IMG/VR virus record: IMGVR_UViG_3300032007_000002
Direction: 5' to 3' (one strand)
From: a virus
Lineage: Duplodnaviria > Heunggongvirae > Uroviricota > Caudoviricetes
DNA: 64,000 nt
Shown here: one piece after another, positions 1 through 64,000 of the stretch
Numbering within the stretch: the stretch's first letter is position 1
How the letters are laid out: each line of letters opens with the position of its first letter
Position numbers and translations under genes: made by a program
Notes under the pieces: generated by a model
Database searches by the model: none
The model's input: only the letters and a program-made list of their open reading frames with translations
Told to the model about the DNA's origin: nothing

Positions 1-597
1 CAGGTCTGCGACCGCTTCAGGCTCGACCCCAAGTGCAGGGAAGAACTCGTCGCGGGCCTCGAAAAGTACGACAGGGCCATGTGCGAGGCCGAGGGAAGGC
101 TCCTCCCCCGCGAGTGGCTCATCAGGAACATCAGGAACGGCGAACACCTCACCGAGAACGGCAACTGGGGCGTCAACGTCCCCGCAAAGCGCTTCCCGTC
201 CCACGACAGCGCATACGGCGCATACCGCGAACTCTTCGGGGAAGGCGGGGAAGGATGGGACAAGGGCTACCGCATCGAGGAGGCCCCGGAATACCGCTAC
301 GAGAGCGACTCCCACATAGGCGAACTCGTCAAGAAGGCCAGGGAGCTCGGCGGACGGATGGACGAGGGCAACTGGGCGGAAATCGACAGGGACGACGCGG
401 AATGGATCGCCCACGACCTCGCGGAAAACTGCGCCGACATGGAAAGGCGCCTGACGACCGGGACCAGGGACACCGGCTTCGACGACGCGGTCGGTGCGCT
501 CGAGCGTTCCATCGCGAAGGCGGAGAAGATCCTCTCCCGCAGGGATGCCCGGGAGAAGAACCCATACGCCCGATATGAAATCGTAGGGAAGCGGTAA
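1..597 (+). CDS. hypothetical protein, 5'-truncated at window edge (frame open from nt 1)
   Basis: High-GC ORF in frame 1 with no stop from position 1; ORF track 79..597. Confidence 0.5.
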   Translation, partial: QVCDRFRLDPKCREELVAGLEKYDRAMCEAEGRLLPREWLIRNIRNGEHLTENGNWGVNVPAKRFPSHDSAYGAYRELFGEGGEGWDKGYRIEEAPEYRYESDSHIGELVKKARELGGRMDEGNWAEIDRDDAEWIAHDLAENCADMERRLTTGTRDTGFDDAVGALERSIAKAEKILSRRDAREKNPYARYEIVGKR

Positions 598-694
598 GCA
601 AGGCCGCATTGACTACCCTTGACGCATAATTTTTATTTTTTATATTTTTATCCAGACCGCCTAGTTTGGGCGGCCGTAACAAAGGATAAAAATA

Positions 695-1078
695 ATGAAT
701 TCACCAACATTCGACATTGTTATGCTTATCGTCAACATCGTGATTGCGATATCAACGGCCGCAACCGCAGCATTAGTTATCATTAAAATGATAGCCGACC
801 GTCGTGAAAAACTTGACAAATATGAACGTGCTGTTACCGAAGGGTATGTATATGATAGCGGTGTTAAGACATTTGCGGGCATGTGTCATCACTTCATATT
901 ATTTTCCATTACGAGACACACTGATGGGAAAAGTTACGAATATGGGTTCCATAAAGTAGTCCGCGATTACAATATTAGTAACCCCAAAGAATTTCTTAAA
1001 TTTGTGGTCAACCATCAAGCGGAAACTGACGATCCATTCACATTTGACCAAGCGAAGCATCTGTTGAAGCTGAAATAA
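695..1078 (+). CDS. hypothetical protein with N-terminal transmembrane helix
   Basis: ORF track; hydrophobic N-terminus (IVMLIVNIVIAISTAATAALVII); first gene of the AT-rich island. Confidence 0.5.
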   Translation: MNSPTFDIVMLIVNIVIAISTAATAALVIIKMIADRREKLDKYERAVTEGYVYDSGVKTFAGMCHHFILFSITRHTDGKSYEYGFHKVVRDYNISNPKEFLKFVVNHQAETDDPFTFDQAKHLLKLK

Positions 1079-1096
1079 CAAACAGATATCGACTGT

Positions 1097-1127
1097 TTCG
1101 AAGACGACCAATGTTGGCCGTCTTTTT
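1097..1127 (+). terminator. putative rho-independent terminator
   Basis: Hairpin aagacgacc...ggccgtctt followed by ttttgcg just after the stop at 1078. Confidence 0.4.
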
Positions 1128-1236
1128 TGCGTAAGGATGTACCCATCCAAAGTGCTACGGGACCGATCTAGCGACCTAAAGTATCCTCCGATCCGTATGA
1201 AACTATAAACTATTGAATGTTCGCTAACAATCTGTA

Positions 1237-1839
1237 ATGAGGTGTCCTTTGGCAGAGCCTTTAATGCGATGGGATTTAATCAACGCCTATATCAAGAAAT
1301 ATGGGTTCAAATCGTTCCTTGAAATCGGTCACGACCAGGGCATTGCGTTTAACCGAGTTGAAATTGACCTGAAAGAGTCGGTGGACCCGGATGAGGCAAC
1401 TCACCCGACTTATGTGATGTCCAGCGATGATTTCTTTGAAAAGTATTCTACCAAATACGACATCATTTTTATTGACGGCTTGCACGAACATGCACAAGTT
1501 GACCGCGACATAAAAAATGCGTTGGTACATTTGAATAAGGGTGGCGTTATAGTTATGCACGACTGTCATCCAATTTCGGAGGAATGCCAACGGCATACTT
1601 TCGTATATCCCGGAGGTGAATGGACCGGTGATTGCTGGAAAGCCTATGTTAAAAACCGTGCTTCACTCCCGTATGATATGTATGTATGGGACCATGACTG
1701 GGGGTGCGGTGTCATAAATACTAATATGCAACGCAGTTCCGAATTACCACAATTACCAACAATTATGGCAGACATGGAATATGCGGATTTCGTTGCACAT
1801 CCAGAATGGATGAACTTTGTTACCGAATTGCCAATGTAA
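1237..1839 (+). CDS. class I SAM-dependent methyltransferase (TylF/MycF-like O-methyltransferase fold)
   Basis: Motifs FLEIGHDQG (glycine-rich SAM loop) and IIFIDGLHEH (IDGDH-like); ~200 aa. Confidence 0.55.
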   Translation: MRCPLAEPLMRWDLINAYIKKYGFKSFLEIGHDQGIAFNRVEIDLKESVDPDEATHPTYVMSSDDFFEKYSTKYDIIFIDGLHEHAQVDRDIKNALVHLNKGGVIVMHDCHPISEECQRHTFVYPGGEWTGDCWKAYVKNRASLPYDMYVWDHDWGCGVINTNMQRSSELPQLPTIMADMEYADFVAHPEWMNFVTELPM

Positions 1840-1909
1840 TATAAACCCTGATGCCACATTTGGGGTCTTTTGTTGCGTTCTGAATGACTAGATCTATAAA
1901 CTGATAATT

Positions 1910-2659
1910 ATGAGCGTAGTTATAAGTTTGACAAGCCACACCAAGGAACGGCTGAAAGATGTCGGCCAATATTTGTTTGCGAGCGTGTTCCGGTATAAGT
2001 TGAAGGGTGTTCATGTAGTTTTGACCCTTTACAAGGACGATGTGCCGAACATGCCGGAAGACCTTAAAACGATGGTCAAGATGGGGTTGGTGGAGCTTAT
2101 CGTAGCCAATCAGAATTTGCGATGCCACTTAAAATACTTCTACGCGATGAAGAAATATCGTGATGTTCCAATCATCACGATTGATGATGATTCGGTCTAT
2201 CCTCCGCAAATGGTTCCCGATTTACTTGCTGCTATGGAGAAATACCCTGGTTGTATCATCGGGCGAAGCGGGTGCCTACTGGATGTAAACAAGACCTACA
2301 TCCAGAACTTTTGCATCAACTCCGGGGTTGACAATATCAGCAAATGGAATGGTCACGCGGACGAACCCCGTATGGATTTGAATGTGGAAGGATATGGTGG
2401 CATCTTGTACCCGCCGGACATCTTGAAGGTTTCAGACGATTACATACCGGAAATTCTTGAAACCCCGCGTGCAGATGACATCTACCTGATGGTCATTGAG
2501 AACCGGTTGAAGATAAAGAGGGTTGTGCCTTATTACCCATATCCTAAACTACTCGTATGCACGAAAGGCTTTGATGCAATCTCAACCAAGCGGGACAATG
2601 TTCAAATGATTGATTCGGTTGTTCAACAATTTAAAGGAGATTTAGTCAGCAATCCATAA
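1910..2659 (+). CDS. putative glycosyltransferase (paralog of 3399..4043)
   Basis: Shares ISLTS..R, PIITIDDD (DxD-like) and DL.TM..GL.E with 3399..4043. Confidence 0.45.
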   Translation: MSVVISLTSHTKERLKDVGQYLFASVFRYKLKGVHVVLTLYKDDVPNMPEDLKTMVKMGLVELIVANQNLRCHLKYFYAMKKYRDVPIITIDDDSVYPPQMVPDLLAAMEKYPGCIIGRSGCLLDVNKTYIQNFCINSGVDNISKWNGHADEPRMDLNVEGYGGILYPPDILKVSDDYIPEILETPRADDIYLMVIENRLKIKRVVPYYPYPKLLVCTKGFDAISTKRDNVQMIDSVVQQFKGDLVSNP

Positions 2660-2670
2660 GCGAGTGTCAG

Positions 2671-3357
2671 ATGAATTTAAATGATTTAACTTTATTAACG
2701 GTATCATTTAACAACAATTTGCTAACCGGAATGATGATTAAATCGTTCTTTAAGCAAGTGGGTTTAGTTAAGGTCGTCATTGTAGATAACGGCACCAGCA
2801 TTGCCATTGGTGACTCTTTTAAACGGGTTTTCACTGTTGTAGATAATATGCACCAGAAAATTACTGGCGATTATCGGCAATGTTCAAAAAATCATTGTTC
2901 AACCATTGATTATGCACTGAAACATTTAATAATGACCGACTGGGTTTTGCTAGTCGACAATGACATATTGTTTAAGCCACAAACAAAGGAATACTTAAAA
3001 CTGTTTGATTGTGCAAAATATGATTGCGCCGGGGAAATTGGTTGGGATGACGCTCCGCCGGCCAGGTTATTCCCGTATTTTTGCTTAATCAATGTTCGTA
3101 AATTTAATGACGCCAAGTTGTCGTATTTCGATGATAATAGATGTATTGGTCCCGGAAGCAAAGAGGATGGTCCAAGAGGGGTAAATACTTCTTGCTGGTA
3201 TAAAGATACAGGATGCTCATTTTATGAAGATATTAAAGATAGCTGGGCAATAAACGAAATCAAATTGACTTCATACATTGCACACATGAAATGCACCGGC
3301 GAAGGAAATAGAGATATAGCAGGGTTTTTAAAACAAAATCAAATGCTATGGAAATGA
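2671..3357 (+). CDS. family 2 (GT-A) glycosyltransferase
   Basis: LTLLTVSFNN, VVIVDNGT, LLVDNDILF motifs typical of GT2. Confidence 0.65.
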   Translation: MNLNDLTLLTVSFNNNLLTGMMIKSFFKQVGLVKVVIVDNGTSIAIGDSFKRVFTVVDNMHQKITGDYRQCSKNHCSTIDYALKHLIMTDWVLLVDNDILFKPQTKEYLKLFDCAKYDCAGEIGWDDAPPARLFPYFCLINVRKFNDAKLSYFDDNRCIGPGSKEDGPRGVNTSCWYKDTGCSFYEDIKDSWAINEIKLTSYIAHMKCTGEGNRDIAGFLKQNQMLWK

Positions 3358-3398
3358 GTATATACTCTGTGACGGTAATTTAGATTCAAAGGAGTGTC

Positions 3399-4043
3399 AT
3401 GTCTAACACCAATGCCATCATATCCCTCACATCATGGAAAGCTCGCATTACAACAGTAGGGCTTACCCTATTCAGCCTATTAAAATGCTGTCCAGGATTT
3501 CGTATTGTATTATGCTTATCAACTGAGGAGTTTCCCGGGAAAGAAGCCGAATTACCTAACGATTTGCGGACAATGCTCAGTGCCGGCCTGTTTGAAATTT
3601 TATGGACTGGCAAAAACATTAAATCATTTAAAAAATGGATATTTACTGCACAGCGTTATCCAACTATTCCCATCATCAGCGCCGATGATGATTGTATTTA
3701 CCAACGCAACTACGCGAATGAATTGTATCAGGCTTGGATAAAAAACCCCTTATGTTGCTATACTATACATAAATGCCCGGTATCGGGATTTCAGCATGGA
3801 CCAGCTACATTATATCCACCTGGCGTCGCATCCAACTTTATGATTGAGCATTTAACCGCAAATGTCTTAAGCACTGCACACGATGATGTGTTTTATGGTA
3901 TGTGTTTAAATAAACTAAACATACCAATAATTGAAATCAGTAAAACTGTGCCGTATGTATTTCATGACACCACCGATGCGTTGAGCGATGGGATAACCAT
4001 GAATTTATTTAAATCCATGGAAATCATTTCGCGTGAAATATAG
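3399..4043 (+). CDS. putative glycosyltransferase (paralog of 1910..2659)
   Basis: IISLTSWKAR, PIISADDD, DLRTMLSAGLFE align with 1910..2659. Confidence 0.45.
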   Translation: MSNTNAIISLTSWKARITTVGLTLFSLLKCCPGFRIVLCLSTEEFPGKEAELPNDLRTMLSAGLFEILWTGKNIKSFKKWIFTAQRYPTIPIISADDDCIYQRNYANELYQAWIKNPLCCYTIHKCPVSGFQHGPATLYPPGVASNFMIEHLTANVLSTAHDDVFYGMCLNKLNIPIIEISKTVPYVFHDTTDALSDGITMNLFKSMEIISREI

Positions 4044-4383
4044 CGCCACCTACCGACCCGCACACTTCCACCCACGCCGCGGGAATGGCCTTCCTGTACC
4101 TAACGCACCGTTTCCGCCTGCCCATGACGACGTCCGGCTCCAGTGCATCCCGGTCCAGCAGGTCCCGTCTGACGCGCAGCAGGACTTCCCCTACATAGAT
4201 CCGCGGAGTAGGCGCCAGGAATACGCAGGGATAGATTTCCCTGGCCTCCCTCGGCCGGCGCAGGTTGAACTCCTCGTAGTGGTCCCGGTAGCACTTTCCG
4301 ATGCCCGGGACCAGGCCGTCCCGCAGGATCCCCGGCAGGTTCTCCTTACATGTCCCGTGGTAGTAGTATCTATTTCGCGACAT
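4024..4383 (-). CDS. minimal ADP-ribosyltransferase-fold protein resembling the Tpt1/KptA C-lobe (YHGT motif)
   Basis: MSRNRYYYHGTCKENLPGILRDGLVPG matches the Tpt1/KptA LYHGT...I...GL motif (H-Y-E ADP-ribosyltransferase superfamily); ORF track 4024..4491 trimmed to internal ATG at 4383. Confidence 0.4.
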   Translation of the reverse strand: MSRNRYYYHGTCKENLPGILRDGLVPGIGKCYRDHYEEFNLRRPREAREIYPCVFLAPTPRIYVGEVLLRVRRDLLDRDALEPDVVMGRRKRCVRYRKAIPAAWVEVCGSVGGAIFHAK

Positions 4384-4594
4384 CTTCGGTGGTCCTGCGT
4401 GCCCTCTCCTCGAACTCCACGTTAGGGTCGAACGCGGGATAGTTGCCGATTTCCGCGTCGGGGACTTTCTGCCTGAACGTGAGCCGGGCATACTGCCGGC
4501 AGGCCGGACAGTAGTCGTTTACCCACGACATGAGGCTGTCGTAGGCTATCAGCTTCTTGCACTTTCCGCACCTGTATAGACGGTTCCACAGCAT
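4370..4594 (-). CDS. small zinc-ribbon protein
   Basis: CGKC...CPAC pairs; overlaps the downstream gene start by 14 nt (operon). Confidence 0.45.
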   Translation of the reverse strand: MLWNRLYRCGKCKKLIAYDSLMSWVNDYCPACRQYARLTFRQKVPDAEIGNYPAFDPNVEFEERARRTTEDVAK

Positions 4595-4607
4595 GGGCGC
4601 CTCCTGT

Positions 4608-5018
4608 TCAGTCCACCGGGTCGAGGTCGCTGGCCCAGCACCCGAGGGCGTCGATGATTTTCCGCCCCTTGAAGCAGACCTTGACCTCGTACATCTCGTT
4701 TCCGGGGATATACCACTTGATTTCGTCCCCGTCCATCCGGTTCACCAGCATAGTCGAGCCGATACCCTTGGTAGCCAGTGCCTTTTTGAGCAGCAGAAGC
4801 GCGTTGCGGAGGGCGTTCTGGACGGCGATATATTTTCCATTCATTATCGGGCCGAGCGCGCCTGAACGAATGCTGCCGAGCGTGCCGTCGTTGTCCCTGG
4901 GGCCGACAGCCTTGACTAGATCGTCGTCGGCCTTCTTGTAGACCGCGTATTCCTCCGGGCAGGCCTTGGCGAGGACGCTTTCCGGGACTGAGTAGTATTT
5001 GGGGATTTCCTGTGGCAT
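4608..5018 (-). CDS. hypothetical protein
   Basis: ORF track; coding-like composition. Confidence 0.5.
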   Translation of the reverse strand: MPQEIPKYYSVPESVLAKACPEEYAVYKKADDDLVKAVGPRDNDGTLGSIRSGALGPIMNGKYIAVQNALRNALLLLKKALATKGIGSTMLVNRMDGDEIKWYIPGNEMYEVKVCFKGRKIIDALGCWASDLDPVD

Positions 5019-5140
5019 GTCAAGTCCTTTACATGTTTGCTTCGATTATGCCGAGAACGCTGCAGATGAATACTGCGGCAACGAACCATACGATAACCCG
5101 TCCGAGCATGTCCAGCCCGGAAAAATACTTATCAAGCCAA

Positions 5141-5819
5141 TCAGTCTTTCTCACGTGGCGGCTCCCACTTGCAGATGTAGTAGTTGTATGCAGCGTCCAG
5201 GTTCTCGACGAGCAGGTGCCTGGGGTTCGGTACGGCGATGTCGTAGAACTTGCCCTTCTCCGCGTCGTAGCAGGAAACCGACACGCCGTCCACGCCGAAC
5301 GAGCTGTCCATCAGCGGCAGCCCGTCCTTGACATAGTGTTCGAGGAGCTTGCCGAGCGGGTACACGCTGAGCCACCCGCCGGTGAAGTATGACAGGCGCT
5401 TGTAGTTGACGAGGATTGCGAGCCGGATCAGGTCGGTCGGGGACAGCTTCCCCTGCTTCCTGCCGGACACGGTGGCAATTCTTTGCCCGTCGCGGCAGAG
5501 GGTGAACGAGACGGTGTAGAACGACGGTGTGTGGACTTCCCGTTTGAGCGCTTCCACGACGCTGTCGTCAATCGGGGACGGGACGAACTTCCCGTCGTCC
5601 GCCTTCTGTAAGAGAATTACGCCGTCGACGAATGCCGTTTCCAGGCTAAACGCCTTGATGTCGGTACCGTCCGACACAATCAGGACGGGATGGCCATACG
5701 GGTCGGGCACCATGTCATGGACTGTCCCGGTGAATGTGGAATAGTCGATGCCGACACGGTACTTGACCGTGACCGTGTCGCCCACGCCTATTTTCGGAAG
5801 ATCTTTTGCCGTGTTCATT
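5141..5819 (-). CDS. hypothetical protein, tandem paralog of 5829..6566
   Basis: Start set at MNTAKDL (ATG 5819); upstream part of ORF 5141..6517 is a low-complexity out-of-gene extension; shares SFYTV.F...RD..RI.TVSG.R.G..SP.DLI.LAIL..YK.LS with its neighbour. Confidence 0.55.
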
Positions 5820-5828
5820 TCATTCCTT

Positions 5829-6566
5829 TCAGTCGAGACTGCGGAAGTAGTATTTGTAGGCCGCGTCGAGGTCCTTGATGCCGAGCTGTTCAAGCGACGG
5901 GACGGGGATTTCGTAGAACTCGCCTGTCCTGGCGTCGTAGCCGGAAATCGAGATGCCGTCAACGGTGAATCGTGCGTACTTGTCGTAGAAGTCCCCGTCG
6001 AGGTAGAAACAGAGGATGCTGTCGAGCCTGCCCAGCCATTCGCCGTCGTAGCAGGAAAGCTCCTTGTAGTGTTCCAGGATGGCGAGCTTGATGAGCTCGT
6101 CCGGGGACGGCTGCCCCGGTCGCTTGCCGGACACTGTAATGCGGTCGGCATCGCGCTGGTCAACGCTGAAAGTGACCGTATAGAAGGACTGCGGCGGGGC
6201 CTTCTTCTTGAGCATGTCCACGAACTCGGTGGAGAGCTTGTAGACGGAGCCTGCCGGTTCAGTTTCCTTGAATTTCCGCGCCTTGGCCTTCTTCGGGCTT
6301 TCGTAGCACGGGACAGGTTCTTCGATGACGCCGAACGCGGCATACTTGCCGAGGTCATAGACCCGGTATTTCGGTCCGCCGAGGGCGACGCGGCAGAACG
6401 TGGAGCCGTTGGCGTCCCACGAGGCGTCCGCCGTGCCGACGAACACCGGTTCGCCTTTCGGGGTCGGATCAAACAGCTTGAACGAGCTCCGTTCAAACAG
6501 TGCGATGCGGTCGCCATGTTTCGGCCGGTAATTTCTTTCTGTAAGTTTCAGTTTTTGTTTCTTCAT
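5829..6566 (-). CDS. hypothetical protein, tandem paralog of 5141..5819
   Basis: ORF track; C-terminal 150 aa align with the downstream gene. Confidence 0.55.
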   Translation of the reverse strand: MKKQKLKLTERNYRPKHGDRIALFERSSFKLFDPTPKGEPVFVGTADASWDANGSTFCRVALGGPKYRVYDLGKYAAFGVIEEPVPCYESPKKAKARKFKETEPAGSVYKLSTEFVDMLKKKAPPQSFYTVTFSVDQRDADRITVSGKRPGQPSPDELIKLAILEHYKELSCYDGEWLGRLDSILCFYLDGDFYDKYARFTVDGISISGYDARTGEFYEIPVPSLEQLGIKDLDAAYKYYFRSLD

Positions 6567-6571
6567 GGTTT

Positions 6572-6940
6572 CTACAGCTTTTGTGTCGGGAATTTCCCGG
6601 GGAACAGTCTATACTTGATATAACCCGCCAAGAACGGCTCGTTGTCTATACGTTCAAAAATCTCGGCAACGTGGTATACGTCGCACTCCTCAATTTTGCG
6701 CGACAGGCCTTCGAGGTGCGGTTTATCGCCGGAAACCTTAAAATCGGGAAGTCCGAACACCCTGATATATACGTTATTTCCGGGAATCGGAATTTCCGTA
6801 ACGCTATCGCTGTCGCTGTCGGACCATACGCTGATATAAGAATTTCCCGTAGCGCAATGGCACCTGACACGGTTGCATTTTTTCAAGTCGATGACCACAA
6901 TATCCGTGGCCTGCTGCGTATACAGTTTCACCGTAATCAT
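6572..6940 (-). CDS. hypothetical protein
   Basis: ORF track. Confidence 0.45.
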   Translation of the reverse strand: MITVKLYTQQATDIVVIDLKKCNRVRCHCATGNSYISVWSDSDSDSVTEIPIPGNNVYIRVFGLPDFKVSGDKPHLEGLSRKIEECDVYHVAEIFERIDNEPFLAGYIKYRLFPGKFPTQKL

Positions 6941-6957
6941 AGTTTCTCCATTTAGGG

Positions 6958-7197
6958 TTAGTTCATCCCTTCTGGCGCCCCGTTCAACCCAAGGGCCTGT
7001 TTCAGCCTGAGAATTTCGGCGTCTTTACTAGCAATAAGAGAGTCTACATCTTCTTTGCTGTAAAACTTCTCATCTTCGCTTACGCTGCTATACTCGATTC
7101 CGACGATAGCCACGGTTTCGCTCGAATCATCAATCTGCCCGATTTCAAACGAGTATTCACGCAAACCGTACTTGTTCGTCGTTTTAGACTTTTTCAT
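6958..7197 (-). CDS. hypothetical protein
   Basis: ORF track. Confidence 0.4.
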   Translation of the reverse strand: MKKSKTTNKYGLREYSFEIGQIDDSSETVAIVGIEYSSVSEDEKFYSKEDVDSLIASKDAEILRLKQALGLNGAPEGMN

Positions 7198-7236
7198 TGG
7201 CCTAATCCCTCTTAGAGCCCCCTTCGGACGCCCCGG

Positions 7237-7707
7237 TCAACCGTCGATGCCGTAGGTTTTCTTGAGGCCATCCAGCTGGGCTGCGGTTTGCTTGTATACC
7301 TTTACCATGTCGAGGGCGTAGAGGATATGGTTGGCAATTCCCTTCAGTGTGTGTATCGGGCCCCAGGAGGTGGCTTCGCCGCTGAAATAGTCGAGGATTC
7401 CCCATGACGGGGTTTTCTCCGTTTCCCCGTCTTCATCGCGGTGGTTGGCGAATTGCATGGCGAGCACGATCCCGTCGAAGTCGTCTCGGGCTTCGTTGTA
7501 CGACATGCTGAAATCGATTCGCATGTCTTCGAAATCGGTCGATACATAACCTTCGACGGTAATCGGGTTTGCTACGTTCAGTCGCACGGACTTGTTTTCT
7601 ACGGTAAATCGGGACTTGTCACATACCAGCGGGGCAAGGAGGTCGATTACGTCACCTTTATTGTTATCAGCATCGAGGATAGCCTGTTTTGTTGTATAAT
7701 TGCTCAT
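7237..7707 (-). CDS. hypothetical protein
   Basis: ORF track; promoter-like motif at 7755-7769 upstream. Confidence 0.55.
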   Translation of the reverse strand: MSNYTTKQAILDADNNKGDVIDLLAPLVCDKSRFTVENKSVRLNVANPITVEGYVSTDFEDMRIDFSMSYNEARDDFDGIVLAMQFANHRDEDGETEKTPSWGILDYFSGEATSWGPIHTLKGIANHILYALDMVKVYKQTAAQLDGLKKTYGIDG

Positions 7708-7754
7708 TTGAGTGTCCTTTTGTTATATATTTGTTCTATGTATTGTTCTTTTGA

Positions 7755-7769
7755 TGAAATATAGCAAAA
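7755..7769 (-). promoter_or_regulatory. conserved phage promoter-like motif (gene-oriented TTTTGCTATATTTCA)
   Basis: tgaaatatagcaaaa on the + strand, ~45 nt upstream of the minus-strand start at 7707. Confidence 0.55.
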
Positions 7770-7777
7770 ACCCGCTA

Positions 7778-8173
7778 CTACACGAGCGCCTGCAACGCCT
7801 TCGCAACGCACCATGTGAACAGCAGCATCATGGTGAAGTCATAGACGGCCAGGACCATTGCGATGCGGGTCCCCTTCGCGTAAGCGATTACGGAGGCAAG
7901 GGTTTCCACGGCGCTCGCGAGGACCATCATGGCCGCGACTACGATGCTGGCGGGTTCCCCGATGAACAGCCCGGAGACAGCCAGGAGGGCGATTGCGGTA
8001 CGTATGCCAAGCGCGATACCGAACGCCAGGTCGAAGTTCTCGGGAGAAACGCGTGCCGGGTCTTCCGGCTCCTTCTCCTCGTTTGCCCGTTTCATGCTGC
8101 GGTAACTGGCGATATCCCTGACGATCCTGGCAGCTTCGTAAACGATTGTGATGATGAACAGGTAGATAAGCAT
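7778..8173 (-). CDS. multi-pass membrane protein
   Basis: Several hydrophobic segments; motif copy at 8189-8203 upstream. Confidence 0.5.
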   Translation of the reverse strand: MLIYLFIITIVYEAARIVRDIASYRSMKRANEEKEPEDPARVSPENFDLAFGIALGIRTAIALLAVSGLFIGEPASIVVAAMMVLASAVETLASVIAYAKGTRIAMVLAVYDFTMMLLFTWCVAKALQALV

Positions 8174-8206
8174 TGTCGCTCCTTTTGTTGAAATATAGCA
8201 AACCGG

Positions 8207-8512
8207 CTAACGGATCCTCACCGGGCCCGTCGGGCGCAGTTCATAGCGGCGCCCGAGCTTCCACGTATGGCAGAATACGTCCCGCCCTTGGATATACTTC
8301 TCGTACTGGTCGCGATGGCACACGGGGCACACTGTCCCTTCCGAGTAGTCCTTCACGCGTCCGTCGCAGTCCTCCGCGGCGCACTTGTATAGCCGCAGCC
8401 CCCGCACGACAAGCAGGCCCTGGTCGAGTGCGCAATCCGGGCATATAGTCCCGATCTTGTAGTCGGGAACCTCTCCCGGGCAAATGCCGCCAAAATTGAC
8501 ACATCTGGGCAT
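8207..8512 (-). CDS. cysteine-rich zinc-finger protein
   Basis: CPGE..CPDC..CAAEDC..CPVCH. Confidence 0.45.
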   Translation of the reverse strand: MPRCVNFGGICPGEVPDYKIGTICPDCALDQGLLVVRGLRLYKCAAEDCDGRVKDYSEGTVCPVCHRDQYEKYIQGRDVFCHTWKLGRRYELRPTGPVRIR

Positions 8513-8530
8513 ATAGGCGCTCCTTTCCGG

Positions 8531-8929
8531 CTACTGCACGAGCGCCTGCAGGTCGTTCAACTGGATATACACATGCTTGTCTCGCTGGATCTCGTCGAGG
8601 GTCGCGTATGCGTCCTTGACGTAGAACTCCAGCATGCGGAAGCGCCGGTCGTAAATCATGCCGGTAATGGTGTCCACGCAGGCGAATGCCGGGTCGAACG
8701 GCTGTCCCTCGACCTTCTTCGAGATTTCCTTCCTCGCGCGGACGGCGTAGGCCATCTGGTGTGCCGCCTGGCGCATCTTGGTCAGGGTCTCCTTGTCCAG
8801 TCGGTCGGCGAACGCGTGCGACCACTTGAACGCGATGTCGCTCGTCTCGGCATAGATGGGGTTCACCTCGATGCCGGTCTTTTTGAGAAACTCGGCGACA
8901 GTCTTACGCATTTCAGTCTGGTTAGTCAT
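8531..8929 (-). CDS. hypothetical protein
   Basis: ORF track. Confidence 0.5.
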   Translation of the reverse strand: MTNQTEMRKTVAEFLKKTGIEVNPIYAETSDIAFKWSHAFADRLDKETLTKMRQAAHQMAYAVRARKEISKKVEGQPFDPAFACVDTITGMIYDRRFRMLEFYVKDAYATLDEIQRDKHVYIQLNDLQALVQ

Positions 8930-9611
8930 TCCCGGCCTCCTTTTCTTCTTCCTTGTAGCCCTCGATGCCGATCTGGGTGCCGATGTTCCTCACCGCGGCG
9001 TCGAACTGCTTCTTCATCTCCGCGTCGGAGAGGACGTACAGCCACTGCTTCTGGTCAGGGTCCTTGCCGGTAAGCAGCAGGGTGGCGTTATCGAAGTAGC
9101 AGGACTTGAACGTGGCGAAATTGTAGGACCGGGACAGTGAAGTCCTTTCGGCGGGCTTGACTTCGAAGCCGGGGCCGGACACGGAAATCGTCAGCCTGTT
9201 GTAGATGCCGTCACGGGCCTCGACATGGGCCGCCTTGAAGTAGGTGAACTTGTCGGCGCCTTCCTTGAAGCACAGGTTCTTGCCGACCAGCTCGGCTTCC
9301 GCCAGCGGCTGTATCAGCTTGACCGTCTCCGCATAGATCTGTTCCTTGGTCTTGGGTATGGCCGGCGCGGTCTCGGGCGCCTCGAACTGCGCGACGATGT
9401 CCTTCGCCATCTGTTCCGCCTCGTCGAACGACGGGTCGCTTTCGCTGATTCGGCAGACGCGGTTGAGGAGGGCCGTCGATGCCTCGCGGAGGCGGGCACG
9501 CTTGGCGGTTGGGTCGAGGTAGAGGGATTTGTCTGCCTTGGCGGTTTCCTCGTAGTGCCTGATCTGGAAGGCGAGTTCCGCGGATGCAACGAACTGTTCC
9601 TGTTTCTTCAT
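8922..9611 (-). CDS. hypothetical protein
   Basis: ORF track; motif copy at 9639-9651 upstream. Confidence 0.55.
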   Translation of the reverse strand: MKKQEQFVASAELAFQIRHYEETAKADKSLYLDPTAKRARLREASTALLNRVCRISESDPSFDEAEQMAKDIVAQFEAPETAPAIPKTKEQIYAETVKLIQPLAEAELVGKNLCFKEGADKFTYFKAAHVEARDGIYNRLTISVSGPGFEVKPAERTSLSRSYNFATFKSCYFDNATLLLTGKDPDQKQWLYVLSDAEMKKQFDAAVRNIGTQIGIEGYKEEEKEAGND

Positions 9612-9652
9612 AAATTTCCTCTTGGTGCTGGGCTTGCCTGAAATATAGCAAT

Positions 9653-9820
9653 TTACGCCCGGCGCCGCTTGAACTTCCGGGAAATCTCGAAACGGGCGTT
9701 CGGGTTCAGCTGCGGGAGGCTTGAAGAAAGGAGCATCCAGCTGTTGTCAACCGTATGCTCCTTCCTGTATCTCTCCTCTGCCGCGAGCGCCCGGGACCAT
9801 GTGTCCTTGCGCCTGGCCAT
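9653..9820 (-). CDS. small basic protein (55 aa)
   Basis: ATG at 9820 preceded by AGGAGCCCCGCC; Arg/Lys-rich C-terminus; inferred from ORF 9653..9910. Confidence 0.35.
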   Translation of the reverse strand: MARRKDTWSRALAAEERYRKEHTVDNSWMLLSSSLPQLNPNARFEISRKFKRRRA

Positions 9821-9830
9821 GGCGGGGCTC

Positions 9831-10591
9831 CTATTGGTAGATACGGAACAGGCGTTGTACTTCTTCCCCGTCGAACTTGGGGGAACCGATGTTCTCCGTG
9901 ATGTAGTCATACGCCTTGATGATGTTCTCGCGGTCGGTGTTCAGGGTGTCCAGGATGCGGTCCTTGTTGGCGCGGAGGTACTCGACGCACTTCTCCTTGC
10001 CGCGGGCGTCCTGGAACTTCCTGAATACGTGGAAGACCCTGCTGTATGGGTCGGGCGTGTCCATGTAGTGTTCGAGGAGCTTGAGCCGGTGCGCGTCCGA
10101 GTCGAGTCCGAAGTCCGTGAACAGTATGCACGGGATGACACTGGCGATCGTGTCCCGGAGGGTGACCGCTTCGAGCCGGATCTGGTCCATGAGCAGCATC
10201 TCCTTGAACGACAGCTCGACAACCTTGCCGTCCTTGTCAACCAGGTCCTTGTAGAAGTTACCGTCGATCGCGCACCTGGTGCGCATTGTCATGGACTTCC
10301 CGTACAGGATAAGCGGCTTCGTGAGGACCGATGGCTCGTCCCCCAGCTGGACTTCGGTCCCGGGTTCGAGGTAGAGCCACTTCCCCAGGAATACATCGGC
10401 AGCCTCCTGCAGCCTCTTGTGGAACGGGGCATACTGGCGGGCGAGCGTGATGGGGGCGGATGCAAAGTTGATCTGGTCGCTCAGACGGTCGTATTCCTTG
10501 TCCGTCTTCTCATGCAGTTCCTTGCGCTTGGACTCCTTCATCCCGAGGTAATCCATAAATTCTTGTTCGCTTGGCGGATTGAACTTGTCCA
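9831..10591 (-). CDS. hypothetical protein
   Basis: Start at MDKFNPP; ATG overlaps upstream stop in ATCTAATGGACA; the 417-aa track ORF is an out-of-gene N-terminal extension. Confidence 0.5.
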
Positions 10592-11247
10592 TTAGATACC
10601 CAACTCCTTGAAGATGCCCTTGATTGCGTCGATGCTGTTGCTCATGAGGCGGCCGTCGATGTTCTTGATGTATTCGTCGCGTTCCGACCGCAGCTTCGCC
10701 TTGAAGTCTTCGATGTCGATCCGGTAACACTTGCGTTCGTCCTTGAACTCGTTGCACAGTTCCCGGATGAAGTTTTCCAGCTCGCAGAGGTCTCCCGCCC
10801 CGAACGACGCGGTCCTGAAGATTACGGGCGACATTGAGTACCCCGGGGCGAATTGGAACATGTCCAGGTAGACCTCGTTGCACCGGAACCACTGCTCGGG
10901 AGTGAGGACGGCGTCGCCGTGGTCGAGAACCTCGAAGCTCTCGCCGTCCTTGATGCCCACCCTGAGCCCCTTGACGCGGAATACCGTCGGGTGGTTGCCT
11001 ACGCCGAGCTCGTGTGCGCACCACCTGCCGGCCAGGTTTCCCCGGACCCGTCGGGCGAGTTCGATAACCTTGTTGAGGTCGCACATCTCGTGCGAGCAGC
11101 GGCGGAGCCTCTCCTTGCGCTCGTCGACTGCACGCCTGGCGTCTTCCAGCTTGTTTTCGTATGCGTCAATCTGTTCCGGGGTCATTTCCCTCAGCTTCTC
11201 GAACAGTTCCGCCATCTTCTTCGCTTCTTTTTCTTCTTTGCCCATTG
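10592..11247 (-). CDS. hypothetical protein
   Basis: Start at MGKEEKEAKK (ATG 11247); upstream track residues are Arg-rich, not coding-like. Confidence 0.5.
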
Positions 11248-11891
11248 CTATACCCTGATGAACTGGTGTTTGTGCTCGTCCACGTACTTGTAAATGTTTT
11301 GGAGCGACTGCGAATCGGCCTCCCTGACCTTCTGCTCGTGCCGTTCGCGATTGTAGAGGATGTTGAAGATGTCGTTGTCGAAGTAGGTCATCCAGCCGGC
11401 ATGCTCGATTTCCTCGATGGACTTCCAGCAGACGGACATGCGCTCGTTCTCCATCACCGGGACGACGATGCGGACGATGTCCGTGGTCGGTTCCGGCCAG
11501 AAGCGGGCGTTGCCGTGCTTCATGTGTCTCTGCGTGAAGCCTTCGCCCCACCCGTCGCCGAACTGGCTGCGGGCGTCATCGACGATTGCCTTCAATGCGG
11601 CCTTGAATGCGTCGTCATTCCTTACGAGCTGGTGGCCGAAATAGTAGCCGATGCAGAGCAGGAGGCCCTTCTTGCTGTCGAACGTGACGAAGTGCTGCGC
11701 CATTTCCACGCCCTTCGGGAGGTCCGACGCGTTGTGCGGGAAGTTCCTCGCAAACCAGGTCGTGGAGAACCATTCGAGGAACGCGGGGAGGATTTCCCTT
11801 TCGTGGGCGACGGACAGCCGGTCGTGGTTGTCTCCCGTGCTTACGTTCAGCTTGAAGTAGATCTGGACGATGTCGTCGTAAGTGTCTTTCA
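11248..11891 (-). CDS. hypothetical protein, tandem paralog of 11901..12647
   Basis: Start MKDTYDD with AGGAGCA SD; DAFKAALKAIVDDARSQFGDGW and RIVVPVMENERMSVCWKSIEEIEHAGW align with the upstream gene. Confidence 0.55.
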
Positions 11892-11900
11892 TATATGCTC

Positions 11901-12647
11901 CTAGCAGTATTTTGCGTAGAAAAACTGTTTCTTGTGCTTCCTGCACCACTTGTATGCGGCGAGCCGGTTGCGTTCATACTGGATGCAGGGGTCGTTGTCG
12001 AGGTCGATGCCGGTGTTTGCCCAGGCTGCGAGCATCCGGTCGAGGCGGTCCCGCACCCGCTTCACCGTTTCCCTGTGCTCCTTGGCATGGTACATGATGT
12101 TGTGGGCGTCGTTGTCGTGGCCGAGTGCCCATTCGACATGCTCGACATCCTTGATGCTGTCCCACCGGAACATCAGCTGTTCCCTGCCTCCCACCGGGGC
12201 GACAATCCTGACGGGCTCACCGTTTCCCCACACGTCGAACCTGACGCCGTTGGACGTGAATTCGAAGTGGGTGTTCAGCCAGGAGTCGAAGCTGCTCTCG
12301 ATGTCCTCGGAAGCCTTCGCAAGGGCGTCCTTGAACGCTTCGGTATGGTAGAGGATGCGGTGCTCCACGCCGTAGTTGACGCAGAGGGCCAGGCCGATGC
12401 TGTCGGCGAGCGTCATGAAGTAATTCAGGCTCTTCACTCCGTCGGGCAGCTTGTAGTGTGGTTCGTTCCTGGACTGGTAGGAGCAGTTGAAGGCCAGCAT
12501 CAGGTCGGGAAGGAGCTGGCGTTCCTCTTCCGGCGTGTCGAAGAACGGCCCGGTATAGTCGTCATCGTCCCACCCCTTGACGTTCAGCGGTTCGAGACGG
12601 AGAGGGTAATAGACCTGGACGGTCTCGCTCTGTTCGTGTGTACTCAT
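11901..12647 (-). CDS. hypothetical protein, tandem paralog of 11248..11891
   Basis: ORF track; promoter-like motif abuts the start (TATATTTCCTGC-ATG). Confidence 0.6.
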   Translation of the reverse strand: MSTHEQSETVQVYYPLRLEPLNVKGWDDDDYTGPFFDTPEEERQLLPDLMLAFNCSYQSRNEPHYKLPDGVKSLNYFMTLADSIGLALCVNYGVEHRILYHTEAFKDALAKASEDIESSFDSWLNTHFEFTSNGVRFDVWGNGEPVRIVAPVGGREQLMFRWDSIKDVEHVEWALGHDNDAHNIMYHAKEHRETVKRVRDRLDRMLAAWANTGIDLDNDPCIQYERNRLAAYKWCRKHKKQFFYAKYC

Positions 12648-12650
12648 GCA

Positions 12651-12666
12651 GGAAATATAGCAAAAA
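12651..12666 (-). promoter_or_regulatory. conserved phage promoter-like motif
   Basis: ggaaatatagcaaaaa on the + strand, directly adjacent to the minus-strand ATG at 12647. Confidence 0.55.
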
Positions 12667-12710
12667 CGGGCAGCACGCGGCCACCCGTAATTCCTGACAC
12701 CAGGGCAGGA

Positions 12711-13361
12711 TCAGCCCCGGGCAAATTTCCTCCGTTCCGCCCGGTTCCTCGGCGTTAGCGTATGCCCGTTTGCCGGGACGTTCTTGTAGAGGTACCTTAG
12801 CGCAATGTCGATGCCGTGCATGTTCCGTTCGGGCTTCCCTTCCGTCGCGAGCGCGGTGGAAATCAGTTCCTCTACCCGCTTGCCCTCGGCGGCCCATTTC
12901 GGTCTCGCCGTGGCGGAATCCATGTAGCAATACCGGATAGTGTCCGCCCACGTGAGGCTGGCACCCCACATCGGGGGCATCCTGCGCTGGCTCAGCGGCA
13001 GGCTGTGCTCGTCGATGCCCCTGCGTTCGAGGTCGGCCTTCCACCTGGCATAGCTCTTGATGGCTTCCTGGCGGGCGTAGTAGAGCTTCCTCGCCCGGTC
13101 CATAATCGCGTCGGCGTATTTCCTGGAGTCGCAGATTTCACCCTTGACGGAATACCCTACTTCCTCGACCCGATACGAGATGGGCGCGGCCTCGGGTTCG
13201 TGATTTTCCAGCCAGTCAATCTCGGCCTCGTAGTCATACGGGGAGCAGAAGTGGCCAACGAGCCACGTCTTGCCGGACGGATAGACCTTATAGAGGGCAT
13301 AGGCGATGCTTCCCGCCCAGAGACGGTTCGGGTTCAGCGGGACGTATTGAATATTAGGCAT
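12711..13361 (-). CDS. hypothetical protein; N-terminal domain paralogous to 26088..26576
   Basis: YALYKVYPSGKTWLVGHF vs YRLFKVYPSCKWLVGYY in 26088..26576. Confidence 0.5.
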   Translation of the reverse strand: MPNIQYVPLNPNRLWAGSIAYALYKVYPSGKTWLVGHFCSPYDYEAEIDWLENHEPEAAPISYRVEEVGYSVKGEICDSRKYADAIMDRARKLYYARQEAIKSYARWKADLERRGIDEHSLPLSQRRMPPMWGASLTWADTIRYCYMDSATARPKWAAEGKRVEELISTALATEGKPERNMHGIDIALRYLYKNVPANGHTLTPRNRAERRKFARG

Positions 13362-13563
13362 TTTCGGGTTCTCCCGGCACGGAGCGGGGGCATTTCAGTG
13401 GGAGCCCCCTTCGTTCGCGGTCCGTGCAGTCGATGCACAGCCACTTGCCGTGCATGTAGGTCATGCCTCCCACGCCGCCGATCAGGGCTCCGCAGCCCTG
13501 GCAGTTGGACGGTCTGAGGTTGCGGGGCTTCTCGAAGTCCGGGAGTTCAGGGAACTTTCTCAT
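13354..13563 (-). CDS. small zinc-ribbon protein
   Basis: CQGC...CIDC. Confidence 0.4.
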   Translation of the reverse strand: MRKFPELPDFEKPRNLRPSNCQGCGALIGGVGGMTYMHGKWLCIDCTDRERRGLPLKCPRSVPGEPENA

Positions 13564-13566
13564 TGT

Positions 13567-14109
13567 CTATCCTCCTACTTTGACTGGCCTGGTGTGTGCG
13601 TGGCACTGGCCGATAATCGAATTGGGTACTTTCTCCGGGTGGCACTCGTATGACGGGTCAGCATCGCGTTCCATCGGGTCCACCTTTACGTTCAGCGTGA
13701 TTGACGCGAACGGTGGCGGGACTGCCACGACCTTCATGTCGTAACGGATCGAATAGTTCGTCTCGACGATGTTGGTAAGCTCCACCTTGGCGTCGGTGCA
13801 TTCCGGGTGGAGTGCCAAGAAGGCGGCACGCAATGCCTTTACCCGGAGGGCAATCTTCTCATCAATTCCGGCCAGAGCTTCATCAAGCGTCTTGCGAACG
13901 TCGTCCGGGCTCATTATGTCCAGGAACGCTTCGAGCTTCCATGCAGTCCCGTATAACTCGATCTGGACGGCGCCGAACTCGGACTTACCGAGGGTTGCCT
14001 TCGGGTATTTGTCGAGGAGCGGGCGGAAAATCTTGCGTTCCACGTCACTGCAGCAGTCAAGCAATGCAAGACGGTCATTATTGGGCTGTTTTCCAAGATT
14101 GCTAAGCAT
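13567..14109 (-). CDS. hypothetical protein
   Basis: ORF track. Confidence 0.5.
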   Translation of the reverse strand: MLSNLGKQPNNDRLALLDCCSDVERKIFRPLLDKYPKATLGKSEFGAVQIELYGTAWKLEAFLDIMSPDDVRKTLDEALAGIDEKIALRVKALRAAFLALHPECTDAKVELTNIVETNYSIRYDMKVVAVPPPFASITLNVKVDPMERDADPSYECHPEKVPNSIIGQCHAHTRPVKVGG

Positions 14110-14743
14110 GCGGGTTATACCTCTTCTTTCCTAGTTTGTAGCCGTCCCCGTCGGCTTCCAGCGGGGAGACGAACTCGTGACAGATGTATGCACCGAAAGA
14201 GGACTTGTCGCCCCATTCATAATGTACCTTATAGAGCGATACGAGGGCATACAGTTTTCGCCGCTGCCTGAATGGCGTGACGTAAATGCCGCTATAATAC
14301 GAATAATCCGAATTCCACTGATCCATCGCGATTTGCGGTTCGGGCTCCGGCTTCTTGTCGAGATAGAACCGGGCGCGGACACCCAGCGTGGGGAACAGCC
14401 TATTCTCGATTTTATCGGTGTCCTTCAACTCGACGGTATATACCTTCTCCGAATTATATATGCACATCTGGGATTCTATTTTCGGTATTATCAACTGGAC
14501 CTGGTCGCCTTCTACATAGATGCGCAATAATGCCAGCGCGTCCTCAATCTTGATGGTATATTCTTCCCACAGGCCACCGCGATTGCACTGGAACGTGTTT
14601 TCCGCCAGGCCAATAATCCCACTACCGCCACGGACCACGTTCGGAAAGAACGGATTGGAACGGTCGGATGCAGTCTTGCGTTTCGGGACGGACCAAACAC
14701 CGGTAATTTTCGGGATGCGCAAATTCGACAGATCAAACTTCAT
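14102..14743 (-). CDS. hypothetical protein
   Basis: Start at MKFDLS (ATG 14743); track N-terminus KYSKIYYILF is the translated promoter motif. Confidence 0.5.
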   Translation of the reverse strand: MKFDLSNLRIPKITGVWSVPKRKTASDRSNPFFPNVVRGGSGIIGLAENTFQCNRGGLWEEYTIKIEDALALLRIYVEGDQVQLIIPKIESQMCIYNSEKVYTVELKDTDKIENRLFPTLGVRARFYLDKKPEPEPQIAMDQWNSDYSYYSGIYVTPFRQRRKLYALVSLYKVHYEWGDKSSFGAYICHEFVSPLEADGDGYKLGKKRYNPHA

Positions 14744-14747
14744 GAAC

Positions 14748-14774
14748 AAAATATAGTAAATTTTGCTATATTTC
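14748..14774. promoter_or_regulatory. divergent pair of promoter-like motifs (aaaatatagtaaa / ttttgctatatttc)
   Basis: Back-to-back copies between the minus start at 14743 and the plus start at 14779. Confidence 0.55.
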
Positions 14775-14778
14775 GGCC

Positions 14779-15357
14779 ATGGAACTGCCAAAATATGTAT
14801 ATGCAATACTTGCCGCAATCGCCCTCTTCATCCTGCTCAAGGACGACCTGGAACTGGCATGGTCAACAATCAAGTTCAGACGTGCATGGAGACGAACCGC
14901 GCTCCAGATAATTCACGAGATGGACGAGCGCAATACCGAATGGCGCGTGCATGTCAACGCGGGCACGCCGTCCACGCCGTTCCATGTCCAGCGCAAGGTG
15001 CCGAAAGCCGGAGACACGTTCTTCCAGCACTGGGAATGGTGGACGGAAAAGATGTTCGCCGACCCGAAGGATGCCGCGGAATTTTACCAGTGGATGGCTA
15101 TTGGTCGGTTCAAAGAAGCGGAACCGAAACCGAGGACGGTGGCGGAGAGCATCATAGACGACGTCCGCTGGAAACGGGATGTCGCCCGGAACGAAAAACT
15201 TACAGTCGAACAGCGCTATGCCATGATTAACGGCTACAGCCCGTATATCTCCCACCCGAACCTCGGCCACGTCGACGGCCCCGGCCTCCCGACCTGGGAG
15301 GAACACTGCGCCTATATCGAGAAGTGCGTAAAGGAGGCGGCAAATGCCGAAGTATAG
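14779..15357 (+). CDS. hypothetical protein with N-terminal transmembrane helix
   Basis: ORF track; motif 5 nt upstream of the ATG. Confidence 0.55.
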   Translation: MELPKYVYAILAAIALFILLKDDLELAWSTIKFRRAWRRTALQIIHEMDERNTEWRVHVNAGTPSTPFHVQRKVPKAGDTFFQHWEWWTEKMFADPKDAAEFYQWMAIGRFKEAEPKPRTVAESIIDDVRWKRDVARNEKLTVEQRYAMINGYSPYISHPNLGHVDGPGLPTWEEHCAYIEKCVKEAANAEV

Positions 15358-15375
15358 CAGCCGGGACATGCAGAG

Positions 15376-15498
15376 GCTTGCCGGCAGCGTCCCGAGCATA
15401 GAGCAACGGATGGGCAAAGCCAAGGCCGCGATTGCGGAATCGTGGAAATCATATATAGCCACATACCAGACACAAAGGAATGTAAAATGATTGAAACA
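15376..15498 (+). CDS. possible small ORF (40 aa)
   Basis: Read by eye: MQRLAGSVPSIEQRMGKAKAAIAESWKSYIATYQTQRNVK; stop overlaps the next start (ATGA). Confidence 0.25.
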
Positions 15499-15810
15499 AT
15501 CAAGATGAATGCGAACGTCTTATTCGAGCTGACCGAGAAAGGTCTCGACGCGATCGCCCGCCACCTGAAACAGCTCTACGGCAAGGAAGATGTCCAGGCG
15601 GAACTGGAAAAATTCCTTGCCAACCACAGGTCCCTGATGCCCAACCCGAACTTTCAGGGCCACAAGATGTACCGCCTGGAGCTGTTCGAGTTCATGCACA
15701 TCTTCGGCCAGCAGCTGACCTGGGGTGCCGAGGCGGTGACAGTCGGCAACGTAATCTACTACGACAACGGCAAAGAAGATCATACACCGTGGATCACCAA
15801 CCAGGGGTAG
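15487..15810 (+). CDS. hypothetical protein
   Basis: ATG after AAAGGAA; inferred from track ORF 15442..15810. Confidence 0.45.
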   Translation: MIETIKMNANVLFELTEKGLDAIARHLKQLYGKEDVQAELEKFLANHRSLMPNPNFQGHKMYRLELFEFMHIFGQQLTWGAEAVTVGNVIYYDNGKEDHTPWITNQG

Positions 15811-15814
15811 CCGC

Positions 15815-16066
15815 ATGACGCCGGAAGAACTCATAAAATACCTTCTCGAAAGCGGCTTCACCAAGAACGGCGACGACTACGAGAAGGACATCCTCGTGGC
15901 AAGGCGCAACGAGAAGGAAAAGCGGTTCGAGATATTCTACCGCGGCAAGGGAGACACCGAGGACACCCCTGCGGTTCACTGGTATGACCAGTTCCTTGCC
16001 GATTCGACGCCCGCCGCGATGAGGCAGCTCTTCACAGGTCTCTATGACGAGATAAAGAACTTTTAG
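15815..16066 (+). CDS. hypothetical protein
   Basis: ORF track. Confidence 0.45.
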   Translation: MTPEELIKYLLESGFTKNGDDYEKDILVARRNEKEKRFEIFYRGKGDTEDTPAVHWYDQFLADSTPAAMRQLFTGLYDEIKNF

Positions 16067-16094
16067 CTATATTTTACAGAAAGGAGCCATTCCC

Positions 16095-16379
16095 ATGAAA
16101 AAACTGTTACTCTTATTGTTGGCTGTTGCCGCCCTTACCGGTTGCGAACCCAGCAAATCCCCTTACCGTTACACCGAAAACGACCAGACTGTCCATGTGT
16201 CGTGGCCGGGCGGCTCTTGCTGGGGCAAGCTCGATACCTACTGGCATGACCGCTCATACAGCTACAAGGTCGTCTGCCAGAACGGGCCGACCGTATATGC
16301 GCTGAGCAACTTCACCGTCAGCACCGACAGGTTGCCGGAAGCATGCGTCCAGGGGGACACCACATGGCAGAAGCAATAA
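16095..16379 (+). CDS. putative lipoprotein
   Basis: MKKLLLLLLAVAALTGC signal peptide with lipobox LTGC; AAGGAG SD; variant motif TTTTAGCTATATTTTAC at 16061-16077. Confidence 0.55.
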   Translation: MKKLLLLLLAVAALTGCEPSKSPYRYTENDQTVHVSWPGGSCWGKLDTYWHDRSYSYKVVCQNGPTVYALSNFTVSTDRLPEACVQGDTTWQKQ

Positions 16380-16741
16380 AGTTCGAACCGGATCCCGAGG
16401 GGATGGAAAGGCTGAAGGCGGAAGGCTTCGACACCGGCATGTGCGGCGTAGTCGCCGTGCCTCCCTACTGCCTGGACCCGGAACCGCCCGCGCAACAACG
16501 CCCGAAGCACGCCATCGTCCACCCGGGCGCACCCAAGGGCTACTGGAAGCTCATCCCCCACCTGTTCCGCGACGACGAATACCAGGTGGACTGGCAGTGC
16601 AAATGCGGGACCAACAACACCTTCACCAAGACGGTGTCCGAACTGAAAAAGTTCCCCCAGTTCGCCGTCTACTGCACCCACTGCAACGAACGGCTCAACG
16701 TAACATTCACCATGGCGGAGACCGCAAATGAGCAAGTATAG
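16365..16741 (+). CDS. hypothetical Cys-containing protein
   Basis: ATG overlapping the previous stop; C.C...C..C. Confidence 0.45.
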
Positions 16742-17294
16742 GAAATTCATCGAAGAGTGCCACCCGGAACTCCTCCAGGAGGCGGAAATCTACGTGAACG
16801 GCGCCATCACCAAGGAAACGGTCAAACGCCTGATCAAGAAGCAGCAGGAACTGGACGAGACCCGCGAGCGCGTCCCGTGGTACGAGTTCCCGTTCAGCTA
16901 CAAGCAGCAGTTTAGGGACGGCCAATACTATGCGACCGAGACCAGCAACATCAGCTTCCGCGACGCGTTCGCCATGTTCACCGACCACTTCTGGCACGAG
17001 AAGTTCAGGCCGATCCCGAACCTGGCCGAGGCGCCGCGCTCGCACTGGCCGTTCGAGTTCATGCTCGGCCAGCTCAAGACGGACGAGAAGACATTCATGG
17101 ACCGTTTCATGGACTTCCTCTACAACCCGGAAAGCATCGGCTACATCAAGAAAGCTGCACCGGACGGCGCGGACACCGAGGACATGTGCTGGGACGGCAG
17201 CAAATACGCATACAAGGCGACCGGAATATACAAGAAACGCCCAATGATGGCCTGCATCAAGGACTGGATCAAGGCGATGCACTTTGAATGGTGA
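16728..17294 (+). CDS. hypothetical protein
   Basis: ORF track. Confidence 0.5.
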   Translation: MSKYRKFIEECHPELLQEAEIYVNGAITKETVKRLIKKQQELDETRERVPWYEFPFSYKQQFRDGQYYATETSNISFRDAFAMFTDHFWHEKFRPIPNLAEAPRSHWPFEFMLGQLKTDEKTFMDRFMDFLYNPESIGYIKKAAPDGADTEDMCWDGSKYAYKATGIYKKRPMMACIKDWIKAMHFEW

Positions 17295-17301
17295 GGTAAC
17301 T

Positions 17302-17460
17302 ATGTCAGCAATCGACATCAAACCGCTCCCGGGCGCGAACGGGGACATCAAGCAAGGCCTCAAGAACCTCTGCGACAGCATCCCGAAGGACACCGTAATC
17401 ATGTGCCCATACGTCTTTAAGATCATCCCCCATCCGGGCAAGGAGGCATCCAATGCTTAG
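17302..17460 (+). CDS. possible small protein (52 aa)
   Basis: Read by eye: MSAIDIKPLPGANGDIKQGLKNLCDSIPKDTVIMCPYVFKIIPHPGKEASNA; GGTGAGG SD. Confidence 0.3.
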   Translation: MSAIDIKPLPGANGDIKQGLKNLCDSIPKDTVIMCPYVFKIIPHPGKEASNA

Positions 17461-17731
17461 CACCATGTTCGCCCTGTTTATCTTCACCGGATATACGGTG
17501 ACAGCGGACCTGCAATTCGCCACGCGGGAACAATGCGAGGCCGTCCGAACCCAAATCCAGAAGCCGAGGGTCGCCTTCAAGTCCCAGTGCGTCGAGATAC
17601 AGGTTCCCGTAAAGACGCTAGAATGCGAGGTGGAAAATTTCACGTTCCATAATGAAGAAACGCACAGACATAACGTATATGTTCACTATTTTCCGGCCAT
17701 CGGCAAAATCAAGTGCAAGGAGGTGAAATAA
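17453..17731 (+). CDS. small secreted cysteine-containing protein
   Basis: Signal-peptide-like MLSTMFALFIFTGYTVTA; AGGAGG SD. Confidence 0.5.
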   Translation: MLSTMFALFIFTGYTVTADLQFATREQCEAVRTQIQKPRVAFKSQCVEIQVPVKTLECEVENFTFHNEETHRHNVYVHYFPAIGKIKCKEVK

Positions 17732-18174
17732 TGCCATACCAGCCACTAGACACCCCGTTCCTTGTCCAGCGCTTCTGCATCATGTGCAGGGCGTTCTTTC
17801 CCGACTGTGAACTTGACATCCCCGGAGACGGGACCGTGACGGCTACCTTCGGGAAGCTGGGATATGCCGACATGTACCCGTCCGTCGCACCCGACCGTAC
17901 CCAGGAAGACCCCGGTGACATGCTGATGCTTCTGCAATCGGGCGAAGTGTGGGTGAACGACAAGTTGCTATGGAGCGGATATGACGTGGAAAAGTTCCTT
18001 GAAGTGCTAAAACAGTTCAGCCGCGACCCGGAAGGAACCACGAAATTCTACGTCAGGAAAAACAAGAAGGCCGCATCTGCCGCAAAGCGCCGGAACGAAA
18101 AGCGCCGCGAAAAACAGATGGCGATCTACCACCAAAGGCTGGAAGAATGCCATGCGACAATAGGAATGGACTAA
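17732..18174 (+). CDS. hypothetical protein
   Basis: ATG after GGAGGTGA; from track ORF 17713..18174. Confidence 0.45.
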
Positions 18175-18175
18175 C

Positions 18176-18514
18176 ATGGCAAGAATTAAAAAGGTTTACA
18201 TCGTCAGCGGCCTCGACTTCAATGACGGCAATACGCCAATCAGCGACTGGCGCCTGCTCCACCGTGCGCTATTCGACGAATACAAAAAAGGCGTGCACTG
18301 GGACCACGATGTCGTATATGAAGTCAACCTGGAAGGAACCGGCATCAAGCTGGAAAAATGGTATGGCGACCGGTTCTACTCCACCAATGACAAGACCAAG
18401 CTCAAGGACCTGCGCATAACGGCATACCGGATCGGGGCAGACCACAAACGGCTCGATACGGTAGTCCCGTGCCCATGGGACACTTCGCTATCCAAGGGGT
18501 GCCAGAATGGATAA
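18176..18514 (+). CDS. hypothetical protein
   Basis: ORF track. Confidence 0.5.
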   Translation: MARIKKVYIVSGLDFNDGNTPISDWRLLHRALFDEYKKGVHWDHDVVYEVNLEGTGIKLEKWYGDRFYSTNDKTKLKDLRITAYRIGADHKRLDTVVPCPWDTSLSKGCQNG

Positions 18515-19028
18515 GAAATACTGCTGTGCCAAGTGCAGCAACCGGTACCATGTGGACGACAATACCGTATGCTGCTGGTGGAACCCCGGATGCGGCGTAG
18601 AACCCAACACCGAAGGCTGGTACGTGTTCAGCGCCGAGCAGGCCAAGGAATGCGGATGCGGGCACCACTTCCCGGACATTTTCAGCGACCGCAGGTACGC
18701 CAGGCTCCCTTATGACGCCTGGAAGAGCATTTACCATCCCGGAAGCACGGCAAACCTATCCGACGAATACGAGGAATACTCCAACAAGGTCCGCGCATCT
18801 CGCTACACCAGCCACAGGTATGTCCTCGAATATGGGTACCCGGACGTAGGCGGGTACCAGGACGTCTGGACCGAGGAGTTCGATACGCAGGAAGCCGCTG
18901 TCGCCGCTGCCGTCAAGGCCAGCAAAGACCCGGTCAACTACAACATCACCGTCGCCCACAAGTACCACAACAACAGGTACAACCGCGACGAAAGCGAGTG
19001 GGTGGACTGGAAGAAGCTGGCCAAGTAG
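18507..19028 (+). CDS. cysteine-rich protein
   Basis: CCAKCSN...CCWWNPGCG...CGCGHH. Confidence 0.5.
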   Translation: MDKKYCCAKCSNRYHVDDNTVCCWWNPGCGVEPNTEGWYVFSAEQAKECGCGHHFPDIFSDRRYARLPYDAWKSIYHPGSTANLSDEYEEYSNKVRASRYTSHRYVLEYGYPDVGGYQDVWTEEFDTQEAAVAAAVKASKDPVNYNITVAHKYHNNRYNRDESEWVDWKKLAK

Positions 19029-19032
19029 CCGT

Positions 19033-19046
19033 TTTGCTATATTTCA
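19033..19046 (+). promoter_or_regulatory. conserved phage promoter-like motif (ttttgctatatttc), ends at an in-frame ATG
   Basis: Motif followed immediately by ATG 19046 and ATG 19064. Confidence 0.55.
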
Positions 19047-19063
19047 TGCCGGAGGACCACATT

Positions 19064-19702
19064 ATGGCCGAAGAAAAGAAATATACCGCAGAAGACGTCC
19101 AGATCATCAAGGAACAGATTGCCACGCTTAACCGGGAACTTGTTAAGGCCGAAGCCTGCGTCCGCGCAGAAGGGCTCGGCGGCTTGCAGGAAACCCTGGA
19201 CAAGCTGCTAATCAACAAGGTCATCATGTCGGGAAAGCCGGCACCGGACGGGGAGTGCATGGCCATGTTCGTGCGCTCCGTCGAACCCGAAATGGTTGAC
19301 AGCATCCACCGCAGGGCGGTACTCCGCGGCGCCAGCATCCTCATCCGGCAGGACAAATGCAGCATCGACGATCTGGCCATCTACCTCTATACAGATACCC
19401 AGGGCAACCCGGAGCATACCGTAATCGGGTTCGACGAACCCAAGGACGGGGAACTCGTCGAATACCGCATCGTCCCGCGCCTTTCCGTCACGGACCCGAA
19501 AGGCCAGGGCCGCAAGATCCTCGCCGACGCACTGGAACTCCGCAACAAGGCACACGCCAAGGACGGGAAAATGAGCGTCTCCAAGTTCGTCAGCAACATC
19601 AACAGCTACATCCGCTTCGACAAGAAGATCGGCAAGATGGACCCGGAGTTCACCCGGGAGCTCGAAGAACTCGCCGATGAAATGACCGGGGATAACGATT
19701 AG
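19064..19702 (+). CDS. hypothetical protein (alternative start 19046)
   Basis: Track ORF 18998..19702 trimmed to in-frame ATG codons downstream of the motif. Confidence 0.5.
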   Translation: MAEEKKYTAEDVQIIKEQIATLNRELVKAEACVRAEGLGGLQETLDKLLINKVIMSGKPAPDGECMAMFVRSVEPEMVDSIHRRAVLRGASILIRQDKCSIDDLAIYLYTDTQGNPEHTVIGFDEPKDGELVEYRIVPRLSVTDPKGQGRKILADALELRNKAHAKDGKMSVSKFVSNINSYIRFDKKIGKMDPEFTRELEELADEMTGDND

Positions 19703-19705
19703 CCC

Positions 19706-20053
19706 ATGCCGTACCAGCACCCACACCCATACCTCATGACACCCGACTTACCGGACTGTGCCCCGGATAAACCAGGGAAAGTTCGGCAATGGCTGCGCGA
19801 CCATGAACTCGGCATCGTGACGGCCGTCTTGATTCTGATTGGCGTAGGACTAATCGCCCTGATAACCATTTCCAATGACCCCTCCCGACTTTCGGTCTAT
19901 GAACTGGAAGTTGACGGCCACCGGTGCATCGGCACCCACCAGACAATCGACCTTTACCGGAGCAACCCCCACGCGTCCATCGTGCACTGCCAGGACGGCA
20001 GCACCATCAGGAACGCGGTCAACGTCCGCTATATCCGGCTTATCAAACCATAA
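19706..20053 (+). CDS. membrane protein (one transmembrane helix)
   Basis: ORF track; LGIVTAVLILIGVGLIALITI. Confidence 0.5.
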   Translation: MPYQHPHPYLMTPDLPDCAPDKPGKVRQWLRDHELGIVTAVLILIGVGLIALITISNDPSRLSVYELEVDGHRCIGTHQTIDLYRSNPHASIVHCQDGSTIRNAVNVRYIRLIKP

Positions 20054-20074
20054 AACTATTAAGGAGACACACCA

Positions 20075-20494
20075 ATGAGCGAAATCACCACGCGAGAATA
20101 CATCGTCCTGCTCAGGAAAGACGGCATCTACAACCAGTTCAGGGTCACCGCCCCGAACGTTGACGAGGCCCTCAAGTATGCCGATTTCGACATGGCAATT
20201 CCGGGCCCGAGCAATACGCAACTCCTGCTCCTGTATTCCGAACCGACCCGCAAGCCGGACGACTTCACCGAATACCGGTACATCATCTGCCTGAACAAGA
20301 ACGGCACGACCTGCCAGAACAGCATCGTGGCAACCGACATCATCAGCGCGTTGAAGCAGTGCGGTTTCGACATCTGCGTAAACGGCAAGGTAGATACATT
20401 GCTCCATGCCGTTTACCGCGAAGACAAGGTTCCCCCGACCATCATCAACACGTCGAAGGAGACTTCCGATGCAGCCGATACGAAAACTGCTTAA
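20075..20494 (+). CDS. hypothetical protein
   Basis: AAGGAGA SD. Confidence 0.5.
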   Translation: MSEITTREYIVLLRKDGIYNQFRVTAPNVDEALKYADFDMAIPGPSNTQLLLLYSEPTRKPDDFTEYRYIICLNKNGTTCQNSIVATDIISALKQCGFDICVNGKVDTLLHAVYREDKVPPTIINTSKETSDAADTKTA

Positions 20495-20882
20495 CTCCAT
20501 CGTGTTCTCGGGGTTCACCGACGGCATGTCCCTGGACCACCGGGAGAAATTCTTGAAAGCCGTCGCCCGGCAGAACCCCAAATACGTATACAAGGTGGCG
20601 AAGGGGGCGGACGGTAAGCTGGCCATAGTCCACCAGTTCGAGCTCGCCGACGACAACGTGAGCAAGTACCTGGTCCTGGAATGTGTCGAAAGCCAGGTCA
20701 ACGCAATCAAGGGCATGAGCAAGAAGCAGGCACAGGACACGCTGTCCGCACTGTTCCCCAAGCAGTCGCATATCCGTGGCCAGCTCGACCAGCCGGGCAT
20801 CATCGTCCAGCCGTACCACCCGAGTGATGTCCCGCCGGAAATCAGGGAGCAGAACCTGCTTGCGATGCAGGAAGGCAAATAA
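20469..20882 (+). CDS. hypothetical protein
   Basis: Start MQPIRK after AAGGAGA; from track ORF 20406..20882. Confidence 0.45.
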   Translation: MQPIRKLLNSIVFSGFTDGMSLDHREKFLKAVARQNPKYVYKVAKGADGKLAIVHQFELADDNVSKYLVLECVESQVNAIKGMSKKQAQDTLSALFPKQSHIRGQLDQPGIIVQPYHPSDVPPEIREQNLLAMQEGK

Positions 20883-20892
20883 GGGAGCAGCT

Positions 20893-21417
20893 ATGGAACA
20901 GAAAGAGATTGACCGTGTTAAGCGGCTTCGCGAGAATGTCATTAAGGCGATGCAGGATGCAGTAGCCGAGAAGCCGGACGAGTTCGACCCGGACCGTCTT
21001 CAGCAAGCGATCGACGCCGTGAACGCCGTAGAAGACGAACGTCTCGACGTCTACCTAATCCTGAACAACCCGAAATCAATATTGCTCCGACAAATAAGGT
21101 TCACTGACGAAGAGGTTCAGCGAATACGCGACGTGTTCCCGGCGCTACATAGCGAAATCCTCAAAGAGGTCCACGACGTAGGAGACGACCGTTCGCGAGA
21201 CGACTATCTATGGAAGCTGAAAACTCCGACATTGCCGACGTATGCTGTCCATATAGTCAAGAAGCACTCGAAAAAGCCTTACGTGCTCAGCGGTTGCGGT
21301 CTCGGCGGTTTGAGTACGCTGTGCGATTTTGAACACGAAACCATAGATGACTTGGCCAAGCGAGTCAAGTGCATCATGAACGAAGACATTAAGTATGGGG
21401 TGGCAAATGCTGGATAG
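20893..21417 (+). CDS. hypothetical protein
   Basis: Start MEQKEID after AAGGGAG; from track ORF 20776..21417. Confidence 0.45.
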   Translation: MEQKEIDRVKRLRENVIKAMQDAVAEKPDEFDPDRLQQAIDAVNAVEDERLDVYLILNNPKSILLRQIRFTDEEVQRIRDVFPALHSEILKEVHDVGDDRSRDDYLWKLKTPTLPTYAVHIVKKHSKKPYVLSGCGLGGLSTLCDFEHETIDDLAKRVKCIMNEDIKYGVANAG

Positions 21418-21979
21418 GATATACCCGAAATCGGAGCATCAATTCTTGTCGCACGGACTGGACCAGTTTACCTACGACGAGACGGAGAAGCTGGGATATA
21501 AAAGCTGGGACACCGAAGATATTCCCGACCTTGATGACTATATAAATTGGTCCAGGAAGATGGGCTTGCGTATCCTCATCTATCGTGGCGACGGCATATA
21601 CGCAACTAACTGCGGCTACTGGAATAACCGTCAGTATGTTGCCACGTACAAGGACGTCCCCGTGTGGACGGTTGCCATGCCACGCTATGAATGGAGCCTT
21701 AAGAATTTTTATGGCCAGATTAGCATGCTTAATGACATCGAGCACAACAAAGACTGGACTGAAGGAAACGCGTGGCTGATAGATAGACCCATTTCGTATT
21801 TACGTAGGCCGGTATTCACCAAGTGTATCGAACTGATAAAGAAGTATATCGACGAATCTGGCTTCGACTATGAGAAATACAAGGCCCTGAACGGCGGGAA
21901 AGACCCGTTCCGGGATAAAATCTACAAAAAATTCTCGTGCGAAGATATAACCGACGAGAAGTCGCAGGAAGACAAATAA
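21395..21979 (+). CDS. hypothetical protein (start 21395 or 21407)
   Basis: ORF track; lower-GC stretch. Confidence 0.45.
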   Translation: MGWQMLDRIYPKSEHQFLSHGLDQFTYDETEKLGYKSWDTEDIPDLDDYINWSRKMGLRILIYRGDGIYATNCGYWNNRQYVATYKDVPVWTVAMPRYEWSLKNFYGQISMLNDIEHNKDWTEGNAWLIDRPISYLRRPVFTKCIELIKKYIDESGFDYEKYKALNGGKDPFRDKIYKKFSCEDITDEKSQEDK

Positions 21980-21988
21980 GGGGCGCAC

Positions 21989-22543
21989 ATGCAAACAATA
22001 ACTGTCAGAGAGAATAAGAGAACTTTCCAGGTGCAGATGCCGGAAAACGTCGACATGGGCTCCATATTCATCGAGCCAACCCCGGCCAGCGTGGACGAAC
22101 TGTCGAAAATCAAGGCAAAGGTGAAAGACACCCTGAAAATGATGATGGACGTGGTTGACAACCCGGACGAGTCCTCCGACAACAAGCTACTGACCATTAT
22201 CGCGGTCAGGAATTTCATCGAGCGGTTCCGTTCGGCAGGACGTAACGACGAACATACGATGATTTCGTTCATCCAGAGCAATAACGTCGAACTGCTTATA
22301 CACCGGACAATCAAGTACGAAGACGACACGTATGGTTCCTTTGTCGCGGCCTCGCTTAAAATGATGCTGTCGCCCAAGGGCGCCGACCTGGATGCGCCTT
22401 GCAACTGGCATGTGCGATGCACGACATACAAGCCGAACGATACCCAAGAATATTCCATCGGGGATGATTTCGAAGAGGGCGAAGATACGGTCAATACGAT
22501 CAAGAGCCTTGTAGCATCCATCTGCACGCTGGGAAAGGCTTAG
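21989..22543 (+). CDS. hypothetical protein
   Basis: ORF track. Confidence 0.5.
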   Translation: MQTITVRENKRTFQVQMPENVDMGSIFIEPTPASVDELSKIKAKVKDTLKMMMDVVDNPDESSDNKLLTIIAVRNFIERFRSAGRNDEHTMISFIQSNNVELLIHRTIKYEDDTYGSFVAASLKMMLSPKGADLDAPCNWHVRCTTYKPNDTQEYSIGDDFEEGEDTVNTIKSLVASICTLGKA

Positions 22544-22565
22544 CCCACCCGATGCACCAAAAATA

Positions 22566-22597
22566 AAAGACCGGGATTAGTTCCCGGCCTTTTTCGT
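22566..22597. terminator. bidirectional rho-independent terminator between convergent genes
   Basis: aaagaccggg-attagtt-cccggccttttt hairpin with T-runs on both sides. Confidence 0.6.
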
Positions 22598-23053
22598 TAT
22601 GTCCTGATCCATCTTCATTGTAATCAGCCTGATGTTCTCCGTGCCCCGGTGTCGGACAATCTCGTCATGCTTCATGCCGTTCTTGCCGAGCGCATCCTCC
22701 AACGTAGGGAATATGGCGTATATCAGGCGCCCGTGGTCGAGGATGCTCACGATCTCGCCGTTACGGGTATCAAGCAGCGCATACATCTCCTTTTCGAGCC
22801 GGTCGAAATGGTTCGTGTACTTGCACTTCGCCACGACAACGTAGAGATAGTCCTTGTTTATAGGATAATGGTCCGCCCGGACCCATGCCTCGTAACCGGC
22901 ATCCTTGAGCCTGGAAACCATCTCGGTAGCAATCGCGTGGTCATCCTTGCCGGAACCTATTGCGAGCTCGGTTTCGTTGCGCATGTGCGCCTCGTCATAC
23001 CGGAGACCGCCGAGCATGATTTCAAGATATTTGTCATAGTCGAACTGTCTCAT
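22577..23053 (-). CDS. putative PD-(D/E)xK nuclease (Hjc/Mrr-like restriction-endonuclease fold)
   Basis: ETELA...DAGYEAWVRAD...DYLYVVVAKCK resembles the E..L...G..v.R...D..a....IEvK pattern. Confidence 0.4.
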   Translation of the reverse strand: MRQFDYDKYLEIMLGGLRYDEAHMRNETELAIGSGKDDHAIATEMVSRLKDAGYEAWVRADHYPINKDYLYVVVAKCKYTNHFDRLEKEMYALLDTRNGEIVSILDHGRLIYAIFPTLEDALGKNGMKHDEIVRHRGTENIRLITMKMDQDITKKAGN

Positions 23054-23247
23054 TCCCGAATCTCCTCCGGGATGTCATGATACAGCAGGGACAACTGCGG
23101 GTCCCACGCGGCGTTCATCAGCGCATCCATCCCTTCCGGCCACTTGGCCCTGATGTTGAGCAGGCGGTTCCGTGCCTTCCTGGCCTTTTCAATCCTGCGC
23201 AGCTTCTTCACGCGCTTGCGCTCGCGTTTCCTTGCAATGTTTGGCAT
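23050..23247 (-). CDS. small basic protein
   Basis: ORF track; Lys/Arg-rich. Confidence 0.35.
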   Translation of the reverse strand: MPNIARKRERKRVKKLRRIEKARKARNRLLNIRAKWPEGMDALMNAAWDPQLSLLYHDIPEEIRE

Positions 23248-24424
23248 GATATTGCTCCATGGCTGTCAATATTTCCTTGTCGAACTCGTCGCGCACTTCC
23301 TTGAATAGAGGCTCAGACGATTGTCTAGTTTCGGGCGTGTCCGGCACTTCGGACGGCGTTCCGTGGCTAATCAGCATGTTTTGCCCCCTGTACGGTTCCG
23401 GGCGTTCGGCCCACGCAAGAACAATGCTGTCGTCATAGTAGTATTCGCCGGTCCCGTCGTCCCATTGCGGGTTCTCCCTGCTCCCGTAGAATATCGCGGA
23501 GCAGGTCTCCCTGCTGGTCGCGGAATGTTCAATGGTGACAAGGACACGGGCGCCCATGTCCGGGAGACGTTCCGAAGTCGGGATCCATTCTATTCCGCGG
23601 GAACGCTGGTGCTCTTTGGACGGTACCGAGACGAAAATCTCGCCCTCGTAGCGTTGCCTGAACGCAAAATACCCGATACGCTGGCGTTCGGTGGACGCCC
23701 AAACATCGTCGAGGCGCGGGTCGTCCTTCCATGTATGCTCGGACACGTGGAACGGGATCGTGCAGTTCTCCCAGAACGTGAGGTTCGCCGGACGCTGCCT
23801 GCCGAAGCGGTGCGCACCGCCGAGGACAAGTTTCGCCCTTGCGCGTGCTTCGTAGCCGGGGAACACTACGTTGGTGAACCCGCGCATCGCCCTGTCCGTC
23901 AGGCAACCGAAGTCGTCGAGGAACAGGAAGTCCCAACCAATGCCGCGGGTATTCTTTTCCAGTTCCGCGCGGGCGCAGAATACGCTCCCGTTGCAGAACC
24001 GTATCTTCTGCGCCGTCCACTCGGTCACGCCGGGCTGCATCCAGTACGGGATGCGCAGGTACATCTCCCGGACGATGGACTTGAAGTAGCCTTCCGCGCC
24101 CTTGCGCTTGGGTGCCATGTAGAGCGCGGCGTATTTCGGCTGGAACATGCAGGCCCACAGCATGTAGCCGAGGACTAGGGTGGTATAGCCGGCCTGCCGG
24201 TACCAGTCCCCCTTAATCAGCTTGTTGTCGCGGATCGCGTCGAGTTCCTGCACCTGCCTGGGCCGGAGGGGGAACTTTACCGCGCCGAGCACGGAATGGA
24301 TGTAGAAGTAGTTTTCGAGGAAGTATCTCGGGTCGTGCTTGCACTTCTCGATTTCGAGCAGCTGGGCCGGTTCGAGCCGGATCTCTTCTCCCTCGCCACG
24401 GAGGTCAGGATTGCGCCTATACAT
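23189..24424 (-). CDS. terminase-large-subunit-like ATPase domain protein with non-canonical Walker A and C-terminal DUF551-like domain
   Basis: FPLRPRQVQELD...YRQAGYTT (RQxGKT pattern with K replaced by Y)...DFLFLDDFG (Walker B); C-terminus LPDMGARVLV...YYDDSIVLAWAERPEPY resembles DUF551. Confidence 0.45.
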   Translation of the reverse strand: MYRRNPDLRGEGEEIRLEPAQLLEIEKCKHDPRYFLENYFYIHSVLGAVKFPLRPRQVQELDAIRDNKLIKGDWYRQAGYTTLVLGYMLWACMFQPKYAALYMAPKRKGAEGYFKSIVREMYLRIPYWMQPGVTEWTAQKIRFCNGSVFCARAELEKNTRGIGWDFLFLDDFGCLTDRAMRGFTNVVFPGYEARARAKLVLGGAHRFGRQRPANLTFWENCTIPFHVSEHTWKDDPRLDDVWASTERQRIGYFAFRQRYEGEIFVSVPSKEHQRSRGIEWIPTSERLPDMGARVLVTIEHSATSRETCSAIFYGSRENPQWDDGTGEYYYDDSIVLAWAERPEPYRGQNMLISHGTPSEVPDTPETRQSSEPLFKEVRDEFDKEILTAMEQYHAKHCKETRAQAREEAAQD

Positions 24425-24523
24425 AGATGCCTCGGTTCTGTCTGGAACATGTTTACCTTATAAAATTAGGTTTCGGATTTCAAAAAATGATACTAATTTT
24501 TAAAAAATCGAGTGTAAAATTTT

Positions 24524-25414
24524 CTAAACAGACAGGTCGGCAATGAGGACGGCCTCGTCGGACCACCCTCCGCGCAGCTTCCCGTCGCTGTGCAGGACGA
24601 AGTTGCGGATGTATTTATGTTCCAGCTCGATTTCGAACTCCCTGCGGGCGTCCACCGCCCGGAACTCCACTTTCGCCCCGCCGATGAACCCGTAGAAGCA
24701 CCGGCACTTGGTGGACTCCTTCAGGCCGCCGAGCATCGACCCGAACATGTCCTTGATATACCTCGGCGCCCCGCCGAAATACTCCGCACGGAACAGGAAG
24801 TTGTCGATGCCGTGCTTCATGGCGATGTTCAGGTAGTTGTCGAGCCACACGCGGGTAATGTCGTTGGTAATCGTGCAGTTGAGGCGGAACTTGCGCTTCC
24901 CGTCGGCGAGCATCGAGAACAGCCTCCCCACGTCGATGATGTCCGGCACGTCGGTACCGAAAATCTCCCGGTTCTGTGCGTTGCTGAAACTGTGGCGGCT
25001 GACGTTCACGTATTTCAGCTTCTGCCGGTGGTCAAGGACTGGGAGGGACCGTTCCAGGAACGTGCCGTTCGTTGTCAGCGCGTAGTAGTCGATGCCGCTC
25101 TGCTCAAGCACGTCGAACAGCCCGTAGAGCCGGTCGTTGCCTGGCAACAGGGGTTCCCCGCCGGTGAGGGACACGCGGTCGATTGCGCCGGCCTTCACCA
25201 GCTCGTCAAGGCAGAGCCACAGCACGCCCGGATCAAGGACGTTGCGTTTCTTGGCGCCGCCTGTCTTGGCAAGGGAGCAGAAGCCGCACTTCGCGTTGCA
25301 CATGTCGGTCACCTCGACATACAGTGTGCGCTTCGCGGATCCGGCGGAGCAGCAGGAGCCGGTATAGACCTGGTACTCCTTGCCGAAAATGGTCATCGGT
25401 GTCACGTCTTTCAT
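24524..25414 (-). CDS. radical SAM enzyme, MoaA/viperin-like
   Basis: VTDMCNAKCGFCSLAKTGG (CxxxCxxC; viperin has CNYKCGFC), VSLTGGEPLL, ALTTNGTFL; 296 aa. Confidence 0.75.
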   Translation of the reverse strand: MKDVTPMTIFGKEYQVYTGSCCSAGSAKRTLYVEVTDMCNAKCGFCSLAKTGGAKKRNVLDPGVLWLCLDELVKAGAIDRVSLTGGEPLLPGNDRLYGLFDVLEQSGIDYYALTTNGTFLERSLPVLDHRQKLKYVNVSRHSFSNAQNREIFGTDVPDIIDVGRLFSMLADGKRKFRLNCTITNDITRVWLDNYLNIAMKHGIDNFLFRAEYFGGAPRYIKDMFGSMLGGLKESTKCRCFYGFIGGAKVEFRAVDARREFEIELEHKYIRNFVLHSDGKLRGGWSDEAVLIADLSV

Positions 25415-26088
25415 TTGGTAATCCTGCTGAACATGTTGATGCTGTATTTTTCGCCGTCGTTGAACTTAATCCCCATCTCGTTGAGGAGGGCGGTATCGCG
25501 CATGAGGTAGTGGAACCGGTCGGAACCGCTCATCTTAGACCACCTGCGGTCGTATTCCACCATGTAGGGGTAGCGCTTGTAGAAGGACTTCATGAAGTCC
25601 TCGACAATCGCGACGGCTTCCTTCTTGCGCTTCTTGTAAACGGCCTGCAGTTTCTTGTCAAACGGCCTGCCACCGCGCCTATGGAGCATTGCCAGTTTCG
25701 CCTCCGGCGTATCTGGATAGTCGATGTTGTAGTATTTCTTTCCCAGTGCGATGAAATCCAGGTACTTTTCTTTTACCAGCATATAGTTGGTATAGACCGA
25801 AGCGCCATTGATATGCGCGTTGAATAATGTCGGTTCGCCTGCAAAGAAATTCCTAGCTTCCTCGGTACTCGAATACGAGACATTATAGATCAGGTGGAAA
25901 TTGAACATGACATAGGGCCGGTCAATGAAGGCAAACGATACCCTGCCAATAAATGCACCGCGCTCGGTAATATCGAAATCGGACACCGAGGACGGATTGT
26001 ACGCGTCCTTGTAATAGTCGACGAGACGCTTGGGGAGGACATAGCCGCCCTGTTCCACGATCGACTTCACGAATTTCAGCATGTCCAT
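25411..26088 (-). CDS. hypothetical protein, translationally coupled to the radical SAM gene
   Basis: Start MDMLKF overlaps the upstream stop (ATCTAATGGACA); its stop overlaps the radical SAM start (ATGA). Confidence 0.5.
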   Translation of the reverse strand: MDMLKFVKSIVEQGGYVLPKRLVDYYKDAYNPSSVSDFDITERGAFIGRVSFAFIDRPYVMFNFHLIYNVSYSSTEEARNFFAGEPTLFNAHINGASVYTNYMLVKEKYLDFIALGKKYYNIDYPDTPEAKLAMLHRRGGRPFDKKLQAVYKKRKKEAVAIVEDFMKSFYKRYPYMVEYDRRWSKMSGSDRFHYLMRDTALLNEMGIKFNDGEKYSINMFSRITK

Positions 26089-26576
26089 TAGATGGGTCTC
26101 CCTTGGGGTTTCCTGATGGAGCGCGATTGCGCCCACCGGTTTGCCTCGGCAATCAGTTCCTTGGCGCTTGGCGGGGTCAATGACAGTTTCGGCCAGCCCT
26201 GGCGCACCAGGGGAATCGGATATGGCCTCTTTGCCCGTTCTTCGGCCAGCCGGGCTTCCTCCGCCTCCCGTTTCCAGCGGTTCCTGACTTCCTCCGGCAC
26301 CAGCTGGAGGGGGATTTCCTCGGCCTCGTATGAAATCTCGACAGGTTCACTTTCGAACCGGTCAAGATATAAAGTCTCCCGCTTGGCCTCGCCTAGCGTC
26401 TCGTAATACCCGACCAGCCACTTGCAGGACGGATAGACCTTGAAAAGCCGGTAAACGCAGTTCGCGTTCTGCAGCCACGGGGTGCTCTCGACGTTCTTCG
26501 GCCTGAACTCGAACTTAGCTGGAAACCCGGGGTCGGCTGCCAAGTATCTCTGCCCGAAACATTCTGCTGGTGTCAT
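26088..26576 (-). CDS. hypothetical protein; N-domain paralogous to 12711..13361
   Basis: ORF track; shared KVYPS.KWLVG segment. Confidence 0.5.
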   Translation of the reverse strand: MTPAECFGQRYLAADPGFPAKFEFRPKNVESTPWLQNANCVYRLFKVYPSCKWLVGYYETLGEAKRETLYLDRFESEPVEISYEAEEIPLQLVPEEVRNRWKREAEEARLAEERAKRPYPIPLVRQGWPKLSLTPPSAKELIAEANRWAQSRSIRKPQGRPI

Positions 26577-26812
26577 TTTTCACCTCTGGAAAACCGTGTT
26601 GCCGTCTCCCACGGGTTCTGCGAATTGATGTCCCGGAGCGCCTTCGCGAGACCCGCCTCGCCTGACTGGGGCTTGACAGGCACAATCTTCTTGGCGGCAT
26701 CTGAATTGAGCATCTCGGTAAACCGCGAACATCCTACAATCTGGTCAAGAACTGGTTGCTGCATGTTGCCTCCGTCAGTCGAAATCGTCTTCAAACGGCT
26801 CGTTATCGTCAT
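26573..26812 (-). CDS. hypothetical small protein
   Basis: ORF track; ATGA overlap with the downstream gene. Confidence 0.4.
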   Translation of the reverse strand: MTITSRLKTISTDGGNMQQPVLDQIVGCSRFTEMLNSDAAKKIVPVKPQSGEAGLAKALRDINSQNPWETATRFSRGEK

Positions 26813-27677
26813 GGGTGGGGCCGCTGCACGAATTGACCGGTTCCAGTTCCGGGTTGATTGCTTCGAGCGTCATGTAATATTCAACGAAGGCATTGATATA
26901 GACAAGCGACTTCTCGATTGCCGCATCGGCGTCCTTGTTCCGACCCATCATCTTCTTGAGCTTGGCAATATTGTCTTCGCGGTACTTCGCGTTATGCGGG
27001 TCCTTGATGGCATGGCCGACATAGGTGTCGATGCGGGCGCCAATCATGCGCGGGTTGCTCTCGGCATCCATGGCCTCCTTGCAGGCCTGTTCGGCCTCGG
27101 CGCGGGTCTTGTAGAGCTTACGGTCATGGGACTCCGCAATAAGTTCGTTGACTTCCGCGTCGGTCTTCTTTTCGGTACATAACCGGCTTGCGTAATACTC
27201 GCCGGTCAGCTTGGACGGCTTGATGATGTAGCGGACATACTTTTCGTTGTATTCCCTGCATTTCGCGGCGTTGGCTTCCCGCTTCTTCCTTTCTTCCGCC
27301 TGGCGGCGTTTCCAGTCCGCCTGGATAGCCGGCCAGTTGTCCTCGCAGAAGGCAATCATCCAATACGCATGGTCCCAGTACCTGGCATCGTCATGCTTGT
27401 CCCCGATCTTGTCGAGCCGCGCCTGGACCTGATCTTCTGCCGGCTTGCAGAGATGGCGGAATATGCCGAACAGTCCGTTCAGTATCTGTCCTTCCCAGTT
27501 GCAAGATTGCTCGGAAAATGCAAGATAGCGGGCAATCAGCCGCGGGTCGCCCTCCCCGACAACATCCTTGCCTTCCGTCTTGTTTTCAAGCGGGGACTTC
27601 TTGGCGTCTTCCCAGATTTGCTTTCCGCGGGCGATAAGTTCCTGGTCATCGCCGATTACGAATTTTCTTTCTTCCAT
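26775..27677 (-). CDS. hypothetical protein
   Basis: ORF track. Confidence 0.5.
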   Translation of the reverse strand: MEERKFVIGDDQELIARGKQIWEDAKKSPLENKTEGKDVVGEGDPRLIARYLAFSEQSCNWEGQILNGLFGIFRHLCKPAEDQVQARLDKIGDKHDDARYWDHAYWMIAFCEDNWPAIQADWKRRQAEERKKREANAAKCREYNEKYVRYIIKPSKLTGEYYASRLCTEKKTDAEVNELIAESHDRKLYKTRAEAEQACKEAMDAESNPRMIGARIDTYVGHAIKDPHNAKYREDNIAKLKKMMGRNKDADAAIEKSLVYINAFVEYYMTLEAINPELEPVNSCSGPTHDDNEPFEDDFD

Positions 27678-28288
27678 GCTCTCCTCATTGCGGTTACGGA
27701 TGCCTCCGGGGACACGCGGAACTTCTCGCGCTCTCCGGTAAACAGCCTTTCAAGTTCGATTTCCACCTGGTTCTTCGGGGCGCCCACAGGCGTGATGTTG
27801 AATACGCGGTACGGAATCTCGTCATGGAAGCCCACGCAGATTTCCTCGCCGACCATGAGGTCGGAGACCTTGGTTTTCACCTTCATGCGCTCGTATTCGT
27901 AAATCTGGATGGCCTTCGGGCGGAAGTCCGGGTGCTCCTCCAGCCACTTGATGCGCTGCATGACGGTGCAGCAGGCGCGTGAAAGGTCTTCCATGCGCTC
28001 GATGCAGGTGGGGCACCCGCCGAGACCGATGTCGTTCGTCATGTACTTGCCGGTAGCGTTCTCCTTCAAGAGCGCGTTGTAGAAATTCACGTGCGGCTCG
28101 TGGAACATGTCGTTGGACGCGTCGAACGTGCAGAACGTGGCCTCCCCGCCCTCGATGACGGGGGACACGATGACGCCGGACGACATCCACTGGGGATGTT
28201 CCCCGTCGAAACACCTGAGCGACAGCCCGTAATGGGTGCATATCGCGTCGAACTGGTCCATTGTGATCCAGGGTTGTTCATTATCCAT
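27656..28288 (-). CDS. hypothetical protein
   Basis: ORF track. Confidence 0.5.
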   Translation of the reverse strand: MDNEQPWITMDQFDAICTHYGLSLRCFDGEHPQWMSSGVIVSPVIEGGEATFCTFDASNDMFHEPHVNFYNALLKENATGKYMTNDIGLGGCPTCIERMEDLSRACCTVMQRIKWLEEHPDFRPKAIQIYEYERMKVKTKVSDLMVGEEICVGFHDEIPYRVFNITPVGAPKNQVEIELERLFTGEREKFRVSPEASVTAMRRAWKKENS

Positions 28289-28298
28289 ATAATTTCTC

Positions 28299-28868
28299 CT
28301 ACGGTGTTCCGTAAACTAGCATGACCCGCTTCATTTCCGGGTTCACCTTGATGCCGGTCACTTCGCACGGCAGATTGATGCCGCCGATGGTGACGCCGAT
28401 GTGGTAATCGTCCGGGATGCTGGCCAGAAGGCGTTTCATCTCGGCCACGCTATGCAGCTCGACGGTGACGTTCTCGGCGAGACGTTCGAGTTCCAGCTTT
28501 TCCGTCTTCGGGTTGTAGGTGACGCGGTACTTGGTGAACGCGTCCGTTTCCATGCTGATATATACCTCGAAGTCGGGGTGCAGGAACCCCTCGAAGGTAT
28601 TTTCCTCGAATACGAGGACCAGGTAAACGCTCGACTTGTTGACATCGCTGAACTTGCGGATGAGCTTCGCGTGGAAATGCCCGATATGGTAGCCCTGTGC
28701 GCGTGGGTCGTCCGGCGGGAACCCGTCCATGTCCTGCGTCCAGTTGAGCTCGGGAATATTCGTGGTCTTGTCTACCTGCCTGTTGAGCAGTGCCGGGATG
28801 AACTCGAAGTTGATGTTCTTTGCCGCCTGCGCGACATATTCAGCGTGCATTTCTTCTGTAGATGCCAT
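28299..28868 (-). CDS. hypothetical protein
   Basis: Start MASTEEMH; trimmed from track ORF 28299..29003. Confidence 0.45.
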   Translation of the reverse strand: MASTEEMHAEYVAQAAKNINFEFIPALLNRQVDKTTNIPELNWTQDMDGFPPDDPRAQGYHIGHFHAKLIRKFSDVNKSSVYLVLVFEENTFEGFLHPDFEVYISMETDAFTKYRVTYNPKTEKLELERLAENVTVELHSVAEMKRLLASIPDDYHIGVTIGGINLPCEVTGIKVNPEMKRVMLVYGTP

Positions 28869-28870
28869 GT

Positions 28871-29422
28871 TTATCTCTCCACTCGTGTGTAACGGTTGAT
28901 ATATTTGACAATGCGCCCAATCGCCGGGTCGGAAGACGGGAGCCATGCTCTCAGCCGGGCTGCCGCCTGTGCGCCAGTCCCCGTGTCGACCATGATGTTC
29001 CATCCGCGTTTGCCGTCCTTAGTCGAGAAGATCGCCCGCAGGCCCAGCGGCGCTGCGGCCCCGGGGCGGGTCCTGTTAATCTCGAACTCGTCCTTGGTAT
29101 AGAACATGATTTTCGGGGGGCACACCGCACTGAAGCCGGATCGTGTCTGGTCCTCGTCAACGGCGATGCGGTCAAGGAGTTCCCCGGCCAGCTTGGACAC
29201 CTGGCTCGCGATGCGGGTTACCGCGCCGAGGCCTTCCATGTAATGGATGGACCCCTGGAGGGACTCGTAGTAGCCGTTGATGGTCCGGTTGGCCTTTTGC
29301 ATGATTTCGAGTTCCTCGACCGCATACAGCGGGGTCGGGAATACGCACCAGGCGCCCCTTTTCTGGGTGACGCAGAACTCCCGCCCGTGGTTGGTGACAA
29401 TGATGCTGCCGTGAGGTTCCAT
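28871..29422 (-). CDS. hypothetical protein
   Basis: ORF track. Confidence 0.5.
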   Translation of the reverse strand: MEPHGSIIVTNHGREFCVTQKRGAWCVFPTPLYAVEELEIMQKANRTINGYYESLQGSIHYMEGLGAVTRIASQVSKLAGELLDRIAVDEDQTRSGFSAVCPPKIMFYTKDEFEINRTRPGAAAPLGLRAIFSTKDGKRGWNIMVDTGTGAQAAARLRAWLPSSDPAIGRIVKYINRYTRVER

Positions 29423-29425
29423 ATT

Positions 29426-30235
29426 TCAGCAGGCCTTCGGCTCGAGCAACAGTGCGCATTCGCCGTAGTTAAGTGTAAAGCTGTCGTTGTCATCATCGTT
29501 TTCCATATCCGTAGTGCGGAGGACGACATGCGGAACACCGTCAGAACCACCTTTAATTTTTTTCACTACGCACTCACAATCACCACAGATGCACCGCCCT
29601 TTCTCGTCGAGATAGATATTGTTTTCGTCGCTGGTGATTGTATAGCCATGGACGGTAGTGGACCCTTCGCCCACCATGAGAACACTACGAACATTTTCAA
29701 GGCGTAGGATGAACTTGTCGCCTATCGAGCACTTAAACTCGGGCTGGCTGCTGTCCATCCATGCGCGATGAATTAGGATGCTGGCAACCTCTTCGGGCGT
29801 TGCCTCACGGATTGGCCAGAGTACATCTGCATTGACGATAGGGACCCTGATGTCCTTCGCCGCATATTCGTGGAAAACTGATTCATACCCGATGAACGGA
29901 TTAAATTCGCGAGTAGTATATGCGCATTCGGCATCAATCTTGATTACCCCCGGTCTGTAGTTGGCATCAACCCCAACATATACCCGGCTTACCTGGGCGA
30001 AGTCCGCATCGCCCTTCAAGGCAATCCACTTGCCCGCGAGCTTTTCGTTCATTGCCTTCGCCATGCTCGCGACAATCTTGTTGTCGATACTGGTTGCCCG
30101 CATGGCATAGGTTCTGCGACGGCTGTCAACCTCGGCTTCGAGCGATTTGGTCTCGCGCTCGAAATCTTCGAGGTCTTCCCGCATCGACTTAATTTCCGGC
30201 GTGATCGCGTCACGCAAATAATCGTAAATATCCAT
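29426..30235 (-). CDS. hypothetical protein
   Basis: ORF track; motif at 30239-30253 abuts the start. Confidence 0.55.
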   Translation of the reverse strand: MDIYDYLRDAITPEIKSMREDLEDFERETKSLEAEVDSRRRTYAMRATSIDNKIVASMAKAMNEKLAGKWIALKGDADFAQVSRVYVGVDANYRPGVIKIDAECAYTTREFNPFIGYESVFHEYAAKDIRVPIVNADVLWPIREATPEEVASILIHRAWMDSSQPEFKCSIGDKFILRLENVRSVLMVGEGSTTVHGYTITSDENNIYLDEKGRCICGDCECVVKKIKGGSDGVPHVVLRTTDMENDDDNDSFTLNYGECALLLEPKAC

Positions 30236-30238
30236 ATC

Positions 30239-30274
30239 TGAAATATAGCAAAATACGCGGATTTGCTATATTTC
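30239..30274. promoter_or_regulatory. divergent pair of promoter-like motifs
   Basis: tgaaatatagcaaaa (minus gene) and atttgctatatttc immediately followed by ATG 30275 (plus gene). Confidence 0.55.
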
Positions 30275-31108
30275 ATGGCGGAGGTTTTTACCATGATAGA
30301 ACACCAGCTCAAATTTTTCGCCCCGCTCACGTTCACCCGCGACTCCGACGACTTTGAAATCGACCCGCCCCACTGGAAACTGCTCGAAATAATCGAGGAG
30401 CTCGAATGCGACAAGGAAGTCCTCGCGTTCGCCTGCGCACCCTCGCTCGCCGACAGCCTCCACGAGGGGGACACCAGCAAGGGAAACGTAATCAGGGAAA
30501 TCACGACCCATGTCAGCGCCCGCAACAAAAAGCTCTACGTATGCTTCACCGTCACCGCGGACAAGATGGCGAACTTCTACCAGTTCACCCAGGAAGTCGT
30601 AGACTACCTCGACGGGCAGATTTCGGACGGGTGGGGAGAGAACTTCTTCCCGGACGTCGAGATTGACCGCGAGGACCACACCATCCGCGTCAGGCACATC
30701 GAGTTCGTCGAAATCCCGGGCATCGCGTTCGACACGAAGGGGAAATACCGCGACTGCGTCCGCTATATCGTCAACGACACCAACTGCGAGATCGACGACC
30801 CCTACGAAGGCAAGCTGAAGGACCTCGGCTTCCTCTACGGCGACCACGACACCAACAACATCCTCGGGGAAATGCAGACTGTATGGAAAGCCGCTTCCAA
30901 GGACAGCAAGTATGCAGTGGACGCCTTCGACCGGGTCCTGGAAAGGTTCAATTCCCCGTTCAGGCACTACGAGACGGTGACTCCCGATTTCATCCGCGCG
31001 TTGGTCAAGTTCATGAAGCCCAAGGGCTGCGAACGCTACCCAATCGACGACAAGAAACAGAAGCTGCTCGACAAGTACGAGGAAAAGTTCATCAAACGCG
31101 TCAAATAA
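30275..31108 (+). CDS. hypothetical protein
   Basis: Track ORF 30263..31108 begins MLYF, which is the translated motif; first ATG is 30275. Confidence 0.55.
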   Translation: MAEVFTMIEHQLKFFAPLTFTRDSDDFEIDPPHWKLLEIIEELECDKEVLAFACAPSLADSLHEGDTSKGNVIREITTHVSARNKKLYVCFTVTADKMANFYQFTQEVVDYLDGQISDGWGENFFPDVEIDREDHTIRVRHIEFVEIPGIAFDTKGKYRDCVRYIVNDTNCEIDDPYEGKLKDLGFLYGDHDTNNILGEMQTVWKAASKDSKYAVDAFDRVLERFNSPFRHYETVTPDFIRALVKFMKPKGCERYPIDDKKQKLLDKYEEKFIKRVK

Positions 31109-31112
31109 CATG

Positions 31113-31145
31113 AAAGCCCCGGCGGAAGCCGGGGCTTGTTGTTTC
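31113..31145. terminator. bidirectional rho-independent terminator
   Basis: aaagccccggcggaagccggggcttgttgtttctctc between convergent genes. Confidence 0.65.
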
Positions 31146-31164
31146 TCTCTCTATCGGATAAGTC

Positions 31165-31476
31165 CTACCAGATGCTTTCGCAGGCGAACGTGAACTGCTT
31201 CTGCGAGAACTCCCCGTTGCGCTTGGGAATGTAGAGGGACTGGCCGTCCTTCACGAGGTACATGTTCTCGCAGCGCCACTGCACGCCGCTACCGAACCAG
31301 TCGGTTTCGTAATGGCAGTCGCCGTTGGTAATTTCGCCCTTGCCGGTGCCCTTCTGGGTGAAGTGGAGGGTGGTGTCGTTCGTGGCGATGTTGACCACGA
31401 CGAAATCGGCACAATGGTCTCCGGCAAATGCCGATGCCGCGACTAGCGCACAGATGATAATGGTATTCTTAAGCAT
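31165..31476 (-). CDS. small secreted protein
   Basis: MLKNTIIICALVAASAFAGDH signal peptide; AGGAGAGAACC SD; trimmed from track ORF 31165..31653. Confidence 0.5.
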   Translation of the reverse strand: MLKNTIIICALVAASAFAGDHCADFVVVNIATNDTTLHFTQKGTGKGEITNGDCHYETDWFGSGVQWRCENMYLVKDGQSLYIPKRNGEFSQKQFTFACESIW

Positions 31477-31895
31477 GGTTCTCTCCTTGCTATCTTTTGC
31501 CGCATGGCGGCCTTTAAACGTTTCTTTTCGATTGCGCGGATCGGGCGGATGCGGTCCCCGGCGAGGATTACCACGTTGCCTTCGAGCACCGTCCTGGTAA
31601 CGTCCTGCACTTCCCTGCCGTCTTCCTGGCGGGGGACGCCGTACTTGAAGCACACCATCTTGCCCTTGGTAAGGATTTCGAGCGTCCCTCGCGGGGAGAG
31701 GACGCGTTCGCGCAACGGTTTCAGGGAGTCAAGCAACTCCTTGACCGACGTCATCGGACCCGGGTCGGGCCAGAAGGTAGCCTTCATTTCGCCCTTCTCG
31801 ACCAGGAACTCGACCTTTTCCGCGACTTCCCCCTCGCCGGTCCACTTGATTTCGCCGGACTGCGTGTCCATGACGCCGGTATTTGACTTAAGCAT
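31443..31895 (-). CDS. hypothetical protein
   Basis: ORF track. Confidence 0.4.
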   Translation of the reverse strand: MLKSNTGVMDTQSGEIKWTGEGEVAEKVEFLVEKGEMKATFWPDPGPMTSVKELLDSLKPLRERVLSPRGTLEILTKGKMVCFKYGVPRQEDGREVQDVTRTVLEGNVVILAGDRIRPIRAIEKKRLKAAMRQKIARREPCLRIPLSSVR

Positions 31896-32724
31896 GGCTG
31901 CCTCCTACGCAGGCCGCGTCGAACTTGTCGCTGAAATCCTTGCGGTGCTGGTCGAAACGGGCCTGCCATTCCCACACCATCTGGCGGACGTCGTGCGGGG
32001 CGACCGCCACGGCATCTTCGAGGCGGACCGGATATGCCATGTCGCACTTGTCGTCGAGGGAAAGGTAGGTGTCCTCCTTGTTCCGTTCGACAACGATTTC
32101 GAGTTCCACGCCATACTTTTCGCCGGTAACCTGGGCGAAGGTGTCGTTGTTGCAGGACACCACGTCCTTTACCTTGCCGTAGCAGTTGTCATGGAGCTTG
32201 ATCCACTTGCCGCCGAACTTCATCGCCATTTCGTCGGCAGCCGTCACGCCGTCGAGACCGCGGAGCTGTACCGCGAGCTTGCGGAGCTCTTCAATCTTGT
32301 CCAGGATGCTCTGGACAGTGATATTGTTGATGAAGCCGGCATCGCTTGCGACACGTTCCCTGCATGCGGACGGAAGCGCATAACGGATGACTTCTTCGTT
32401 CGCACCCCAGCCTTTGAGCGCTTCGCGAAGTCCGCGGAGCTTGGTGACGAGGTCGCGGGAGTCGTCCGGCTTTTCGAGCGCGATGCCGACCATGCGGTCA
32501 ACATAGTCATGGATTTCGAAGATTTCCATGTAGTGGCTCGGTGTCGGATACGGGGTGATGTCATTCTTCCAGTCAACCTTGCCCCGGAAAACTTCGATTG
32601 CAGCGAAGCCGAGCGGAGCGAGTTCCGCGTTGAGCTCGGAGAGGTTCTTTGCCGGGACGCGGCGGATATGTTCCATGATGGTGTCAGGAACCTTTTCGTT
32701 GTGCTTTAGAAGCTGAATATCCAT
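31888..32724 (-). CDS. hypothetical protein
   Basis: ORF track. Confidence 0.5.
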   Translation of the reverse strand: MDIQLLKHNEKVPDTIMEHIRRVPAKNLSELNAELAPLGFAAIEVFRGKVDWKNDITPYPTPSHYMEIFEIHDYVDRMVGIALEKPDDSRDLVTKLRGLREALKGWGANEEVIRYALPSACRERVASDAGFINNITVQSILDKIEELRKLAVQLRGLDGVTAADEMAMKFGGKWIKLHDNCYGKVKDVVSCNNDTFAQVTGEKYGVELEIVVERNKEDTYLSLDDKCDMAYPVRLEDAVAVAPHDVRQMVWEWQARFDQHRKDFSDKFDAACVGGSHA

Positions 32725-32773
32725 TTTGTTATCCTTTGCTGCCTTGCCGGACAGCCCGTTAGAGAGTTAATAG

Positions 32774-33268
32774 TTATTTCTTGCTCAGCCGCGTTCCCTT
32801 GAACTTGCAGGGATGGCCCGGCTTGACATTGGGAATCCCGAGACGGTGGGCCTTCTGCGACACCGCCGAGACGCTGATTCCGAACAGTTTTCCGATCTCG
32901 GTATAGCTCATCCCGTCGGCAATGTATTTCAGGAAGCGCTTCTCCTTTATGGTGGTCCACGTATCCTGCCTGGAAGTATCGAACCCCGCCTTGTGCAAGG
33001 CCCGCTGGAACGTCTTGGGCGCGACATGGTACTCGACTGCGAGGCCGCGCAGCGTCCCCTCCCCGTTGCGGTACCGGTCCACCATCTCGGCAAGGACTTC
33101 GGGCGTCCCGTTGGTCTTGGTCGGCTCGCCGGTGTAGCCCAGAATCTTTCGGATCACTCCGATGTCGATACGGTGGATTTCCGGGTATGGCGCCAGCGCG
33201 GCCTTTACCTGCTTGGGAGTCCCGCGGAACAGCGGGAGGATGGAGATGAACTGTTCTTCGGTCATTAT
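32774..33268 (-). CDS. DNA-binding protein with two helix-turn-helix motifs (sigma-70 region-4/LuxR-like C-terminal HTH)
   Basis: GMSYTEIGKLFGISVSAVSQKAHRLGI; start MTEEQF chosen within overlapping track ORFs. Confidence 0.45.
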   Translation of the reverse strand: MMTEEQFISILPLFRGTPKQVKAALAPYPEIHRIDIGVIRKILGYTGEPTKTNGTPEVLAEMVDRYRNGEGTLRGLAVEYHVAPKTFQRALHKAGFDTSRQDTWTTIKEKRFLKYIADGMSYTEIGKLFGISVSAVSQKAHRLGIPNVKPGHPCKFKGTRLSKK

Positions 33269-34104
33269 ACAGGGTTGTCGATGTCGATGAATTCCGCGGT
33301 GACGCCTTTGAAACGGTCGTCCGCCATGCCCTCGAACTGGCCGGCGCCCATGATGTAGTCGGCGAGGAACTGGACACAGAAGATTTCGGAACGGTGGTGG
33401 CCGGCGTAGATGATCGCCATGCCGTGCTCTTCGGCGTAGATCGGCATGGATTCGCGGATTTCTCCGGTGACAAGCACGTCGGCGCCGAGCATTTGGGCCT
33501 CTTCGAGGCCGGACGGGCCGCAGCTGCCGGAGCATACGGCGAACTTCTTGTCGACGGACGGGTCGAGCAGGCGCTGGATGGTTTCCGGGTCGCCCGCCAC
33601 GTTCCAGCCGTTCGGGAACACGTTGTCGATCGTCTCCTTTGCCGGGCAGCCGTCGAACATGACACCGATGCCGTCAAGGAACGTAGTGAAACTCAGGCGT
33701 CTCTGCGGATCCTCGCACTGGATGAGACGGCCGATGGTAAAGTTGTTGCCCACCAGGAAATGTCGGTCGAGGTGGAGGTGGTAGCCGTAGAGGCTGATGC
33801 CGTTCTGGATGAGGAGGCGCATGTATTCGCCGTGGGTACCGATGAGGCGCTTGTCCTTCTCGGATTTCCAGAAGCCGTTCGGGTGATGGACGATGATTGC
33901 GTCGGCCTTCTGTTCGATTGCGCGGAGGATGAGTTCCTTGCGGAGGCTGACGCCGGTGACGACATGCCTGATTTCGGCATCCGGGTCGCCCTTTGCGTCA
34001 ACGAGGAGGCCGGTATGGCAGTAGTCTTCGAGGGGTTTCTTGTCGGACGAACCTTCGTGCACGACAAAACAGTCAAGTAGTCTGGTAAATTCGGATTGCT
34101 TCAT
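33265..34104 (-). CDS. Nif3-like dinuclear metal centre protein (YqfO/YbgI family)
   Basis: AIIVHHPNGFW and IIYAGHHRSE signature pairs; ~279 aa; motif abuts the ATG. Confidence 0.7.
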   Translation of the reverse strand: MKQSEFTRLLDCFVVHEGSSDKKPLEDYCHTGLLVDAKGDPDAEIRHVVTGVSLRKELILRAIEQKADAIIVHHPNGFWKSEKDKRLIGTHGEYMRLLIQNGISLYGYHLHLDRHFLVGNNFTIGRLIQCEDPQRRLSFTTFLDGIGVMFDGCPAKETIDNVFPNGWNVAGDPETIQRLLDPSVDKKFAVCSGSCGPSGLEEAQMLGADVLVTGEIRESMPIYAEEHGMAIIYAGHHRSEIFCVQFLADYIMGAGQFEGMADDRFKGVTAEFIDIDNPV

Positions 34105-34107
34105 GCC

Positions 34108-34122
34108 TGAAATATAGCAAAA
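34108..34122 (-). promoter_or_regulatory. conserved phage promoter-like motif
   Basis: tgaaatatagcaaaa 4 nt from the minus-strand ATG at 34104. Confidence 0.55.
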
Positions 34123-34128
34123 AGCGAG

Positions 34129-34200
34129 AGCCGGGTGCAGGGCTCGAACCTGCGACCTGAGCTTTACGAAAGCCCTGCTCTACCGCTGAGCTAACCCGGC
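34129..34200 (-). tRNA. tRNA-Thr (anticodon CGT)
   Basis: Manual fold: acceptor GCCGGGT/ACCCGGC, D GCTC/GAGC, anticodon loop TTCGTAA, T-loop TTCGAGC. Confidence 0.7.
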
Positions 34201-34203
34201 ATA

Positions 34204-34276
34204 AGCCGTCGGCCGGCATCGAACCAGCGACCGGCGCATTACAGGTGCGCTGCTCTACCAACTGAGCTACGACGGC
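34204..34276 (-). tRNA. tRNA-Thr (anticodon TGT), unusual C at position 33
   Basis: Manual fold: acceptor GCCGTCG/CGACGGC, anticodon stem GCGCA/TGCGC, loop CCTGTAA. Confidence 0.6.
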
Positions 34277-34279
34277 ATA

Positions 34280-34352
34280 TCGGGGTAGCAGGGCTCGAAC
34301 CTGCGACATCCTGCTCCCAAAGCAGGCGCTCTACCATCTGAGCTACACCCCG
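34280..34352 (-). tRNA. tRNA-Pro (anticodon TGG)
   Basis: Manual fold: anticodon stem CCTGC/GCAGG, loop TTTGGGA, T-loop TTCGAGC. Confidence 0.7.
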
Positions 34353-34362
34353 GAAAGTCTAG

Positions 34363-34435
34363 TCGGCGTAGCTGGACTCGAACCAGCGACCCCATGCTCC
34401 CGAAGCATGTGCGCTACCAACTGCGCTATACGCCG
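34363..34435 (-). tRNA. tRNA-Pro (anticodon CGG)
   Basis: Manual fold: acceptor CGGCGTA/TACGCCG, anticodon stem CATGC/GCATG, loop TTCGGGA. Confidence 0.7.
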
Positions 34436-34444
34436 AAAAAATCG

Positions 34445-34518
34445 TGATGCCGGAATGAGTCGAACATTCGACCGGCCGTTTAGAAGACGGCTGCTCTGTC
34501 CAACTGAGCTACGGCACC
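34445..34518 (-). tRNA. tRNA-Arg (anticodon TCT)
   Basis: Manual fold: anticodon stem GCCGT/ACGGC, loop CTTCTAA, T-loop TTCGACT. Confidence 0.65.
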
Positions 34519-34522
34519 GTAG

Positions 34523-34596
34523 CGGGACCAGCGGGGCTCGAACCCGCGATTTCCGGCGTGACAAGCCGGCGTTCTAGCCAACTGAACTATGGCCCC
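34523..34596 (-). tRNA. tRNA-Asp (anticodon GTC)
   Basis: Manual fold: anticodon stem CCGGC/GCCGG, loop TTGTCAC, discriminator G. Confidence 0.7.
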
Positions 34597-34601
34597 AGTT
34601 A

Positions 34602-34674
34602 TACGGGCAGTGGGTCTCGAACCCACGACTCCCATATTAAAAGTATGGTACTCTACCATCTGAGTTATACCCGT
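34602..34674 (-). tRNA. tRNA-Lys (anticodon TTT)
   Basis: Manual fold: anticodon stem CCATA/TATGG, loop CTTTTAA, T-loop TTCGAGA. Confidence 0.7.
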
Positions 34675-34728
34675 GAATCAAATTCGCGAGGTATTACGTT
34701 TTCGTATGTTCATATTCGTACTCCTTAG

Positions 34729-34802
34729 TCGATACGGCTGGACTCGAACCAACAACTACCGCCTTATCAGAGCGGCGTGCTAACCAATTACACCACGCAT
34801 CG
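34729..34802 (-). tRNA. tRNA-Ile (anticodon GAT)
   Basis: Manual fold: anticodon stem CCGCT/GGCGG, loop CTGATAA, T-loop TTCGAGT. Confidence 0.65.
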
Positions 34803-34816
34803 AAGTTGATTGTTAG

Positions 34817-34889
34817 TCCCGGTGGCAGGGCTCGAACCTGCGACCAACCCCGTATGAAGGGGCCGCTCTACCAACTGAGCTACGCCGGA
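34817..34889 (-). tRNA. tRNA with CAT anticodon (Met, or Ile2/lysidine type)
   Basis: Manual fold: loop TTCATAC, T-loop TTCGAGC; acceptor stem has one C-A mismatch. Confidence 0.55.
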
Positions 34890-34896
34890 ATGTTAG

Positions 34897-34967
34897 TGCT
34901 CCTATCTGGACTCGAACCAGAACCCACGGATTAAGAGTCCGCTCGTCTACCATTAGCATATAGAAGC
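34897..34967 (-). tRNA. tRNA-Lys-like (anticodon CTT), weak D-stem
   Basis: Good acceptor, anticodon (GCGGA/TCCGT, loop CTCTTAA) and T arms; D-stem TGCT/GACG pairs poorly. Confidence 0.45.
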
Positions 34968-34974
34968 ATTTTAG

Positions 34975-35045
34975 AGCGCCTATCCGGGGTCGAACCGGAA
35001 CCAACTGCTTGGAGGGCAGTGATGCAGCCAATACACCATAGGCGC
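34975..35045 (-). tRNA. tRNA-Gly (anticodon TCC)
   Basis: Manual fold: anticodon stem ACTGC/GCAGT, loop CCTCCAA, T arm TCCGG-TTCGACC-CCGGA. Confidence 0.6.
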
Positions 35046-35054
35046 GTAATTTCG

Positions 35055-35127
35055 AGCATCTGGCCGGCTTCGATCCGGTGACCTCATCCATGGCAAGGAT
35101 GCGCTCTACCAACTGAGCTACAGATGC
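35055..35127 (-). tRNA. tRNA-Gly (anticodon GCC), atypical T-loop ATCGAAG
   Basis: Perfect acceptor GCATCTG/CAGATGC; anticodon stem CATCC/GGATG, loop TTGCCAT. Confidence 0.6.
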
Positions 35128-35131
35128 GTAA

Positions 35132-35203
35132 CAGCCCCCTGACGCTTCGAACGCCATCCTGCAGATTTGGAGTCTGCGATGCTACCAGTCACACCCGAGG
35201 GCT
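35132..35203 (-). tRNA. tRNA-Trp-like (anticodon CCA), G at position 8 and weak D-stem
   Basis: Anticodon stem GCAGA/TCTGC, loop CTCCAAA, T arm TGGCG-TTCGAAG-CGTCA, acceptor AGCCCTC/GGGGGCT. Confidence 0.45.
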
Positions 35204-35317
35204 AAGGGGTGGGACATGTGCTGACTGTCCCGGCGCCGGGAGGAGCGGGCGACATTACTCGAGTTGTCCGTCCGACGGCTCCCGGCGCTTACCAGCGAAT
35301 GCAGAAGGGGTCCCGGT

Positions 35318-35349
35318 GTTTTCACCGGGACCCCTTTCTTCTGCAGAAA
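35318..35349. repeat. perfect 14-bp-arm palindromic hairpin (aaggggtcccggtg-tttt-caccgggacccctt) just upstream of the tRNA array
   Basis: Seen directly; between the tRNA array and gene 35587..35781. Confidence 0.5.
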
Positions 35350-35586
35350 ACTGGGTACTTGGTCTACCGGTGAACACATTGAATTATTCCATCAATACCA
35401 TCGAAACCGCGGCCTGGTTTCATCCAGCCGGTGGGCTTCTTCGTAATGATTGTCGTAATTCTCTGGTTCATAAGTATTCCTTGTGACTATAAGTTTAGCA
35501 AATTTATTTCCGGCTGTAAAGGGGTTTTGACCACTTTTTGAAGAAATAAGAATTAAATAAGTTTTCTGTAAGCTCCATGTAAGAAA

Positions 35587-35781
35587 CTAACTGATTACGA
35601 TGTATTTCGGGCCCACATTCTCCCCGCGGTAGGCGTTATATTCCTGATCTACATCCACCCCGCTGATGGGCTCAAACGTATCATACAGCGCACCTTCCTC
35701 GCGCACGGCCCTGGCGACGTCGAAATCGCCATGCTTCTTAATCAGTTCCTGTATCTCGGCAACAAGTTCGGATCCTTTCAT
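35587..35781 (-). CDS. small hypothetical protein
   Basis: ORF track; AAGGAG SD; motif at 35797-35810 upstream. Confidence 0.4.
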   Translation of the reverse strand: MKGSELVAEIQELIKKHGDFDVARAVREEGALYDTFEPISGVDVDQEYNAYRGENVGPKYIVIS

Positions 35782-35796
35782 GATAACTCCTTTTGC

Positions 35797-35860
35797 TGAA
35801 ATATAGCAAATCTACTATATTTCGGTCAGAACACACCGGCTGGCCAGTTTGCTATATTTC
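35797..35860. promoter_or_regulatory. divergent promoter-like motif cluster (three copies)
   Basis: tgaaatatagcaaa (minus gene) plus tctactatatttcgg and tttgctatatttc 4 nt before ATG 35865 (plus gene). Confidence 0.55.
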
Positions 35861-35864
35861 AGTC

Positions 35865-36317
35865 ATGGAAAATAAAGAACTTATCGAAGAAATGCGCAAG
35901 GCCGAGAACAACATCTCCGAAATAGTCAGCTATTTCGAGGACAACTACCGCTCGGCACCTCCCTGCCAGACATACGTAGACGCCTCCAACGAAGCCGGCG
36001 AGGCGATCAAGAAACACCCTATCAAGTCGAACATCGTGGACAGTGACACCCTGCAACGCGCATGGTTCCTGCACTTCTACGCAAATAAGGCCACGGCGAT
36101 GGTCAAGGCCGAACTTGCCGAAAAGCACATCGTCAACAAGTTCGTCGAAGTCAGCGACGACGGAACGTTCTACGACCGCCGTCTCCGCTTCCTTACCGCG
36201 GCAGGCCTGTTCTTCCAGAACCTCGTGAACTTCTGGGCCCGTGAAGAAATCGAACGCGGCATACGCGAGGACGAGGCCCGCCGCAACGCGGCATGCGCCC
36301 CGCAAGCGCAGGGATAG
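35865..36317 (+). CDS. hypothetical protein
   Basis: Track ORF 35793..36317 trimmed to MENKEL. Confidence 0.5.
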   Translation: MENKELIEEMRKAENNISEIVSYFEDNYRSAPPCQTYVDASNEAGEAIKKHPIKSNIVDSDTLQRAWFLHFYANKATAMVKAELAEKHIVNKFVEVSDDGTFYDRRLRFLTAAGLFFQNLVNFWAREEIERGIREDEARRNAACAPQAQG

Positions 36318-36319
36318 GC

Positions 36320-36706
36320 ATGTTCACCGGCTATTTCGGCAGGACCAGCCGCTATATCGCACTCGGCTACACCCCGGTGTCTATCGCCCTGTACACGCCC
36401 ACGTGGTTCAACGGCTTCCGCTACCCGAAGCTCGCCCCGAAGGAAGGCTTCTTCAAGGAGTGGAAGTACGGCAGCCGCAAGGGCGACAACAAGTATTACA
36501 TCGAGCGCTTCAACGAGGAAGTCCTGAAGCCGATCTGCCAGCGCGGCGTCGCCATCAGGGAACTCGAGGCGCTTACCCATGTCCCCCATTCGAAGATAGT
36601 CCTCCTGTGCTACGAGAAGCCCGGGGACTTCTGTCACAGGCACCTGGTGGCCGACTGGTTCGGCAAGGAGTGGTGCAAGGAACTCAACCTGGAGAAACCA
36701 AGATGA
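36320..36706 (+). CDS. DUF488-family protein
   Basis: KIVLLCYEKPGDFCHRHLVADW matches the DUF488 LLC.E....CHR signature. Confidence 0.55.
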   Translation: MFTGYFGRTSRYIALGYTPVSIALYTPTWFNGFRYPKLAPKEGFFKEWKYGSRKGDNKYYIERFNEEVLKPICQRGVAIRELEALTHVPHSKIVLLCYEKPGDFCHRHLVADWFGKEWCKELNLEKPR

Positions 36707-37179
36707 ACGAACGCAGCGAACTGGACTACAACGAGAACGTCATGTTCGATGGCATTTTGACCCGCATCGTCGGAAAGACGTGCATCATAATCGAGGACCC
36801 GAAGGAACTGGACATCCTCAAACGCCTGGCAGAAAAAGAGCCGCTCCGTCTCAACCAATACGGGCTCACCCTCGAAGGCAACCTGCTGAGGTCGGGACAG
36901 CATGCAACCCCGCCGGACGGCAACTATACCCCGCTGGACTACGCCAGGACCGGCCTGTGCTGCGACCTGGTAAACCTCAAATATACCGGCAGCAAGACGG
37001 CCGAGGAGCGCTGCAAGCTGCTCGCCGGCATCATCAACAAGGTCATCCCGGAAAAGCTGCACCGCTTCATCGAGATGTCCCAGGACATGGCCTGGGGCGG
37101 GTTCGGGCACGCGGAAATCCCGGAGCACATGCTGATGGGCATGAAAATGGAGCTGCTCCAGTTCATCTCGAAACTTTAA
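36703..37179 (+). CDS. hypothetical protein
   Basis: Start MNERSE in the frame of track ORF 36241..37179. Confidence 0.5.
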   Translation: MNERSELDYNENVMFDGILTRIVGKTCIIIEDPKELDILKRLAEKEPLRLNQYGLTLEGNLLRSGQHATPPDGNYTPLDYARTGLCCDLVNLKYTGSKTAEERCKLLAGIINKVIPEKLHRFIEMSQDMAWGGFGHAEIPEHMLMGMKMELLQFISKL

Positions 37180-37195
37180 CCTTCACGAAAACAGA

Positions 37196-37222
37196 AAAGA
37201 CGCGGGCAACCGCGTTTTTTGT
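37196..37222 (+). terminator. rho-independent terminator
   Basis: agacgcgggcaaccgcgttttttgtatttt. Confidence 0.65.
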
Positions 37223-37292
37223 ATTTTCGGGGAACTATATCTCCTCTTGACATACTCCCACGAATAAAGTCATGGGATTCTGGGAGTTGCTA

Positions 37293-38393
37293 CTACGAGC
37301 AACATATCTCAAAGGTAGATGCCCCTACCTTACATAAATTTATTGCGGCATTCCTATCCCTATCATGTTCTGCACCACACTTAGGACATATCCAATGTCT
37401 AATGGATACATCCTTCAATTCGTGGTTCTGATAACCACACTCGGAGCATAACTGGCTAGATGGGTACCACTTGTCTGCGTACATGACTGTCTTACCAGTC
37501 TTATGTGCTACATATTCAATGATATTCAAGAAAGTATTGAATCCGAAGTCGTACATGGATTTCTTATACTTCTTGGATAGATTAGCTAGGTCTAGCGTCT
37601 CAAACACCATCACATCGTAGTCACGGCACATCTGCCGTGCCAACTTCCAGTGCATATCGGAACGCTGGTTGGCTACCTTCTCGTGTAGCTTCTGCAATGT
37701 ACGCAGCGAACCTCGCTTTCCTTTAGACCTACGGTATTTCTCCGATAGGTTCCTTAATGAATTGAGGTTCTTCCGCAATAGCTTAGGCATACTGCAACCA
37801 TCACCGTTAGAGGAAACCAAGAAGTCGTGCAGACTGAAGTCGAAACCAACGATTTCACCCGATTTAGTCCACTCTTCGTATGCTACTTCTTGCTCAACAA
37901 CGATGTATATGTAGAAGCCGTTGCTCTTGCGCTTGACGGTGAGCGTTTTAATCTTGCCGTCGAAATCCCTGCTATTCCAGTAGGGAAAGTCTTTCTTGCC
38001 TATCCTAACTCTATTGCTGTCATGAAACTTATATCCACATTGCTTTGTCGTGAACGACCTATACTTTGCAGATTTCTGGAAATGTGGCGGATTGGTCTTC
38101 TTGCCAACCTTCAAGTTCGAGAAGAACAACCGATATGCTCGGTCTATCCTGTCCGTGATATCCTGAATAGCTTGAGACGGAACCTCATTCCAGTCTGGGT
38201 ATTGCTTCTTCAACTTGGTTAAGTGCTTCTGCAACTGATACTTATTCAACATCTTATGGTAGATGCCGTAGTACCTACGATGCAGAGCAATGCAGTGGTT
38301 GTATATCTGTCCAGCAACTACCAGAATACCGTCAAGATACCTCAAAGCATCCCTATTGTACAGCTTGTACTTGTATGTCTTCAATTCAACCAT
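37293..38393 (-). CDS. tnpB: IS605 OrfB / TnpB RNA-guided-endonuclease-family protein
   Basis: C-terminal QLCSECGYQ...HWICPKCGAEHDRDRNAAINL (RuvC-III plus zinc finger); 366 aa. Confidence 0.85.
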   Translation of the reverse strand: MVELKTYKYKLYNRDALRYLDGILVVAGQIYNHCIALHRRYYGIYHKMLNKYQLQKHLTKLKKQYPDWNEVPSQAIQDITDRIDRAYRLFFSNLKVGKKTNPPHFQKSAKYRSFTTKQCGYKFHDSNRVRIGKKDFPYWNSRDFDGKIKTLTVKRKSNGFYIYIVVEQEVAYEEWTKSGEIVGFDFSLHDFLVSSNGDGCSMPKLLRKNLNSLRNLSEKYRRSKGKRGSLRTLQKLHEKVANQRSDMHWKLARQMCRDYDVMVFETLDLANLSKKYKKSMYDFGFNTFLNIIEYVAHKTGKTVMYADKWYPSSQLCSECGYQNHELKDVSIRHWICPKCGAEHDRDRNAAINLCKVGASTFEICCS

Positions 38394-38424
38394 AGATAAG
38401 CAAATGTCCCCAGAACACTTAAAA

Positions 38425-38482
38425 TTGGCAGTCAGCGTTCCGAGGACATTTTAAAATCTAACCTTGATAGGAGGACTGCCAA
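38425..38482. repeat. 9-bp perfect inverted repeat (ttggcagtc ... gactgccaa) with 40-nt spacer, upstream of tnpB
   Basis: Seen directly. Confidence 0.5.
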
Positions 38483-38525
38483 GAACTCTTATCATATAGA
38501 AGTTTATAACAATATACAAAAACTT

Positions 38526-38903
38526 TTACGAGTTTGCAACCGTTTTCATCATCCCACGGCTAAAGCCGTGGGCTTTCCGTTCAGCGTAATAATATTCCCC
38601 AATCTTCTTGCCTTTCTTCTCCTGCTCGATGGCCGCGTGGATAAACGTGAGCGCATCCGCATACAGGAGGAAGAACACCGGGTCTTGGAACACGGAATAC
38701 AGGATGAGCGAACCCATTGCCGTATCTATCGAGTAGGACTTGTACCGGTGCCAGAAGAACCGGCCCTTCCACTGGGGATAGGCGTTCATCAGCAGCTTGT
38801 TGCAGACGATGCGGTGCTTCTTGTCGATACGGATGACGCACCGTCCGCGGAACTTGCGTTCAACCTTCGCTTCTTCAGGAGACCTTACCATTCTTGTCCC
38901 CAT
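38526..38903 (-). pseudogene. possible IS200-like TnpA (Y1 HUH transposase) C-terminal fragment; HuH half absent
   Basis: PQWKGRFFWHRYKSYSIDTAMG resembles the TnpA FW.RGY..DTVG tyrosine motif and IHAAIEQEKK the C-terminal IEEQ; no HxH motif upstream; GC differs from tnpB. Confidence 0.35.
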
Positions 38904-39462
38904 CTTCGACGACTGGCGTTTCCCCGTTGGATGCCTTCCTCAAGCCATCCGCGGCACGGATATAGGTGGCCGCAAGGTTCGAGAGGAACACGGCGTTCTT
39001 GAAGTCCGTCGCATAGGTGAGGAGCGCCCCGAGGCCGGTGACGGAACCGTATGTATTGTAGCGGTTGAGCTTCCCGGAACTGAAATACAGTGAAGTAATG
39101 TCCGCGGTCAGGAACCTGCACTTTTCGAGATCGGACGGGGACCATTCATAGTGGACGCGCTTGACGCTGCCTTCCCCGGTAAGCCCCTTGTTGCACAGCT
39201 TCTCGAACTCGCTCGCCTTGACCGAGGAGAACCTGACCCCGTGGAAGTTTTCCGGCCAGGACGGGCCAAGGACCAGGCAGAGCTCGTTGAGCACGCCGCG
39301 GTCGTTCTTGGTATTGCGCGTAGTCGCCACGAACTCGATGTCCAGGCTCTTGAAGGTGTGGCGCATGAAGTCGGAAAAGTCCCCGACGCAGTTGGAAAAT
39401 TCCCTGCGGGACAGGTCCGCAGCCAGCGACATGCTGGAAGTTTCTTGTTTCTTATTGCTCAT
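38875..39462 (-). CDS. hypothetical protein
   Basis: Start MSNKKQ after AAGGAGA; from track ORF 38875..39489. Confidence 0.5.
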   Translation of the reverse strand: MSNKKQETSSMSLAADLSRREFSNCVGDFSDFMRHTFKSLDIEFVATTRNTKNDRGVLNELCLVLGPSWPENFHGVRFSSVKASEFEKLCNKGLTGEGSVKRVHYEWSPSDLEKCRFLTADITSLYFSSGKLNRYNTYGSVTGLGALLTYATDFKNAVFLSNLAATYIRAADGLRKASNGETPVVEDGDKNGKVS

Positions 39463-39491
39463 AGCAATCTCCTTGTAGGAAAAATACAAAA

Positions 39492-39788
39492 TTAGGCGCC
39501 GGGTTCCACGCCGTCACCCGGCTTTTCTCGATGTCCGCCGATCCGCATGGCGACGGCGAACACGATGGCGACCCACAGGACGGTGGCCGGGATGCCGACA
39601 GCCAGGTAGGCGAACCCGGGCGGGATCCATCCGTTGCAGTTTCCGTATATGCACAGGAGCAACGGCCATACGCACAGGGCGATGACCGTGGCCAGTGTCG
39701 GAAACAGAAGGGCGATGCTGGTCACAAAATCCAGCGGAGGGCCGAATATCGAGACGACCCGGTCAACGACGAGGTCAATCCTTTTCAT
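39492..39788 (-). CDS. small membrane protein (about three transmembrane helices)
   Basis: ORF track; hydrophobic segments. Confidence 0.5.
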   Translation of the reverse strand: MKRIDLVVDRVVSIFGPPLDFVTSIALLFPTLATVIALCVWPLLLCIYGNCNGWIPPGFAYLAVGIPATVLWVAIVFAVAMRIGGHREKPGDGVEPGA

Positions 39789-40035
39789 CGGGGAGCTCCA
39801 GGCCGCGTTCCTTCAAGTACCAGAACCTTGCGGAATAGTATTCCGGCGTATATCCGCCCTCTGCGTTGGCATCGTCACAGGTCCCGTGGGACCCGAACCA
39901 ATCGACCTCGAACTCGTAGAGGGCCTCCTTCAATCGGTCGTCCGTGTCGGTTGTGGAACCGTCATTCCGGTCAAGCCAGTCGCGGCACTTTTCGGCTTGC
40001 CAGTCGACCCGGCCGTTCCTCACTTCATCAGACAT
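39775..40035 (-). CDS. hypothetical protein
   Basis: Start MSDEVRNG; from track ORF 39775..40128. Confidence 0.4.
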   Translation of the reverse strand: MSDEVRNGRVDWQAEKCRDWLDRNDGSTTDTDDRLKEALYEFEVDWFGSHGTCDDANAEGGYTPEYYSARFWYLKERGLELPDEKD

Positions 40036-40617
40036 CGTGTTCGTCCTCCTTCGCGGCTTCCTGCATCTGTTCGTGGTATGCGCGATAGGAAGTGAGGAAA
40101 TTTTCCGCATAGATTGACGCGCGGACAAGGTCCGGGTGAAGACCGGGGATAAGGGAAATTTCGCGCAGGACGGTGGTCGCGTAGTCGATTTCCCCGATCT
40201 TGTTGTCGGTCCCCCAGCTCATCGCCGTGGCCACGGTGTTCTCGATGCGGGTGCGGACGATTTCCGGGTCCGGGCAGTTGCCGTTGAGGAAGGCGCACAT
40301 CGCACGGGCTTCTTCCTCGTCCTGGTAGAACCGGCGGTCGAAACAGTGGTTGTCCATCCAGTTCTTCGCGCACTTCAAAGTCGGCTCGTCGCGCTTGAGC
40401 GTGTAGGGCTTGAACTTGAACTTTCCGCCGGCACCGACATAGATGTAGTACACGGTGGCTTCCTTGATCTTGTTCTTCACCGCGTTCTCCAAGTCGAACG
40501 GGGTAATGGGGCCGCGTTCTCGGCATGCCTGGATGAAGGCTTCCGAGTTGATTTTCGGCAGCCTTGCCAGGCGTTCGCGAAGTTCACTGATCGATGCGTA
40601 TTCGCTCATCATCTTCT
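40028..40617 (-). CDS. hypothetical protein
   Basis: Start MMSEYAS after AGGAGAAG; from track ORF 40028..40771. Confidence 0.5.
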
Positions 40618-42630
40618 CCTTATGAAAACTCTGTAATAGATGCACTTCGGCATCCCGTTCTCGTCGAGCAGGTAGCTGTTCTGTACCCGCCAGTTCTTGT
40701 AGTAGGCCTTGTACGCCTTCTGCCGTTCCTCCGACGGGGGCGTAAAGAACTCGCACTCGTTGAACGCCCATGCGGTGTCCCCGCTCCGCCCAAGGACCTC
40801 GAACTGCTTCGGGTCGAAATGGTCGAAGAACGTAATCGGGACGCCCATCACCCCGTCGTAGTCCTTCGGGATGTCCGAGATCCTGTCGACGTTAATCGCG
40901 TCGAAATTCTCGAACTTGGGGTATTTCGCCGGATCGTAGGCAGCCTTCAAAAAGATGCCGCGCTCGTCTTCCTTCCGGGGAACTGACATGTTCGTGTACC
41001 ACCTGCAAAGGCCGGTGACCTTCTCGGTCTCGCCTTCCGGCGTCTCGAACTCGTCCGGGGAGGTGATGCCGAGCTGGATCCTGCCGGAACGCAGCTTGCG
41101 GAACACCTCGTTGTAGTTGACGCAGTTCTTGTTGCCGATGACATAGAAGTCCCTGTCGGCGCCGTCCACCCAGTCCACGAAGTCCCGGAAGCAGTTCCCG
41201 CACCAGGTGGCCAGGCCGTTCCTGCGGACGAGCATGGTATGGTTGCGGTCGAGTTCCAGGCAGTGCACGGTCCCGTCATACTGGACCTTCTCCGGCACGG
41301 GATAGTCCGTATTGCGCTTCTTGGTCTCGATTGCCCAGTTCGCCATCCAGTAGGGGTTTCCCTTGGACTTGCGCTGGATGAACTGCACGAGCACGCCGCG
41401 CACTTTCAGGATGAGCTCCTGCAGGCCCTCGCACAGCTTCGGTGCGGTACTGCCGATTGCCTGGCTCACCTTCCCGCCGATGTGGGAGAGATGGGAGTTG
41501 CCCTTCATGTAGCCGTCGAGGAAGCGGGCCATGTAGGCCGGTTCCATGTAGAGGACTTCCGTCGGGAACTTCTTCTCGATGCCCTTGCCGAACTTCGCGA
41601 GGTAGGTCCACAGCTGCTTGCTGTACACGGTGTAGTTGTGGTTCCTGGTCTTACTGGACCGTTCCACCTTGCACGGGAAGCCGATCTTGGCGTAAAGGTC
41701 GATGACGTACTTCTCGTTGTCCTCGTTCTGCTTGATGCTGATCGTGTAGCGGGGATTGCCGTTCACGTTGTTGCCGAAACGGACGCAGCCGTCGGCAAGC
41801 CAGAACCCGAGGAACTCCAGCCAGTCACCCATCGGAATTTTCTTTTCCGGGACGGTGATGTCCTTGTGGGTGTAGCGTTCGTTCTGCATGACGCTCGGGA
41901 GCGTGAAGAACTCCTCGTGGATGCCGCTCCAGTCGTATTCCAGACCGCGGATAGGCACGGAATGGTAGTGGGGGACCACCTCGTCGGCGCGGCAGAACAG
42001 GTCCTTGCGCTCGTTGCAGATCATGCGGTGGTTTCCGGTCACCATGAGGTCCATGCCGGACTTCTTGAAGTGGAACAGCTCGCCCTTGTACGGGGTGTCG
42101 TAGAAACGGACGATGCGGGCGTATTCGACCTTGCGGGTCGCCGGGTCCATGCTGAGGACGAGGTCGCCCGGCTTGACGTCGGTAAACAGCTTCCAGCCTC
42201 CGTCGGTGAGCACCTCGGTATCTGAAGAGAAACAGCTGAAAGGGGGGTTGGTCACGACCAGGTCGGAATGCTGCATGAACTTCGTGATTTCCGGGGAACG
42301 GAAGTCCCCGTCTCCATCCAGCACCCACCGGGCAACCTTAATATTGCCGTCCCGTCCGAGAGAAACCGTCTCCGCGTGGCCGCGATGGCCAGGGACATAG
42401 CTGGTACAGGTGAGTCTGCGGAGGCCCAGTCCCTGGAAGTTGTCGATGAAGAAGTCGCGGAACCCCGGGTGTTCAAGGTCGTTGCACGGACACAGGACGG
42501 TGCGGTTGGCGAAGAAGCCGGGGTCGCGTTCGAACAGCGCCTTCATCTCGTGGGAGACGTCGCTGTAACTGGTGTAGAACTCGTCGTTCTTGGCAGTCTT
42601 CGCCTCACGTAAATTGCGGTTCTTGGACAT
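40609..42630 (-). CDS. DNA methyltransferase (NPPF motif; N6-adenine/N4-cytosine type) interrupted by a LAGLIDADG-type intein
   Basis: Start MSKNRN; extein motifs VVTNPPF and GVPITFFDHF; the ~347-aa insertion has intein blocks A, B, C/E and a terminal Asn followed by Cys. Confidence 0.7.
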   Translation of the reverse strand: MSKNRNLREAKTAKNDEFYTSYSDVSHEMKALFERDPGFFANRTVLCPCNDLEHPGFRDFFIDNFQGLGLRRLTCTSYVPGHRGHAETVSLGRDGNIKVARWVLDGDGDFRSPEITKFMQHSDLVVTNPPFSCFSSDTEVLTDGGWKLFTDVKPGDLVLSMDPATRKVEYARIVRFYDTPYKGELFHFKKSGMDLMVTGNHRMICNERKDLFCRADEVVPHYHSVPIRGLEYDWSGIHEEFFTLPSVMQNERYTHKDITVPEKKIPMGDWLEFLGFWLADGCVRFGNNVNGNPRYTISIKQNEDNEKYVIDLYAKIGFPCKVERSSKTRNHNYTVYSKQLWTYLAKFGKGIEKKFPTEVLYMEPAYMARFLDGYMKGNSHLSHIGGKVSQAIGSTAPKLCEGLQELILKVRGVLVQFIQRKSKGNPYWMANWAIETKKRNTDYPVPEKVQYDGTVHCLELDRNHTMLVRRNGLATWCGNCFRDFVDWVDGADRDFYVIGNKNCVNYNEVFRKLRSGRIQLGITSPDEFETPEGETEKVTGLCRWYTNMSVPRKEDERGIFLKAAYDPAKYPKFENFDAINVDRISDIPKDYDGVMGVPITFFDHFDPKQFEVLGRSGDTAWAFNECEFFTPPSEERQKAYKAYYKNWRVQNSYLLDENGMPKCIYYRVFIRRR
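41194..42234 (-). other. intein (about 347 aa) with LAGLIDADG homing-endonuclease domain, inserted right after the NPPF motif
   Basis: CFSSDTEVLTDGG (block A), DLMVTGNHRMIC (block B, T..H), LEFLGFWLADGCV and ARFLDGYMKGNS (LAGLIDADG motifs), ending ...LATWCGN then C; boundaries approximate. Confidence 0.6.
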
Positions 42631-43154
42631 TACATTCTGCCTTTGCTGCCGGCTTCGATAATTTCTTCGATGAAACGGAGGCGGAGGCCCCTGGCCTGCT
42701 CGATTGCCTTGGCGACACGTTCGTCCTTGGAAAGGCAACTCGGGTCGACATAGGAGTTACGGACGTTCTCCAGGTAATACGCGTCGCCGAGAGTGTCACC
42801 GAGGTTCTTGCCGACGTAACTGGCGTTGATTGCCGCCTTGATGGCGCACGCGATGTTCTTGGCAAGGAGCTTTGACGAATGGGTGCCGGTGCCCTTGTTG
42901 GTATTGATCGCGGCATAGCGCTTCGCATCGCGCTGGATACGGAGTGCGGCCATGGCGAGAGCCTTGATGTCCATTTCGGGAGTAATATCCGTCGATGCGT
43001 TGGAAACGTCGATTCCCGGAAATTCGCTCGGGAGGAACGGCCAGTCGGCAGCGAACGGCGGGGGTTGGAGTTCGCCTTCATACGGCTTCTTTTCGGTTAC
43101 GACGAGCTTTGACAGCGGGACACATACGGTTTCATTTTCGTTTTCGTTTGACAT
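42630..43154 (-). CDS. hypothetical protein
   Basis: ORF track; motif at 43169-43184 then AGAGGT SD. Confidence 0.5.
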   Translation of the reverse strand: MSNENENETVCVPLSKLVVTEKKPYEGELQPPPFAADWPFLPSEFPGIDVSNASTDITPEMDIKALAMAALRIQRDAKRYAAINTNKGTGTHSSKLLAKNIACAIKAAINASYVGKNLGDTLGDAYYLENVRNSYVDPSCLSKDERVAKAIEQARGLRLRFIEEIIEAGSKGRM

Positions 43155-43228
43155 ATTTTACCTCTGCCTGAAATATAGCAAAAACCCACCGTATGTGGTG
43201 GGTTCCTGTGAAAAACTGCCGTTACATG

Positions 43229-43725
43229 CTAATTGGCGGGGCCGAGGTCGGTAATACCGGCAATATCGGTAACGGTCAATGCGCTGTCAGCACTCTGCTC
43301 ACGAACCTGTCGCAAGAGGTCGTCATACAGCGCTTCGCCCGTCTTGTTGCTTTTCAAATGATAGGAAAGCCCGTCGGTCGTAGGGAGCGAGGCGGCATGG
43401 TCCGGGTTTATCGCGCGGATGCGCGTGGTCACCAGGTAGACATGCGGAGCCGGGCCGTCGCTAATCTTGGTGAAACGGTATTTCGCGGTAGCTTCCGGGT
43501 AGGCCGCCCGGTCAACCTCGGAGAGGAACATTTCCTTCGGTCGGGCGTAGATGCCGTCCTTGTGGTTGGTCTTTCCCGCGTTGCCCATGCACTTGTAGAT
43601 GACGAGTTCCTCGCCCGTTTCGGAGTGCTTGGCGACGGTAATCACCTGTGAAGTGGCGCCTTTGAAGTGCGCCCAGGTGCTGCCGGGCGTGATTTCTCTG
43701 TCTTTGTTTTCTTCGTTAGTCATTG
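43229..43725 (-). CDS. DUF1653-domain protein
   Basis: [28 protein letters not shown]...[12 protein letters not shown] matches the DUF1653 pattern; from track ORF 43229..43786. Confidence 0.55.
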
Positions 43726-44768
43726 GTGTACCCTGTTGAATAGAGGACCGGATCGTCGTTAAACTCCTTCCCGGTGTCCTTGGCAAGCTGTTTTGCGATT
43801 TCTTCCGCCGCGGAAAAATCTTCCTTTGCCTGGCGATCGTGGATTGCGCAATACGCCTCGAACGACCACGGGCGGATGACCGGAACGTAGATGCTTACCG
43901 AACTCATCTTTTCATGCGTCTTAATCTGGTGGCGGAACGATTCGGTGCAGTATGCTTTCCAGTTTTCAAAAAGCTCCTTGCGTTCGGTATCGGCGCATAC
44001 CTTGCATACCTGGGCAAAGCCTGCCGGGGTAAGGGTAATGCGTCCCACCATGTCCAGGTCGCGGTCAAAGTCCACGTTCGTGACGGATTTCACCACGCGC
44101 TGGGTAGTTGCATCGAAATACGAACCGAAACGGTCGGCATACTTTTCTTCTATCGACGAAACGATAATCCTAAAAATATCGACTGCCGTTGCGTCGAGAT
44201 GACGAGAAAGCTGGTCACGAATATTACTGAGTTTCAGTTTATCTTCCGCATTTTGCAGGCACTTGCTAAGCGGAGCGTCATTGAAGAAGCGCTTGAGGCC
44301 CCTGACTGCGCTAAACAACCCGTGCGCCCATCGGATGGAGCCCAGATAGGTATGTAAGTTCCACCCAGCATAATCAGTTTTCTTTTCGTAGTCCACTACG
44401 ACGTTCCAGTCGCGAACGCCGCTTCCGTCGCAAATACGGGGAGTTTTGACCTGGTAATTGTGCCCGCCGAGAGAAACGCATGTGTCGAAGATGTCATACA
44501 GGACTTTGGTATCGGACGTCCAGTAATTTTCATGCTCGTTGTCGCTAAGCTCCGCAGAAATCAGCAAATAGATATTGCAGATGCGGAACCGGCCAATCTC
44601 GCGGGTTTCGTCCGTCCCGAGGGCGTCACGCGCCGTAATCGCAGAGCTGGGGATGTCCAAGTTTTCAATCTTGAACATGCGGGTGCGCTTGGTCTGTGTG
44701 TGCATGGTGAAGCCGGGGGCCTGCACTTCTTTCAAGTCAAGGCCGGCAAAATGGAATTGTTCTGACAT
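43716..44768 (-). CDS. hypothetical protein
   Basis: Start MSEQFHF after AAGAGG; track N-terminus MLYF is the translated motif. Confidence 0.55.
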
Positions 44769-44788
44769 GTGTAACCTCTTTCGTTGGT

Positions 44789-44824
44789 TGAAATATAGCA
44801 AAAAATCGAAAATTGCTATATTTC
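44789..44824. promoter_or_regulatory. divergent pair of promoter-like motifs
   Basis: tgaaatatagcaaaaaa (minus gene) and attgctatatttc then AAAGAGGAAA-ATG 44847 (plus gene). Confidence 0.55.
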
Positions 44825-44846
44825 AGGCATCAAAGAGGAAACTACT

Positions 44847-45314
44847 ATGGACATCGGAAGCAACAATTCATACCCGGCAGGAACCCTCAGCAACTTCGCC
44901 CCTCATCCGTTCACGTTCGACGGGGTGGAGTGCGCCTCGATGGAAGGCTTCCTGCAATCGCTCAAATTCTCCAACCCGGAGATGCAGATCTACGTATGCA
45001 CGCTCGTGGGCATCAAGGCAAAGCACAAGGGAAAGCACAAGAACTGGTACCGCGACCAGACGCTCTACTGGAAGGGCATACCCATAAAGCGCGACTCCGA
45101 GGCCTACCAGCTCCTGCTGAACCGCGCCTACAACCAGCTGAACAAGAACCCGGGCTTCCGCAGCGCACTGCTCGCGACCAACAAGGCGACGCTCACCCAC
45201 TCCGTGGGAAAGCACGACATCCACCACACGGTGCTGACCGTCCAGGAGTTCTGCTCCCGTCTCACGTACCTGCGAGACGTGGGAGACCTCCCGGAAACAT
45301 CGACGAAGGGTTAG
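44847..45314 (+). CDS. NADAR-domain protein (YbiA/DUF1768 family)
   Basis: GTLSNFAPHPFTFDGVECASMEGFLQSLKF matches the NADAR LSNF...F..DG.......E..fQ..Kf signature. Confidence 0.65.
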   Translation: MDIGSNNSYPAGTLSNFAPHPFTFDGVECASMEGFLQSLKFSNPEMQIYVCTLVGIKAKHKGKHKNWYRDQTLYWKGIPIKRDSEAYQLLLNRAYNQLNKNPGFRSALLATNKATLTHSVGKHDIHHTVLTVQEFCSRLTYLRDVGDLPETSTKG

Positions 45315-46294
45315 TCCTTGGCCTCTTTCTTGACGAGCTGGCTATCAATAGTCGGCTCGTTTCTTTTTATTGTGCTGGCCAAGTAGGCGAACGCCGTGGC
45401 AAGCGTATTCTTTACGTAGTTGAACAGCGCGATGTAGTCGGCATCGCAGAACTTGTCCAACGCGACGCCGACAATCGCGTCCTCGTTCTCCCCATTCTTG
45501 TCGCAGGGGACGACAGCAAACCCGCTCGCGCTCACAATCACCGGAGAGGCGAGGGACCTGCGCCTGGCCAGCGCAAGACGGATTGCCGGAATGAACGCGA
45601 CCCCGTCGTCGTTGATTACGAAGAACTCGCCGAGGGTGTCTTCCAGGTGGGTGTATATGCGCTTGGCATTCCATTTCCCGGTATGGACCTCGATGAACTC
45701 GTGCAGCTGGGAAATCACCCTGTCCACGTCGGCATCGGTAATCTCCGACCACTCCCTGTGCTTGTTCTCGCCGTATGAAAGGCGGAACAGGTGGTCACCG
45801 CCACCCTTCCCGACAATGTCGGTGAACATGCCTTTGTGCCCGGCAATGTCAAGCGTCCAGGACCTTGTGCACATGTCGCTCGCTGCGCCCGGACCGATAT
45901 AACGGATGGTCGTCATGTTGAACTCGAACAGGCCGTCGAAATCGCCCTTCTTCGGATCCCCGAACTCGTTGACCATCCGCGCGGCGAACGTGTCGAGTTC
46001 CCACTTCGGCAGTATTTCCGCACAGTCGGAATAGAACGCCTGCTTCCCGTTCTCGGTCTTGACCACTACGGGCATGGCAAGCGCCGGGACGAGTGCACAG
46101 ACCTGTGCCACCTTGACATCGGTCTTTTCGTCATCGTTCGGCCCGTTCCCTACCAGCATGCCATGAGGGGTAAAATTTTCGCCATCCCGCTTGATGTCCA
46201 CCGGCAATAGGCGCATGCCGTTCCGTTCGAACGGGGTGCGGTCGTCATGACAGAACCGGTAGTATTCGCGTTGAAATGCCTGAAGTGTTTTCAT
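45311..46294 (-). CDS. hypothetical protein
   Basis: Start MKTLQAF after GGAGG; variant motif TTGTATATTTGG at 46309-46326. Confidence 0.5.
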   Translation of the reverse strand: MKTLQAFQREYYRFCHDDRTPFERNGMRLLPVDIKRDGENFTPHGMLVGNGPNDDEKTDVKVAQVCALVPALAMPVVVKTENGKQAFYSDCAEILPKWELDTFAARMVNEFGDPKKGDFDGLFEFNMTTIRYIGPGAASDMCTRSWTLDIAGHKGMFTDIVGKGGGDHLFRLSYGENKHREWSEITDADVDRVISQLHEFIEVHTGKWNAKRIYTHLEDTLGEFFVINDDGVAFIPAIRLALARRRSLASPVIVSASGFAVVPCDKNGENEDAIVGVALDKFCDADYIALFNYVKNTLATAFAYLASTIKRNEPTIDSQLVKKEAKD

Positions 46295-46767
46295 ATATGC
46301 CTCCGTCTCCAAATATACAATTTTGCTGCCGGATAACCTAGTTTCAACGCATGAGCAAACACATCAAACGCAGATCCTTACGTGCACGGCTCGTCGATAC
46401 ATTCATCCGACCGTTCATCCCCGAAATCGTCATCCCAGACCTTTCCAGCTCCGTAGTCGAATACGGCTACAAGGGCGCCTACTTCCAGTTGCGGTATATC
46501 AACAGGAAGAAAAGACGCTGATCGCTTGGGATGGCGCCGGTATTTTTGTATATTTATTGGCACAACCGTTTCTAGAGCGGGTCGAAACATCCCACCGAAC
46601 CTAAGACGGCAGGCATTAGCTCCTCCCCTGGTAGCGAAATCGCCTGCGCAGTCGGACGTGCAGACTGTACGTCACGTAGTGGCCGGATCGTCAGTCGGAC
46701 GAGTTGGCAGCCTCGGGATGATCAAAACCGGTAACGGAAAACTGCCACCCATTTACACGGAGACACC

Positions 46768-47145
46768 ATGAACGACGCAGAAAGACTTGCAGAACTTGCC
46801 AATCTCCCGGCAATCGAACGCGTTTACAAGAAGCACATCGAAGAATTTGAACACCTGACGATTGCCACCGGCTTCCGCGGCTGCCCCGTCGACATCATGA
46901 AGAAGAACTTCTTCGAGATGCAGTTCGCCGGCGCCGGCCAGAAGGTGGACGACATCCGCGTGAACGAGATGTACCAGATGCAGCATGACCTCATCCAGAA
47001 GTTCAAGGACAACGGGTTCAAGGTCACGGAAGAGAAACCGTCCAACATCATCACCCTCGACAATGCGGCAACCGACCCGCGCGAACAACAGAAGAAGGAG
47101 TTCGAGAAACGCTTCCTCGAAACCAAGTTCATTGTCGAGTGGTAA
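46768..47145 (+). CDS. hypothetical protein
   Basis: ORF track; ACGGAGACACC-ATG. Confidence 0.5.
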   Translation: MNDAERLAELANLPAIERVYKKHIEEFEHLTIATGFRGCPVDIMKKNFFEMQFAGAGQKVDDIRVNEMYQMQHDLIQKFKDNGFKVTEEKPSNIITLDNAATDPREQQKKEFEKRFLETKFIVEW

Positions 47146-47175
47146 CCAGATAAAGACATTCCGGGTGCCGGAACG

Positions 47176-47212
47176 AAAACGCCGCAGTTTCCTGCGGCGT
47201 CTTTTGTTTTAT
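47176..47212. terminator. bidirectional rho-independent terminator
   Basis: aaaacgccgcagtttcctgcggcgtcttttgttttatttg between convergent genes. Confidence 0.65.
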
Positions 47213-48495
47213 TTGTAGAGGTGCGGGATCATGACATCGTTGCGTATTGTGACGCCAGGTCTAATGATGTCCCCGTAGTCAATGAACGCCGGATCAATAT
47301 CGTCCCCGCCCAGGGTTTCCATGCCGAATTGCAACGAGACTGCACGTACATTATAGCCCTCAGCGCGGCTTCTCCCGCAGGAATGGCATTCATCGCAGTC
47401 GCAAATCACCACATGGAACAACCACTGGCGACGATCGGCAAAGACGCTCTTGATCGCCATGTCCCCGCTGGCCCCGTAGATTATCGCACGTTCCTCATCG
47501 GTGAACTTGGCATACACCGTGCAGGCAATCGAGGGCGCTTCGCAGCTGAGCGGGAGACCGCCCAATCCGTGCTTCTCCACGAACTCGGTAACCATGGCCT
47601 TGTCCCACTTGATGAGCGGGAACGTATAGGACGGCTTGCGGGCAACCTGGGTCTCGAACTCCGGCGCATGGTTTCCGTACAGGTGGCTGAGCGCAAACGC
47701 GCCGTCATAGAGTTTCCGCATGTCCTCGATAAACGTCTCGGACTGGTCCCCCTTGACAATCCCCATCTGCACCTCGTCCAGCAGGGACGTGATTTGCGGG
47801 TTGATGTAGGCAAGGCTGAACGTATTGACCGGCTGCTGGATGAAACCCTCGAACTTGCCGCCATAGTTACACGCCCCGGCAGGGAAATTGATGCCGCGAT
47901 ACATAGGCATCAGGATGCCCGGACCCTTGTAGGTCTTCGATATTGCGGCAAGCATCGTATATGCGAGTATCGGGGCAACTTTAAACTCGGCGTTGAGCCA
48001 GTTGTAAATCGGGAATACGACCTTACCCTCGTCCAGGTTCTTGAGAACGAGCGCCGTGCTGTCCATGCCTCCGGTAAACAGGACGCCTACCGCATTGGTC
48101 GGCTGTCCGTGTTCCCATTCGGGATTGAGCGTCCTGATTGCCGATGTCAGGCGGTCCGGGTAGCCATCCATCCTGGAAAACGCATTCTTGACCATGTCCT
48201 CGACCACATCCACTTGCGGGTAGCTTGTGCTCCAAAAATTGTAGGTATCTTTCTGCATGTGGCTAATCATGGTGAACCCGAGCGCATCCATGACTTCCTG
48301 CTTGCGCTCGCGGTAGAGAATGGGTACCCGGCGGTCAAACACCTTGGTGTCGATGTCTAGTCCCTGCATGCGGATGCCGAACCGCTCCCTGAACGGGAAC
48401 CTGGCAACCCATTCATTCGCAATCTTTTCTGCACGAACGGGAAACCCGACGGAATTATTCGGTTCCATCAGTTCCATGTCAGCTTTACTGCTCAT
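47209..48495 (-). CDS. PP-loop ATP pyrophosphatase superfamily protein, QueC-like, with C-terminal zinc-binding cysteine cluster
   Basis: VGVLFTGGMDSTALVL (SGG.DST PP-loop) and CDCDECHSC; start MSSKAD after GGAGGAAGCCG; co-transcribed downstream of the beta-class methyltransferase. Confidence 0.5.
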   Translation of the reverse strand: MSSKADMELMEPNNSVGFPVRAEKIANEWVARFPFRERFGIRMQGLDIDTKVFDRRVPILYRERKQEVMDALGFTMISHMQKDTYNFWSTSYPQVDVVEDMVKNAFSRMDGYPDRLTSAIRTLNPEWEHGQPTNAVGVLFTGGMDSTALVLKNLDEGKVVFPIYNWLNAEFKVAPILAYTMLAAISKTYKGPGILMPMYRGINFPAGACNYGGKFEGFIQQPVNTFSLAYINPQITSLLDEVQMGIVKGDQSETFIEDMRKLYDGAFALSHLYGNHAPEFETQVARKPSYTFPLIKWDKAMVTEFVEKHGLGGLPLSCEAPSIACTVYAKFTDEERAIIYGASGDMAIKSVFADRRQWLFHVVICDCDECHSCGRSRAEGYNVRAVSLQFGMETLGGDDIDPAFIDYGDIIRPGVTIRNDVMIPHLYK

Positions 48496-49291
48496 CGGCT
48501 TCCTCCCGGAAGATAGTCTTGAGACTGCCATGGAAGTCGCCCTTGTTCATCTCGGCGGCCAGCTTGACGATGCGCGTCCCGGCAATCTCGAAGTATTCCT
48601 TGTCGATTTCCATGCCGATGAACCTGCGGCCTTCCTTCAACGCAGCAAGGCCGGTGCTGCCGCATCCCATGCAGTTATCGAGGACGACATCGCCTGGTTC
48701 CGTGTAGGAACGGATAAGCCAGGAAAGAAGTTCCACGGGCTTTTCCGTGCGGTGTTCGGACTTGGACGGGTGCGGTTTCGGAATGTCGATGATTGACACC
48801 GGGTATTTCTGGGTGCTGCCCTTGCGGACGTCGTCCGTGGCCTTGAACTTGCCGTAGTTGTTGTTCACCATGTCCTTGGACATGTAGGACTTGCCGCGGC
48901 CGTGGAGGGGCTTCCCTTCGTGGAACTGCGGGTTGAACTTCGGCATGGACTTGTAGAACACGGCAAGCTGCTCGTGGGAACGGAGAGGCATGCGCTTGGC
49001 GTTCAGGAACCCGGTGACGAGCTTCTTGTTCCAGACCAGGTCGTATCGGAACAGCTTGCGCCTAGACTGAACCAGGTCAACGTAGAACAGGCCCTGGGCG
49101 AACAGGACGATGGCCCCGTCATCCTTGATGACACGCTCATACTGTTCCCATAGGGGTTCGAACGGGATGCGCTTGTCGTGCGGGTTGTGCGTGACGCCGT
49201 AAGGGAGGTCGCACAGGATCATATCGACCGACTTGGGGGCGAGCTTCTTCATCTCCTCCAGACAGTCTCCGAAAAACAGCGAATAGGACAT
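48485..49291 (-). CDS. beta-class N6-adenine/N4-cytosine DNA methyltransferase (CcrM/HinfI-like motif order IV then I)
   Basis: ILCDLPYG (DPPY-type motif IV) near the N-terminus and VVLDNCMGCGSTGLAA (motif I) near the C-terminus. Confidence 0.8.
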   Translation of the reverse strand: MSYSLFFGDCLEEMKKLAPKSVDMILCDLPYGVTHNPHDKRIPFEPLWEQYERVIKDDGAIVLFAQGLFYVDLVQSRRKLFRYDLVWNKKLVTGFLNAKRMPLRSHEQLAVFYKSMPKFNPQFHEGKPLHGRGKSYMSKDMVNNNYGKFKATDDVRKGSTQKYPVSIIDIPKPHPSKSEHRTEKPVELLSWLIRSYTEPGDVVLDNCMGCGSTGLAALKEGRRFIGMEIDKEYFEIAGTRIVKLAAEMNKGDFHGSLKTIFREEADEQ

Positions 49292-49298
49292 CTTAAAA

Positions 49299-49340
49299 TT
49301 CCAAAAGAAAGCCGCGGGACGGAATTGCCCCGCGGCCGGG
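49299..49340 (-). terminator. rho-independent terminator after the flotillin-like gene
   Basis: Minus strand: gccgcggggcaattccgtcccgcggc followed by tttcttttggaatttt. Confidence 0.55.
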
Positions 49341-49355
49341 TTTCTTGGTTAGTTG

Positions 49356-51110
49356 TTACCAGTTGTTCTTGGTCGAGGCGTCTTTCTTGGGCTGCTGGAC
49401 TGCATCGAGCACAGCGCCGGCGAGCTGCTTGACGTTTTCCTGGGAGAGCGCCTGCTGGCCCTGGTCCTGCTGGGCCTGCTGCATGCCCTTGCCAATCATC
49501 TTGCCGGCAAGAGCACCGCCGAGAAGGCTGTTGACCGCATTGGGGAGGCTGAACCCGAGCGAATCCGTAAGGCCGTCCGAGACCTGCTTGATGGTCTTGG
49601 TGACGCTTTCGGTGAGCTTTGCCGGACCGCCGTCGTAGATGGTGATGTTGCCAATCTTTTCCATCGGCTTTGCGGCTGCAGCGGTCATTGCCGGGAGCTG
49701 TTCGAAGAACTTTTCCGTGGCCTTGATGCGCATTTCGGTAATCGGGGCTTCGCCATACTTGTTCATGGCGTCGGCCTTCTTGTCGATTGCTTCCGCTTCC
49801 GCAAGACCCTTGGCCTTGATGGCGTCAGCTTCTGCGAGACCGGTTGCCTTGATTGCGGATGCTTCGTTGTTTGCCTTGTGGAGGTTTGCGTCCGCGATTG
49901 CGGTGATGCCCTTTGCCTTCTGTTCCTGGTCGTAGAGGTCACCTTCGGCGGACTTCTGGCGCTGGACGAGACCTGCGTCTGCGTCCTTGGAGCGGCGATA
50001 AAGGTCGGCTTCGGCGTCCGTCTTTGCCTTGTAAAGTTCGGCATCGGCGTCCTTCTGGGCCTTGTAATAGGCAGCGTCGGAATCGTGGATCTGTGCCTTG
50101 TAGTTGGCTTCTGCCTTCTTTTCGATTTCGGCCTGGAGTTCGCGTTCGCGGACAGACACCTTGCGTTCGCTGAGCTCGATATTCTTTTCTTCCGCCGCGA
50201 TGTTCGCTTCCGCGTCGGCGATGTTGATGAGCTTCTGCTGCTGTTTCAGCTTGATTTCGTAAGCGGTGTCTGCATCGGCCTTCTTGGTCTGTTCAATCTG
50301 GGCGAGTTCGTGCTTCTTGACTTCGAGGTCATTCTGGCGCTTGGCAATGGCAAGACCGTTTTCGACTTCGACATCGTTTGCACGCTTGTCGGCTTCGGCC
50401 TTTGCGATACGGATGTCCGCATCAGCAGCTGCCCTTGCGTTGGCTGCTGTCTTAAGAATGGCCGTGGCGCGTTCCGTACCGAGTTCCTTGATCATGCTGT
50501 GCTTGACACCTTCGCCGTCGATATATTCGTCGTCGAACTTCTGAATGTTGAAGGTATCGAGACGGATGCCGAGCTTTTGGAGGTCCTTGGTTGCACTTGC
50601 GTTCACGAGGCGGGTGATTTCATCGCGCTTGCTGACGAGGTCTTCAATCTTGATCTGGCCGATAACTTCACGCAACGAACCGTCCAAGATATTGTCAATC
50701 ATGCTCGCAATGCTGCTATTGACCTTCCTGGACGAAAATTCGGACTTGTCACTAATCTTGCTCGTATCGCCGGATTCCATGTTAAGGAAGTTCTGTGCGG
50801 CGATTGCAATATGTTCCGCAGTCGCATCAACCTTTGCCGTAGCAACCGCATCAACCTTGACAAACATGCAGTCGATGGTCGGGACCGGATCGGTCTTGTT
50901 GATGAGGATGGTCATGATCTTCAAGTCAACGATGTCAAGTCGTTCGATGAACGGGATGCGGAAGCCGGCGCGGCCCACGAGGACCTTCGGCTTTTCACGC
51001 CAGCCGGAAATGATAAATGCCTTGTCAGGCGGTGCCTTGACGTAGCCGACCATGAAAATGATTGCCAGGATTACTGCTCCGGCAATGATACAGATGAGTG
51101 GAATAGACAT
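49356..51110 (-). CDS. SPFH/band-7 flotillin-like protein (YqiK/FloT type) with long Ala/Glu/Lys-rich coiled-coil
   Basis: N-terminal transmembrane helix, SPFH core (AFIISGW..KVLVGRAGFRIPFIERLDIVDLKIMTILI), then ~250 aa of AEA/KA repeats; AAGAGGA SD. Confidence 0.75.
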   Translation of the reverse strand: MSIPLICIIAGAVILAIIFMVGYVKAPPDKAFIISGWREKPKVLVGRAGFRIPFIERLDIVDLKIMTILINKTDPVPTIDCMFVKVDAVATAKVDATAEHIAIAAQNFLNMESGDTSKISDKSEFSSRKVNSSIASMIDNILDGSLREVIGQIKIEDLVSKRDEITRLVNASATKDLQKLGIRLDTFNIQKFDDEYIDGEGVKHSMIKELGTERATAILKTAANARAAADADIRIAKAEADKRANDVEVENGLAIAKRQNDLEVKKHELAQIEQTKKADADTAYEIKLKQQQKLINIADAEANIAAEEKNIELSERKVSVRERELQAEIEKKAEANYKAQIHDSDAAYYKAQKDADAELYKAKTDAEADLYRRSKDADAGLVQRQKSAEGDLYDQEQKAKGITAIADANLHKANNEASAIKATGLAEADAIKAKGLAEAEAIDKKADAMNKYGEAPITEMRIKATEKFFEQLPAMTAAAAKPMEKIGNITIYDGGPAKLTESVTKTIKQVSDGLTDSLGFSLPNAVNSLLGGALAGKMIGKGMQQAQQDQGQQALSQENVKQLAGAVLDAVQQPKKDASTKNNW

Positions 51111-51349
51111 TGATTGTCCTCTTTTGTTGAAGTGTCTAGCTCGCCGACAGCAACCACGGAAAGTTCGTCACGGGCCATCCCCTTGCGTTTCATGATACGG
51201 TCGACGAGAAGGTCCGCGTCGCCCCGTGTCCGCGAAGACGCGGTATGCCCCATGTAAAACTTGCCGAACGTGCACGTGCCGCTATCCACCAGGTATAGCC
51301 CGTCCGAGTTACGCTTGACGAGATAGAATAACACTTTGTCAGCTCGCAT
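51071..51349 (-). CDS. hypothetical protein
   Basis: ORF track; motif abuts the ATG at 51349; overlaps the flotillin start by ~40 nt. Confidence 0.35.
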   Translation of the reverse strand: MRADKVLFYLVKRNSDGLYLVDSGTCTFGKFYMGHTASSRTRGDADLLVDRIMKRKGMARDELSVVAVGELDTSTKEDNQCLFHSSVSLPEQ

Positions 51350-51352
51350 GCG

Positions 51353-51405
51353 TGAAATATAGCAAAATTCAAGATAGGAAAACTGGCCCGAAATTGCTAT
51401 ATTTT
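51353..51405. promoter_or_regulatory. divergent pair of promoter-like motifs
   Basis: tgaaatatagcaaaa (minus) and aattgctatattttg then AGGAGA-ATG 51423 (plus). Confidence 0.55.
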
Positions 51406-51422
51406 GTGTAGGAGATACACAA

Positions 51423-52118
51423 ATGCAGACAAACGCCCGGGAAGCCTATTTAAGCTCGTTAAAAGAAGAATATTCCGTCGCAATCGCCAGGACGCGGGAC
51501 AGCATAGTCCAGCTGTCCGGCAACGACGCGGCAAAGACCACCAAGCTGTTCCTCGAATCCAGACTGGGACGACTGGAACGCAGGCACAAGGAACTCGGTA
51601 TGGAGGTTTCCTCGACGGCAAACCAGGAAATCAAGACCGCCGAACCGAAAGTTACCCCATACGAGACCGATTTAGACGCAATCCGGGATGCCGTATATGG
51701 CATGACCGGTAAACTGGTCCCGTATTCAATGATGCCGAAATACTGGAAAGAGCTGACCACCCGGTGCGCAGCAATCAACATGCTATCAGGCGAATATGCC
51801 ACACCGGACACGCTCGGCAAGCTGAAAAAGATGCAGCAAGACCTCGACGACCTGGTGAACGACATCAAGAACGAGGCGTCGGTAAACCCGTATGGGTACA
51901 ATGCAGCATTTTGTGGGGTTTCGCTGGAACCGGGCCTATCATTCGAAAACAAACCGCAAACTAGCCGACTCAAGCACAACAAAAAACGTCGCAGGGGGAT
52001 GTCCTACGACGAGAGGAAGGCTGCGTTCGATGCAGGTGTCAAAGTGTCGGTCCAGGACAACTCCCCGTTATGGGACGTCCCGGGCGGCCTCAGTATCAGG
52101 CCGGAATCGAACTGGTAG
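51423..52118 (+). CDS. hypothetical protein
   Basis: ORF track. Confidence 0.5.
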   Translation: MQTNAREAYLSSLKEEYSVAIARTRDSIVQLSGNDAAKTTKLFLESRLGRLERRHKELGMEVSSTANQEIKTAEPKVTPYETDLDAIRDAVYGMTGKLVPYSMMPKYWKELTTRCAAINMLSGEYATPDTLGKLKKMQQDLDDLVNDIKNEASVNPYGYNAAFCGVSLEPGLSFENKPQTSRLKHNKKRRRGMSYDERKAAFDAGVKVSVQDNSPLWDVPGGLSIRPESNW

Positions 52119-52623
52119 TGTCTTCCACAAAGCGGCCATCCTTCTTGCGGAGGATGCGCTGGTTGGAACTGCCGCGGAACCTCAATGCGAGGTCCCGTTT
52201 TTGTTTGATGAACGGGCCGTCAACGAGCACGTCGGCCAGTTTCAGGATTTCCCCCGTAACGCCCCGCACATGCTTCCGGCCACCCGGATATAGGTCGCGC
52301 TCCATCACGTAGCCGGTATAGAGCCAGATGTTCTTCTCCGGGAGTTCCGCCCTGAACTTCCTGAGAAGTTCGAGCACGGCCGGCTGGTTCTCCTCCTCCA
52401 TCGGTTCACCGCCGAGGACTGTAATGCCCGCTATATAGGGCTTCCGGCATGCCTCGATAATCTCGTTAGCCTCAATTTCGGTGAACTCCTTGCCGTATGA
52501 GAAGTCCCATGTAGCCTCGTTGAAACAGCCCGGACAGTGGTTGCGGCACCCGGACACGAAGAGCGTCACGCGGCAGCCGTCGCCGTCCACGATGGACATG
52601 AAGTCAATCTTTCCGTAATTCAT
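52096..52623 (-). CDS. nrdG: anaerobic ribonucleoside-triphosphate reductase activating protein
   Basis: GCRVTLFVSGCRNHCPGCFN (radical SAM CxxxCxxC of NrdG type), ~175 aa, downstream of nrdD. Confidence 0.8.
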   Translation of the reverse strand: MNYGKIDFMSIVDGDGCRVTLFVSGCRNHCPGCFNEATWDFSYGKEFTEIEANEIIEACRKPYIAGITVLGGEPMEEENQPAVLELLRKFRAELPEKNIWLYTGYVMERDLYPGGRKHVRGVTGEILKLADVLVDGPFIKQKRDLALRFRGSSNQRILRKKDGRFVEDTTSSIPA

Positions 52624-52626
52624 ACA

Positions 52627-54537
52627 TTAGTCCTTATATAAAGAAACCCCGACAGCTTTTGCAAATAGGCCACACCGATTTTTTCTCGGTTTGGTTTCCG
52701 GCCCAATAAATATATAATTGGGGGCAATAACATGGGCCTTAATTAGTTTAACCCATTCAGCAAATGTTATGTCAGACATTTCGTCCGGTGTTCCCTTCCA
52801 ATGCTCATACTGTTTGCCAAACGGTGGGCACACTACAACAACCTTGTTTGTGTGAATGACCTGCGCAAGAACATCCCGATTAGTCCAACCATACCATTTA
52901 CAAAAATTTACGTTGATGTCGTATGCTTCCACATCAGGCGGTAAGCCACGGTCCTCAAACCATCGAGTTACACCTCTTACTATACCACCGAACCCGGCCA
53001 TCGGACAATATACCCCAGCACTTAAGTCAACACCGCTCTCCTCGATAATTTTCAACAGCACAGTTTCGTCCAGGGCGGTTACCTTTGGTGCAATTTTTGC
53101 TATGGTAAACCGATCGAGAACCTTCGTTGCATAATCGCCCGAAATCAATGACTTGATATGTCGAGTGCAAAACGCATCATACTTTCCCGAAATCAGCGAA
53201 TCGTTGATCGTCTTAATCATATTCTGGACAGCACGTTCCAATTTTGCATCATCATGCCATGCGGACCGAGGATCCATATAGCCAGGAACGTAGCAATCCC
53301 ATATAGGATGCGCAGCCGGCCATTTAGTGGTTCCCGGAAAATCTGTCATGACGCAATGGTTCTTGATCAACTCCGGCGTAAGGTCAATGTTAAATACAGC
53401 TGAAATGAACCGTAATACATCACAACCAACCACAAGCGTCACATTATTCGTCAAAATACACTGTAGCTTGGCGTATTCCTTCGTATCAGGAATCTGCATA
53501 TATTTATATAGATGCTCACCCTTGATTTCAAACAGCCTATCCCCTATTCGGAAATCCGGGAAGAACCAATGTTCCTCCCCGGCAAAGGAGTATTCTAACT
53601 TTACCTTGGGGTGATATTCAAAATCTACGTCCATGCAGCGCAGGAAATTATAGAACGCATACTCATACGAAGAATCGAAAGATACCCCATTTACCGTAAA
53701 CTTATGCCACATTTTTGACTGAAACTCGGGTGTTTGCGAAAATGAACGAACACCAAACCGTTCCTGGCAAGTTTGCTGCATTTGCTGCACATTATGATAA
53801 TTCTTGTCGCCATATTTATCTGCGCATGTCTTATATTGTCCTTGCTCACGCAATTCGGCGGATGCCCAATTATGCCTAACACCAAATTTTGCGAGGCAAG
53901 TCATTTCCCGTTTTTCGCGTATCTGGGCAATCTTTTCCTCATCAAATGCAGCCAGCTTATCGCGAACCTTTTGACGGTGTTCGGGATTATTCATTGCATT
54001 GTTTCGGCTACGCAATTTTGATGTACATTCCGGCGACCCACATACATTATGGTAGTGGGTTCCCATCCATTTTGCCGGTCCACCGCAAATTTCGCATTTA
54101 CCGGGCGCTATGCCCATATATTTATTATAATATTGCTCGACCGTAATGTCTGTATGTTTTTTATTTAAATGACGGTTTAATGTGAGCAAAGACATATACC
54201 CGTGCCCACACAGGGCACAGCAAAACTTATATATTATTTGCCGTTTTGGTTTGATCTTATCCGCATGTCGGCAGGCTTTGCCATATCGGGCACGCATCGT
54301 TTCGTGCTGGAGTTTGCGGACACAGGTGGGGTCATTGCAGGTATCATAATACCCATGATAGTTGGTAAACGCACATTGTTTGCCACAATACGGGCACACA
54401 TGTTCAGTCGGATCTACATACGTATCATAATACGTCTTATAGGGCATCTTATGGGTTCGCTGAATGTGATTGGTAAACCCGTTCAACGAATATACCTCTC
54501 CGCATTTCGCACATGTATATTTGATTTTCATTTTCAT
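52627..54537 (-). CDS. multidomain protein: N-terminal C2H2-like zinc fingers and KFGV repeats, PD-(D/E)xK (Vsr/DUF559-like) nuclease domain, C-terminal gamma-class-like DNA methyltransferase domain; homing-endonuclease-like insertion between nrdD and nrdG
   Basis: CAKCGEVYSLNGFTNHIQRTH and CALCGHGYMSLLTLNRHLNKKH; repeats K..T..KFGVR../ERFGVRSFSQTPEFQSKM; SSYEYAFYNFL...FFPDF...RLFEIKGEHLYK (D...E.K); C-terminal PMAGFGGIVRG (motif I-like) then VVVCPPFG (motif IV-like); AT-rich relative to flanks. Confidence 0.55.
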   Translation of the reverse strand: MKMKIKYTCAKCGEVYSLNGFTNHIQRTHKMPYKTYYDTYVDPTEHVCPYCGKQCAFTNYHGYYDTCNDPTCVRKLQHETMRARYGKACRHADKIKPKRQIIYKFCCALCGHGYMSLLTLNRHLNKKHTDITVEQYYNKYMGIAPGKCEICGGPAKWMGTHYHNVCGSPECTSKLRSRNNAMNNPEHRQKVRDKLAAFDEEKIAQIREKREMTCLAKFGVRHNWASAELREQGQYKTCADKYGDKNYHNVQQMQQTCQERFGVRSFSQTPEFQSKMWHKFTVNGVSFDSSYEYAFYNFLRCMDVDFEYHPKVKLEYSFAGEEHWFFPDFRIGDRLFEIKGEHLYKYMQIPDTKEYAKLQCILTNNVTLVVGCDVLRFISAVFNIDLTPELIKNHCVMTDFPGTTKWPAAHPIWDCYVPGYMDPRSAWHDDAKLERAVQNMIKTINDSLISGKYDAFCTRHIKSLISGDYATKVLDRFTIAKIAPKVTALDETVLLKIIEESGVDLSAGVYCPMAGFGGIVRGVTRWFEDRGLPPDVEAYDINVNFCKWYGWTNRDVLAQVIHTNKVVVVCPPFGKQYEHWKGTPDEMSDITFAEWVKLIKAHVIAPNYIFIGPETKPRKNRCGLFAKAVGVSLYKD

Positions 54538-54568
54538 AGATACCCCAGCAAATTATACTAGATGTCTT

Positions 54569-54583
54569 GGAAATATAGCAATA
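54569..54583 (-). promoter_or_regulatory. conserved phage promoter-like motif upstream of the inserted nuclease/methyltransferase gene
   Basis: ggaaatatagcaata about 32 nt upstream of ATG 54537. Confidence 0.5.
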
Positions 54584-54618
54584 ACAGTTTATAATGTCAA
54601 CCCAAATATCAAAAACGC

Positions 54619-54652
54619 ATCCGCCGGTGGCGGATGCGTTATTTAACTGATG
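54619..54652 (-). terminator. rho-independent terminator after nrdD
   Basis: Minus strand: acgcatccgccaccggcggatgcgt followed by ttttgatatttgg. Confidence 0.6.
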
Positions 54653-54661
54653 ATTTGACAA

Positions 54662-57220
54662 TTAGATGTTGTGCCGGTCGCCCAGTTCTTTCACCTTGCC
54701 ATCATTCCAGGACAGTTTAATAGTCTTCCTGGGTGACCCGGTTAAATATCCCGTGATACGGCGGACTCGGATGAAATACTTCTCATCCTTGCACCCGCAC
54801 TTGGGGCACACATTGTCGATAATGCCGTGATAGCCGCACTTGATGCAGTCGTCGCTATCCATCGTGACGGTGAAATAGCCGAGATTGCCATTGTACATCG
54901 CGTCGATCGCGGCAGCGACGGCTTCCACGTTCTTGGTCAAGTCGCCGTTCAGCTTGTAGTAGAAGATATGCCCGGCGTTGGTGAGCGCGTGGAACGGGGC
55001 CTCCACCTTGATCTTGTCGTCGAGTGACACGTCGAGGGAGAAGTCCATCATGTGGGAATTGGTATAGTAACCCTTTCCGAAGATGCGCTGGAGGTTGACA
55101 TCAGCCAGCTTCTTGTTGTCGCCGAACTTCTTGGCGTCGATTGTAGCGAAGCGGCCGGCGACAGCTTCCGCCGGCGTGGCGAAGCAGGACCAGTTCATGT
55201 GCGTCTTCTTCTGGGTAGCGTCGCAGAAGTCGCGGATGTGCTTGACGATGGACACGGCGAGCGCATCGACTTCGTGGTCAACGCCATAGGTCTTGCCGGT
55301 AAGGAGCGTAATGGTTTCCGCGATGCCGATATAGCCGATGGAGAGCGTGGACTGCTTCATCACTTCGGCGATATCATCGGAAAGTTCGTGTTCCTTGTCG
55401 TCGGACGTGAGATAAAGACCTTCCTGCATAGTGAACGGGAACGTCTTGTAAGTCTTCATGCACACGAGGTTGAAACGTTCAACCAGGCTTTCCTTGGCGT
55501 CGTCGAGCATGCCGTCGAGCTTCTCGAAGAACACCTTGATGCGGTCTTCCTCGGAGGACTTGGCGATACGGGCCTCGATGGCGAGACGCGGGAGGTTGAT
55601 CGTGTGGAAGGCAAAGTTGCCTCTGCCGGTAGTCTGTTCCGGGCCGTTGACATTGCCGATGACACGGGTACGGCAACCCATCGTCGCAACGGTGGTGTTT
55701 TCGACCAGCTTGCGAAGGTTGAGGACGCTGCCATCGAAGTCAACGACTTCCCAGATGTCGTCATGCGCGATGTGATATTCGTAGATCGGGAACTCGGTCT
55801 TTTCGACGCGTTCGACATTTTCGAACTCGTCCTTGCCGCGGACCTTGACAGCCAGAGGACCGTCAGTGACGACAATCGTCTTGGTCAGGTACTTGACGTA
55901 GGGCTTGTTGAAGGTGGAGTCCACGGACACGAAGTTCGGGTAGAAACGGCGGGCGAGGCAACGGATTGCCTGCTGCTTGAGGTCAAAGTTCGGGTCGGTT
56001 TCGAGGAACGTGTAGCCCTTCATGAGCTTGAAAATCAAAATCGGGAAGATGGCGGTAAGGCCGTCACCCATGCCTTCATACTGTGCACGCATGAGGTTCT
56101 TGCTGACCATGCGGCCGCAAGCGGACACGTCGAGACCGAAGTTGAGGGAGCTGAACGGGACCTGGTTGCCGGAACGGCTCTGCAAGGAGTTCAGGTTGTG
56201 GACAAGGGCCTCCATTGCCTGGTGGGTATCGCAGTCGGTGAACGCGATTGCCTTGTCGATACACTTCTTCGGGAACAGTTCATAAAGTGCGCTGGTCGGG
56301 GTGTTCATGGACACGCCGTCCTTGGCCAGGCCCTTCGTGATGCGCTTGATGGTTGCTTCGATATCGGCATCGCCTTCCTGCTGCAGGTACTGGGCAAATG
56401 CCGGATCTTCGGAATAGTCGGCCTTTGCGTTGAGCTGGATTGCGAGGTTCCTGCGGAAGGAACGGTCCACGAACGGGGCGAGCTCGAAATCGAAGTTGTC
56501 GCAGGCGATGCCGCCATACTGCTGGTTGCTCTGGAGCTGGAGGATGACCGCGGTAAGCGCAGCTGCGCTCTGGATGGTCTGTGCGGGGCGCTGGAAGCCG
56601 GTACCGGAGTCGAAACCGGTGCGGAGCTTCTTGCCGACAGGCGCAAAGAGGCAGTTGAACGTAAGGTCATACATGTTGAGGTCGTGGATGTGGAGGTAGC
56701 CGTTCGTATGCTCCTCCGCATACTTCTTGCTGACGTTGTCGAGCAAGTTATACATCTTGTTGGTTTCCGAGGCAATCTTGCCGTACATGCCTGCCGGGGT
56801 GTCGCCGGACTCGTTGGCGTTGTCGCGCAGGATGTTGGAACTCGGGAGATCCGCGTGCTTGATTTCGCGGACGGTCTTGATGATGGGGGAGCGGAGTGCT
56901 CTTTCGCGGTCGCGCCTGTTGCGCACGATGATGTATGCGTCATAGGCATCCATCGAGACTTCGCGTAAAACTTTCTTTACAGCGTCCGCGACGGAGTCGT
57001 TGCTCACACACTTCTGCTTCATGTCATACAGGATGTCAACTACGTCACCGGTGAGTTCTTCGACTCGTTCCTGGGTGAAATCTACTTTCGCATCGACAAG
57101 CGACTTACTGATACAGCGTTCAATCTTCAATGGGTCGAATTTCTGCCGTCCGCCGTCCTGCTTCTTAACCTGCCGCAGAAACGTGCGTTCCGACATCTTT
57201 TCATCCTTCGTATCGTCCAT
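54662..57220 (-). CDS. nrdD: anaerobic ribonucleoside-triphosphate reductase (class III) with N-terminal ATP-cone
   Basis: ATP-cone (LRQVKKQDGGRQKFDPLKI), ATMGCRTRV active-site region, C-terminal CIKCGYHG..CPKCGC zinc ribbon and glycyl-radical motif RVRRITGYLTG; AGAGGAAATTCC SD. Confidence 0.9.
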   Translation of the reverse strand: MDDTKDEKMSERTFLRQVKKQDGGRQKFDPLKIERCISKSLVDAKVDFTQERVEELTGDVVDILYDMKQKCVSNDSVADAVKKVLREVSMDAYDAYIIVRNRRDRERALRSPIIKTVREIKHADLPSSNILRDNANESGDTPAGMYGKIASETNKMYNLLDNVSKKYAEEHTNGYLHIHDLNMYDLTFNCLFAPVGKKLRTGFDSGTGFQRPAQTIQSAAALTAVILQLQSNQQYGGIACDNFDFELAPFVDRSFRRNLAIQLNAKADYSEDPAFAQYLQQEGDADIEATIKRITKGLAKDGVSMNTPTSALYELFPKKCIDKAIAFTDCDTHQAMEALVHNLNSLQSRSGNQVPFSSLNFGLDVSACGRMVSKNLMRAQYEGMGDGLTAIFPILIFKLMKGYTFLETDPNFDLKQQAIRCLARRFYPNFVSVDSTFNKPYVKYLTKTIVVTDGPLAVKVRGKDEFENVERVEKTEFPIYEYHIAHDDIWEVVDFDGSVLNLRKLVENTTVATMGCRTRVIGNVNGPEQTTGRGNFAFHTINLPRLAIEARIAKSSEEDRIKVFFEKLDGMLDDAKESLVERFNLVCMKTYKTFPFTMQEGLYLTSDDKEHELSDDIAEVMKQSTLSIGYIGIAETITLLTGKTYGVDHEVDALAVSIVKHIRDFCDATQKKTHMNWSCFATPAEAVAGRFATIDAKKFGDNKKLADVNLQRIFGKGYYTNSHMMDFSLDVSLDDKIKVEAPFHALTNAGHIFYYKLNGDLTKNVEAVAAAIDAMYNGNLGYFTVTMDSDDCIKCGYHGIIDNVCPKCGCKDEKYFIRVRRITGYLTGSPRKTIKLSWNDGKVKELGDRHNI

Positions 57221-57316
57221 GGAATTTCCTCTAAGTTGGGGTGGTGCCGGCGGTGCGGGAGGACCGTTTCCGTCGGCGGGTAGTCATTGTTTATAATAAA
57301 ATCGGTGCCAAGGTTA

Positions 57317-57332
57317 GTGCACAAATGTGCAC
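57317..57332. promoter_or_regulatory. inverted repeat GTGCACA-AA-TGTGCAC in the nrdD upstream region (candidate operator)
   Basis: Seen directly between the upstream terminator and the nrdD start; no copy of the phage motif in this intergenic region. Confidence 0.3.
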
Positions 57333-57358
57333 AAAAGCGGGGTTTTTAGGTCCCCGCG
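57331..57358 (-). terminator. rho-independent terminator after the AAA+ ATPase gene
   Basis: Minus strand: gcggggacctaaaaaccccgc followed by tttt. Confidence 0.55.
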
Positions 57359-58926
57359 TCCTGACTTGCGGTGGCGGTCTGTTGGACCGTTTGGGCACTG
57401 CACAAACGTCCATCACTTCCCGCGACGAGCATGCTGTTGTCCCGGCTTTCCATAGCGGACCGGACAGAGTCCTTGAAGTTCTTGAACGAATGGTCCCCGT
57501 CATAGAACGTCACCAGGTCGGAAATGATGCCGGTGATGTATGCCTGGGTAATGCCCTTCTTCGCGAGGTCCTCGCAGGCCTTCCTGAACTGCTTGTTGCC
57601 GAGCGACGCCCATTTCGGCATCACCACGTTCTCGTGGCGGAAGCGCTGCTTGATGACGTCAAACACGTCTTCCGCGGTCTTCGGCGCAGTCACGACGATC
57701 ACCTCGTCGATACGGCCCGGACGCGAGCGGAACATGTGGTGGAGCTTCTGCGGCTCGTTCACGATAATGATGATGATGTGCCCGCTAGATGTCTCGCGGA
57801 GCTCGTCGAGATAGCCCATGAAGTCGGTGGCATACTCGTTCTTCTCGCTCATGTCGATCCCGTCGATGTCGTCGAACACGATAATCGACTTGTCGATGCG
57901 GGCGAGAGTCTGGAAAGTCTGGTCAATGCAGGCCTCCTGGATAGCTTCGAGCGGGACCCAGAACACCGGGTATTCCGGCACACCCTCGAGCACCTTCTCG
58001 ATGGACATGGTCTTGCCCACCCCCGGCTCGCCCTCGACGAGGAAGCTGCGGCTCTTGTCGTGTTCCAGCGTCTTCGCGATTGCCCTGCGCATGCGGGCTA
58101 CGTCCAGGTTGCATACGTCGAAATCGACGATTTCGCGCTTGAACTTCGAGAAGAACACGTTGTCCATCTCGAACATGTACTTGGAGAGGTCAACGTTGCC
58201 GAGATATGCCGTATACAGGGTATGAACGGCATCCGTAATGATTTCCTCGTCATAGTCCTCGTTGCGCATGGCGACGCGGACGTCGGCGTAGCTGCTCTCC
58301 ATGTAGTCCTCGTGGTCCTTCCCGAGGTCGGCCTTGCTCGCCGCGTAGTTTTCCAGCTGCATGACGAAGTCGTGGCCGTCATGGCTGAACAGGACTGCGG
58401 AACGGAGCCGGTAGCCCTCGTCCTCGTCATCGTCGTCGCGGAGAAGGTTCTTGATCTTCTTGAAGCGGATGTCGTACTTTTCCTGGTCGGCCTGGCTCAT
58501 GTTGAGGAGATAGCGGCACATGTCGCCGGAGGTCTTCACCTCGGCAACGGTAAGGCTACAGTCGTTGTCCTCGCCAATCACCTGGGCCATCGCGTCGAAG
58601 CGTCCGCGATACTCGTACTGCTCGGCGACAAATGCGTTCTTGACGATGAAATTGATGCGGAACAGGTCGAACGCGGTCTGTGCGAGACCGATATACTTAT
58701 GGGCGATACGGCTCTCGGACGCATTGCGCAGGGTGTAGAACACCGCGTCGAGCAGCTTGGACCCGCTTTCGGCGAGCTCAATCTTGTCGTTGGAGCGCAT
58801 GCGCTTCTTGAGGTAGGCCAGCTTTTCCTTGAAATTCTTCCCCACCCACTGGTCGGAGTCGATGTTGAAGCGTTTCAGCATCGACTTCATGTCGAAAATC
58901 ACGTCGTTGCGGTTGGTCATCTGCAC
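57346..58926 (-). CDS. AAA+ ATPase (classic AAA family) with ~280-aa unknown N-terminal region
   Basis: LVEGEPGVGKT (Walker A), IIVFDDIDGI (Walker B), FRSRPGRIDEVI (sensor-2/Arg-finger region). Confidence 0.8.
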   Translation of the reverse strand: MQMTNRNDVIFDMKSMLKRFNIDSDQWVGKNFKEKLAYLKKRMRSNDKIELAESGSKLLDAVFYTLRNASESRIAHKYIGLAQTAFDLFRINFIVKNAFVAEQYEYRGRFDAMAQVIGEDNDCSLTVAEVKTSGDMCRYLLNMSQADQEKYDIRFKKIKNLLRDDDDEDEGYRLRSAVLFSHDGHDFVMQLENYAASKADLGKDHEDYMESSYADVRVAMRNEDYDEEIITDAVHTLYTAYLGNVDLSKYMFEMDNVFFSKFKREIVDFDVCNLDVARMRRAIAKTLEHDKSRSFLVEGEPGVGKTMSIEKVLEGVPEYPVFWVPLEAIQEACIDQTFQTLARIDKSIIVFDDIDGIDMSEKNEYATDFMGYLDELRETSSGHIIIIIVNEPQKLHHMFRSRPGRIDEVIVVTAPKTAEDVFDVIKQRFRHENVVMPKWASLGNKQFRKACEDLAKKGITQAYITGIISDLVTFYDGDHSFKNFKDSVRSAMESRDNSMLVAGSDGRLCSAQTVQQTATASQDAGT

Positions 58927-58929
58927 CCC

Positions 58930-59187
58930 TTACTTGGTTTCCTCGGTCTGTGCGCGGACATCGCCGGCTTCCCCGTTGCTTACCTTCACGAGGGTGGTCG
59001 TGCCCCCGTTGATCCAAATCTGGCGGATTACACGCGCGGTGCTGAACAGGAACACGGCGAACACGAGCACGTAGAGGGCGCGGACGATATTTCCGTGCAT
59101 TGCGGCATTCTTGGCGGTAGCCGTGTACACGCTAAGTTGCGTTTCCAAGAATTTCAGCAACTTGTCTGACCGAAGCAAATTCTTCAT
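58930..59187 (-). CDS. small membrane protein
   Basis: Start MKNLLRSDK after GGAG; hydrophobic LYVLVFAVFLF. Confidence 0.35.
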   Translation of the reverse strand: MKNLLRSDKLLKFLETQLSVYTATAKNAAMHGNIVRALYVLVFAVFLFSTARVIRQIWINGGTTTLVKVSNGEAGDVRAQTEETK

Positions 59188-59881
59188 TTCCAAACTCCTT
59201 TTCACAGAAAACGTCAATGGCCCCGGTACGCCTGCGGTATTCGGCGAGCGAATGGAGCCACCCCCTGCCGCAGTGGCCGAGGTGGATGATGGCCGGGGCG
59301 CTCAGGTAGAGCGTCTCCAGGACCCTGGTCGGCATGTTCTGGCGCCTGAACACGACTTCGGCGCCCTCGTGGGAGAGGAACGCCGAGAGGTCGGCAAACA
59401 CCCGTGCCGTGCCGGTAAAGACTGTATGGCAGACGAGGGCAACCTTCCTGAACCGGCTGGCGTCGAAAGCCTTCCGAAGGGCGTCGAGCGAGTTTTCCCG
59501 CAGAGCTCCCCCGATTACCACGTCGTAGTCCATCGCCGTCGGCAGGTGGACGAACCGGTCAAGGTCGAGTGGGAACGACGGGAGGTCGATGCACTTCTTG
59601 CCAAAATCCGGGTGTTCAAAACCGCCAAGGCACAGGACGTGCTTGGCGAGCAGCGCAGCCGGCTTGTAGTTGGGGAACCAGTCGTGCAGAACGGCGATGC
59701 GCGGGCCGTACCAGCCTCCGGGAACCTTCTGGATGTTGCCGTCCGCACACTGCACCACGACCGGCGCACGGGACGACATGTCGAAATATCTCGTATCGTG
59801 GAGATAGGACGCGACCGATGTCGCGAACATGTTCGTCTTGGAACACTCCTGGCCTATCTCCTGGCGGATGAACTGGATCAT
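59132..59881 (-). CDS. hypothetical protein, translationally coupled to the upstream glycosyltransferase
   Basis: ATGA overlap with the glycosyltransferase stop; alternating hydrophobic/Gly pattern (possible nucleotide-binding fold), function unknown. Confidence 0.45.
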   Translation of the reverse strand: MIQFIRQEIGQECSKTNMFATSVASYLHDTRYFDMSSRAPVVVQCADGNIQKVPGGWYGPRIAVLHDWFPNYKPAALLAKHVLCLGGFEHPDFGKKCIDLPSFPLDLDRFVHLPTAMDYDVVIGGALRENSLDALRKAFDASRFRKVALVCHTVFTGTARVFADLSAFLSHEGAEVVFRRQNMPTRVLETLYLSAPAIIHLGHCGRGWLHSLAEYRRRTGAIDVFCEKEFGNEEFASVRQVAEILGNAT

Positions 59882-60990
59882 GCCTTGCCTCTAGCTTCCT
59901 TAGCCAGTTTAACGAGGCGCTCCCTGATACCGTTAAGCTCGGCGAGCTGTTCGGGCGTCTTGGGGTTGAGCGGCATGAGGATGTTGTCGAGGAACTGCAC
60001 GGACACTTCCGGCCCGTCCTCCTGGAGCACCACGTCCATGAGCTTCGTGAAGGTCAGGTCGTCCACGGTCTCGCCGTCGGCGAGGACATCGTAGATGGTG
60101 GTGTCGATGGTAAGGAACATCCCGGGGACGCACGGCCACTCGATGTGGGTAACCAGGGCGCCGCGGTCGCTATACCCGTGGGCGAGCCCGCCGAGGTCTT
60201 CATCCCCGCGAAGGTAGCGTTCCCAGTCCTCGTCGGTCATCTTGCGGATGCAGGCGCACAGCTTGCGGTTTTCGCGGTAGTCCAGGGACTTGACATACTC
60301 CGGCGTGTTCACCTTCGGGTGGAACAGGTGCATCACGGCACCCCTGCCGGTGTTGTTGCGGATCACCTGGCGCCCGAGACGCTTCACCTTGAAGCAGAAG
60401 GCGTCGTCCTCCGCGCCCCAGTTGATGAACTCCTCGTCGAACCCCTTGACCGCACGGTAGAGCTCCCGGGAGAACACGTTGCACAGGCCCGTCTGGCGGG
60501 AAATCACCACGCCGTGGTTCTTGACGCCCGGGCGCATCGGCTGCCCGCTGATTACGCTGCGCGTGTCGCTTTCGTCGAGATAGAACACTTCCGCATACGG
60601 GAACACGAGGTTGTTCTCGTCCCGGTGGTCCCGGATATAGTCGAAGGCGCCCATGTCGAGGAACGCGTCGGCATCCGCGAGGATGTAGAACTTGTAATTG
60701 GGGAACTTCTGGATGGCCTCGTTGAGGATGCGGGTCTTATGGAACGAGTCGTAGTCGCACTCGACCATGATGTGCGAAACCGTCCCGGCATCCACGAACT
60801 TCTCGGCATAGCCGGCCCAGCGGGCTTCGGCCTGCTCGACGGTCCCGCTACGGATCTGCTCCGTGACGACGATGTCCGCCTCCGGGAAGTTCCTGAGCCA
60901 GTTGTTCACAACCTCGATGAGGTTTCTGCGGCGGAAATATGCCCCCGCCGTCGGTTCCTTGTATGCTACGAGTGCGCAAAAGTCGTTCAT
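59878..60990 (-). CDS. GT-A fold glycosyltransferase (GT2/galactosyltransferase-like) with extra C-terminal domain
   Basis: YILADADAFLD (DxD) and INWGAEDDAFCFKVKRLG (WG.EDD...R); start MNDFCAL (ATG 60990); variant motif TTTGTATATTTTGACC abuts the ATG. Confidence 0.6.
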   Translation of the reverse strand: MNDFCALVAYKEPTAGAYFRRRNLIEVVNNWLRNFPEADIVVTEQIRSGTVEQAEARWAGYAEKFVDAGTVSHIMVECDYDSFHKTRILNEAIQKFPNYKFYILADADAFLDMGAFDYIRDHRDENNLVFPYAEVFYLDESDTRSVISGQPMRPGVKNHGVVISRQTGLCNVFSRELYRAVKGFDEEFINWGAEDDAFCFKVKRLGRQVIRNNTGRGAVMHLFHPKVNTPEYVKSLDYRENRKLCACIRKMTDEDWERYLRGDEDLGGLAHGYSDRGALVTHIEWPCVPGMFLTIDTTIYDVLADGETVDDLTFTKLMDVVLQEDGPEVSVQFLDNILMPLNPKTPEQLAELNGIRERLVKLAKEARGKA

Positions 60991-61007
60991 GGTCAAAATA
61001 TACAAAT

Positions 61008-61859
61008 TTACTGCGAAATTTGGCAGTTTTTGCTGCACAAAATGAGTTCTACCGTTTCGGAAGTCTTGCTCTTCTTGGCGGCCTTGTAAACATGCGGAAC
61101 TTCCGTGGTGTCATACATGCCGCTGTCGCGGAGGGTCTCCACCAGGCGGGTAGTCTTCCCGTCCTTGCTGCAGCTGGACAGGACATACTTGTAGCCGGGG
61201 TGGGAGAGCATGAACGCGGAGAGCTTGTCGTCGTCCGCCACCGTCCACGTAGAATTGTAGCCGGCCTCGGTGTTGGAATACGGCGGATCGAGATAGACGA
61301 CGGTACCTTCCGCCGGGATGCGCTGCGCCATGCTGTCGAGGACGCGGTCGAACGAGCCGTAGCCGAAGAACACCTTGCCCTTGGCCGATTGCAGGCGCTC
61401 GCACCATGCGCGGATTTCCCTTTCCTTGTTGTCGGTAAGCTGGCGCTTGCCGCAGGTCTGGTTGAAGCCGCCCTTAAGGTTGAACCGCATCAGGTTGTTC
61501 GTGCAGGAAAGGATGAGGCCGTAGAGACGGTAGCCGCGGTCCGGGCCATTCGGGGGGAGGGCGTTGTAGGCGCTGCGCAACTCGGCATACTTCTCCGGGT
61601 CCTTGGAGGAAAGTTCCTTCAGCCGGGCGATGACCTGGTCCGGGTCGTCGTTCTGGAGACTGCGGTGCATCTGCACGAGGTCGCGGAGGATATCCGTGAC
61701 GCAGACGTAGTTGAAACGGTAGGAAAGGTTCACGCCGACCGCGCCGGAACCGCCGAACACGTCGAAAAGGCGTTCGCCCTGCGGGATGAGCCGGTCAAGG
61801 TGTGTGAGCAGGTCATACTTGCAGCCTGCATACGGGAATGGGGAATTTATAAAGTCCAT
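61008..61859 (-). CDS. dam: Dam-family (D12 class) N6-adenine DNA methyltransferase
   Basis: FPYAGCK (N-terminal Dam motif), DVFGGSGAVG (motif I), VVYLDPPYS (motif IV); motif 61863-61878 abuts the ATG. Confidence 0.8.
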   Translation of the reverse strand: MDFINSPFPYAGCKYDLLTHLDRLIPQGERLFDVFGGSGAVGVNLSYRFNYVCVTDILRDLVQMHRSLQNDDPDQVIARLKELSSKDPEKYAELRSAYNALPPNGPDRGYRLYGLILSCTNNLMRFNLKGGFNQTCGKRQLTDNKEREIRAWCERLQSAKGKVFFGYGSFDRVLDSMAQRIPAEGTVVYLDPPYSNTEAGYNSTWTVADDDKLSAFMLSHPGYKYVLSSCSKDGKTTRLVETLRDSGMYDTTEVPHVYKAAKKSKTSETVELILCSKNCQISQ

Positions 61860-61862
61860 GAC

Positions 61863-61878
61863 CAAAATATAGCAAAAA
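61863..61878 (-). promoter_or_regulatory. conserved phage promoter-like motif
   Basis: caaaatatagcaaaaa; minus orientation TTTTTGCTATATTTTGGTC then ATG. Confidence 0.55.
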
Positions 61879-62421
61879 TCAAAGTATTTCGTGCTCTATG
61901 GCATGGGCAACGCCGAGCTTCACCGCCTCCTCGGCGCTCAGGTACACGTCCTCGGCCTTCGCCCTGGAAATCAGGCGCCTCGGGATGCCGACGGACTTCA
62001 TTATCTGGACGAACCTGTCGTCATAGAACTTCAAGTCCTTGCACAGCTCCATCAGCTTCGCGCAGGTGACGTCGTTCTCCTGCAACTCCGGGTAGCGGCT
62101 CATGTGGAACATCAGGCGCCCGTTCGGGTAGATCGTGCGGTAGTCGCCCATGCAGAAGATGTAGGACGCCATCGAATATGCCTTGCCGGTCAGTATGGTC
62201 CTTATCCTGAACCCGCTGTCTTTCAGCAGCTTGAACGCGTCGAGTATTCGGAACGCGTCCTCCGTGTCACCGCCGTCGCTGTGTATCACCACAGTGATGC
62301 CGCCATCGACACCGGTGAGGGACATTTCCCGGAGACCCGCGAGAAAGTTCTCGGAGGCTTCCTCGTCAATCGAGCCGGTCAGCCGGACTATCTTTGAAGA
62401 ATCGAAGCTAGGCATATCCAT
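61879..62421 (-). CDS. ClpP-family (S14) serine protease
   Basis: GSIDEE..., ITVVIHSDGGDTEDAFRILDAF, TILTGKAYSMASYIFCMGD, LMFHMSRY align with the ClpP family. Confidence 0.7.
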   Translation of the reverse strand: MDMPSFDSSKIVRLTGSIDEEASENFLAGLREMSLTGVDGGITVVIHSDGGDTEDAFRILDAFKLLKDSGFRIRTILTGKAYSMASYIFCMGDYRTIYPNGRLMFHMSRYPELQENDVTCAKLMELCKDLKFYDDRFVQIMKSVGIPRRLISRAKAEDVYLSAEEAVKLGVAHAIEHEIL

Positions 62422-62529
62422 ACAGATAGTTTAGCGCGGCATACCGCCCGCGGCAGTCCGGCCATGGCGCCTGCCCCGAAATCTATAAACTACAGCCGGA
62501 AGCGTCCGGGCCCCCATACACCGGATGCA

Positions 62530-62565
62530 GTAAAAAGGCTCCCGGACATCCGGGAGCCTTCATAA
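62530..62565 (-). terminator. rho-independent terminator after the HU gene
   Basis: Minus strand: aaggctcccggatgtccgggagcctt followed by ttttactgc. Confidence 0.6.
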
Positions 62566-62582
62566 TTCCGTCTGGCGACAGG

Positions 62583-62885
62583 TTAGCGAACCTTGGCCTT
62601 GAAGCGGTCGGCCTTGGACATCATGTCCACGCCGGCGCGGAAGCCGACGCGCTTGGAAGCCTTGATCTTGATCTTCTGGCCGTTCTGCGGGTTGCGACCG
62701 GTGCGTGCGGCGCGGGTGCGAACGCGGAAGGTGCCGAAACCGTACATCTGCACAACGCCGTCTTCCTTCAAGCCGTTCTGGATTGCGCCGAGAACTGCGT
62801 CAACCGTGCGGGTGGCGCTTGCACGGGAAGAGAGGCCGAGCTGCTTGTCAGCGAAAACCTTGTTGATGATGTCCTGCTTGTTCAT
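62583..62885 (-). CDS. HU/IHF-family DNA-binding protein
   Basis: MNKQDIINKVFADKQLGLSSRASATRTVDAVLGAIQNGL..GVVQMYGFGTFRVRTRAARTGRNPQNGQKIKIKASKRVGFRAG, canonical HU fold; start trimmed from track ORF 62583..62999. Confidence 0.85.
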   Translation of the reverse strand: MNKQDIINKVFADKQLGLSSRASATRTVDAVLGAIQNGLKEDGVVQMYGFGTFRVRTRAARTGRNPQNGQKIKIKASKRVGFRAGVDMMSKADRFKAKVR

Positions 62886-63118
62886 GTAGAACTCCTTAAA
62901 AGCTGTTTGATTTCTTCTGGAACCGGGGGTATATCGAACCAGGCAATGACCTTTTCCTTGTCGCAAAGATAGTCGTCTCCGTCCTCGGTGTCCCAGCAAC
63001 CATCGTGTTCGTTCCAGCAGGCAAATTCCTTGCCCTTGAACGGGGGATAGATTGCGACGGCCCGATCATGCGTCGCCGGTAGCTCATCCTTGCACAGTTT
63101 CCAGTCATTGTTGGCCAT
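62882..63118 (-). CDS. DUF551-domain protein (alternative start 63136)
   Basis: WKLCKDELPATHDRAVAIY...CWNEHDGCWD...KVIAWFDIPPVPE matches the DUF551 pattern. Confidence 0.5.
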   Translation of the reverse strand: MANNDWKLCKDELPATHDRAVAIYPPFKGKEFACWNEHDGCWDTEDGDDYLCDKEKVIAWFDIPPVPEEIKQLLRSST

Positions 63119-63178
63119 GATAACCTCCGTATCCATAATATATAAAATCTTTACCGCAAATCAAACAAAATAATGCAA

Positions 63179-63484
63179 TTACCACGGCTGCGGGTGAAGA
63201 ATGTCGTTGCCGCGCCACCGGTTGGCGACACGGGCGAGGACACAGAGGACGGTGCCCGTGGCCACGTCGTCAAGCGTGAGCCCCATGTAGGCAAGCCCGT
63301 CACGGTCCGCGCGGAAGATTTCCTTCATCGTCTCGCGTTCGTAGAAGGTGACCACTGTCCCGTCATCGGTCCAGGTGACGCTGTCCGGGAATTTCGGGAC
63401 ACCGCCTTCCTTGGCACCGGCCCACAGTCCCGGCGTGACCGCCTTTACGGCACCCGGCGAGAATAGCTCGTTATCACGCTCCAT
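63179..63484 (-). CDS. hypothetical protein
   Basis: Start MERDNELF; from track ORF 63179..63514. Confidence 0.4.
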   Translation of the reverse strand: MERDNELFSPGAVKAVTPGLWAGAKEGGVPKFPDSVTWTDDGTVVTFYERETMKEIFRADRDGLAYMGLTLDDVATGTVLCVLARVANRWRGNDILHPQPW

Positions 63485-63827
63485 AGGTCTCCATCTCCTT
63501 GCCGGCCTTGGCAATCTCCGTAAAGTCGCAGTTCTTTACGGCAAGGCGGAGCCTGGCAATCATCAGGGCGATTTCCCGCTGTTCGGCGACGACATAGGTC
63601 TTGTCGTCTTCTAGGTCCAGCGGACCGTCCCAGTCCCACGTCTCCTTGATTTCTTCCTTCTGGCCCATCTCGTTCGGATCAATGTCAATCGCGCCGAACG
63701 TATGTCCGGCAGCATCCTTGCCGCAGGTGAGCATCCAGCCCTGGTCGTTATAGGCGCACGGCGACCATTCGCGGATAAGCACTGGAGTGTCGAGCGCGAG
63801 AATTTCTGCCTTGGTCATTACCCTCAT
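63474..63827 (-). CDS. hypothetical protein
   Basis: ORF track; GAGGAGGAAACC SD. Confidence 0.5.
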   Translation of the reverse strand: MRVMTKAEILALDTPVLIREWSPCAYNDQGWMLTCGKDAAGHTFGAIDIDPNEMGQKEEIKETWDWDGPLDLEDDKTYVVAEQREIALMIARLRLAVKNCDFTEIAKAGKEMETYGA

Positions 63828-64000
63828 GGTTTCCTCCTCGGTACAAGCTGAGCCAGATAAGTGTCGACCATATCGGTCGCGGGTTGTTGCACATCAGGGT
63901 GAGCAGGCCAAACAGCATGCAAAGCCCCGAAAGCACTATAAATGCGGAATATGTTTCGTATGTGAACTACCCACAGCCTAAAGGCTGTGTGCTTCTAGTT

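Follow-up and report, generated by a model that had tools for sequence, protein, structure and literature searches.

An AT-rich island of sugar-modifying genes lies at positions 600-4043 of the window, the 64-kb stretch of viral DNA that was analyzed. Its host genome is a gut or rumen jumbo phage of ~220 kb, assigned to a T4-like lineage (about a third of the genome was inspected). Within the island are orf127, a small unit of promoter, ORF and terminator, and a four-gene operon (1237-4043) whose genes have the same orientation, tight spacing and no internal stops. The features, with the evidence for each, are as follows.

79..597, plus strand: left flank gene, which begins before the window (homologues left of the slot in relatives)
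598..1184, plus strand: orf127 unit (promoter-like site, ORF 695-1078, intrinsic terminator)
1237..1839, plus strand: SAM-dependent O-methyltransferase (Pfam Methyltransf_24, PF13578)
1910..2659, plus strand: gtA, GT-A fold DxD glycosyltransferase, GT45-like (profile; AF2 model and Foldseek)
2671..3357, plus strand: third glycosyltransferase, 228 aa (GT-A fold by AF2 and Foldseek)
3399..4043, plus strand: gtB, a shorter gtA paralogue (BLASTP against gtA, shared motifs)
4024..4491, minus strand: right flank, small Tpt1-like/ART-fold ORF (27-aa motif match; backbone GC)

The initial annotation described a fall in GC at ~600 and a recovery at ~4030. The steps are indeed there: GC drops from 0.59 to 0.38 at 598 and rises from 0.40 to 0.66 at 4044 (100-bp steps), both borders being resolved to within 100 bp. 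GC is 0.408 in 600-4043 versus 0.557 in the rest of the window (z = -5.8; 3.4-kb segments outside the island have a mean of 0.555, an sd of 0.025 and a minimum of 0.476). The codon-usage check suggested at that time agrees, GC3 being 0.36-0.54 in the island genes and 0.70-0.87 in most backbone genes. The ORF coordinates match the ORFs found, and the enzyme set holds: a methyltransferase plus three glycosyltransferases, of which two are DxD paralogues. All four operon products are predicted to be soluble enzymes, the glycosyltransferases (pI about 6.5) with DxD metal and nucleotide-sugar sites; the methyltransferase has a pI of 4.9.

The orf127 unit belongs to the variable content of the slot described below and lies outside the conserved operon. 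The promoter sought upstream of 695 is represented by a promoter-like TTGACG-16-TATATT at 619-646, and a hairpin with T-run, GAAGACGaCCAatgtTGGcCGTCTTTTTT, at 1100-1129 corresponds to the terminator proposed for 1097-1127. Gene callers start the ORF at 722 (118 aa) versus 695 for the full ORF. The encoded protein is small, carries a single transmembrane helix at its N-terminus (KD19 2.46) and matches no family in Pfam, PHROG or NCBIfam. The membrane protein once counted with the cassette thus keeps its membrane helix but not its membership: it forms its own unit, and in the close relative L011 a 355-aa GT-like ORF takes its place.

Enzymes of the operon

The product of 1237-1839 is a member of Methyltransf_24 (E 2.3e-10; 41.7 bits, cut-off 26.3 bits). 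It had been called TylF-like; the methyltransferase half of that name stands, but no match to the TylF/MycF macrocin O-methyltransferases was found, a search at E≤0.1 returning Methyltransf_24 alone. There are 480 homologues in metagenomes, with precomputed PF13578, and all three contexts inspected (L011, L014, L015/L016) are phage glycosyltransferase cassettes. All PDB profile matches are weak; the best is 6g7d (E 0.0027), the mycobacterial mannoside O-methyltransferase MeT1. The dN/dS is 0.08 against L011. The protein is acidic and predicted to be soluble, with a putative role in methyl-capping of a sugar hydroxyl.

The paralogy of the two DxD proteins is confirmed (gtA versus gtB: 33% identity over 118 aa, BLASTP E 2e-18), and their S-L-T-S...R and I-T-x-D-D-D motifs are invariant in 35 of 35 aligned family members. 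In gtA the invariant residues are S6, T8, R14, K75, Y83, D92-94, G161, Y167, P168 and D189. The top PDB matches of its AF2 model (pLDDT 93.9) are the GlcNAc-transferase domain of PmHS2 and KfiA (Foldseek; 8viw, 8vh7, 5z8b). When PDB sequences were searched with the family profile, PmHS2 residues 303-526 were found at E 7e-8, with 224 of 240 positions covered, and KfiA at 1e-4. It is the GT-A fold with DxD and the significant similarity to the founding members that place gtA close to GT45, and its activity is probably that of a retaining transferase of alpha-hexosaminyl or hexosyl type. The nearest viral structures are an actinophage glycosyltransferase and glycosyltransferases of several giant viruses. 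At E≤1e-3 the family numbers 7,014 representative clusters; a "GT45-like" label can thus be given to ~7,000 clusters for which Pfam offered only sub-threshold GT2, and PHROGs and NCBIfam nothing. As to GT2 itself (Pfam Glycos_transf_2 / Glyco_tranf_2_3), gtA scores 19.2 bits, below the cut-off of 23.3, and gtB has no GT2-type Pfam match. The dN/dS is 0.07 for gtA and 0.08-0.12 for gtB.

gtB, intact in L011, L109 and L110 (93-95% aa identity), keeps S-L-T-S...R and DDD and is ~35 residues shorter in the loop that follows strand 121-123; its acceptor is therefore likely to be other than that of gtA. The N-termini also vary: phage gtA begins directly at the first beta-strand, whereas its bacterial homologues prefix a basic, aromatic extension of 40-60 aa. 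Its sequence suggests the type of extension usual for membrane-associated transferases, and its loss in the phage would fit solubility.

The gene at 2671-3357 had been assigned to GT2. It does encode a GT-A glycosyltransferase, enzymes of this kind making up almost all of the 50 best PDB matches that Foldseek gave for the AF2 model (pLDDT 92.3; B3GalT5, LARGE1, WrtF, COLGALT1 and SpsA among them), but it falls below every GT2 threshold (best Pfam match PF13641, 15.5 bits; cut-off 27). The protein has a DxD-like D96-N97-D98 and an ED motif at 186-187, its profile matches the TagF N-terminal GT domain (E 8e-4), and its dN/dS is 0.07-0.12.

A fixed slot with exchangeable cassettes

The ~220-kb jumbo phage has a fixed, hypervariable slot for glycan cassettes, and the island is what fills it at present. 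Six further contigs of the same lineage were compared (L011 and L119-L123); five span the slot, and L121 ends inside the insert. The left flank gene, 211 aa long in the identical contig L112, is of backbone composition (GC3 0.85) and has no Pfam or PHROG match (79-597); homologues lie directly left of the variable slot in all six (73-97% aa identity). The right flank protein is probably 119 aa from M37 (4024-4383). Its similarity is limited to the 27-aa YHGT...NLP motif of RNA 2'-phosphotransferase (PDB 9ld3, E 0.0036; NCBIfam, 0.033). It sits right of the slot in L119, L120, L122 and L123 (78-94% aa identity) and is deleted in L011. The convergent overlap of this Tpt1-like gene with the last cassette gene, reported earlier, amounts to 20 nt, gtB ending at 4043 and the opposing ORF at 4024.

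The slot is filled in 5/5 spanning relatives, by a different low-GC cassette each time, and no empty slot was found among the six contigs. Complete inserts are 2.8-5.8 kb long with a GC of 0.37-0.41, versus 0.58-0.62 in the flanks. They combine genes of a shared pool, among them the gtA/gtB family, GT34-like, DUF1919, TOD1-like and methyltransferase; across phages more widely the pool also has Stealth, cytidylyltransferase and pyruvyltransferase. The segment 2118-4045 recurs at 94% nt identity in L109 and L110, where the flanks are unrelated to those of the window. Two further contexts, L012 and the Fibrobacteraceae chromosomal contig L017, contain gtA at 86-89% nt identity; at the protein level it is 91% identical to a Fibrobacteraceae chromosomal gene, which provides a lead to the host. 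The horizontal acquisition proposed for the island is thus borne out as exchange of modules, but not as a simple island that is present or absent, the slot being always filled. Cassette GC is below backbone GC in 10 of 10 phage lineages, 29%-GC phages included; low GC is therefore a property of the gene pool and not only the mark of one recent transfer. The cassette genes are drawn from a pool common to much lower-GC jumbo phages.

Bacterial gtA homologues sit in Wzx/Wzy polysaccharide loci, and an O-antigen/capsule-like ancestry of the cassette genes is supported by such sequence contexts. To that extent the O-antigen/capsule module of the initial annotation survives. The serotype conversion that it also offered is unsupported in the classic Gtr-type form (GtrA/GtrB/GtrC), because the membrane flippase and the polytopic GT-C are missing. 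Each of the 59 phage cassette proteins has at most one hydrophobic segment, hence there is no flippase, polymerase, GT-C or other polytopic membrane protein among them. Wzx, Wzy and ABC families, common around the bacterial homologues, were found in none of the phage contexts examined, and the phage cassettes examined contain no primer (initiating phosphoglycosyl) transferase and no exporter. A Wzx/Wzy-dependent polysaccharide locus was rejected on the same grounds, the initiating transferase, Wzx and Wzy being absent from all of them.

A possible virion glycan and its alternatives

The reading we prefer, plausible but held with less than even confidence, is that the island encodes a self-contained cytoplasmic pathway for a short methyl-capped glycan on virion proteins. 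The three transferases would work in turn in the infected-cell cytoplasm on host nucleotide sugars, gtA and gtB probably forming alpha linkages as GT45 enzymes do, and a short hetero-oligosaccharide would be assembled on a non-lipid acceptor. The methyltransferase would then O-methylate a sugar, probably as the terminal cap. The target would be the phage's own virion proteins, the least certain step, with a glycan coat differing between relatives; cassette swapping would be to phages what serotype variation of O-antigen or capsule is to bacteria. Giant viruses glycosylate their own capsids with their own enzymes. Giant-virus glycosyltransferases are among the viral structural matches of gtA, and support for a virion target also comes from the Corndog precedent discussed below and from mycobacteriophages, for which Freeman et al. 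2023 report virion glycosylation (cited in PMC12619734). Almost all ORFs in the first 29 kb of the window are ORFans, and no capsid or tail gene is recognizable around the island. Diversifying replacement of cassettes would be equally expected for DNA modification facing restriction, or for a glycan masking the host receptor. It is possible, if doubtful, that animal-gut jumbo phages carry a dedicated "serotype locus", an always-filled low-GC slot whose swappable cassettes would produce a strain-specific virion glycan coat. Its decorations would be methyl, pyruvyl and sugar-phosphate, and its pool would be common to 29%-56% GC phages and host chromosomes.

The glycan might instead be added to the host envelope. 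In this somewhat unlikely alternative, the enzymes would, during infection, attach a methylated side branch to host precursors of lipid-linked polysaccharide, LPS or teichoic acid; such remodelling might, with a similarly low probability, mask the phage's own or its competitors' receptor, resulting in superinfection exclusion or keeping progeny off debris. The models are prophage TarP and what has been proposed for the "LPS genes" of large cyanomyoviruses. Comparable clusters of large T4-like cyanophages have been read as host-surface modification, a function untested there (PMC12801897). The bacterial gtA homologues act in Wzx/Wzy surface-polysaccharide loci, so that lipid-linked oligosaccharides would be the ancestral acceptors; the Stealth, TagD-like cytidylyltransferase, pyruvyltransferase and Glf genes of sibling cassettes are all typical of envelope polymers; and the near-identical gtA in a Fibrobacteraceae chromosome indicates gene traffic with the likely host pool. 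However, T4-like phages are virulent and the 64-kb window has no integrase or lysogeny module, the cassette proteins (0/59) include no polytopic membrane protein, flippase or GT-C, and the phage enzymes are without the basic N-terminal extension. The constant occupancy of the slot also counts against envelope remodelling, as it speaks for a core function of the phage and not for an accessory gene.

DNA glycosylation is classic among T4-like phages, and the lineage here is T4-like. The glycosyltransferases could build a mono- to trisaccharide on 5-hydroxymethyl-cytosine/-uracil that evades restriction, as happens in T-even phages and in the metavirome clusters of Pyle et al., with modification-dependent nucleases as the pressure that makes the cassette vary; we regard this hypermodification as unlikely. 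gtA has R14, D92-94 and [A/D]-D-D-[I/F]-Y at 188-192, comparable to the R...DDD...EDY/F motifs shared by validated phage GT-A DNA glycosyltransferases (10.1101/2023.12.21.572611). Glycosyltransferases beside phage 5mYOX are annotated as CAZy GT45 and methyltransferases as PF13578, PF13651 and PF01555 (10.1101/2025.08.14.668559), and all of these occur in the 64-kb window. Saccharides on 5hmC are documented up to trisaccharides. The genes of hydroxymethyl-base/GT pathways are usually clustered, but no TET/JBP (PF12851) or thymidylate-synthase-type hydroxymethylase (PF00303) is found among the ~82 window proteins or in the ~10 kb past the right end, as seen in relatives, and none is listed within 7-10 kb of the cassettes in other phage lineages (one listing being the top 25 of 47 families). 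The structures nearest to gtA are KfiA and PmHS2, TarP being outside the top 50 PDB matches, and KfiA, heparosan and GT45 are absent from the supplementary tables of 10.1101/2023.12.21.572611. The proteins are neutral to acidic, and the partner genes (Stealth, pyruvyl, Galf, DUF1919) are of the polysaccharide type. Finally, the sharp compositional borders and the 91% aa identity between gtA and a gene of a bacterial chromosome might mark the block as a recently captured bacterial fragment with no phage role. This is very improbable: dN/dS is 0.07-0.19 over all four operon genes in two independent comparisons, which marks purifying selection on each of them, no spanning relative has the slot empty, and the genes are compact, co-oriented and free of internal stops.

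Comparison with known systems

DNA glucosylation and lysogenic serotype conversion are recognized uses of phage glycosyltransferases, with virion glycosylation as a more recent third. The locus is a clean fit to none of these. If the product is on the virion or on DNA, the type of cassette would serve as a "serotype" marker of the phage, with bearing on host range, defence evasion and gut immune/protease shielding.

At the enzyme level, the GT-A fold is common to the phage proteins and GT45 (KfiA of E. coli K5; the C-terminal GlcNAc-transferase domain of Pasteurella multocida PmHS1/2), as are, in the gtA family and KfiA/PmHS, the N-terminal S-x-x-S/T...R and the metal site I-T-x-D-D-D-x-x-Y-P. 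The identity is 14-17%, and the phage proteins are stand-alone (~245 aa), with no KfiC-type GlcA-transferase partner, UDP-glucose dehydrogenase or Kps export genes beside them. Phage DNA-glycosylation clusters (T4 alpha/beta-GT; the C5-MT/5mYOX/GT of Pyle et al. 2023/2024) also have GT-A enzymes with R/DDD/acidic-aromatic motifs, several glycosyltransferases in series and great diversity between phages. The closest structures of those enzymes are TarP/JGT, and the PDB matches nearest to gtA are KfiA/PmHS2. No hydroxymethyl-base enzyme was found near the island, and its partners are of the polysaccharide type.

Gp35-gp38 of mycobacteriophage Corndog, an O-methyltransferase and three glycosyltransferases, have been proposed to modify the capsid (PMC4351075). 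Both sets consist of one small O-methyltransferase and three soluble glycosyltransferases of ~200-290 aa, without membrane components. Corndog differs in host phylum and phage type, and no homology to its methyltransferase and glycosyltransferases was detected (hhalign probabilities 0.1-11%); the parallel is thus by analogy only. The "LPS / cell-wall" clusters of P-SSM2, S-SCSM1 and S-SCSM2R likewise contain many glycosyltransferases and a TagD-like cytidylyltransferase; they lie in hyperplastic regions of large T4-like genomes, with other GT families and other hosts. We know of no description of a single conserved slot with allelic cassettes in large T4-like cyanomyoviruses.

Bacterial O-antigen/K loci differ in having Wzx, Wzy, an initiating transferase and an exporter, whereas the phage slot has none of these, measures about 3-6 kb and lies in a viral genome. 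The population-level pattern is nevertheless that of bacterial surface-antigen loci: conserved flanks, an ever-filled slot, strong purifying selection on each gene, and mosaic, replaceable low-GC cassettes of glycosyltransferases and decorating enzymes drawn from a shared pool.

A low-GC slot with exchangeable content

The compositional island of the initial annotation is confirmed. From 600 to 4043 the GC content is 0.408, versus 0.557 in the remaining window; 3.4-kb stretches elsewhere in the window average 0.555 (sd 0.025, minimum 0.476), placing the island at z = -5.8. The edges are sharp: at 100-bp resolution, GC drops from 0.59 to 0.38 at 598 and climbs back from 0.40 to 0.66 at 4044. 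Codon composition, a check then proposed, also sets the island genes (GC3 0.36-0.54) apart from most backbone genes (0.70-0.87). The five plus-strand ORFs were recovered as first annotated:

695-1078, plus strand, orf127, one predicted N-terminal transmembrane helix
1237-1839, plus strand, methyltransferase (MT)
1910-2659, plus strand, gtA
2671-3357, plus strand, 228-aa GT-A protein
3399-4043, plus strand, gtB

The island lies at a convergent junction, with the upstream gene (79-597) on the plus strand and the downstream genes (4024 to ~9611) on the minus strand. No direct or inverted repeats, as a sign of site-specific insertion, were found flanking it.

The same junction, here called the slot, occurs in metagenomic contigs of the same phage lineage. 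The flanks of L011 are 93-95% identical to those of the window in nucleotide sequence; in L119, L120, L122, and L123 the left flank protein is 73-97% and the right flank proteins are 78-94% identical. In these five spanning relatives the insert is 2.8-5.8 kb with a GC of 0.37-0.41, versus 0.58-0.62 in the flanks, and the gene set differs in every one. No empty slot was seen among the five, nor in L121, which has the left flank gene in common and ends inside the insert. The same genes in the same context at matching GC had been named as evidence against an island; the place and the flanks are conserved, but the gene sets differ and all are low in GC.

Table. Slot content (some genes in the related loci were called with a simple longest-ORF script)
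Window: orf127, MT, gtA, GT-A, gtB
L011: 355-aa GT-like gene, MT, gtA, GT-A, gtB
L119: gtB-like, unannotated, DUF1919-like, unannotated
L120: gtA-like, GT34-like, DUF1919, inverted gtB-like, unannotated
L122: gtB-like, TOD1-like, unannotated, inverted MT, two unannotated
L123: 355-aa gene (97% identical to that of L011), four families otherwise seen in 29-35%-GC jumbo phages, two unmatched ORFs
L121 (ends inside insert): three unannotated, then a 396-aa DUF1919-like protein

orf127 is a separate variable unit inside the slot (598-1184), with its own promoter-like site, ORF, and terminator hairpin:

619-646, plus strand, promoter-like site of orf127, from the sequence
1100-1129, plus strand, hairpin and T-run 3' of orf127, visible in sequence and fold

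The promoter expected upstream of 695 matches the first of these. The terminator expected at 1097-1127 is plain as a hairpin and T-run, although a terminator scan gave no flag there; the fold of the whole intergenic region is no more stable than shuffles (z = -0.56). The 587-bp unit is swapped for the 355-aa gene in L011, and L123 has this gene as well.

Exchange between genomes is seen directly. Window 2118-4045 (the 3' part of gtA, the GT-A gene, and gtB) is 94% identical in nucleotide sequence in the contigs L109 and L110, whose flanks have nothing in common with the 64-kb window even by tblastx, and the homology ends 2 nt past the gtB stop codon. gtA alone is 89% identical in another contig (L012) with different neighbours. 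On a 218-kb contig of a Fibrobacteraceae MAG, gtA is 91% identical in amino acid and 86% in nucleotide sequence. A GT2-like gene and DUF1919 come next; the locus adjoins an IS1595 transposase and a C5 DNA methylase, with cadherin/CBM35, PL14 lyase, and alcohol dehydrogenase genes in the surroundings. This copy reflects a recent exchange with a bacterial chromosome and gives a host lead, from a single gene of a single MAG. A herbivore gut or rumen ecology is suggested only by the titles of the bacterial records.

The horizontal acquisition first proposed is upheld as exchange between genomes. Phage cassettes are lower in GC than their own backbone in 10 of 10 lineages, by 4-15 points, including 29%-GC phages; a single low-GC donor is therefore rejected, and low GC is a standing property of the cassette gene pool, not merely the trace of one transfer. 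The Fibrobacteraceae gtA copy is the exception (+3 points). Bacterial O-antigen loci are likewise low in GC. Since the island (94% nucleotide identity) and the flanks (93-95%) of the window and L011 have diverged similarly, the current cassette is older than the split of the two; the exchange between orf127 and the 355-aa gene is younger, as is the deletion of the Tpt1-like ORF.

The Tpt1-like ORF (4024-4491, minus strand; gene callers start it at M37, giving 119 aa at 4024-4383) is retained on the right-hand side of the slot in four relatives and resembles RNA 2'-phosphotransferase over a 27-aa YHGT...NLP...GL.P motif only (PDB 9ld3, E 0.0036). L011 has lost a 534-bp segment (4074-4607) that holds this ORF and the small gene after it. 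The adjacent genes 5141-5818 and 5829-6566 (minus strand) have clearly related products, both C-terminal halves reading ...SFYTV.F...SG.R.G..SP.[DE]LI.LAIL..., a tandem duplication of an ORFan adjoining the right flank of the slot.

The cassette enzymes and their relatives

The two DxD paralogues of the initial annotation are upheld: gtA and gtB are homologous (E 2e-18), and D92-D94 of gtA are invariant in a 35-member alignment, together with S6, T8, R14, K75, Y83, G161, Y167, P168, and D189. The AlphaFold model of gtA has a GT-A fold (pLDDT 93.9); among solved structures it comes closest to the GlcNAc-transferase domain of PmHS2 (heparosan synthase) and to KfiA, then to SpsA and EXTL2. The gtA family profile finds the same two enzymes by sequence (PmHS2, E 7e-8; KfiA, E 1e-4), with I-T-x-DDD-x-x-YP aligned to the PmHS2 DxD site. 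Because PmHS2 and KfiA are the best matches in both structure and profile, gtA and gtB are predicted to be GT45-like and probably retaining. The 228-aa protein also has a GT-A fold (model pLDDT 92.3), and nearly all its top structural matches are GT-A transferases; it scores under the GT2 thresholds, which does not support its earlier assignment to GT2. Neither gtB nor orf127 had a match in PHROGs, NCBIfam, or Pfam, and cultured phages in INPHARED gave none to megablast of 1-8000 or to tblastn of gtA and the 228-aa GT.

The MT was first described as TylF-like; no TylF match was obtained, and it exceeds the Pfam Methyltransf_24 threshold instead. Its profile has 6g7d as the best solved structure (E 0.0027), the remaining matches being weaker and mixed in kind. 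Its PHROG is labelled 'DNA methyltransferase', which its strong acidity (pI 4.9; family median 5.2) does not suit. Against INPHARED phages it matched only Cellulophaga phage 'DNA methylase' entries (31-40% identity over part of the length), a label judged unreliable for an acidic O-MT-like protein. The four operon proteins are predicted to be soluble, and their genes are under purifying selection (dN/dS 0.07-0.19, only terminal stops, versus L011 and L109/L110).

At E<=1e-3 the gtA family counts 7,014 representative clusters, including many multi-domain proteins in which it is present two or three times. Of the 114 close metagenomic homologues of gtA, none carries a functional name, and 112 lack any precomputed Pfam domain. 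All seven phage contexts of gtA and MT inspected are small-ORF runs, on contigs up to 428 kb, and in every one the gene belongs to a glycan cassette three to six genes long. Among the partners are Stealth_CR2, a small cytidylyltransferase, Glyco_transf_34, DUF1919, DUF4422, TOD1/MUCI70, and an FrhB-pyruvyltransferase fusion; UDP-galactopyranose mutase is found near phage cassettes. One viral contig with a gtA relative (IMGVR_UViG_3300028048_000110, 91 kb) has only short ORFs under the standard code (<=194 aa in 13 kb), which suggests stop-codon reassignment.

Relatives of gtA in reference bacterial genomes (n=440) are 27-42% identical and ~300 aa long. At 12 of these loci the neighbours are classic surface-polysaccharide genes: the 110 neighbours include GT1 (13), GT2 (9), Wzx-type Polysacc_synt (5 plus 3), Wzy_C (4), and UDP-glucose dehydrogenase (3), and also pyruvyltransferase and acyltransferases. 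Thus the O-antigen/capsule-like character first ascribed to the module fits its ancestry.

The phage lineage

The window is part of a large T4-like phage and also encodes a gp30.3 homologue; most of its genes are ORFans.

23189-24424, minus strand, terminase large subunit, partial gp17-like (PHROG E 1e-32; tblastn 25-32% identity to T4-like phages)
34128-35204, minus strand, 13 clustered tRNAs (Thr x2, Pro x2, Arg, Asp, Lys x2, Ile, Met, Gly x2, Trp)
37293-38393, minus strand, IS200/IS605-type TnpB transposase, in a low-GC patch
40609-42738, minus strand, EcoRI-type N6-adenine DNA methyltransferase (Pfam E 9e-70), intein inside with weak Hint and LAGLIDADG matches
52627-54537, minus strand, homing-endonuclease-like gene (636 aa, GC3 0.45), directly downstream of NrdD
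54662-57220, minus strand, NrdD

Residues 2-300 of the 411-aa terminase product align, and to only part of gp17-like proteins; the gene may be split or interrupted. Three DNA N-methyltransferases are encoded, one of them intein-interrupted. A radical-SAM/4Fe-4S protein is probably the NrdD activase. In L115 and L117, relatives overlapping the right end, a 177-aa radical-SAM NrdG-like gene follows NrdD in place of the homing-endonuclease-like gene, which is thus another mobile insertion making a low-GC patch. The other low-GC patches of the window hold the TnpB transposase and homing endonucleases. A different TnpB copy lies at another site in L116 (8561-9850), and TnpB elements appear active in this lineage.

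Since at least 24 contigs, among them three that are 103,856, 219,984, and 432,464 bp long, carry an exact copy of a protein from the right end of the window, the genome is in the jumbo range, probably ~220 kb. Near this end a Glyco_transf_7C/GalT-like GT gene (59878-61038, minus strand, GC3 0.85) overlaps a D12 Dam-type DNA methyltransferase gene (61008-61865, minus strand). The pair is kept, with ClpP and HU, in every relative covering the region (L113, L115-L118), L114 ending inside the GT gene; this GT is a core gene and could itself be a DNA- or protein-glycosylating enzyme. L113, a 16-kb scaffold, joins bacterial-type genes (1-9433; MnmG, MnmA, Rrf2, flavodoxin, glutaredoxin, and a CotH/LTD protein; GC 0.57-0.68) to window 57522-62988 (5.5 kb, 98% nucleotide identity), the junction falling ~100 bp upstream of the HU gene. 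A chimeric assembly, recombination, or a host junction could each explain the scaffold; as phage genes continue on four longer contigs, it is treated as chimeric or unresolved.

The acceptor and comparison with known systems

The phage glycosyltransferases would draw on host nucleotide sugars in the cytoplasm, and the three DxD enzymes would assemble a short hetero-oligosaccharide, the linkages made by gtA and gtB probably being alpha. The MT would then O-methylate this product. Phage cassettes, 59 proteins in all, encode no polytopic membrane protein and no primer transferase, flippase, polymerase, or exporter.

Virion proteins are put forward tentatively as the acceptor, because the pathway is self-contained without membrane machinery and the slot was never found empty. 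Bacterial gtA homologues have a basic 40-60-residue N-terminal extension; its absence from the phage enzymes points the same way, and so does the structural comparison with viral proteins, in which gtA is closest to a GT of an actinophage and to GTs of giant viruses. By analogy, the parts list equals that of mycobacteriophage Corndog, whose one O-methyltransferase and three GTs have been proposed to modify the capsid (PMC4351075). Host envelope glycans, the ancestral acceptor type of the bacterial relatives of gtA, would fit the polysaccharide-type partner genes of the cassettes, but with the membrane machinery missing and an apparently virulent lifestyle they are a doubtful acceptor.

Phage DNA is an unlikely one. 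In its favour, the phage belongs to a T4-like lineage, gtA shows the R/DDD/acidic-aromatic motifs described for validated DNA GT-A enzymes of phages (10.1101/2023.12.21.572611), and GT45 and PF13578 are among the families annotating 5mYOX neighbourhoods (10.1101/2025.08.14.668559). Against it, the structural neighbours of gtA appear unlike those of the validated enzymes, TarP being absent from the best 50 PDB matches, and the cassette proteins are neutral to acidic. Furthermore, neither the window nor the ~10 kb past its right end, where genes are phage-like and none encodes a DNA-modification enzyme, yielded a hydroxymethylase or dioxygenase, and none is among the families listed around related cassettes; this search covered about one third of the phage genome and, for one cassette neighbourhood, the best 25 of 47 families. 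A PHROG scan of 36 neighbouring proteins gave radical-SAM matches only, with no capsid or tail gene recognisable.

The phage cassette fails the defining tests of Gtr-type conversion modules, Wzx/Wzy loci, and clustered DNA-hypermodification pathways; serotype conversion of the Gtr type is therefore not supported. Homology to the Corndog cassette was rejected by direct comparison, the likeness lying in the parts list. Full-text literature searches gave no description of such a population structure, one conserved, always-filled jumbo-phage slot with allelic mosaic low-GC glycan cassettes from a pool common to phages of very different GC and a bacterial chromosome. The operon enzymes are new members of known superfamilies (GT-A/GT45-like, Methyltransf_24), and the cassette works like known phage glycan modules.

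Follow-up and report, generated by a model that had tools for sequence, protein, structure and literature searches.

A conserved class of predicted promoters with a putative leaderless subset in an uncultivated huge phage from the rumen

Copies of a 15-nt element in front of phage genes

The DNA analysed here, referred to as the window, is a stretch of 64,000 nt from an uncultivated rumen huge phage in which a 15-nt element, TTTTGCTATATTTCA (class 1), recurs in front of genes. Strong copies number 21 (PWM score of at least 22) and stand well apart from the background, shuffled sequence yielding 0 to 6 matches with a score of 10 or more; four to five weaker variants come in addition. A search for TTTTGCTATATTTC with up to two mismatches gave 18 matches in the window, against 0.25 expected and a largest value of 2 among the shuffles, and 22 sites carry the 9-nt core, GCTATATTT or ACTATATTT. 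All 21 strong sites are intergenic, intergenic DNA constituting 6.4% of the window (P ~8e-26), and each faces a start codon of the same strand located 5 to 49 nt past the core. A preliminary description of this DNA had reported about 20 copies recurring near start codons, which the PWM count confirms, with positions that are correct to within 1 nt, and had recognised back-to-back divergent pairs, which are genuine (14747-14775, 30239-30275, 44789-44825 and 51353-51406).

Exactly 6 nt separate TATATT from an ATG, the A of which is the seventh nucleotide, in 8 of the 21 strong copies (8 of the 22 core copies). Six of them lie on the minus strand: 12651..12665 (ATG at 12647, on the predicted +1), 14747..14761 (a TTTACTATATTTT variant forming the left half of a divergent pair, ATG at 14743), 30239..30253 (half of a pair, ATG at 30235), 34108..34122 (directly past the tRNA array and in front of a NIF3-like gene, ATG at 34104), 51353..51367 (ATG at 51349) and 61863..61877 (in front of a Dam-like methyltransferase gene, ATG at 61859). 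The two others, on the plus strand, are 14761..14775 (right half of its pair, ATG at 14779) and 35847..35861 (ATG at 35865), the latter preceded in tandem, 37 nt upstream, by a ACTATATTT copy at 35810..35824 (+). The operon behind 34108..34122 also encodes a tandem helix-turn-helix protein (32774-33265).

The other strong copies are predicted to give short leaders of 15-50 nt bearing a Shine-Dalgarno (SD) sequence. On the minus strand, such leaders follow 7755..7769 (49 nt, start at 7707), 8189..8203 (SD AAAGGAG, start at 8173), 9639..9653 (start at 9611), 35797..35811 (small ORF 35587-35781, upstream of the array of 13 tRNAs), 43169..43183 (start at 43154), the T-run of which also forms the tail of a terminator hairpin situated upstream (43179-43208), and 44789..44803 (start at 44768), divergently paired with 44811..44825 (+, start at 44847). 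On the plus strand, they also follow 16062..16076 (a TTTAGC variant, start at 16095), 19032..19046 (SD GGAGG) and 51392..51406 (SD AGGAG, start at 51423). SD-bearing leaders had already been proposed for part of the copies, and an SD is indeed seen, for example, before 43154, 44768, 44847, 51423 and 16095. The core at 54569..54583 (-) borders an inserted gene of low GC content (DUF7487, 52627-54537) and has a TTGACA upstream.

Among the weaker sites, three are C-less variants: TTTGTATATTTT at 60994..61008 (-), in front of a glycosyltransferase gene, TTGTATATTT at 46311..46324 (-), with an SD (GGAGG) leader and a start at 46294, and TTTTTGTATATTTA at 46543..46556 (+), about 210 nt ahead of a gene at 46768. 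The sites first placed at 46309 and 60993 are therefore motif-like and belong to this C-less variant, typified by TTGTATATTT, rather than to the consensus. A weak copy at 4034..4048 (-), GCTATATTTCA without its TTTG part, lies where the low-GC left end of the window joins the rest, with an ATG 9 nt past the hexamer. The upstream region of nrdD is devoid of the motif, as previously described, and carries GTGCACAAATGTGCAC instead (57317-57332).

Conservation and architecture of the element

Related contigs, reaching 432 kb, were found in bovine rumen metagenomes, and in them the motif is kept while the flanking sequence has diverged. In one relative (L054, about 77% identical), both motif copies and the motif-to-ATG distance are retained in spite of diverged spacers and leaders; the 44789-44825 pair is kept there, and the spacing at 51353..51367 is the same, with different intervening bases. 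The class-1 motif is also present in relatives whose sigma factor is only 62% and 47% identical, and one copy precedes a tRNA (L045, 8882). The core GCTATATTT was counted 43 times, with 0.3 expected, in a non-redundant set of lineage sequences totalling 171 kb. The motif is absent from two other TnpB-bearing phage-like contigs, L217 and L218. Weak hints point to Fibrobacteres as the host phylum of the present phage. Since its copies are intergenic, oriented towards genes and kept in relatives while their flanks diverge, the element almost certainly represents a promoter class, as far as sequence can tell.

The aligned copies have the layout T(-15)G(-14), an invariant C(-13), the hexamer TATATT (-12 to -7), T(-6)C(-5)A(-4) and a conserved A at +1, 7 nt downstream of the hexamer. 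Information content is limited to positions -18 to -4 and to this A; TATATT is found in 21/21 copies and the TG in 18/21, and no -35 information is present in the aligned class-1 copies. One copy, at 54569-54583, has a full -35, with an exact TTGACA at 17 bp upstream of TATATT, and ordinary TTGACA/TATAAT pairs are not enriched in the 28-48 kb stretch (10 against 10.8 expected). The preliminary description had considered that the motif does not match a sigma-70 -35/-10 pair. A lack of match to sigma-70 is not supported, as TG-C-TATATT agrees with the extended -10 consensus TGnTATAAT at 8 of 9 positions, has a conserved A, and extended -10 promoters are a -35-independent class (PMC7403470). Class 1 can thus be read as an extended -10 promoter that has no -35 and obeys sigma-70-family rules. 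Its conservation over 15 nt, C(-13) and T(-6)C(-5)A(-4) among them, is more than a generic promoter of the extended -10 type would require and fits a more selective reader.

Where the conserved +1 A coincides with the A of the ATG, leaderless mRNAs are predicted; this applies to about a third of the copies in the window (8/21) and to about 25% across the lineage, where 11 of 56 non-redundant sites have the 6-nt spacing and three more a spacing of 5 or 7 nt, about one being expected. An SD is present in 49 of 88 genes overall, and the genes predicted to be leaderless have none. The short distance between core and ATG (4-6 nt) in the preliminary description is upheld for the eight copies and for the C-less variant near 60996-61005, which has the same 6-nt spacing to its start at 60990. 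It does not hold for 30275: the first ATG of the gene behind 30265(+) (copy 30261..30275, paired with 30239..30253) is absent in the relative L041, and the real start is the SD-led in-frame ATG at 30293. Bacterial leaderless operons are marked by a Pribnow box that lies 6-8 nt from the start codon (PMC6028130).

A second motif class, a sigma factor and the candidate readers of class 1

A second motif, (A/C)TAAACTA(C/T) (class 2), was found 17 times where 1.4 would be expected, and precedes late genes in related contigs (tail sheath, head protease, terminase operon). Class 1 precedes non-structural genes (small uncharacterised genes, DNA methyltransferases, the NIF3-like gene, the small ORF ahead of the tRNA array) and, in relatives, also genes of replication modules; in L213, the two classes form a tandem pair. 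A search for a sigma-factor gene beyond the window, a step already proposed in the preliminary description, found an RpoS/SigA-like member of the sigma-70 family in lineage contigs, with regions 1.2, 2 and 4 and with RpoS and SigA as best solved relatives (E ~1e-31). Its gene lies directly behind a class-1 motif in four contigs (L121/L122, L209 and L211), which represent three sigma variants with identities as low as 47%. Neither a beta/beta'-like nor a T7-like polymerase appeared among the matches listed in Pfam and PHROGs scans of the window and about 80 further lineage proteins, and the ~170 kb sampled, from a lineage with related contigs of up to 432 kb, showed no phage RNA polymerase. Of the dedicated phage sigma factor or RNA polymerase first suggested, the sigma factor is therefore the part that finds a counterpart in the lineage, and it more likely serves class 2, since its gene is behind class 1 and the second class stands before late genes.

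We give a probability of about 0.55 to the reading of class 1 as early/middle extended -10 promoters recognised by a sigma-70-family holoenzyme on the host core, with a leaderless subset; the reader would most likely be the host primary sigma factor. The most economical model is a two-step sigma cascade, in which the host holoenzyme would read TTTGCTATATTT at early and middle genes, the phage sigma gene included, with transcription beginning at the conserved A, 7 nt past the hexamer, and (A/C)TAAACTA at structural and packaging genes would be read afterwards by the phage RpoS/SigA-like sigma or a different late factor. We infer in this model the sigma-to-class assignment, the expression timing, the transcription start at the +1 A and a host shut-off. 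As a possible advantage, independence from the -35 would let the phage silence the -10/-35 promoters of its host through a factor displacing sigma region 4, its own promoters being spared.

It is possible, although rather doubtful, that class 1 is instead a phage-specific middle class read by the phage RpoS/SigA-like sigma on the host core, TAAACTA being read by another factor, for example T4 gp55-like, from an unsampled part of the genome. The retention of the sigma gene across the lineage agrees with this, and the strict 15-nt conservation with its invariant C(-13) suggests a selective sigma. In RpoS, K173 contacts C(-13), and the equivalent residue in the L121 sigma is likewise a lysine, at a position that favours C(-13) in RpoS; across the phage sigmas, however, this residue differs (K, R, K, S, L) and the motif, C(-13) included, remains constant. 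A sigma gene that is itself behind class 1, in 4/4 contexts, also raises a bootstrap problem, which weak host recognition of its promoter followed by self-amplification could overcome; the TTGTCA located 16 bp upstream of the hexamer at the L121 sigma gene could permit such a host-driven start. The T4 late promoter is TATAAATA, which TATAAACTA resembles, and T4-type genes for terminase, gp30.3 and clamp loader are present in the phage, but a gp55-like protein was not found in the sampled parts by a weak search with an approximate query sequence. Moreover, two motif classes and one sigma, all that was seen in the ~170 kb sampled, are already explained by a simple cascade. The rest of the genome could also encode further sigma factors, a gp55-like factor or a phage RNA polymerase.

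An early promoter of a phage RNA polymerase, either virion-borne as in phiKZ, AR9 and N4 or made early, is improbable, the likeness to extended -10 promoters being then coincidental. Promoters of phiKZ-like virion polymerases are long, AT-rich, highly conserved and devoid of a -35, with a start 6 nt downstream (PMC5312081), and the ~170 kb sampled belong to a huge genome. Against this stand the polymerase search described above, the close sigma-70-family geometry (TG, TAnnnT, A at +7), the consensus TTGACA at 17 bp in one copy, and the lineage sigma, whose regions 2 and 4 imply the use of the host core enzyme. Finally, T4-type phages shuffle cassettes of promoters and stem-loops, some copies here are fused to terminator hairpins (43179-43208) and a tandem helix-turn-helix protein is encoded in the window (32774-33265), yet a primarily non-promoter role, as regulatory or recombination cassette, operator for a phage DNA-binding protein or translation signal, is very improbable given the strict gene-ward orientation and fixed ATG distance, the agreement with -10 rules, the A at the predicted start, the copy ahead of a tRNA, a sequence that is not palindromic, unlike most operators, and the location upstream of SD sequences, which shows that it is not a ribosome-binding site.

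Comparison with known systems

Many middle and late transcripts of the Thermus phage P23-45 are reportedly leaderless. These promoters and the extended -10 (TGn) promoters of sigma-70-family holoenzymes in general resemble class 1, with a TG one base before TAnnnT and a dispensable -35, and a phage using the extended -10 class can have host -10/-35 promoters silenced by region 4-displacing factors such as gp39, AsiA and P7 (PMC7403470). In contrast with these, the class-1 block is longer and stricter (15 nt, invariant C(-13), TCA discriminator), its hexamer is TATATT rather than TATAAT, and it fronts non-structural instead of late genes; neither an equivalent of gp39, gp76 or AsiA nor an early polymerase of the phage was identified here, and phage, host and habitat are unrelated. 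In the GeneMarkS-2 "group C" genomes (Actinobacteria, Deinococcus-Thermus), the box lies 6-8 nt from the start in 25-50% of first genes, the others having an SD (PMC6028130). The window is similar in having 8/21 promoters with the box 6 nt from the ATG and internal genes with a clear SD, but it belongs to a phage and its promoter sequence is far more uniform than in any host genome.

No phiKZ-like phage is known to carry a sigma-70-family gene. The early promoter of AR9, AAATATATATTAT-(6N)-G, gives leaders of 26-491 nt, and some genes of AR9 possess early as well as late promoters (PMC5312081). Class 1 shares with it a long, AT-rich, near-invariant motif immediately upstream of the start site, without -35 and present tens of times in a very large genome, and the tandem pair of L213 recalls the genes with two promoters; unlike AR9 and phiKZ-like phages, however, the present lineage has a sigma-70-family gene, many predicted leaders of 0 nt and, in what was searched, no split beta/beta' polymerase genes.

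The RpoS-type -10 consensus is KCTAYRCTTAA, with C at -13. GCTATATTTCA, compared with this consensus and not with a curated model, agrees at about 9 of 11 positions, C(-13) among them, and the best solved relatives of the phage sigma are RpoS proteins, but the C(-13)-reading lysine is not kept among the phage sigmas whereas the motif is. Phage sigma cascades are known in the Bacillus phage SPO1, with gp28 followed by gp33/34, and in T4, where gp55 serves the late promoters TATAAATA. The present lineage likewise has a phage sigma gene behind an earlier class and a distinct, short, -35-less late motif, TATAAACTA, before structural genes, although its sigma is a full RpoS/SigA-like protein, neither gp28-like nor gp55-like, with a putative class assignment. 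Viewed against these systems, TTTTGCTATATTTCA would be a lineage-specific yet familiar kind of phage promoter.

Distribution and conservation of the class-1 element

Judged from its sequence, the repeated element whose core ends in TATATT (hereafter class 1) is a real and well-defined promoter class conserved across this lineage of rumen huge phages, for which leaderless transcripts are predicted. The 14-mer TTTTGCTATATTTC occurs 18 times in the window with up to 2 mismatches, against 0.25 occurrences expected from dinucleotide-preserving shuffles, and the 9-nt core (G/A)CTATATTT is found 22 times, every copy pointing to the downstream ORF. A weight matrix built from the motif copies retrieved 21 sites with a score of at least 22, set apart from everything else, and also caught a few weaker variants. 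All 21 strong sites are intergenic in a window of which 6.4% is noncoding (binomial P ~8e-26), and downstream of each, on its own strand, a start codon lies 5-49 nt past the core. This bears out the enrichment upstream of starts proposed in the preliminary description of the window, and the four back-to-back divergent pairs named there are likewise real. A literature search with the motif string returned unrelated primer matches only.

The window is phage DNA with a 56% G+C content. It carries an array of 13 tRNAs, nrdD, nrdG, a flotillin-like gene, Dam-type methyltransferases, a T4 gp30.3-like gene, an HU gene and the gene of a ClpP-like head protease. An EcoRI-like adenine methyltransferase gene (40609-42738, minus strand) is split by a Hint/LAGLIDADG intein, and at least two further DNA methyltransferase genes are present (48485-49291 and 61008-61859). 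A degenerate paralogue of the T4-type large terminase ATPase domain (411 aa; 23189-24424, minus strand), preceded by an AT-rich region containing TTTTATAAGGTAAAC, shares 26% identity with the real terminase of the lineage and has an altered Walker A region (GYTT vs GKST in the terminase). Two low-GC insertions, at 37246-38585 and 52625-54662, are absent from close relatives; the former is an IS605-type TnpB gene (37293-38393), and a 432-kb relative (ENA ERZ27256887 k141_1178800) has a further TnpB at a different site (locus L213, 8561-9850).

A megablast of 20 kb against GenBank phages gave no match, and no close relative was found there. Scanning IMG/VR with the motif uncovered several contigs with multiple matches, some of them sharing 94-96% identity with the window and one, L054, about 77%. 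One protein of the window recurs in bovine metagenomes on contigs as long as 432,464 bp, which indicates a huge phage. The class-1 core was counted 43 times in 171 kb of non-redundant sequence from the lineage, where 0.3 copies would be expected. In L054, two divergent pairs keep both of their members base for base, with the spacer between them and the leaders rewritten, and the distance from motif to ATG of a leaderless gene is maintained there while the five intervening bases differ. The motif is also found in regions of the relatives sharing no sequence with the window, among them a site immediately before a tRNA and the replication modules (DNA polymerase, clamp loader, helicases, ligase, thymidylate synthase). 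The motifs may aid in spotting pieces of this lineage in metagenomes; several unlinked contigs were recovered here by motif alone.

Promoter anatomy and leaderless geometry

In the aligned class-1 copies, information is restricted to positions -18 to -4 (TTTTGCTATATTTCA) and to a single additional column, an A (1.3 bits) that mostly follows a C and is located 7 nt after TATATT; the columns of the -35 region hold 0.0-0.3 bits each. With TATATT placed at -12 to -7, class 1 reads T(-15)G(-14)C(-13)-TATATT and matches the extended -10 consensus TGnTATAAT at 8 of 9 positions. The succession of TG, C and TATATT is found in 18 of the 21 strong copies, the other three having TA or AG, and TG directly abuts the hexamer in the C-less variants. 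TATATT itself is present in 21/21 copies and conforms to the TAnnnT hexamer with its A(-11) and T(-7). On these sequence features, a TG element, a TAnnnT hexamer and the absence of information at -35, class 1 would be placed among the extended -10 promoters. Promoters of that kind start transcription 6-8 nt past the hexamer and rely on sigma regions 2.4 and 3.0; for class 1, the conserved A at 7 nt is an indirect sign of such a start. Given this fit at 8 of 9 positions, the earlier statement that the motif does not match sigma-70 was wrong in a way that matters. TTGACA/TATAAT pairs are not enriched between 28 and 48 kb of the window (10 found vs 10.8 expected), so that no competing set of conventional promoters is visible. 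One class-1 copy (54569-54583) borders an inserted low-GC gene and is preceded by a perfect TTGACA, 17 bp before TATATT; the corresponding insertion (52625-54662) consists of a 636-aa DUF7487 gene (52627-54537) with this promoter of its own, made of TTGACA, a 17-bp spacer and TGCTATATT.

An ATG lies exactly 6 nt after the hexamer in 8 of the 21 strong copies of the window (start codons at 12647, 14743, 14779, 30235, 34104, 35865, 51349 and 61859), and a variant at 60996-61005 has the same spacing relative to the gene starting at 60990. With this spacing the conserved A would at once be position +1 and open the start codon. Genes with this geometry have no Shine-Dalgarno (SD) site; a clear SD is present in 49 of the 88 genes of the window, and the other class-1 copies are followed by leaders of 15-50 nt with SD sites of AAAGGAG or GGAGG type. 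Among 56 non-redundant sites of the lineage, the ATG is at 6 nt in 11 and at 5 or 7 nt in 3 more (14/56), where about 1 would be expected by chance, and the leaderless spacing is conserved in L054 and in two other related loci, L209 and L211. In bacteria, leaderless transcription is recognised by a Pribnow-type box that 25-50% of operons carry 6-8 nt from the start codon, SD sites being used elsewhere (PMC6028130). A -10 box at 6-8 nt from the start codon combined with a missing SD is found here for the 8 copies and the 60996-61005 variant, and leaderless mRNAs are predicted for these genes from the motif-to-ATG geometry. Of the leaderless starts suggested in the preliminary description, those at 12647, 14779, 34104, 35865, 51349, 60990 and 61859 agree with both the spacing and the lack of SD. 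The one at 30275, after the plus-strand copy at 30265, had to be abandoned, the true start being an SD-led in-frame ATG at 30293, which is preferred because a relative lacks the first ATG. More generally, this promoter grammar of two short motifs with a shared geometry, obtained for an uncultivated huge-phage lineage of the bovine rumen, corrects several gene starts; nine starts are predicted to be leaderless, and several automatic calls were wrong.

A second putative promoter class and local variants

The second element, class 2, was discovered in intergenic regions devoid of the class-1 motif. It reads (A/C)TAAACTA(C/T) and occurs 17 times in the 171 kb of lineage sequence, against 1.4 expected. 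It precedes a tail sheath gene (related locus L066, 5993), the head maturation protease gene of the window (61879-62421, site 62434) and an operon ending in the large terminase (L209, 12732). Its copies in the window are located at 62427-62434 (minus strand), 62485-62492 (plus strand) and 1205-1212 (plus strand), the second of which faces no gene as both neighbours are on the minus strand. Those of the relatives are at L066 5899/5941, L045 5513/5985/8205/11931, L112 7149, near 12732 in L209 and L211 3472/11415. When read as TAAACT at -12 to -7, class 2 has the geometry of class 1, again with the ATG 6 nt downstream in several cases, and it often stands back to back with a class-1 copy. Class 1 (TATATTTC) is thus found before non-structural genes and the second class (TATAAACTA) before late genes. 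Since class 2 stands in front of structural and packaging genes, class 1 is presumably the promoter class of the non-structural genes, early or middle, and TAAACTA presumably that of the structural genes, expressed late. The two motifs thereby split the genes into likely early/middle and late sets.

Several local arrangements depart from these two forms. A hybrid box TTTGCTAAACTT at 35492-35520 (minus strand) joins the upstream half of class 1 to the hexamer of class 2, with TTTACA 17 bp upstream; its distance to the tRNA array downstream is about 290 nt, so that both promoter classes may serve this array. The first 4 kb of the window (1-4000) have a 44% G+C content vs 56% elsewhere, and their plus-strand genes are located behind TATAAACT-like boxes (1205, 1896) in place of the class-1 motif; they may represent a different module or a recent acquisition.

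The inverted repeat reported upstream of nrdD (54662-57220, minus strand) was recovered as the palindrome GTGCACAAATGTGCAC at 57317-57332, 19 nt upstream of a TATAAACAAT box (region 57280-57332). Both are conserved in the 77%-identical L054, with divergence of the intervening sequence. This layout resembles an operator or activator site centred near -41 of a class-2-like promoter, which might make the anaerobic ribonucleotide reductase responsive to oxygen or nucleotides. At 46543-46767, about 210 nt of G+C-rich untranslated sequence separate a C-less variant promoter TTTTTGTATATTTA from the gene at 46768; this stretch had no Rfam match at gathering score and may be a small RNA or a structured leader. 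In relatives, several class-1 promoters have a G+C-rich hairpin with a T-run downstream of them, within 5-10 nt and ahead of the gene (L045 1071, L023 956, L114 1431, L014 1553 and L211 4777), for example before thymidylate synthase and, in L211, before a sigma factor gene. These hairpins may be promoter-proximal terminators or attenuators; if so, a delayed subset of genes might be under antitermination control.

Transcription machinery and comparison with known systems

A 172-kb related contig (IMGVR_UViG_3300028887_003391) encodes a 264-aa protein of the sigma-70 family with regions 1.2, 2 and 4 (locus L121, 7968-8762, plus strand), whose best solved relatives are RpoS and SigA (E ~1e-31). 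Further sigma genes of the lineage are located at L209 ~6161-6968, L211 ~4800-5643 and L215 10001-10762, and the encoded proteins, of 253-290 aa, are RpoS/SigA-like, with regions 1.2, 2 and 4 and a shortened region 3. The sigma gene is always convergent with the large terminase gene, a pair kept in relatives whose sigma is 98%, 62% and 47% identical, and a class-1 copy lies directly before it in every contig checked (L121/L122, L209, L211). The terminase carries a LAGLIDADG intein in several relatives. No phage sigma or polymerase was found in the window among the matches listed from the Pfam and PHROGs scans; a "sigma region 4" match at 32774-33265 belongs to a tandem helix-turn-helix protein having no region 2. 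RNA polymerase subunits, including split beta/beta' forms, were absent among the matches listed for the window and about 80 other proteins of the lineage. The dedicated phage sigma or RNA polymerase initially envisaged is therefore represented by a sigma-70-family gene encoded in the lineage, outside the window, and no RNA polymerase subunit was found in the approximately 170 kb sampled, the largest related contig being of 432 kb.

The simplest scheme consistent with all the data would be a two-step cascade, in which the host primary-sigma holoenzyme would read the -35-independent class 1. Class-1 transcription would give the early/middle genes, the phage sigma among them, and the phage sigma, or another late factor, would then take the host core enzyme to the TAAACTA promoters. 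The phage sigma is accordingly a candidate regulator and the probable switch between the two promoter classes. Should it hold, the scheme would be a compact example, easy to test, of a huge-phage cascade in two steps in which leaderless translation is frequent.

In the main competing explanation, class 1 is read by the phage's own sigma, as could be suggested by the 15-nt stringency of the motif and its invariant C(-13). RpoS K173 contacts C(-13), and the L121 sigma has a lysine at the equivalent position. However, this residue varies among the phage sigmas (K, R, K, S, L) with the motif unchanged in the same genomes, and this lack of co-variation with C(-13) is weak evidence against the proposal; the sigma gene, moreover, is always behind a class-1 motif. 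It seems rather unlikely that class 1 is the site of a phage-controlled holoenzyme, formed with the phage's RpoS-like sigma or with a host sigma remodelled to ignore -35, both classes then being deliberately placed for leaderless mRNAs. If true, a transcription-translation channel would stay open while host -10/-35 transcription and SD-dependent initiation shut down.

As to the host, the strong SD usage (49/88 genes) argues against Bacteroidota. Among cellular proteins, those closest to the phage sigma are alternative sigmas from Fibrobacteres metagenome-assembled genomes (only 38-40% identity), and a genome scan with one of the Fibrobacteres sigmas retrieved a broad set of FCB-group and spirochaete sigmas; the class-1 motif was not enriched in 1.3 Mb around the latter set. 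Nearly all homologues found for the phage DNA ligase are metagenome proteins, on contigs of up to 480 kb. The contigs with homologues of the inserted TnpB gene are other phage-like sequences in which the motif is absent, one of them encoding a Fib_succ_major domain protein. This protein and the Fibrobacteres sigma relatives are weak hints of the host.

Several known promoter types differ from class 1. An archaeal TATA box does not fit an ATG located 6 nt, rather than ~25 nt, downstream, nor the use of SD sites, and a T4 MotA box (TGCTT at -30) is ruled out by position. T4-type late promoters (gp55/gp33/clamp) have TATAAATA at -10, precede late genes and go with an encoded gp55 homologue; class 1 has neither this box nor this gene context, and a search of the sampled sequence for gp55 gave no match and is uninformative. 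The Bacteroidota-type promoter was reportedly described by Bayley et al. in 2000 as a -7 TAnnTTTG with a -33 TTTG ~19-21 bp upstream. Class 1 fits TAnnTTT but ends with C instead of G, has no conserved element near -33 and coexists with SD use, and this type was rejected.

A similar form is seen in the early promoters of the phiKZ/AR9 virion RNA polymerases, which are long, AT-rich and invariant motifs whose start site is fixed about 6 nt downstream (PMC5312081), and reading by such an enzyme is a weaker rival of the cascade. The likeness is equally explained by sigma-70-family reading, and no polymerase genes were seen among the matches listed for the sampled lineage sequence, in which a sigma gene is present. 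Phage factors displacing sigma region 4, such as P23-45 gp39, T4 AsiA and Xp10 P7, silence host -10/-35 promoters and spare extended -10 promoters (PMC7403470). Phages are known to benefit in this way from relying on extended -10 promoters; no factor of this kind was identified here. Class 1 is a lineage-specific member of a familiar kind, that of the extended -10 phage promoters, operating in a probable phage sigma cascade.

Follow-up and report, generated by a model that had tools for sequence, protein, structure and literature searches.

Large phages often encode radical SAM enzymes, and the few phage-encoded types with a known role are, to our knowledge, NrdG, QueE and the thymidine-hypermodification isomerase. 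The closest described systems for the enzyme reported here are MoaA, viperin and the SPASM/twitch enzymes. Trees of viperins usually take MoaA as the outgroup; viperins themselves, as far as we know, carry no auxiliary cluster. In viperin, a C-terminal extension closes the barrel and carries conserved active-site and NTP-binding residues (bioRxiv 10.1101/2023.09.13.557418). In MoaA, three C-terminal cysteines go with an auxiliary [4Fe-4S] cluster with an iron site open to GTP. The twitch domain is a shortened version of the SPASM domain, a beta-hairpin plus helix with one auxiliary Fe-S cluster, and oxidative cross-linking maturases typically have an auxiliary cluster that is fully Cys-ligated (PMC9012708).

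The window, the whole stretch of 64,000 nucleotides that we analysed, comes from a large gut phage and is probably part of a genome of about 430 kb. The radical SAM gene, its motifs and the genes discussed with it are the following.

24524..25414, minus strand: radical SAM gene, 296 aa (translated ORF), type A of an unnamed clade
25349..25354, minus strand: cysteine pair C21-C22 in an N-terminal extension of about 38 residues before the core, invariant in type A
25277..25300, minus strand: CNAKCGFC, the CX3CX2C motif (C39, C43, C46) of the SAM-binding [4Fe-4S] site, read from the translation and invariant in all alignments
25151..25162, minus strand: GGEP, the SAM-binding GGE motif of radical SAM enzymes, invariant
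24992..25006, minus strand: NVSRH, a clade signature found in the alignment (N[IV]SRHH in the wider family)
24698..24706, minus strand: C237-R-C239 (CxC), twitch-like start of the C-terminal beta-hairpin, invariant (secondary structure from AF2)
24425..24523, minus strand: AT-rich spacer of 99 nt after the radical SAM stop, seen in the sequence
23189..24424, minus strand: 411-aa terminase-derived protein downstream of the radical SAM gene (phrog_5989, 1e-32)
25411..26088, minus strand: 225-aa ORFan with an ATGA overlap into the radical SAM gene, no family match
26088..26576, minus strand: 162-aa ORFan with a TAATG overlap into the 225-aa gene, no family match
26573..26764, minus strand: 63-aa ORF with an ATGA overlap into the 162-aa gene (GGAGG ribosome-binding site, ATG at 26764)
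12711..13361, minus strand: 216-aa ORF sharing a segment of about 67 residues with the 162-aa protein (BLASTP)

From its sequence, we classify the 296-aa protein as a genuine radical SAM enzyme that is predicted to cleave SAM. It has the CX3CX2C and GGE-type motifs, it scores 43.4 bits against Pfam PF04055 (E 5e-11; gathering cut-off 29.5 bits), and its AF2 model (pLDDT 82.5, pTM 0.82) shows the partial (beta-alpha)6 TIM-barrel fold. The original prediction had called it a radical SAM enzyme too, and the peptides that it quoted, VTDMCNAKCGFCSLAKTGG, GGEPLL and TNGTFL, are all found in the translation. Across 50 diverse relatives, residues N137, S139, R140 and H141 vary little or not at all. 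The gene is under strong purifying selection, with dN/dS values of 0.04-0.07 against three diverged copies. The prediction had also set this protein apart from QueE and from the NrdG encoded elsewhere in the window, and rightly so: QueE models give weak scores only, a bona fide NrdG is encoded separately at 52096-52623 (TIGR02491, 170 bits for a cut-off of 126 bits), and NrdG models are absent from the best 25 of the 46 families that the 296-aa protein matches (E up to 0.1). We rejected a role as activase for the phage NrdD, because the bona fide NrdG adjoins NrdD. We also rejected a thymidine-hypermodification, molybdenum cofactor (Moco) or queuosine context, as none of these families occurs among the ORFs of the 64-kb window.

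Within the superfamily, the protein appears to fall in the MoaA/viperin/SPASM-twitch region, in a clade that had not been described before. Homologues at 43-98% identity come from metagenomic or viral contigs only. Among 5.8 billion proteins there are about nine close clusters, followed by a gap down to MoaA at E values of about 1e-5. In an exhaustive profile search, 15 representatives have E<1e-30, and full-length relatives score about 100 bits; the family reaches below 30% identity, and the wider family amounts to hundreds of 50%-identity representatives. None of 185,579 reference genomes has a close relative (the best match is partial, at 34% identity), and a nucleotide search against deposited phages gives no match. 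Isolated phages hold no close named relative, and the matches there are weak and confined to the core (Erwinia and Dickeya jumbo phages, together with huge uncultured phages). None of 50 relatives is claimed by any NCBIfam model (best E 4e-22, for MoaA), and the automated IMG names, where there are any, are "MoaA" or "MoaA/NifB/PqqE/SkfB family". All the loci that carry the gene look like those of phages, and their contigs reach 388 kb. In the longer relatives the tails are Cys/Gly-rich and of low complexity, and a fusion screen of these proteins finds no second Pfam domain except in P0095, which has a second radical SAM domain.

In addition to the three cysteines of the SAM-binding site, all of 15 type-A sequences, the most distant at 31% identity, keep C21, C22, C237 and C239. 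The AF2 model folds the C-terminal part into a hairpin (237-254) and then a helix (256-265), resembling a twitch domain. At the position where type A has the CxC motif, the type-B relatives have CPVCR, and the second pair of cysteines comes from the N-terminal extension in type A or from a post-core tail in type B. At least two cysteines in an N- or C-terminal extension are present in 105 of the 136 relatives with hairpin cysteines, versus 3 of the 17 relatives that lack them (153 relatives; Fisher p = 2e-6, a value that ignores phylogenetic non-independence), and 31 relatives have the hairpin cysteines with no obvious second pair. This co-variation suggests a second, four-Cys metal site in the clade.

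In the mechanism that we propose, the [4Fe-4S] cluster at C39, C43 and C46 would reductively cleave SAM, and the resulting 5'-deoxyadenosyl radical would abstract a hydrogen from the substrate. The hairpin CxC (C237 and C239) would join with C21 and C22 to build a fully Cys-ligated second metal site, most likely a twitch-type auxiliary Fe-S cluster; a structural Zn or a rubredoxin-like Fe site fits the CPVC-type knuckles equally well. Near the active site, this second site could accept or relay electrons, a role that has been proposed in BtrN and observed in SuiB, and would not be an open substrate-binding iron like that of MoaA. With a closed acceptor or relay site, the net reaction would more likely be an oxidation, for instance a dehydrogenation or a cross-link. 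The radical SAM gene travels by itself between phage genomes that differ widely, so the enzyme's substrate should be one that every infected cell contains. With so many Arg, Lys and His residues invariant (R29, R140, H141, R177, R209, K236, R252 and R270), the likelier substrates are nucleic acids and anionic small molecules, for instance nucleotides or sugar nucleotides. Nucleotide chemistry is possible, with no specific pointer to it. The whole explanation, to which we assign a probability of about 0.55, is that of a stand-alone AdoMet radical enzyme in a viral and metagenomic clade, with a putative auxiliary site and with neighbours that are lineage-specific ORFans. A more ambitious version, in which a widespread stand-alone clade would use a four-Cys site with a swappable extension for new radical chemistry on a ubiquitous cellular molecule, for instance a nucleotide, sugar nucleotide or nucleic acid, as a tool for takeover or counter-defence, is tentative, and we would not count on it.

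The radical SAM gene and the two genes directly upstream are the tail of a co-directional array that runs from about 30235 down to the radical SAM stop. The coordinates of all three ORFs are those originally given, and the middle gene encodes 225 aa from its ATG, not 226 (an alternative GTG start lies at 26136). The genes had been described as a tightly coupled operon. The coupling is there in the ATGA and TAATG overlaps, but the three-gene unit is absent from divergent loci. The 225-aa protein has no Pfam, NCBIfam, PHROG, PADLOC or PDB match and only seven relatives among the 5.8 billion proteins, all at least 88% identical. The 162-aa protein has no family or PDB match and only three relatives in the same set, all at least 80% identical. 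A duplication of its N-terminal domain in the ORF at 12711-13361 had been predicted, and the paralogy is real but modest, with 36% identity over 67 residues (residues 35-100 of the 162-aa protein against 14-80 of the other; pairwise BLASTP E 9e-9).

Among about 50 loci, we find no conserved partner gene. Beyond subclade synteny, the type-A loci have no co-occurring gene family, and the 27 type-B loci, with GC contents of 22-58%, have none; the radical SAM enzyme therefore most likely works alone, as far as gene content can tell. In a rumen-phage subclade three unknown genes, F2-F8-F5, regularly accompany the radical SAM gene (F5 switches side in L008), so that some lineages may use partners. 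A six-frame HMM search of the window for F2, F8, F5, F9, F12, F23 and F7 finds none of them, and the sole subclade neighbour with a homologue in the window is F3, at 8922-9611, 15 kb from the radical SAM gene. On the downstream side, the 411-aa protein matches the T4 gp17 ATPase (profile E of about 1e-19), with the Walker-A Lys replaced by Tyr or Phe. Apart from the window lineage, L001/L021 are the only loci where this terminase-like gene adjoins the radical SAM gene, with opposite orientations, and we rejected a functional link because the adjacency is limited to these cases. The F5 protein of about 403 aa that stands beside the radical SAM gene elsewhere is unrelated to the 411-aa protein (hhalign probability 0.4%) and has no PDB match. 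The intervening 99-nt spacer includes a consensus match to a sigma-70-like site (TTTACA-17-TAGTAT, 24518-24490), where 2 sites are found and 4.6 are expected by chance; we find no terminator or structured RNA in the spacer (the fold z-score of -0.83 is not significant).

The gene array could instead encode a dedicated three-component system, in which the 162-aa and 225-aa proteins would be substrate, carrier or accessory subunits of the radical SAM enzyme. The overlapping start and stop codons agree with such a system, as do the retention of the arrangement in every species-level relative that we examined (L014-L017 and L022, 88-100% identity) and the purifying selection on the 225-aa gene (dN/dS 0.22-0.31). 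We find it very improbable, given that the two proteins have no homologues below 80-88% identity, whereas the radical SAM family extends below 30%, and that neither occurs in any of about 20 distinct divergent type-A loci. The coupling also continues upstream to the 63-aa ORF, which is called as a gene in L014-L017, so that three is an arbitrary number of genes, and the product of the 162-aa gene varies from 146 to 165 aa in close relatives. In L007, an IS-type transposase abuts the radical SAM start codon exactly; synteny breaks at that ATG, and the radical SAM gene is intact, at 98% identity. This case shows only in part that the partners can be dispensed with, since the contig ends inside the IS element and partners could lie beyond its end. 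We favour the reading in which the 225-aa and 162-aa genes would be fast-evolving, lineage-specific ORFans in a long co-directional array of the early type, and not dedicated partners. A different proposal makes the enzyme a SPASM/twitch-type maturase, comparable to SuiB, SkfB and HxsB/C, that would introduce a cross-link or another modification into a phage or host protein or into its own Cys/Gly-rich extension. This would make sense of the type-B C-terminal tails, where GCGS[YF]DW or CGG is repeated in a way that resembles tandem core peptides, and of P0068, with its expanded N-terminal CC..CCGGGGGCC segment; a closed auxiliary cluster is typical of cross-linking maturases (PMC9012708), and the small genes F2 and F8 are kept directly downstream in one subclade. 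The window protein, however, is tailless, its stop is followed by the 99-nt spacer, and there is no conserved precursor-like ORF beside it; neighbours are not conserved across loci. Pfam matches no SPASM or RRE domain in the 296-aa protein, no other leader-recognition domain is detected, and only two cysteines are found in the C-terminal region, where a seven-Cys motif is lacking. The single conserved C..C pair just past the type-B core looks like a ligand rather than a substrate. We regard a maturase as unlikely, if well worth keeping in mind.

The remaining alternatives take up the original label of the protein as viperin/MoaA-like, which holds in the sense that MoaA and viperin are its nearest characterised relatives by sequence and among the nearest by fold (the fold distances to MoaA, GDGT-MAS, SuiB, viperin and BlsE are about equal), and fails in that the protein is a member of neither family. 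A divergent MoaA would act as GTP 3',8-cyclase and carry out the first molybdenum cofactor step during infection. The best HMM matches are indeed to MoaA (TIGR02666, 67.5 bits, E 1e-18), the MoaA entries 1tv7 and 2fb2 top both the PDB sequence and the Foldseek lists, the Cys-bearing C-terminal hairpin fits a twitch-type auxiliary cluster, and there are relatives to which IMG gives the name. But the cut-off of TIGR02666 is 284 bits, and the other MoaA models behave alike (TIGR02668, 53 against 325 bits; NF001199, 45 against 231 bits). The MoaA PDB alignment is confined to residues 31-203, and the position of MoaA R17 is an invariant Tyr in the clade. Mob_synth_C (PF06463) is missing from the 296-aa protein and from P0001-P0010 in Pfam searches, and is present in the MoaA-like matches from P0011 onward, except P0022. 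A look for a MoaA-like second cluster at the C-terminus, proposed with the original prediction, gives instead a CC + CxC pattern, not three C-terminal cysteines with an open Fe for GTP. The approximately 105 ORFs of the window, 64 kb of the larger genome, include neither MoaC nor any other Moco gene, and cellular reference genomes lack the clade. We give a MoaA function scarcely any credence. The viperin-like alternative, a phage nucleotide dehydratase that would convert CTP, UTP or GTP into 3'-deoxy-3',4'-didehydro-NTP chain terminators acting on host or competitor polymerases, is highly unlikely as well. Partial matches to the viperin model NF038283 (39.1 bits) and to the PADLOC pVip models (41 bits), and PDB viperins at E values of about 1e-11 with the family profile, speak for it, together with the abundance of conserved basic residues in the active site and the lack of a conserved partner, as in viperin. 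The NF038283 score is far under its curated cut-off of 180 bits, however, and only positions 3-146 of 257 and 9-151 of 262 of the pVip models align, which is the generic radical SAM core. Because the PDB alignments stop at query residue 197 or so, the viperin C-terminal extension is unmatched, and the NTP-binding region that the prediction had asked about is absent with it. The family has four extra invariant cysteines, the likeness in CGFC..AKT is not family-conserved (the AKT after the third Cys is lineage-specific), and the Foldseek TM is about 0.5 for viperin against 0.62-0.64 for MoaA.

If the more ambitious version is true, these proteins would represent a new class of radical chemistry in phages, separate from that of QueE, NrdG, viperin and the thymidine-hypermodification isomerases. 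A nucleotide or nucleic acid substrate would mean new chemistry in phage-host conflict; if the Cys/Gly-rich tails are the substrates, the enzyme would be a self-contained maturase of an unusual kind. In annotation, such genes should not be called "MoaA" or "viperin", labels that some automated pipelines now give them, and translational coupling in phage gene arrays should not be taken as evidence of a functional operon.

Amongst known systems, the radical SAM proteins of jumbo phages, among them the Erwinia pEa_SNUABM phages and Dickeya phage vB_DsoM_AD1 (phrog_13987, phrog_1802), are, like ours, phage-encoded and MoaA-like, and are annotated only as hypothetical or radical SAM; they share 27-29% identity with the 296-aa protein over the radical SAM core only, and none covers 80% of the query. 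With viperin and pVip, the protein shares the superfamily neighbourhood, the partial (beta-alpha)6 core, the local CGFC, a probable independence of partner genes and a setting in the arms race between viruses and antiviral defence. It differs in being phage-encoded where viperin and pVip are host-encoded, in having a Cys-bearing hairpin in place of the C-terminal extension, and in its four extra conserved cysteines. MoaA (GTP 3',8-cyclase; PDB 1tv7/2fb3) is of similar length, has CX3CX2C, GGEP, TTNG and NVS in the same order, and has a Cys-bearing C-terminal beta-hairpin and helix. Unlike MoaA, the 296-aa protein has four putative auxiliary cysteines (an N-terminal CC plus CxC) instead of three C-terminal ones, no Mob_synth_C, a distribution limited to viral or metagenomic contigs and no Moco context in the window. 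Unlike BtrN, SkfB and SuiB, it has no SPASM seven-Cys motif, RRE or precursor gene, and two of its four cysteines come from the N-terminal extension or post-core tail, not from the hairpin region. Like BtrN, SkfB and SuiB, it has a C-terminal beta-hairpin and helix with conserved cysteines after the core, and its four cysteines are available for a putative closed auxiliary site, comparable to the fully ligated clusters of those three enzymes.

The radical SAM protein (rSAM; residue numbers are its own) is encoded in a run of minus-strand genes, three of which, those for rSAM and for the 225- and 162-aa proteins, the original prediction had joined into one operon. All three are present in the sequence at the positions proposed for them, and a fourth, 63-aa ORF adjoins them:

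24524-25414 (-), rSAM gene, 296 aa
25411-26088 (-), 225-aa ORF, upstream of rSAM
26088-26576 (-), 162-aa ORF, upstream of the 225-aa ORF
26573-26764 (-), 63-aa ORF, with GGAGG ahead of its start and an ATGA overlap with the 162-aa gene

So are the quoted peptides VTDMCNAKCGFCSLAKTGG, GGEPLL and TNGTFL, and both junctions (ATGA and TAATG) between the three genes. With the further ATGA overlap between the 63-aa ORF and the 162-aa gene, coupling extends past three genes, and a tightly packed co-directional array runs from about 30235 down to the rSAM stop. Directly past that stop lies a 99-nt AT-rich spacer containing a sigma-70-like site (24518-24490). A gene derived from a terminase is next, then two small genes and, at 22565-22593, a strong terminator acting in both directions. 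The terminase-derived protein (411 aa, 23189-24424, minus strand) matches the T4 gp17 ATPase domain (E about 1e-19) and phrog_5989 (1e-32), lacks a nuclease domain, and has a weak C-terminal DUF551 match. The lysine of its Walker-A motif is substituted (SRQLGKTT in gp17, YRQAGYTT here; Tyr or Phe in 4/4 homologues), and it is probably not a packaging terminase.

The identification as a radical SAM enzyme is confirmed by Pfam, where residues 33-161 match PF04055 above the gathering score, and the enzyme is, as proposed, distinct from the bona fide NrdG, which is encoded separately (52096-52623) beside NrdD. None of the curated families checked (MoaA, viperin, pVip) claims it. HMM placement, run as a check, gives 67.5 bits for the MoaA model TIGR02666 (cut-off 284) and 39.1 bits for the viperin model NF038283 (cut-off 180), and of the PADLOC pVip models only the N-terminal half aligns (model positions 3-146 of 257). 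Against PDB sequences, the family profile matches MoaA (E 1e-12) about as well as viperins (E 1e-11), over residues 31-203 only, which is the generic core. The Mob_synth_C domain (PF06463), found in nearly all MoaA-like database matches, is absent from rSAM and its nine close relatives. Conservation of the viperin-like 'CGFC..AKT', offered as a family sign, is lost even among close relatives. A confident AF2 model (pLDDT 82.5, pTM 0.82) gives Foldseek TM scores of 0.62-0.64 with MoaA, 0.55-0.60 with SuiB and about 0.5 with viperins. On its profile, domain and predicted-fold matches, the protein belongs to the part of the superfamily around MoaA, viperin and the SPASM-twitch enzymes, and is no nearer to members that use nucleotides than to those that modify peptides, lipids or sugars. 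The proposed viperin/MoaA likeness thus stands as to neighbourhood but not as to membership of either family, the scores being far under the cut-offs. We consider a true viperin function very improbable, and a true MoaA function, if anything, slightly more so.

Another rival, a dedicated system of the 162-aa, 225-aa and rSAM proteins, can point to the order 300-63-162-225-rSAM-TerL-like, which is kept in the species-level lineage (L014-L017, L022), as is expected at such low divergence. The 225- and 162-aa genes are absent from every divergent rSAM locus (L001/L021, L004, L006, L008-L010, L020, L024-L039), so that the operon does not survive as a conserved system, and we regard a dedicated one as highly unlikely. 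For the 225-aa protein there are seven relatives, none below 88% identity, and for the 162-aa protein three, none below 80%; neither protein has a match in Pfam, NCBIfam, PHROGs, PADLOC or PDB. Against diverged copies, dN/dS is 0.22-0.31 for the 225-aa gene, the 162-aa gene changes in length, and dN/dS for rSAM is 0.04-0.07 (three copies: L016, L017, L007). The suggested duplication of the 162-aa protein's N-domain in ORF 12711-13361 is real over a common 67-residue segment (36% identity, E 9e-9). At L007, where rSAM is 98% identical, synteny starts exactly at the rSAM ATG, with an IS-type transposase upstream; the contig ends within the IS and therefore shows only that rSAM tolerates loss of upstream coupling. 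TnpB/IS605-type transposase genes recur in these phages (window 37293-38393 (-); L007 1-1017; L001 9422-11170; L010 2-706), beside or near rSAM in three lineages, with the L007 element immediately adjoining the rSAM start codon.

Clustering of neighbour-gene families (F-numbers) around rSAM loci finds synteny within subclades only:

F3 (-), then rSAM-F2-F8-F5: rumen phages, with F5 upstream instead in L008
F23-F9-F12: beside rSAM in another locus group
TerL-like gene: beside rSAM in the window lineage and L001

In the rumen-phage subclade (L004 8887-11072; L008 796-3235; L024, L028, L033, L036, L037), F2 (about 148 aa), F8 (about 75 aa) and F5 (about 403 aa) follow rSAM; they have no family or PDB match, and no counterparts anywhere in the window. 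F5 was considered as counterpart of the TerL-like protein and rejected, the two being unrelated. Upstream of the rSAM region, the related phage L004 (1566-4294; also L005 611-3339) carries a tandem array of about 11 ORFs of much the same size, 72-90 aa. Twenty-seven type-B loci (type defined below; GC 22-58%) have no common neighbour. The gene behaves like a stand-alone accessory gene.

About 105 window ORFs were scanned for families, giving NrdD, NrdG, three DNA methyltransferases (of which one contains an intein) and another methyltransferase domain, SPFH/flotillin, an AAA ATPase, a glycosyltransferase, TnpB, NIF3, ClpP, HU, a gp30.3-like protein and two DUFs; enzymes of the Moco, queuosine or thymidine-hypermodification pathways are absent from these ORFs. 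The whole genome probably measures some 430 kb, so the 64-kb window is a small part of it and partners elsewhere are conceivable. A protein identical to the 225-aa one (P0206) is on a 432,572-bp contig, and rSAM relatives are on viral contigs of 158-388 kb; the window is probably part of a megaphage-sized genome present in gut metagenomes. The 673-aa EcoRI-like adenine methyltransferase (40609-42630, minus strand) apparently has an inserted intein, and its residues ~130-350 contain weak matches to Hint and LAGLIDADG; two further DNA methyltransferases are at 48485-49291 and 61008-61859, and a phage-encoded 584-aa SPFH/Band 7 and flotillin-domain protein is at 49356-51110 (-). Between NrdG and NrdD (54662-57220), a 636-aa ORF without family match (52627-54537, minus strand) may be a mobile insertion, given its lower GC (0.48 versus about 0.56).

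Close relatives of rSAM are few. A search of 5.8 billion clustered proteins found only nine close clusters (43-98% identity), then, past a gulf, one 27% relative and archaeal MoaA at E ~1e-5. A profile run exhaustively against 1.84 billion representatives found 15 at E<1e-30, along with a wide range of full-length relatives scoring about 100 bits. Among 50 sampled relatives none strongly matches a curated NCBIfam model (best E = 4e-22, MoaA), and source annotations are missing or generic ('MoaA', 'MoaA/NifB/PqqE/SkfB family'). Those with genomic context are all on phage-like contigs of at most 388 kb from gut, rumen and other metagenomes. No close relative was found in isolated phages or in 185,579 bacterial and archaeal species (one genome each), where the nearest match covers only part of the core, at 34% identity. 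This is an uncharacterised stand-alone clade, known solely from viral and metagenomic contigs, with a putative and unusual split four-Cys site.

Beyond C39/C43/C46, four cysteines are invariant in relatives down to 31% identity:

C21-C22: N-terminal extension of about 38 residues, motif FGKEYxVYxGSCCS
C237-x-C239: start of a predicted beta-hairpin (237-254), then helix 256-265, motif KESTKCRC

In the AF2 model, hairpin and helix have the layout of a twitch domain, a truncated SPASM domain binding one auxiliary cluster (PMC9012708). We typed the Cys patterns of 153 relatives:

Type A, 31, including the window protein: N-terminal CC and hairpin CxC, no tail
Type B, 71: hairpin CPVCR, N-terminal Cys absent, and a tail at the C-terminus that holds two or more Cys in GCG/CG contexts
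Hairpin Cys only, 31
Neither feature, 14: QDYYVYE in the hairpin position
Remaining, 6: N-terminal Cys and other patterns

Type B has a conserved C..C pair immediately past the core, and some tails repeat GCGS[YF]DW. Extension cysteines occur in 105/136 sequences with hairpin cysteines and 3/17 without (Fisher p 2e-6, uncorrected for phylogeny), and from this co-occurrence we infer that the hairpin pair and the terminal-extension pair form one metal site; a Zn or rubredoxin-type site is possible instead of a cluster. Type-B tails (P0077, P0081, P0091, P0071, P0074) carry repeated Cys/Gly-rich motifs (GCGSYDW, GCGSFDW, YECGG, SCGGGS), and the number of Cys reaches 10 in P0091; the motif IGCGYMG bears a faint likeness to the NrdD glycyl-radical motif RVCGY. 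The tails may be metal ligands or in-cis substrates.

What we observe is an rSAM core that is intact and strongly selected, four additional cysteines that never vary, and no conserved partner. Our main reading, with a probability of roughly 0.55, is a stand-alone enzyme with a predicted closed auxiliary site, carrying out a net oxidation or cross-link on a ubiquitous substrate. The C39/C43/C46 cluster would cleave SAM, and the resulting radical would take a hydrogen atom from something found in any infected cell. A closed site built from C21/C22/C237/C239 would act as electron acceptor or relay, favouring oxidation or cross-linking over MoaA-type substrate coordination. The invariant basic residues (R29, R140, H141, R177, R209, K236, R252, R270) speak for an anionic ligand; R177 lines up with K163 of MoaA, a residue that contacts the GTP phosphates. 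Under this main reading, a nucleotide-like substrate is a tentative suggestion, and a protein or peptide, in-cis tails included, a rather doubtful one. MoaA has three cysteines and an open Fe where GTP binds, whereas the site predicted here would have four ligands and be closed, like the auxiliary cluster of BtrN (PMC9012708).
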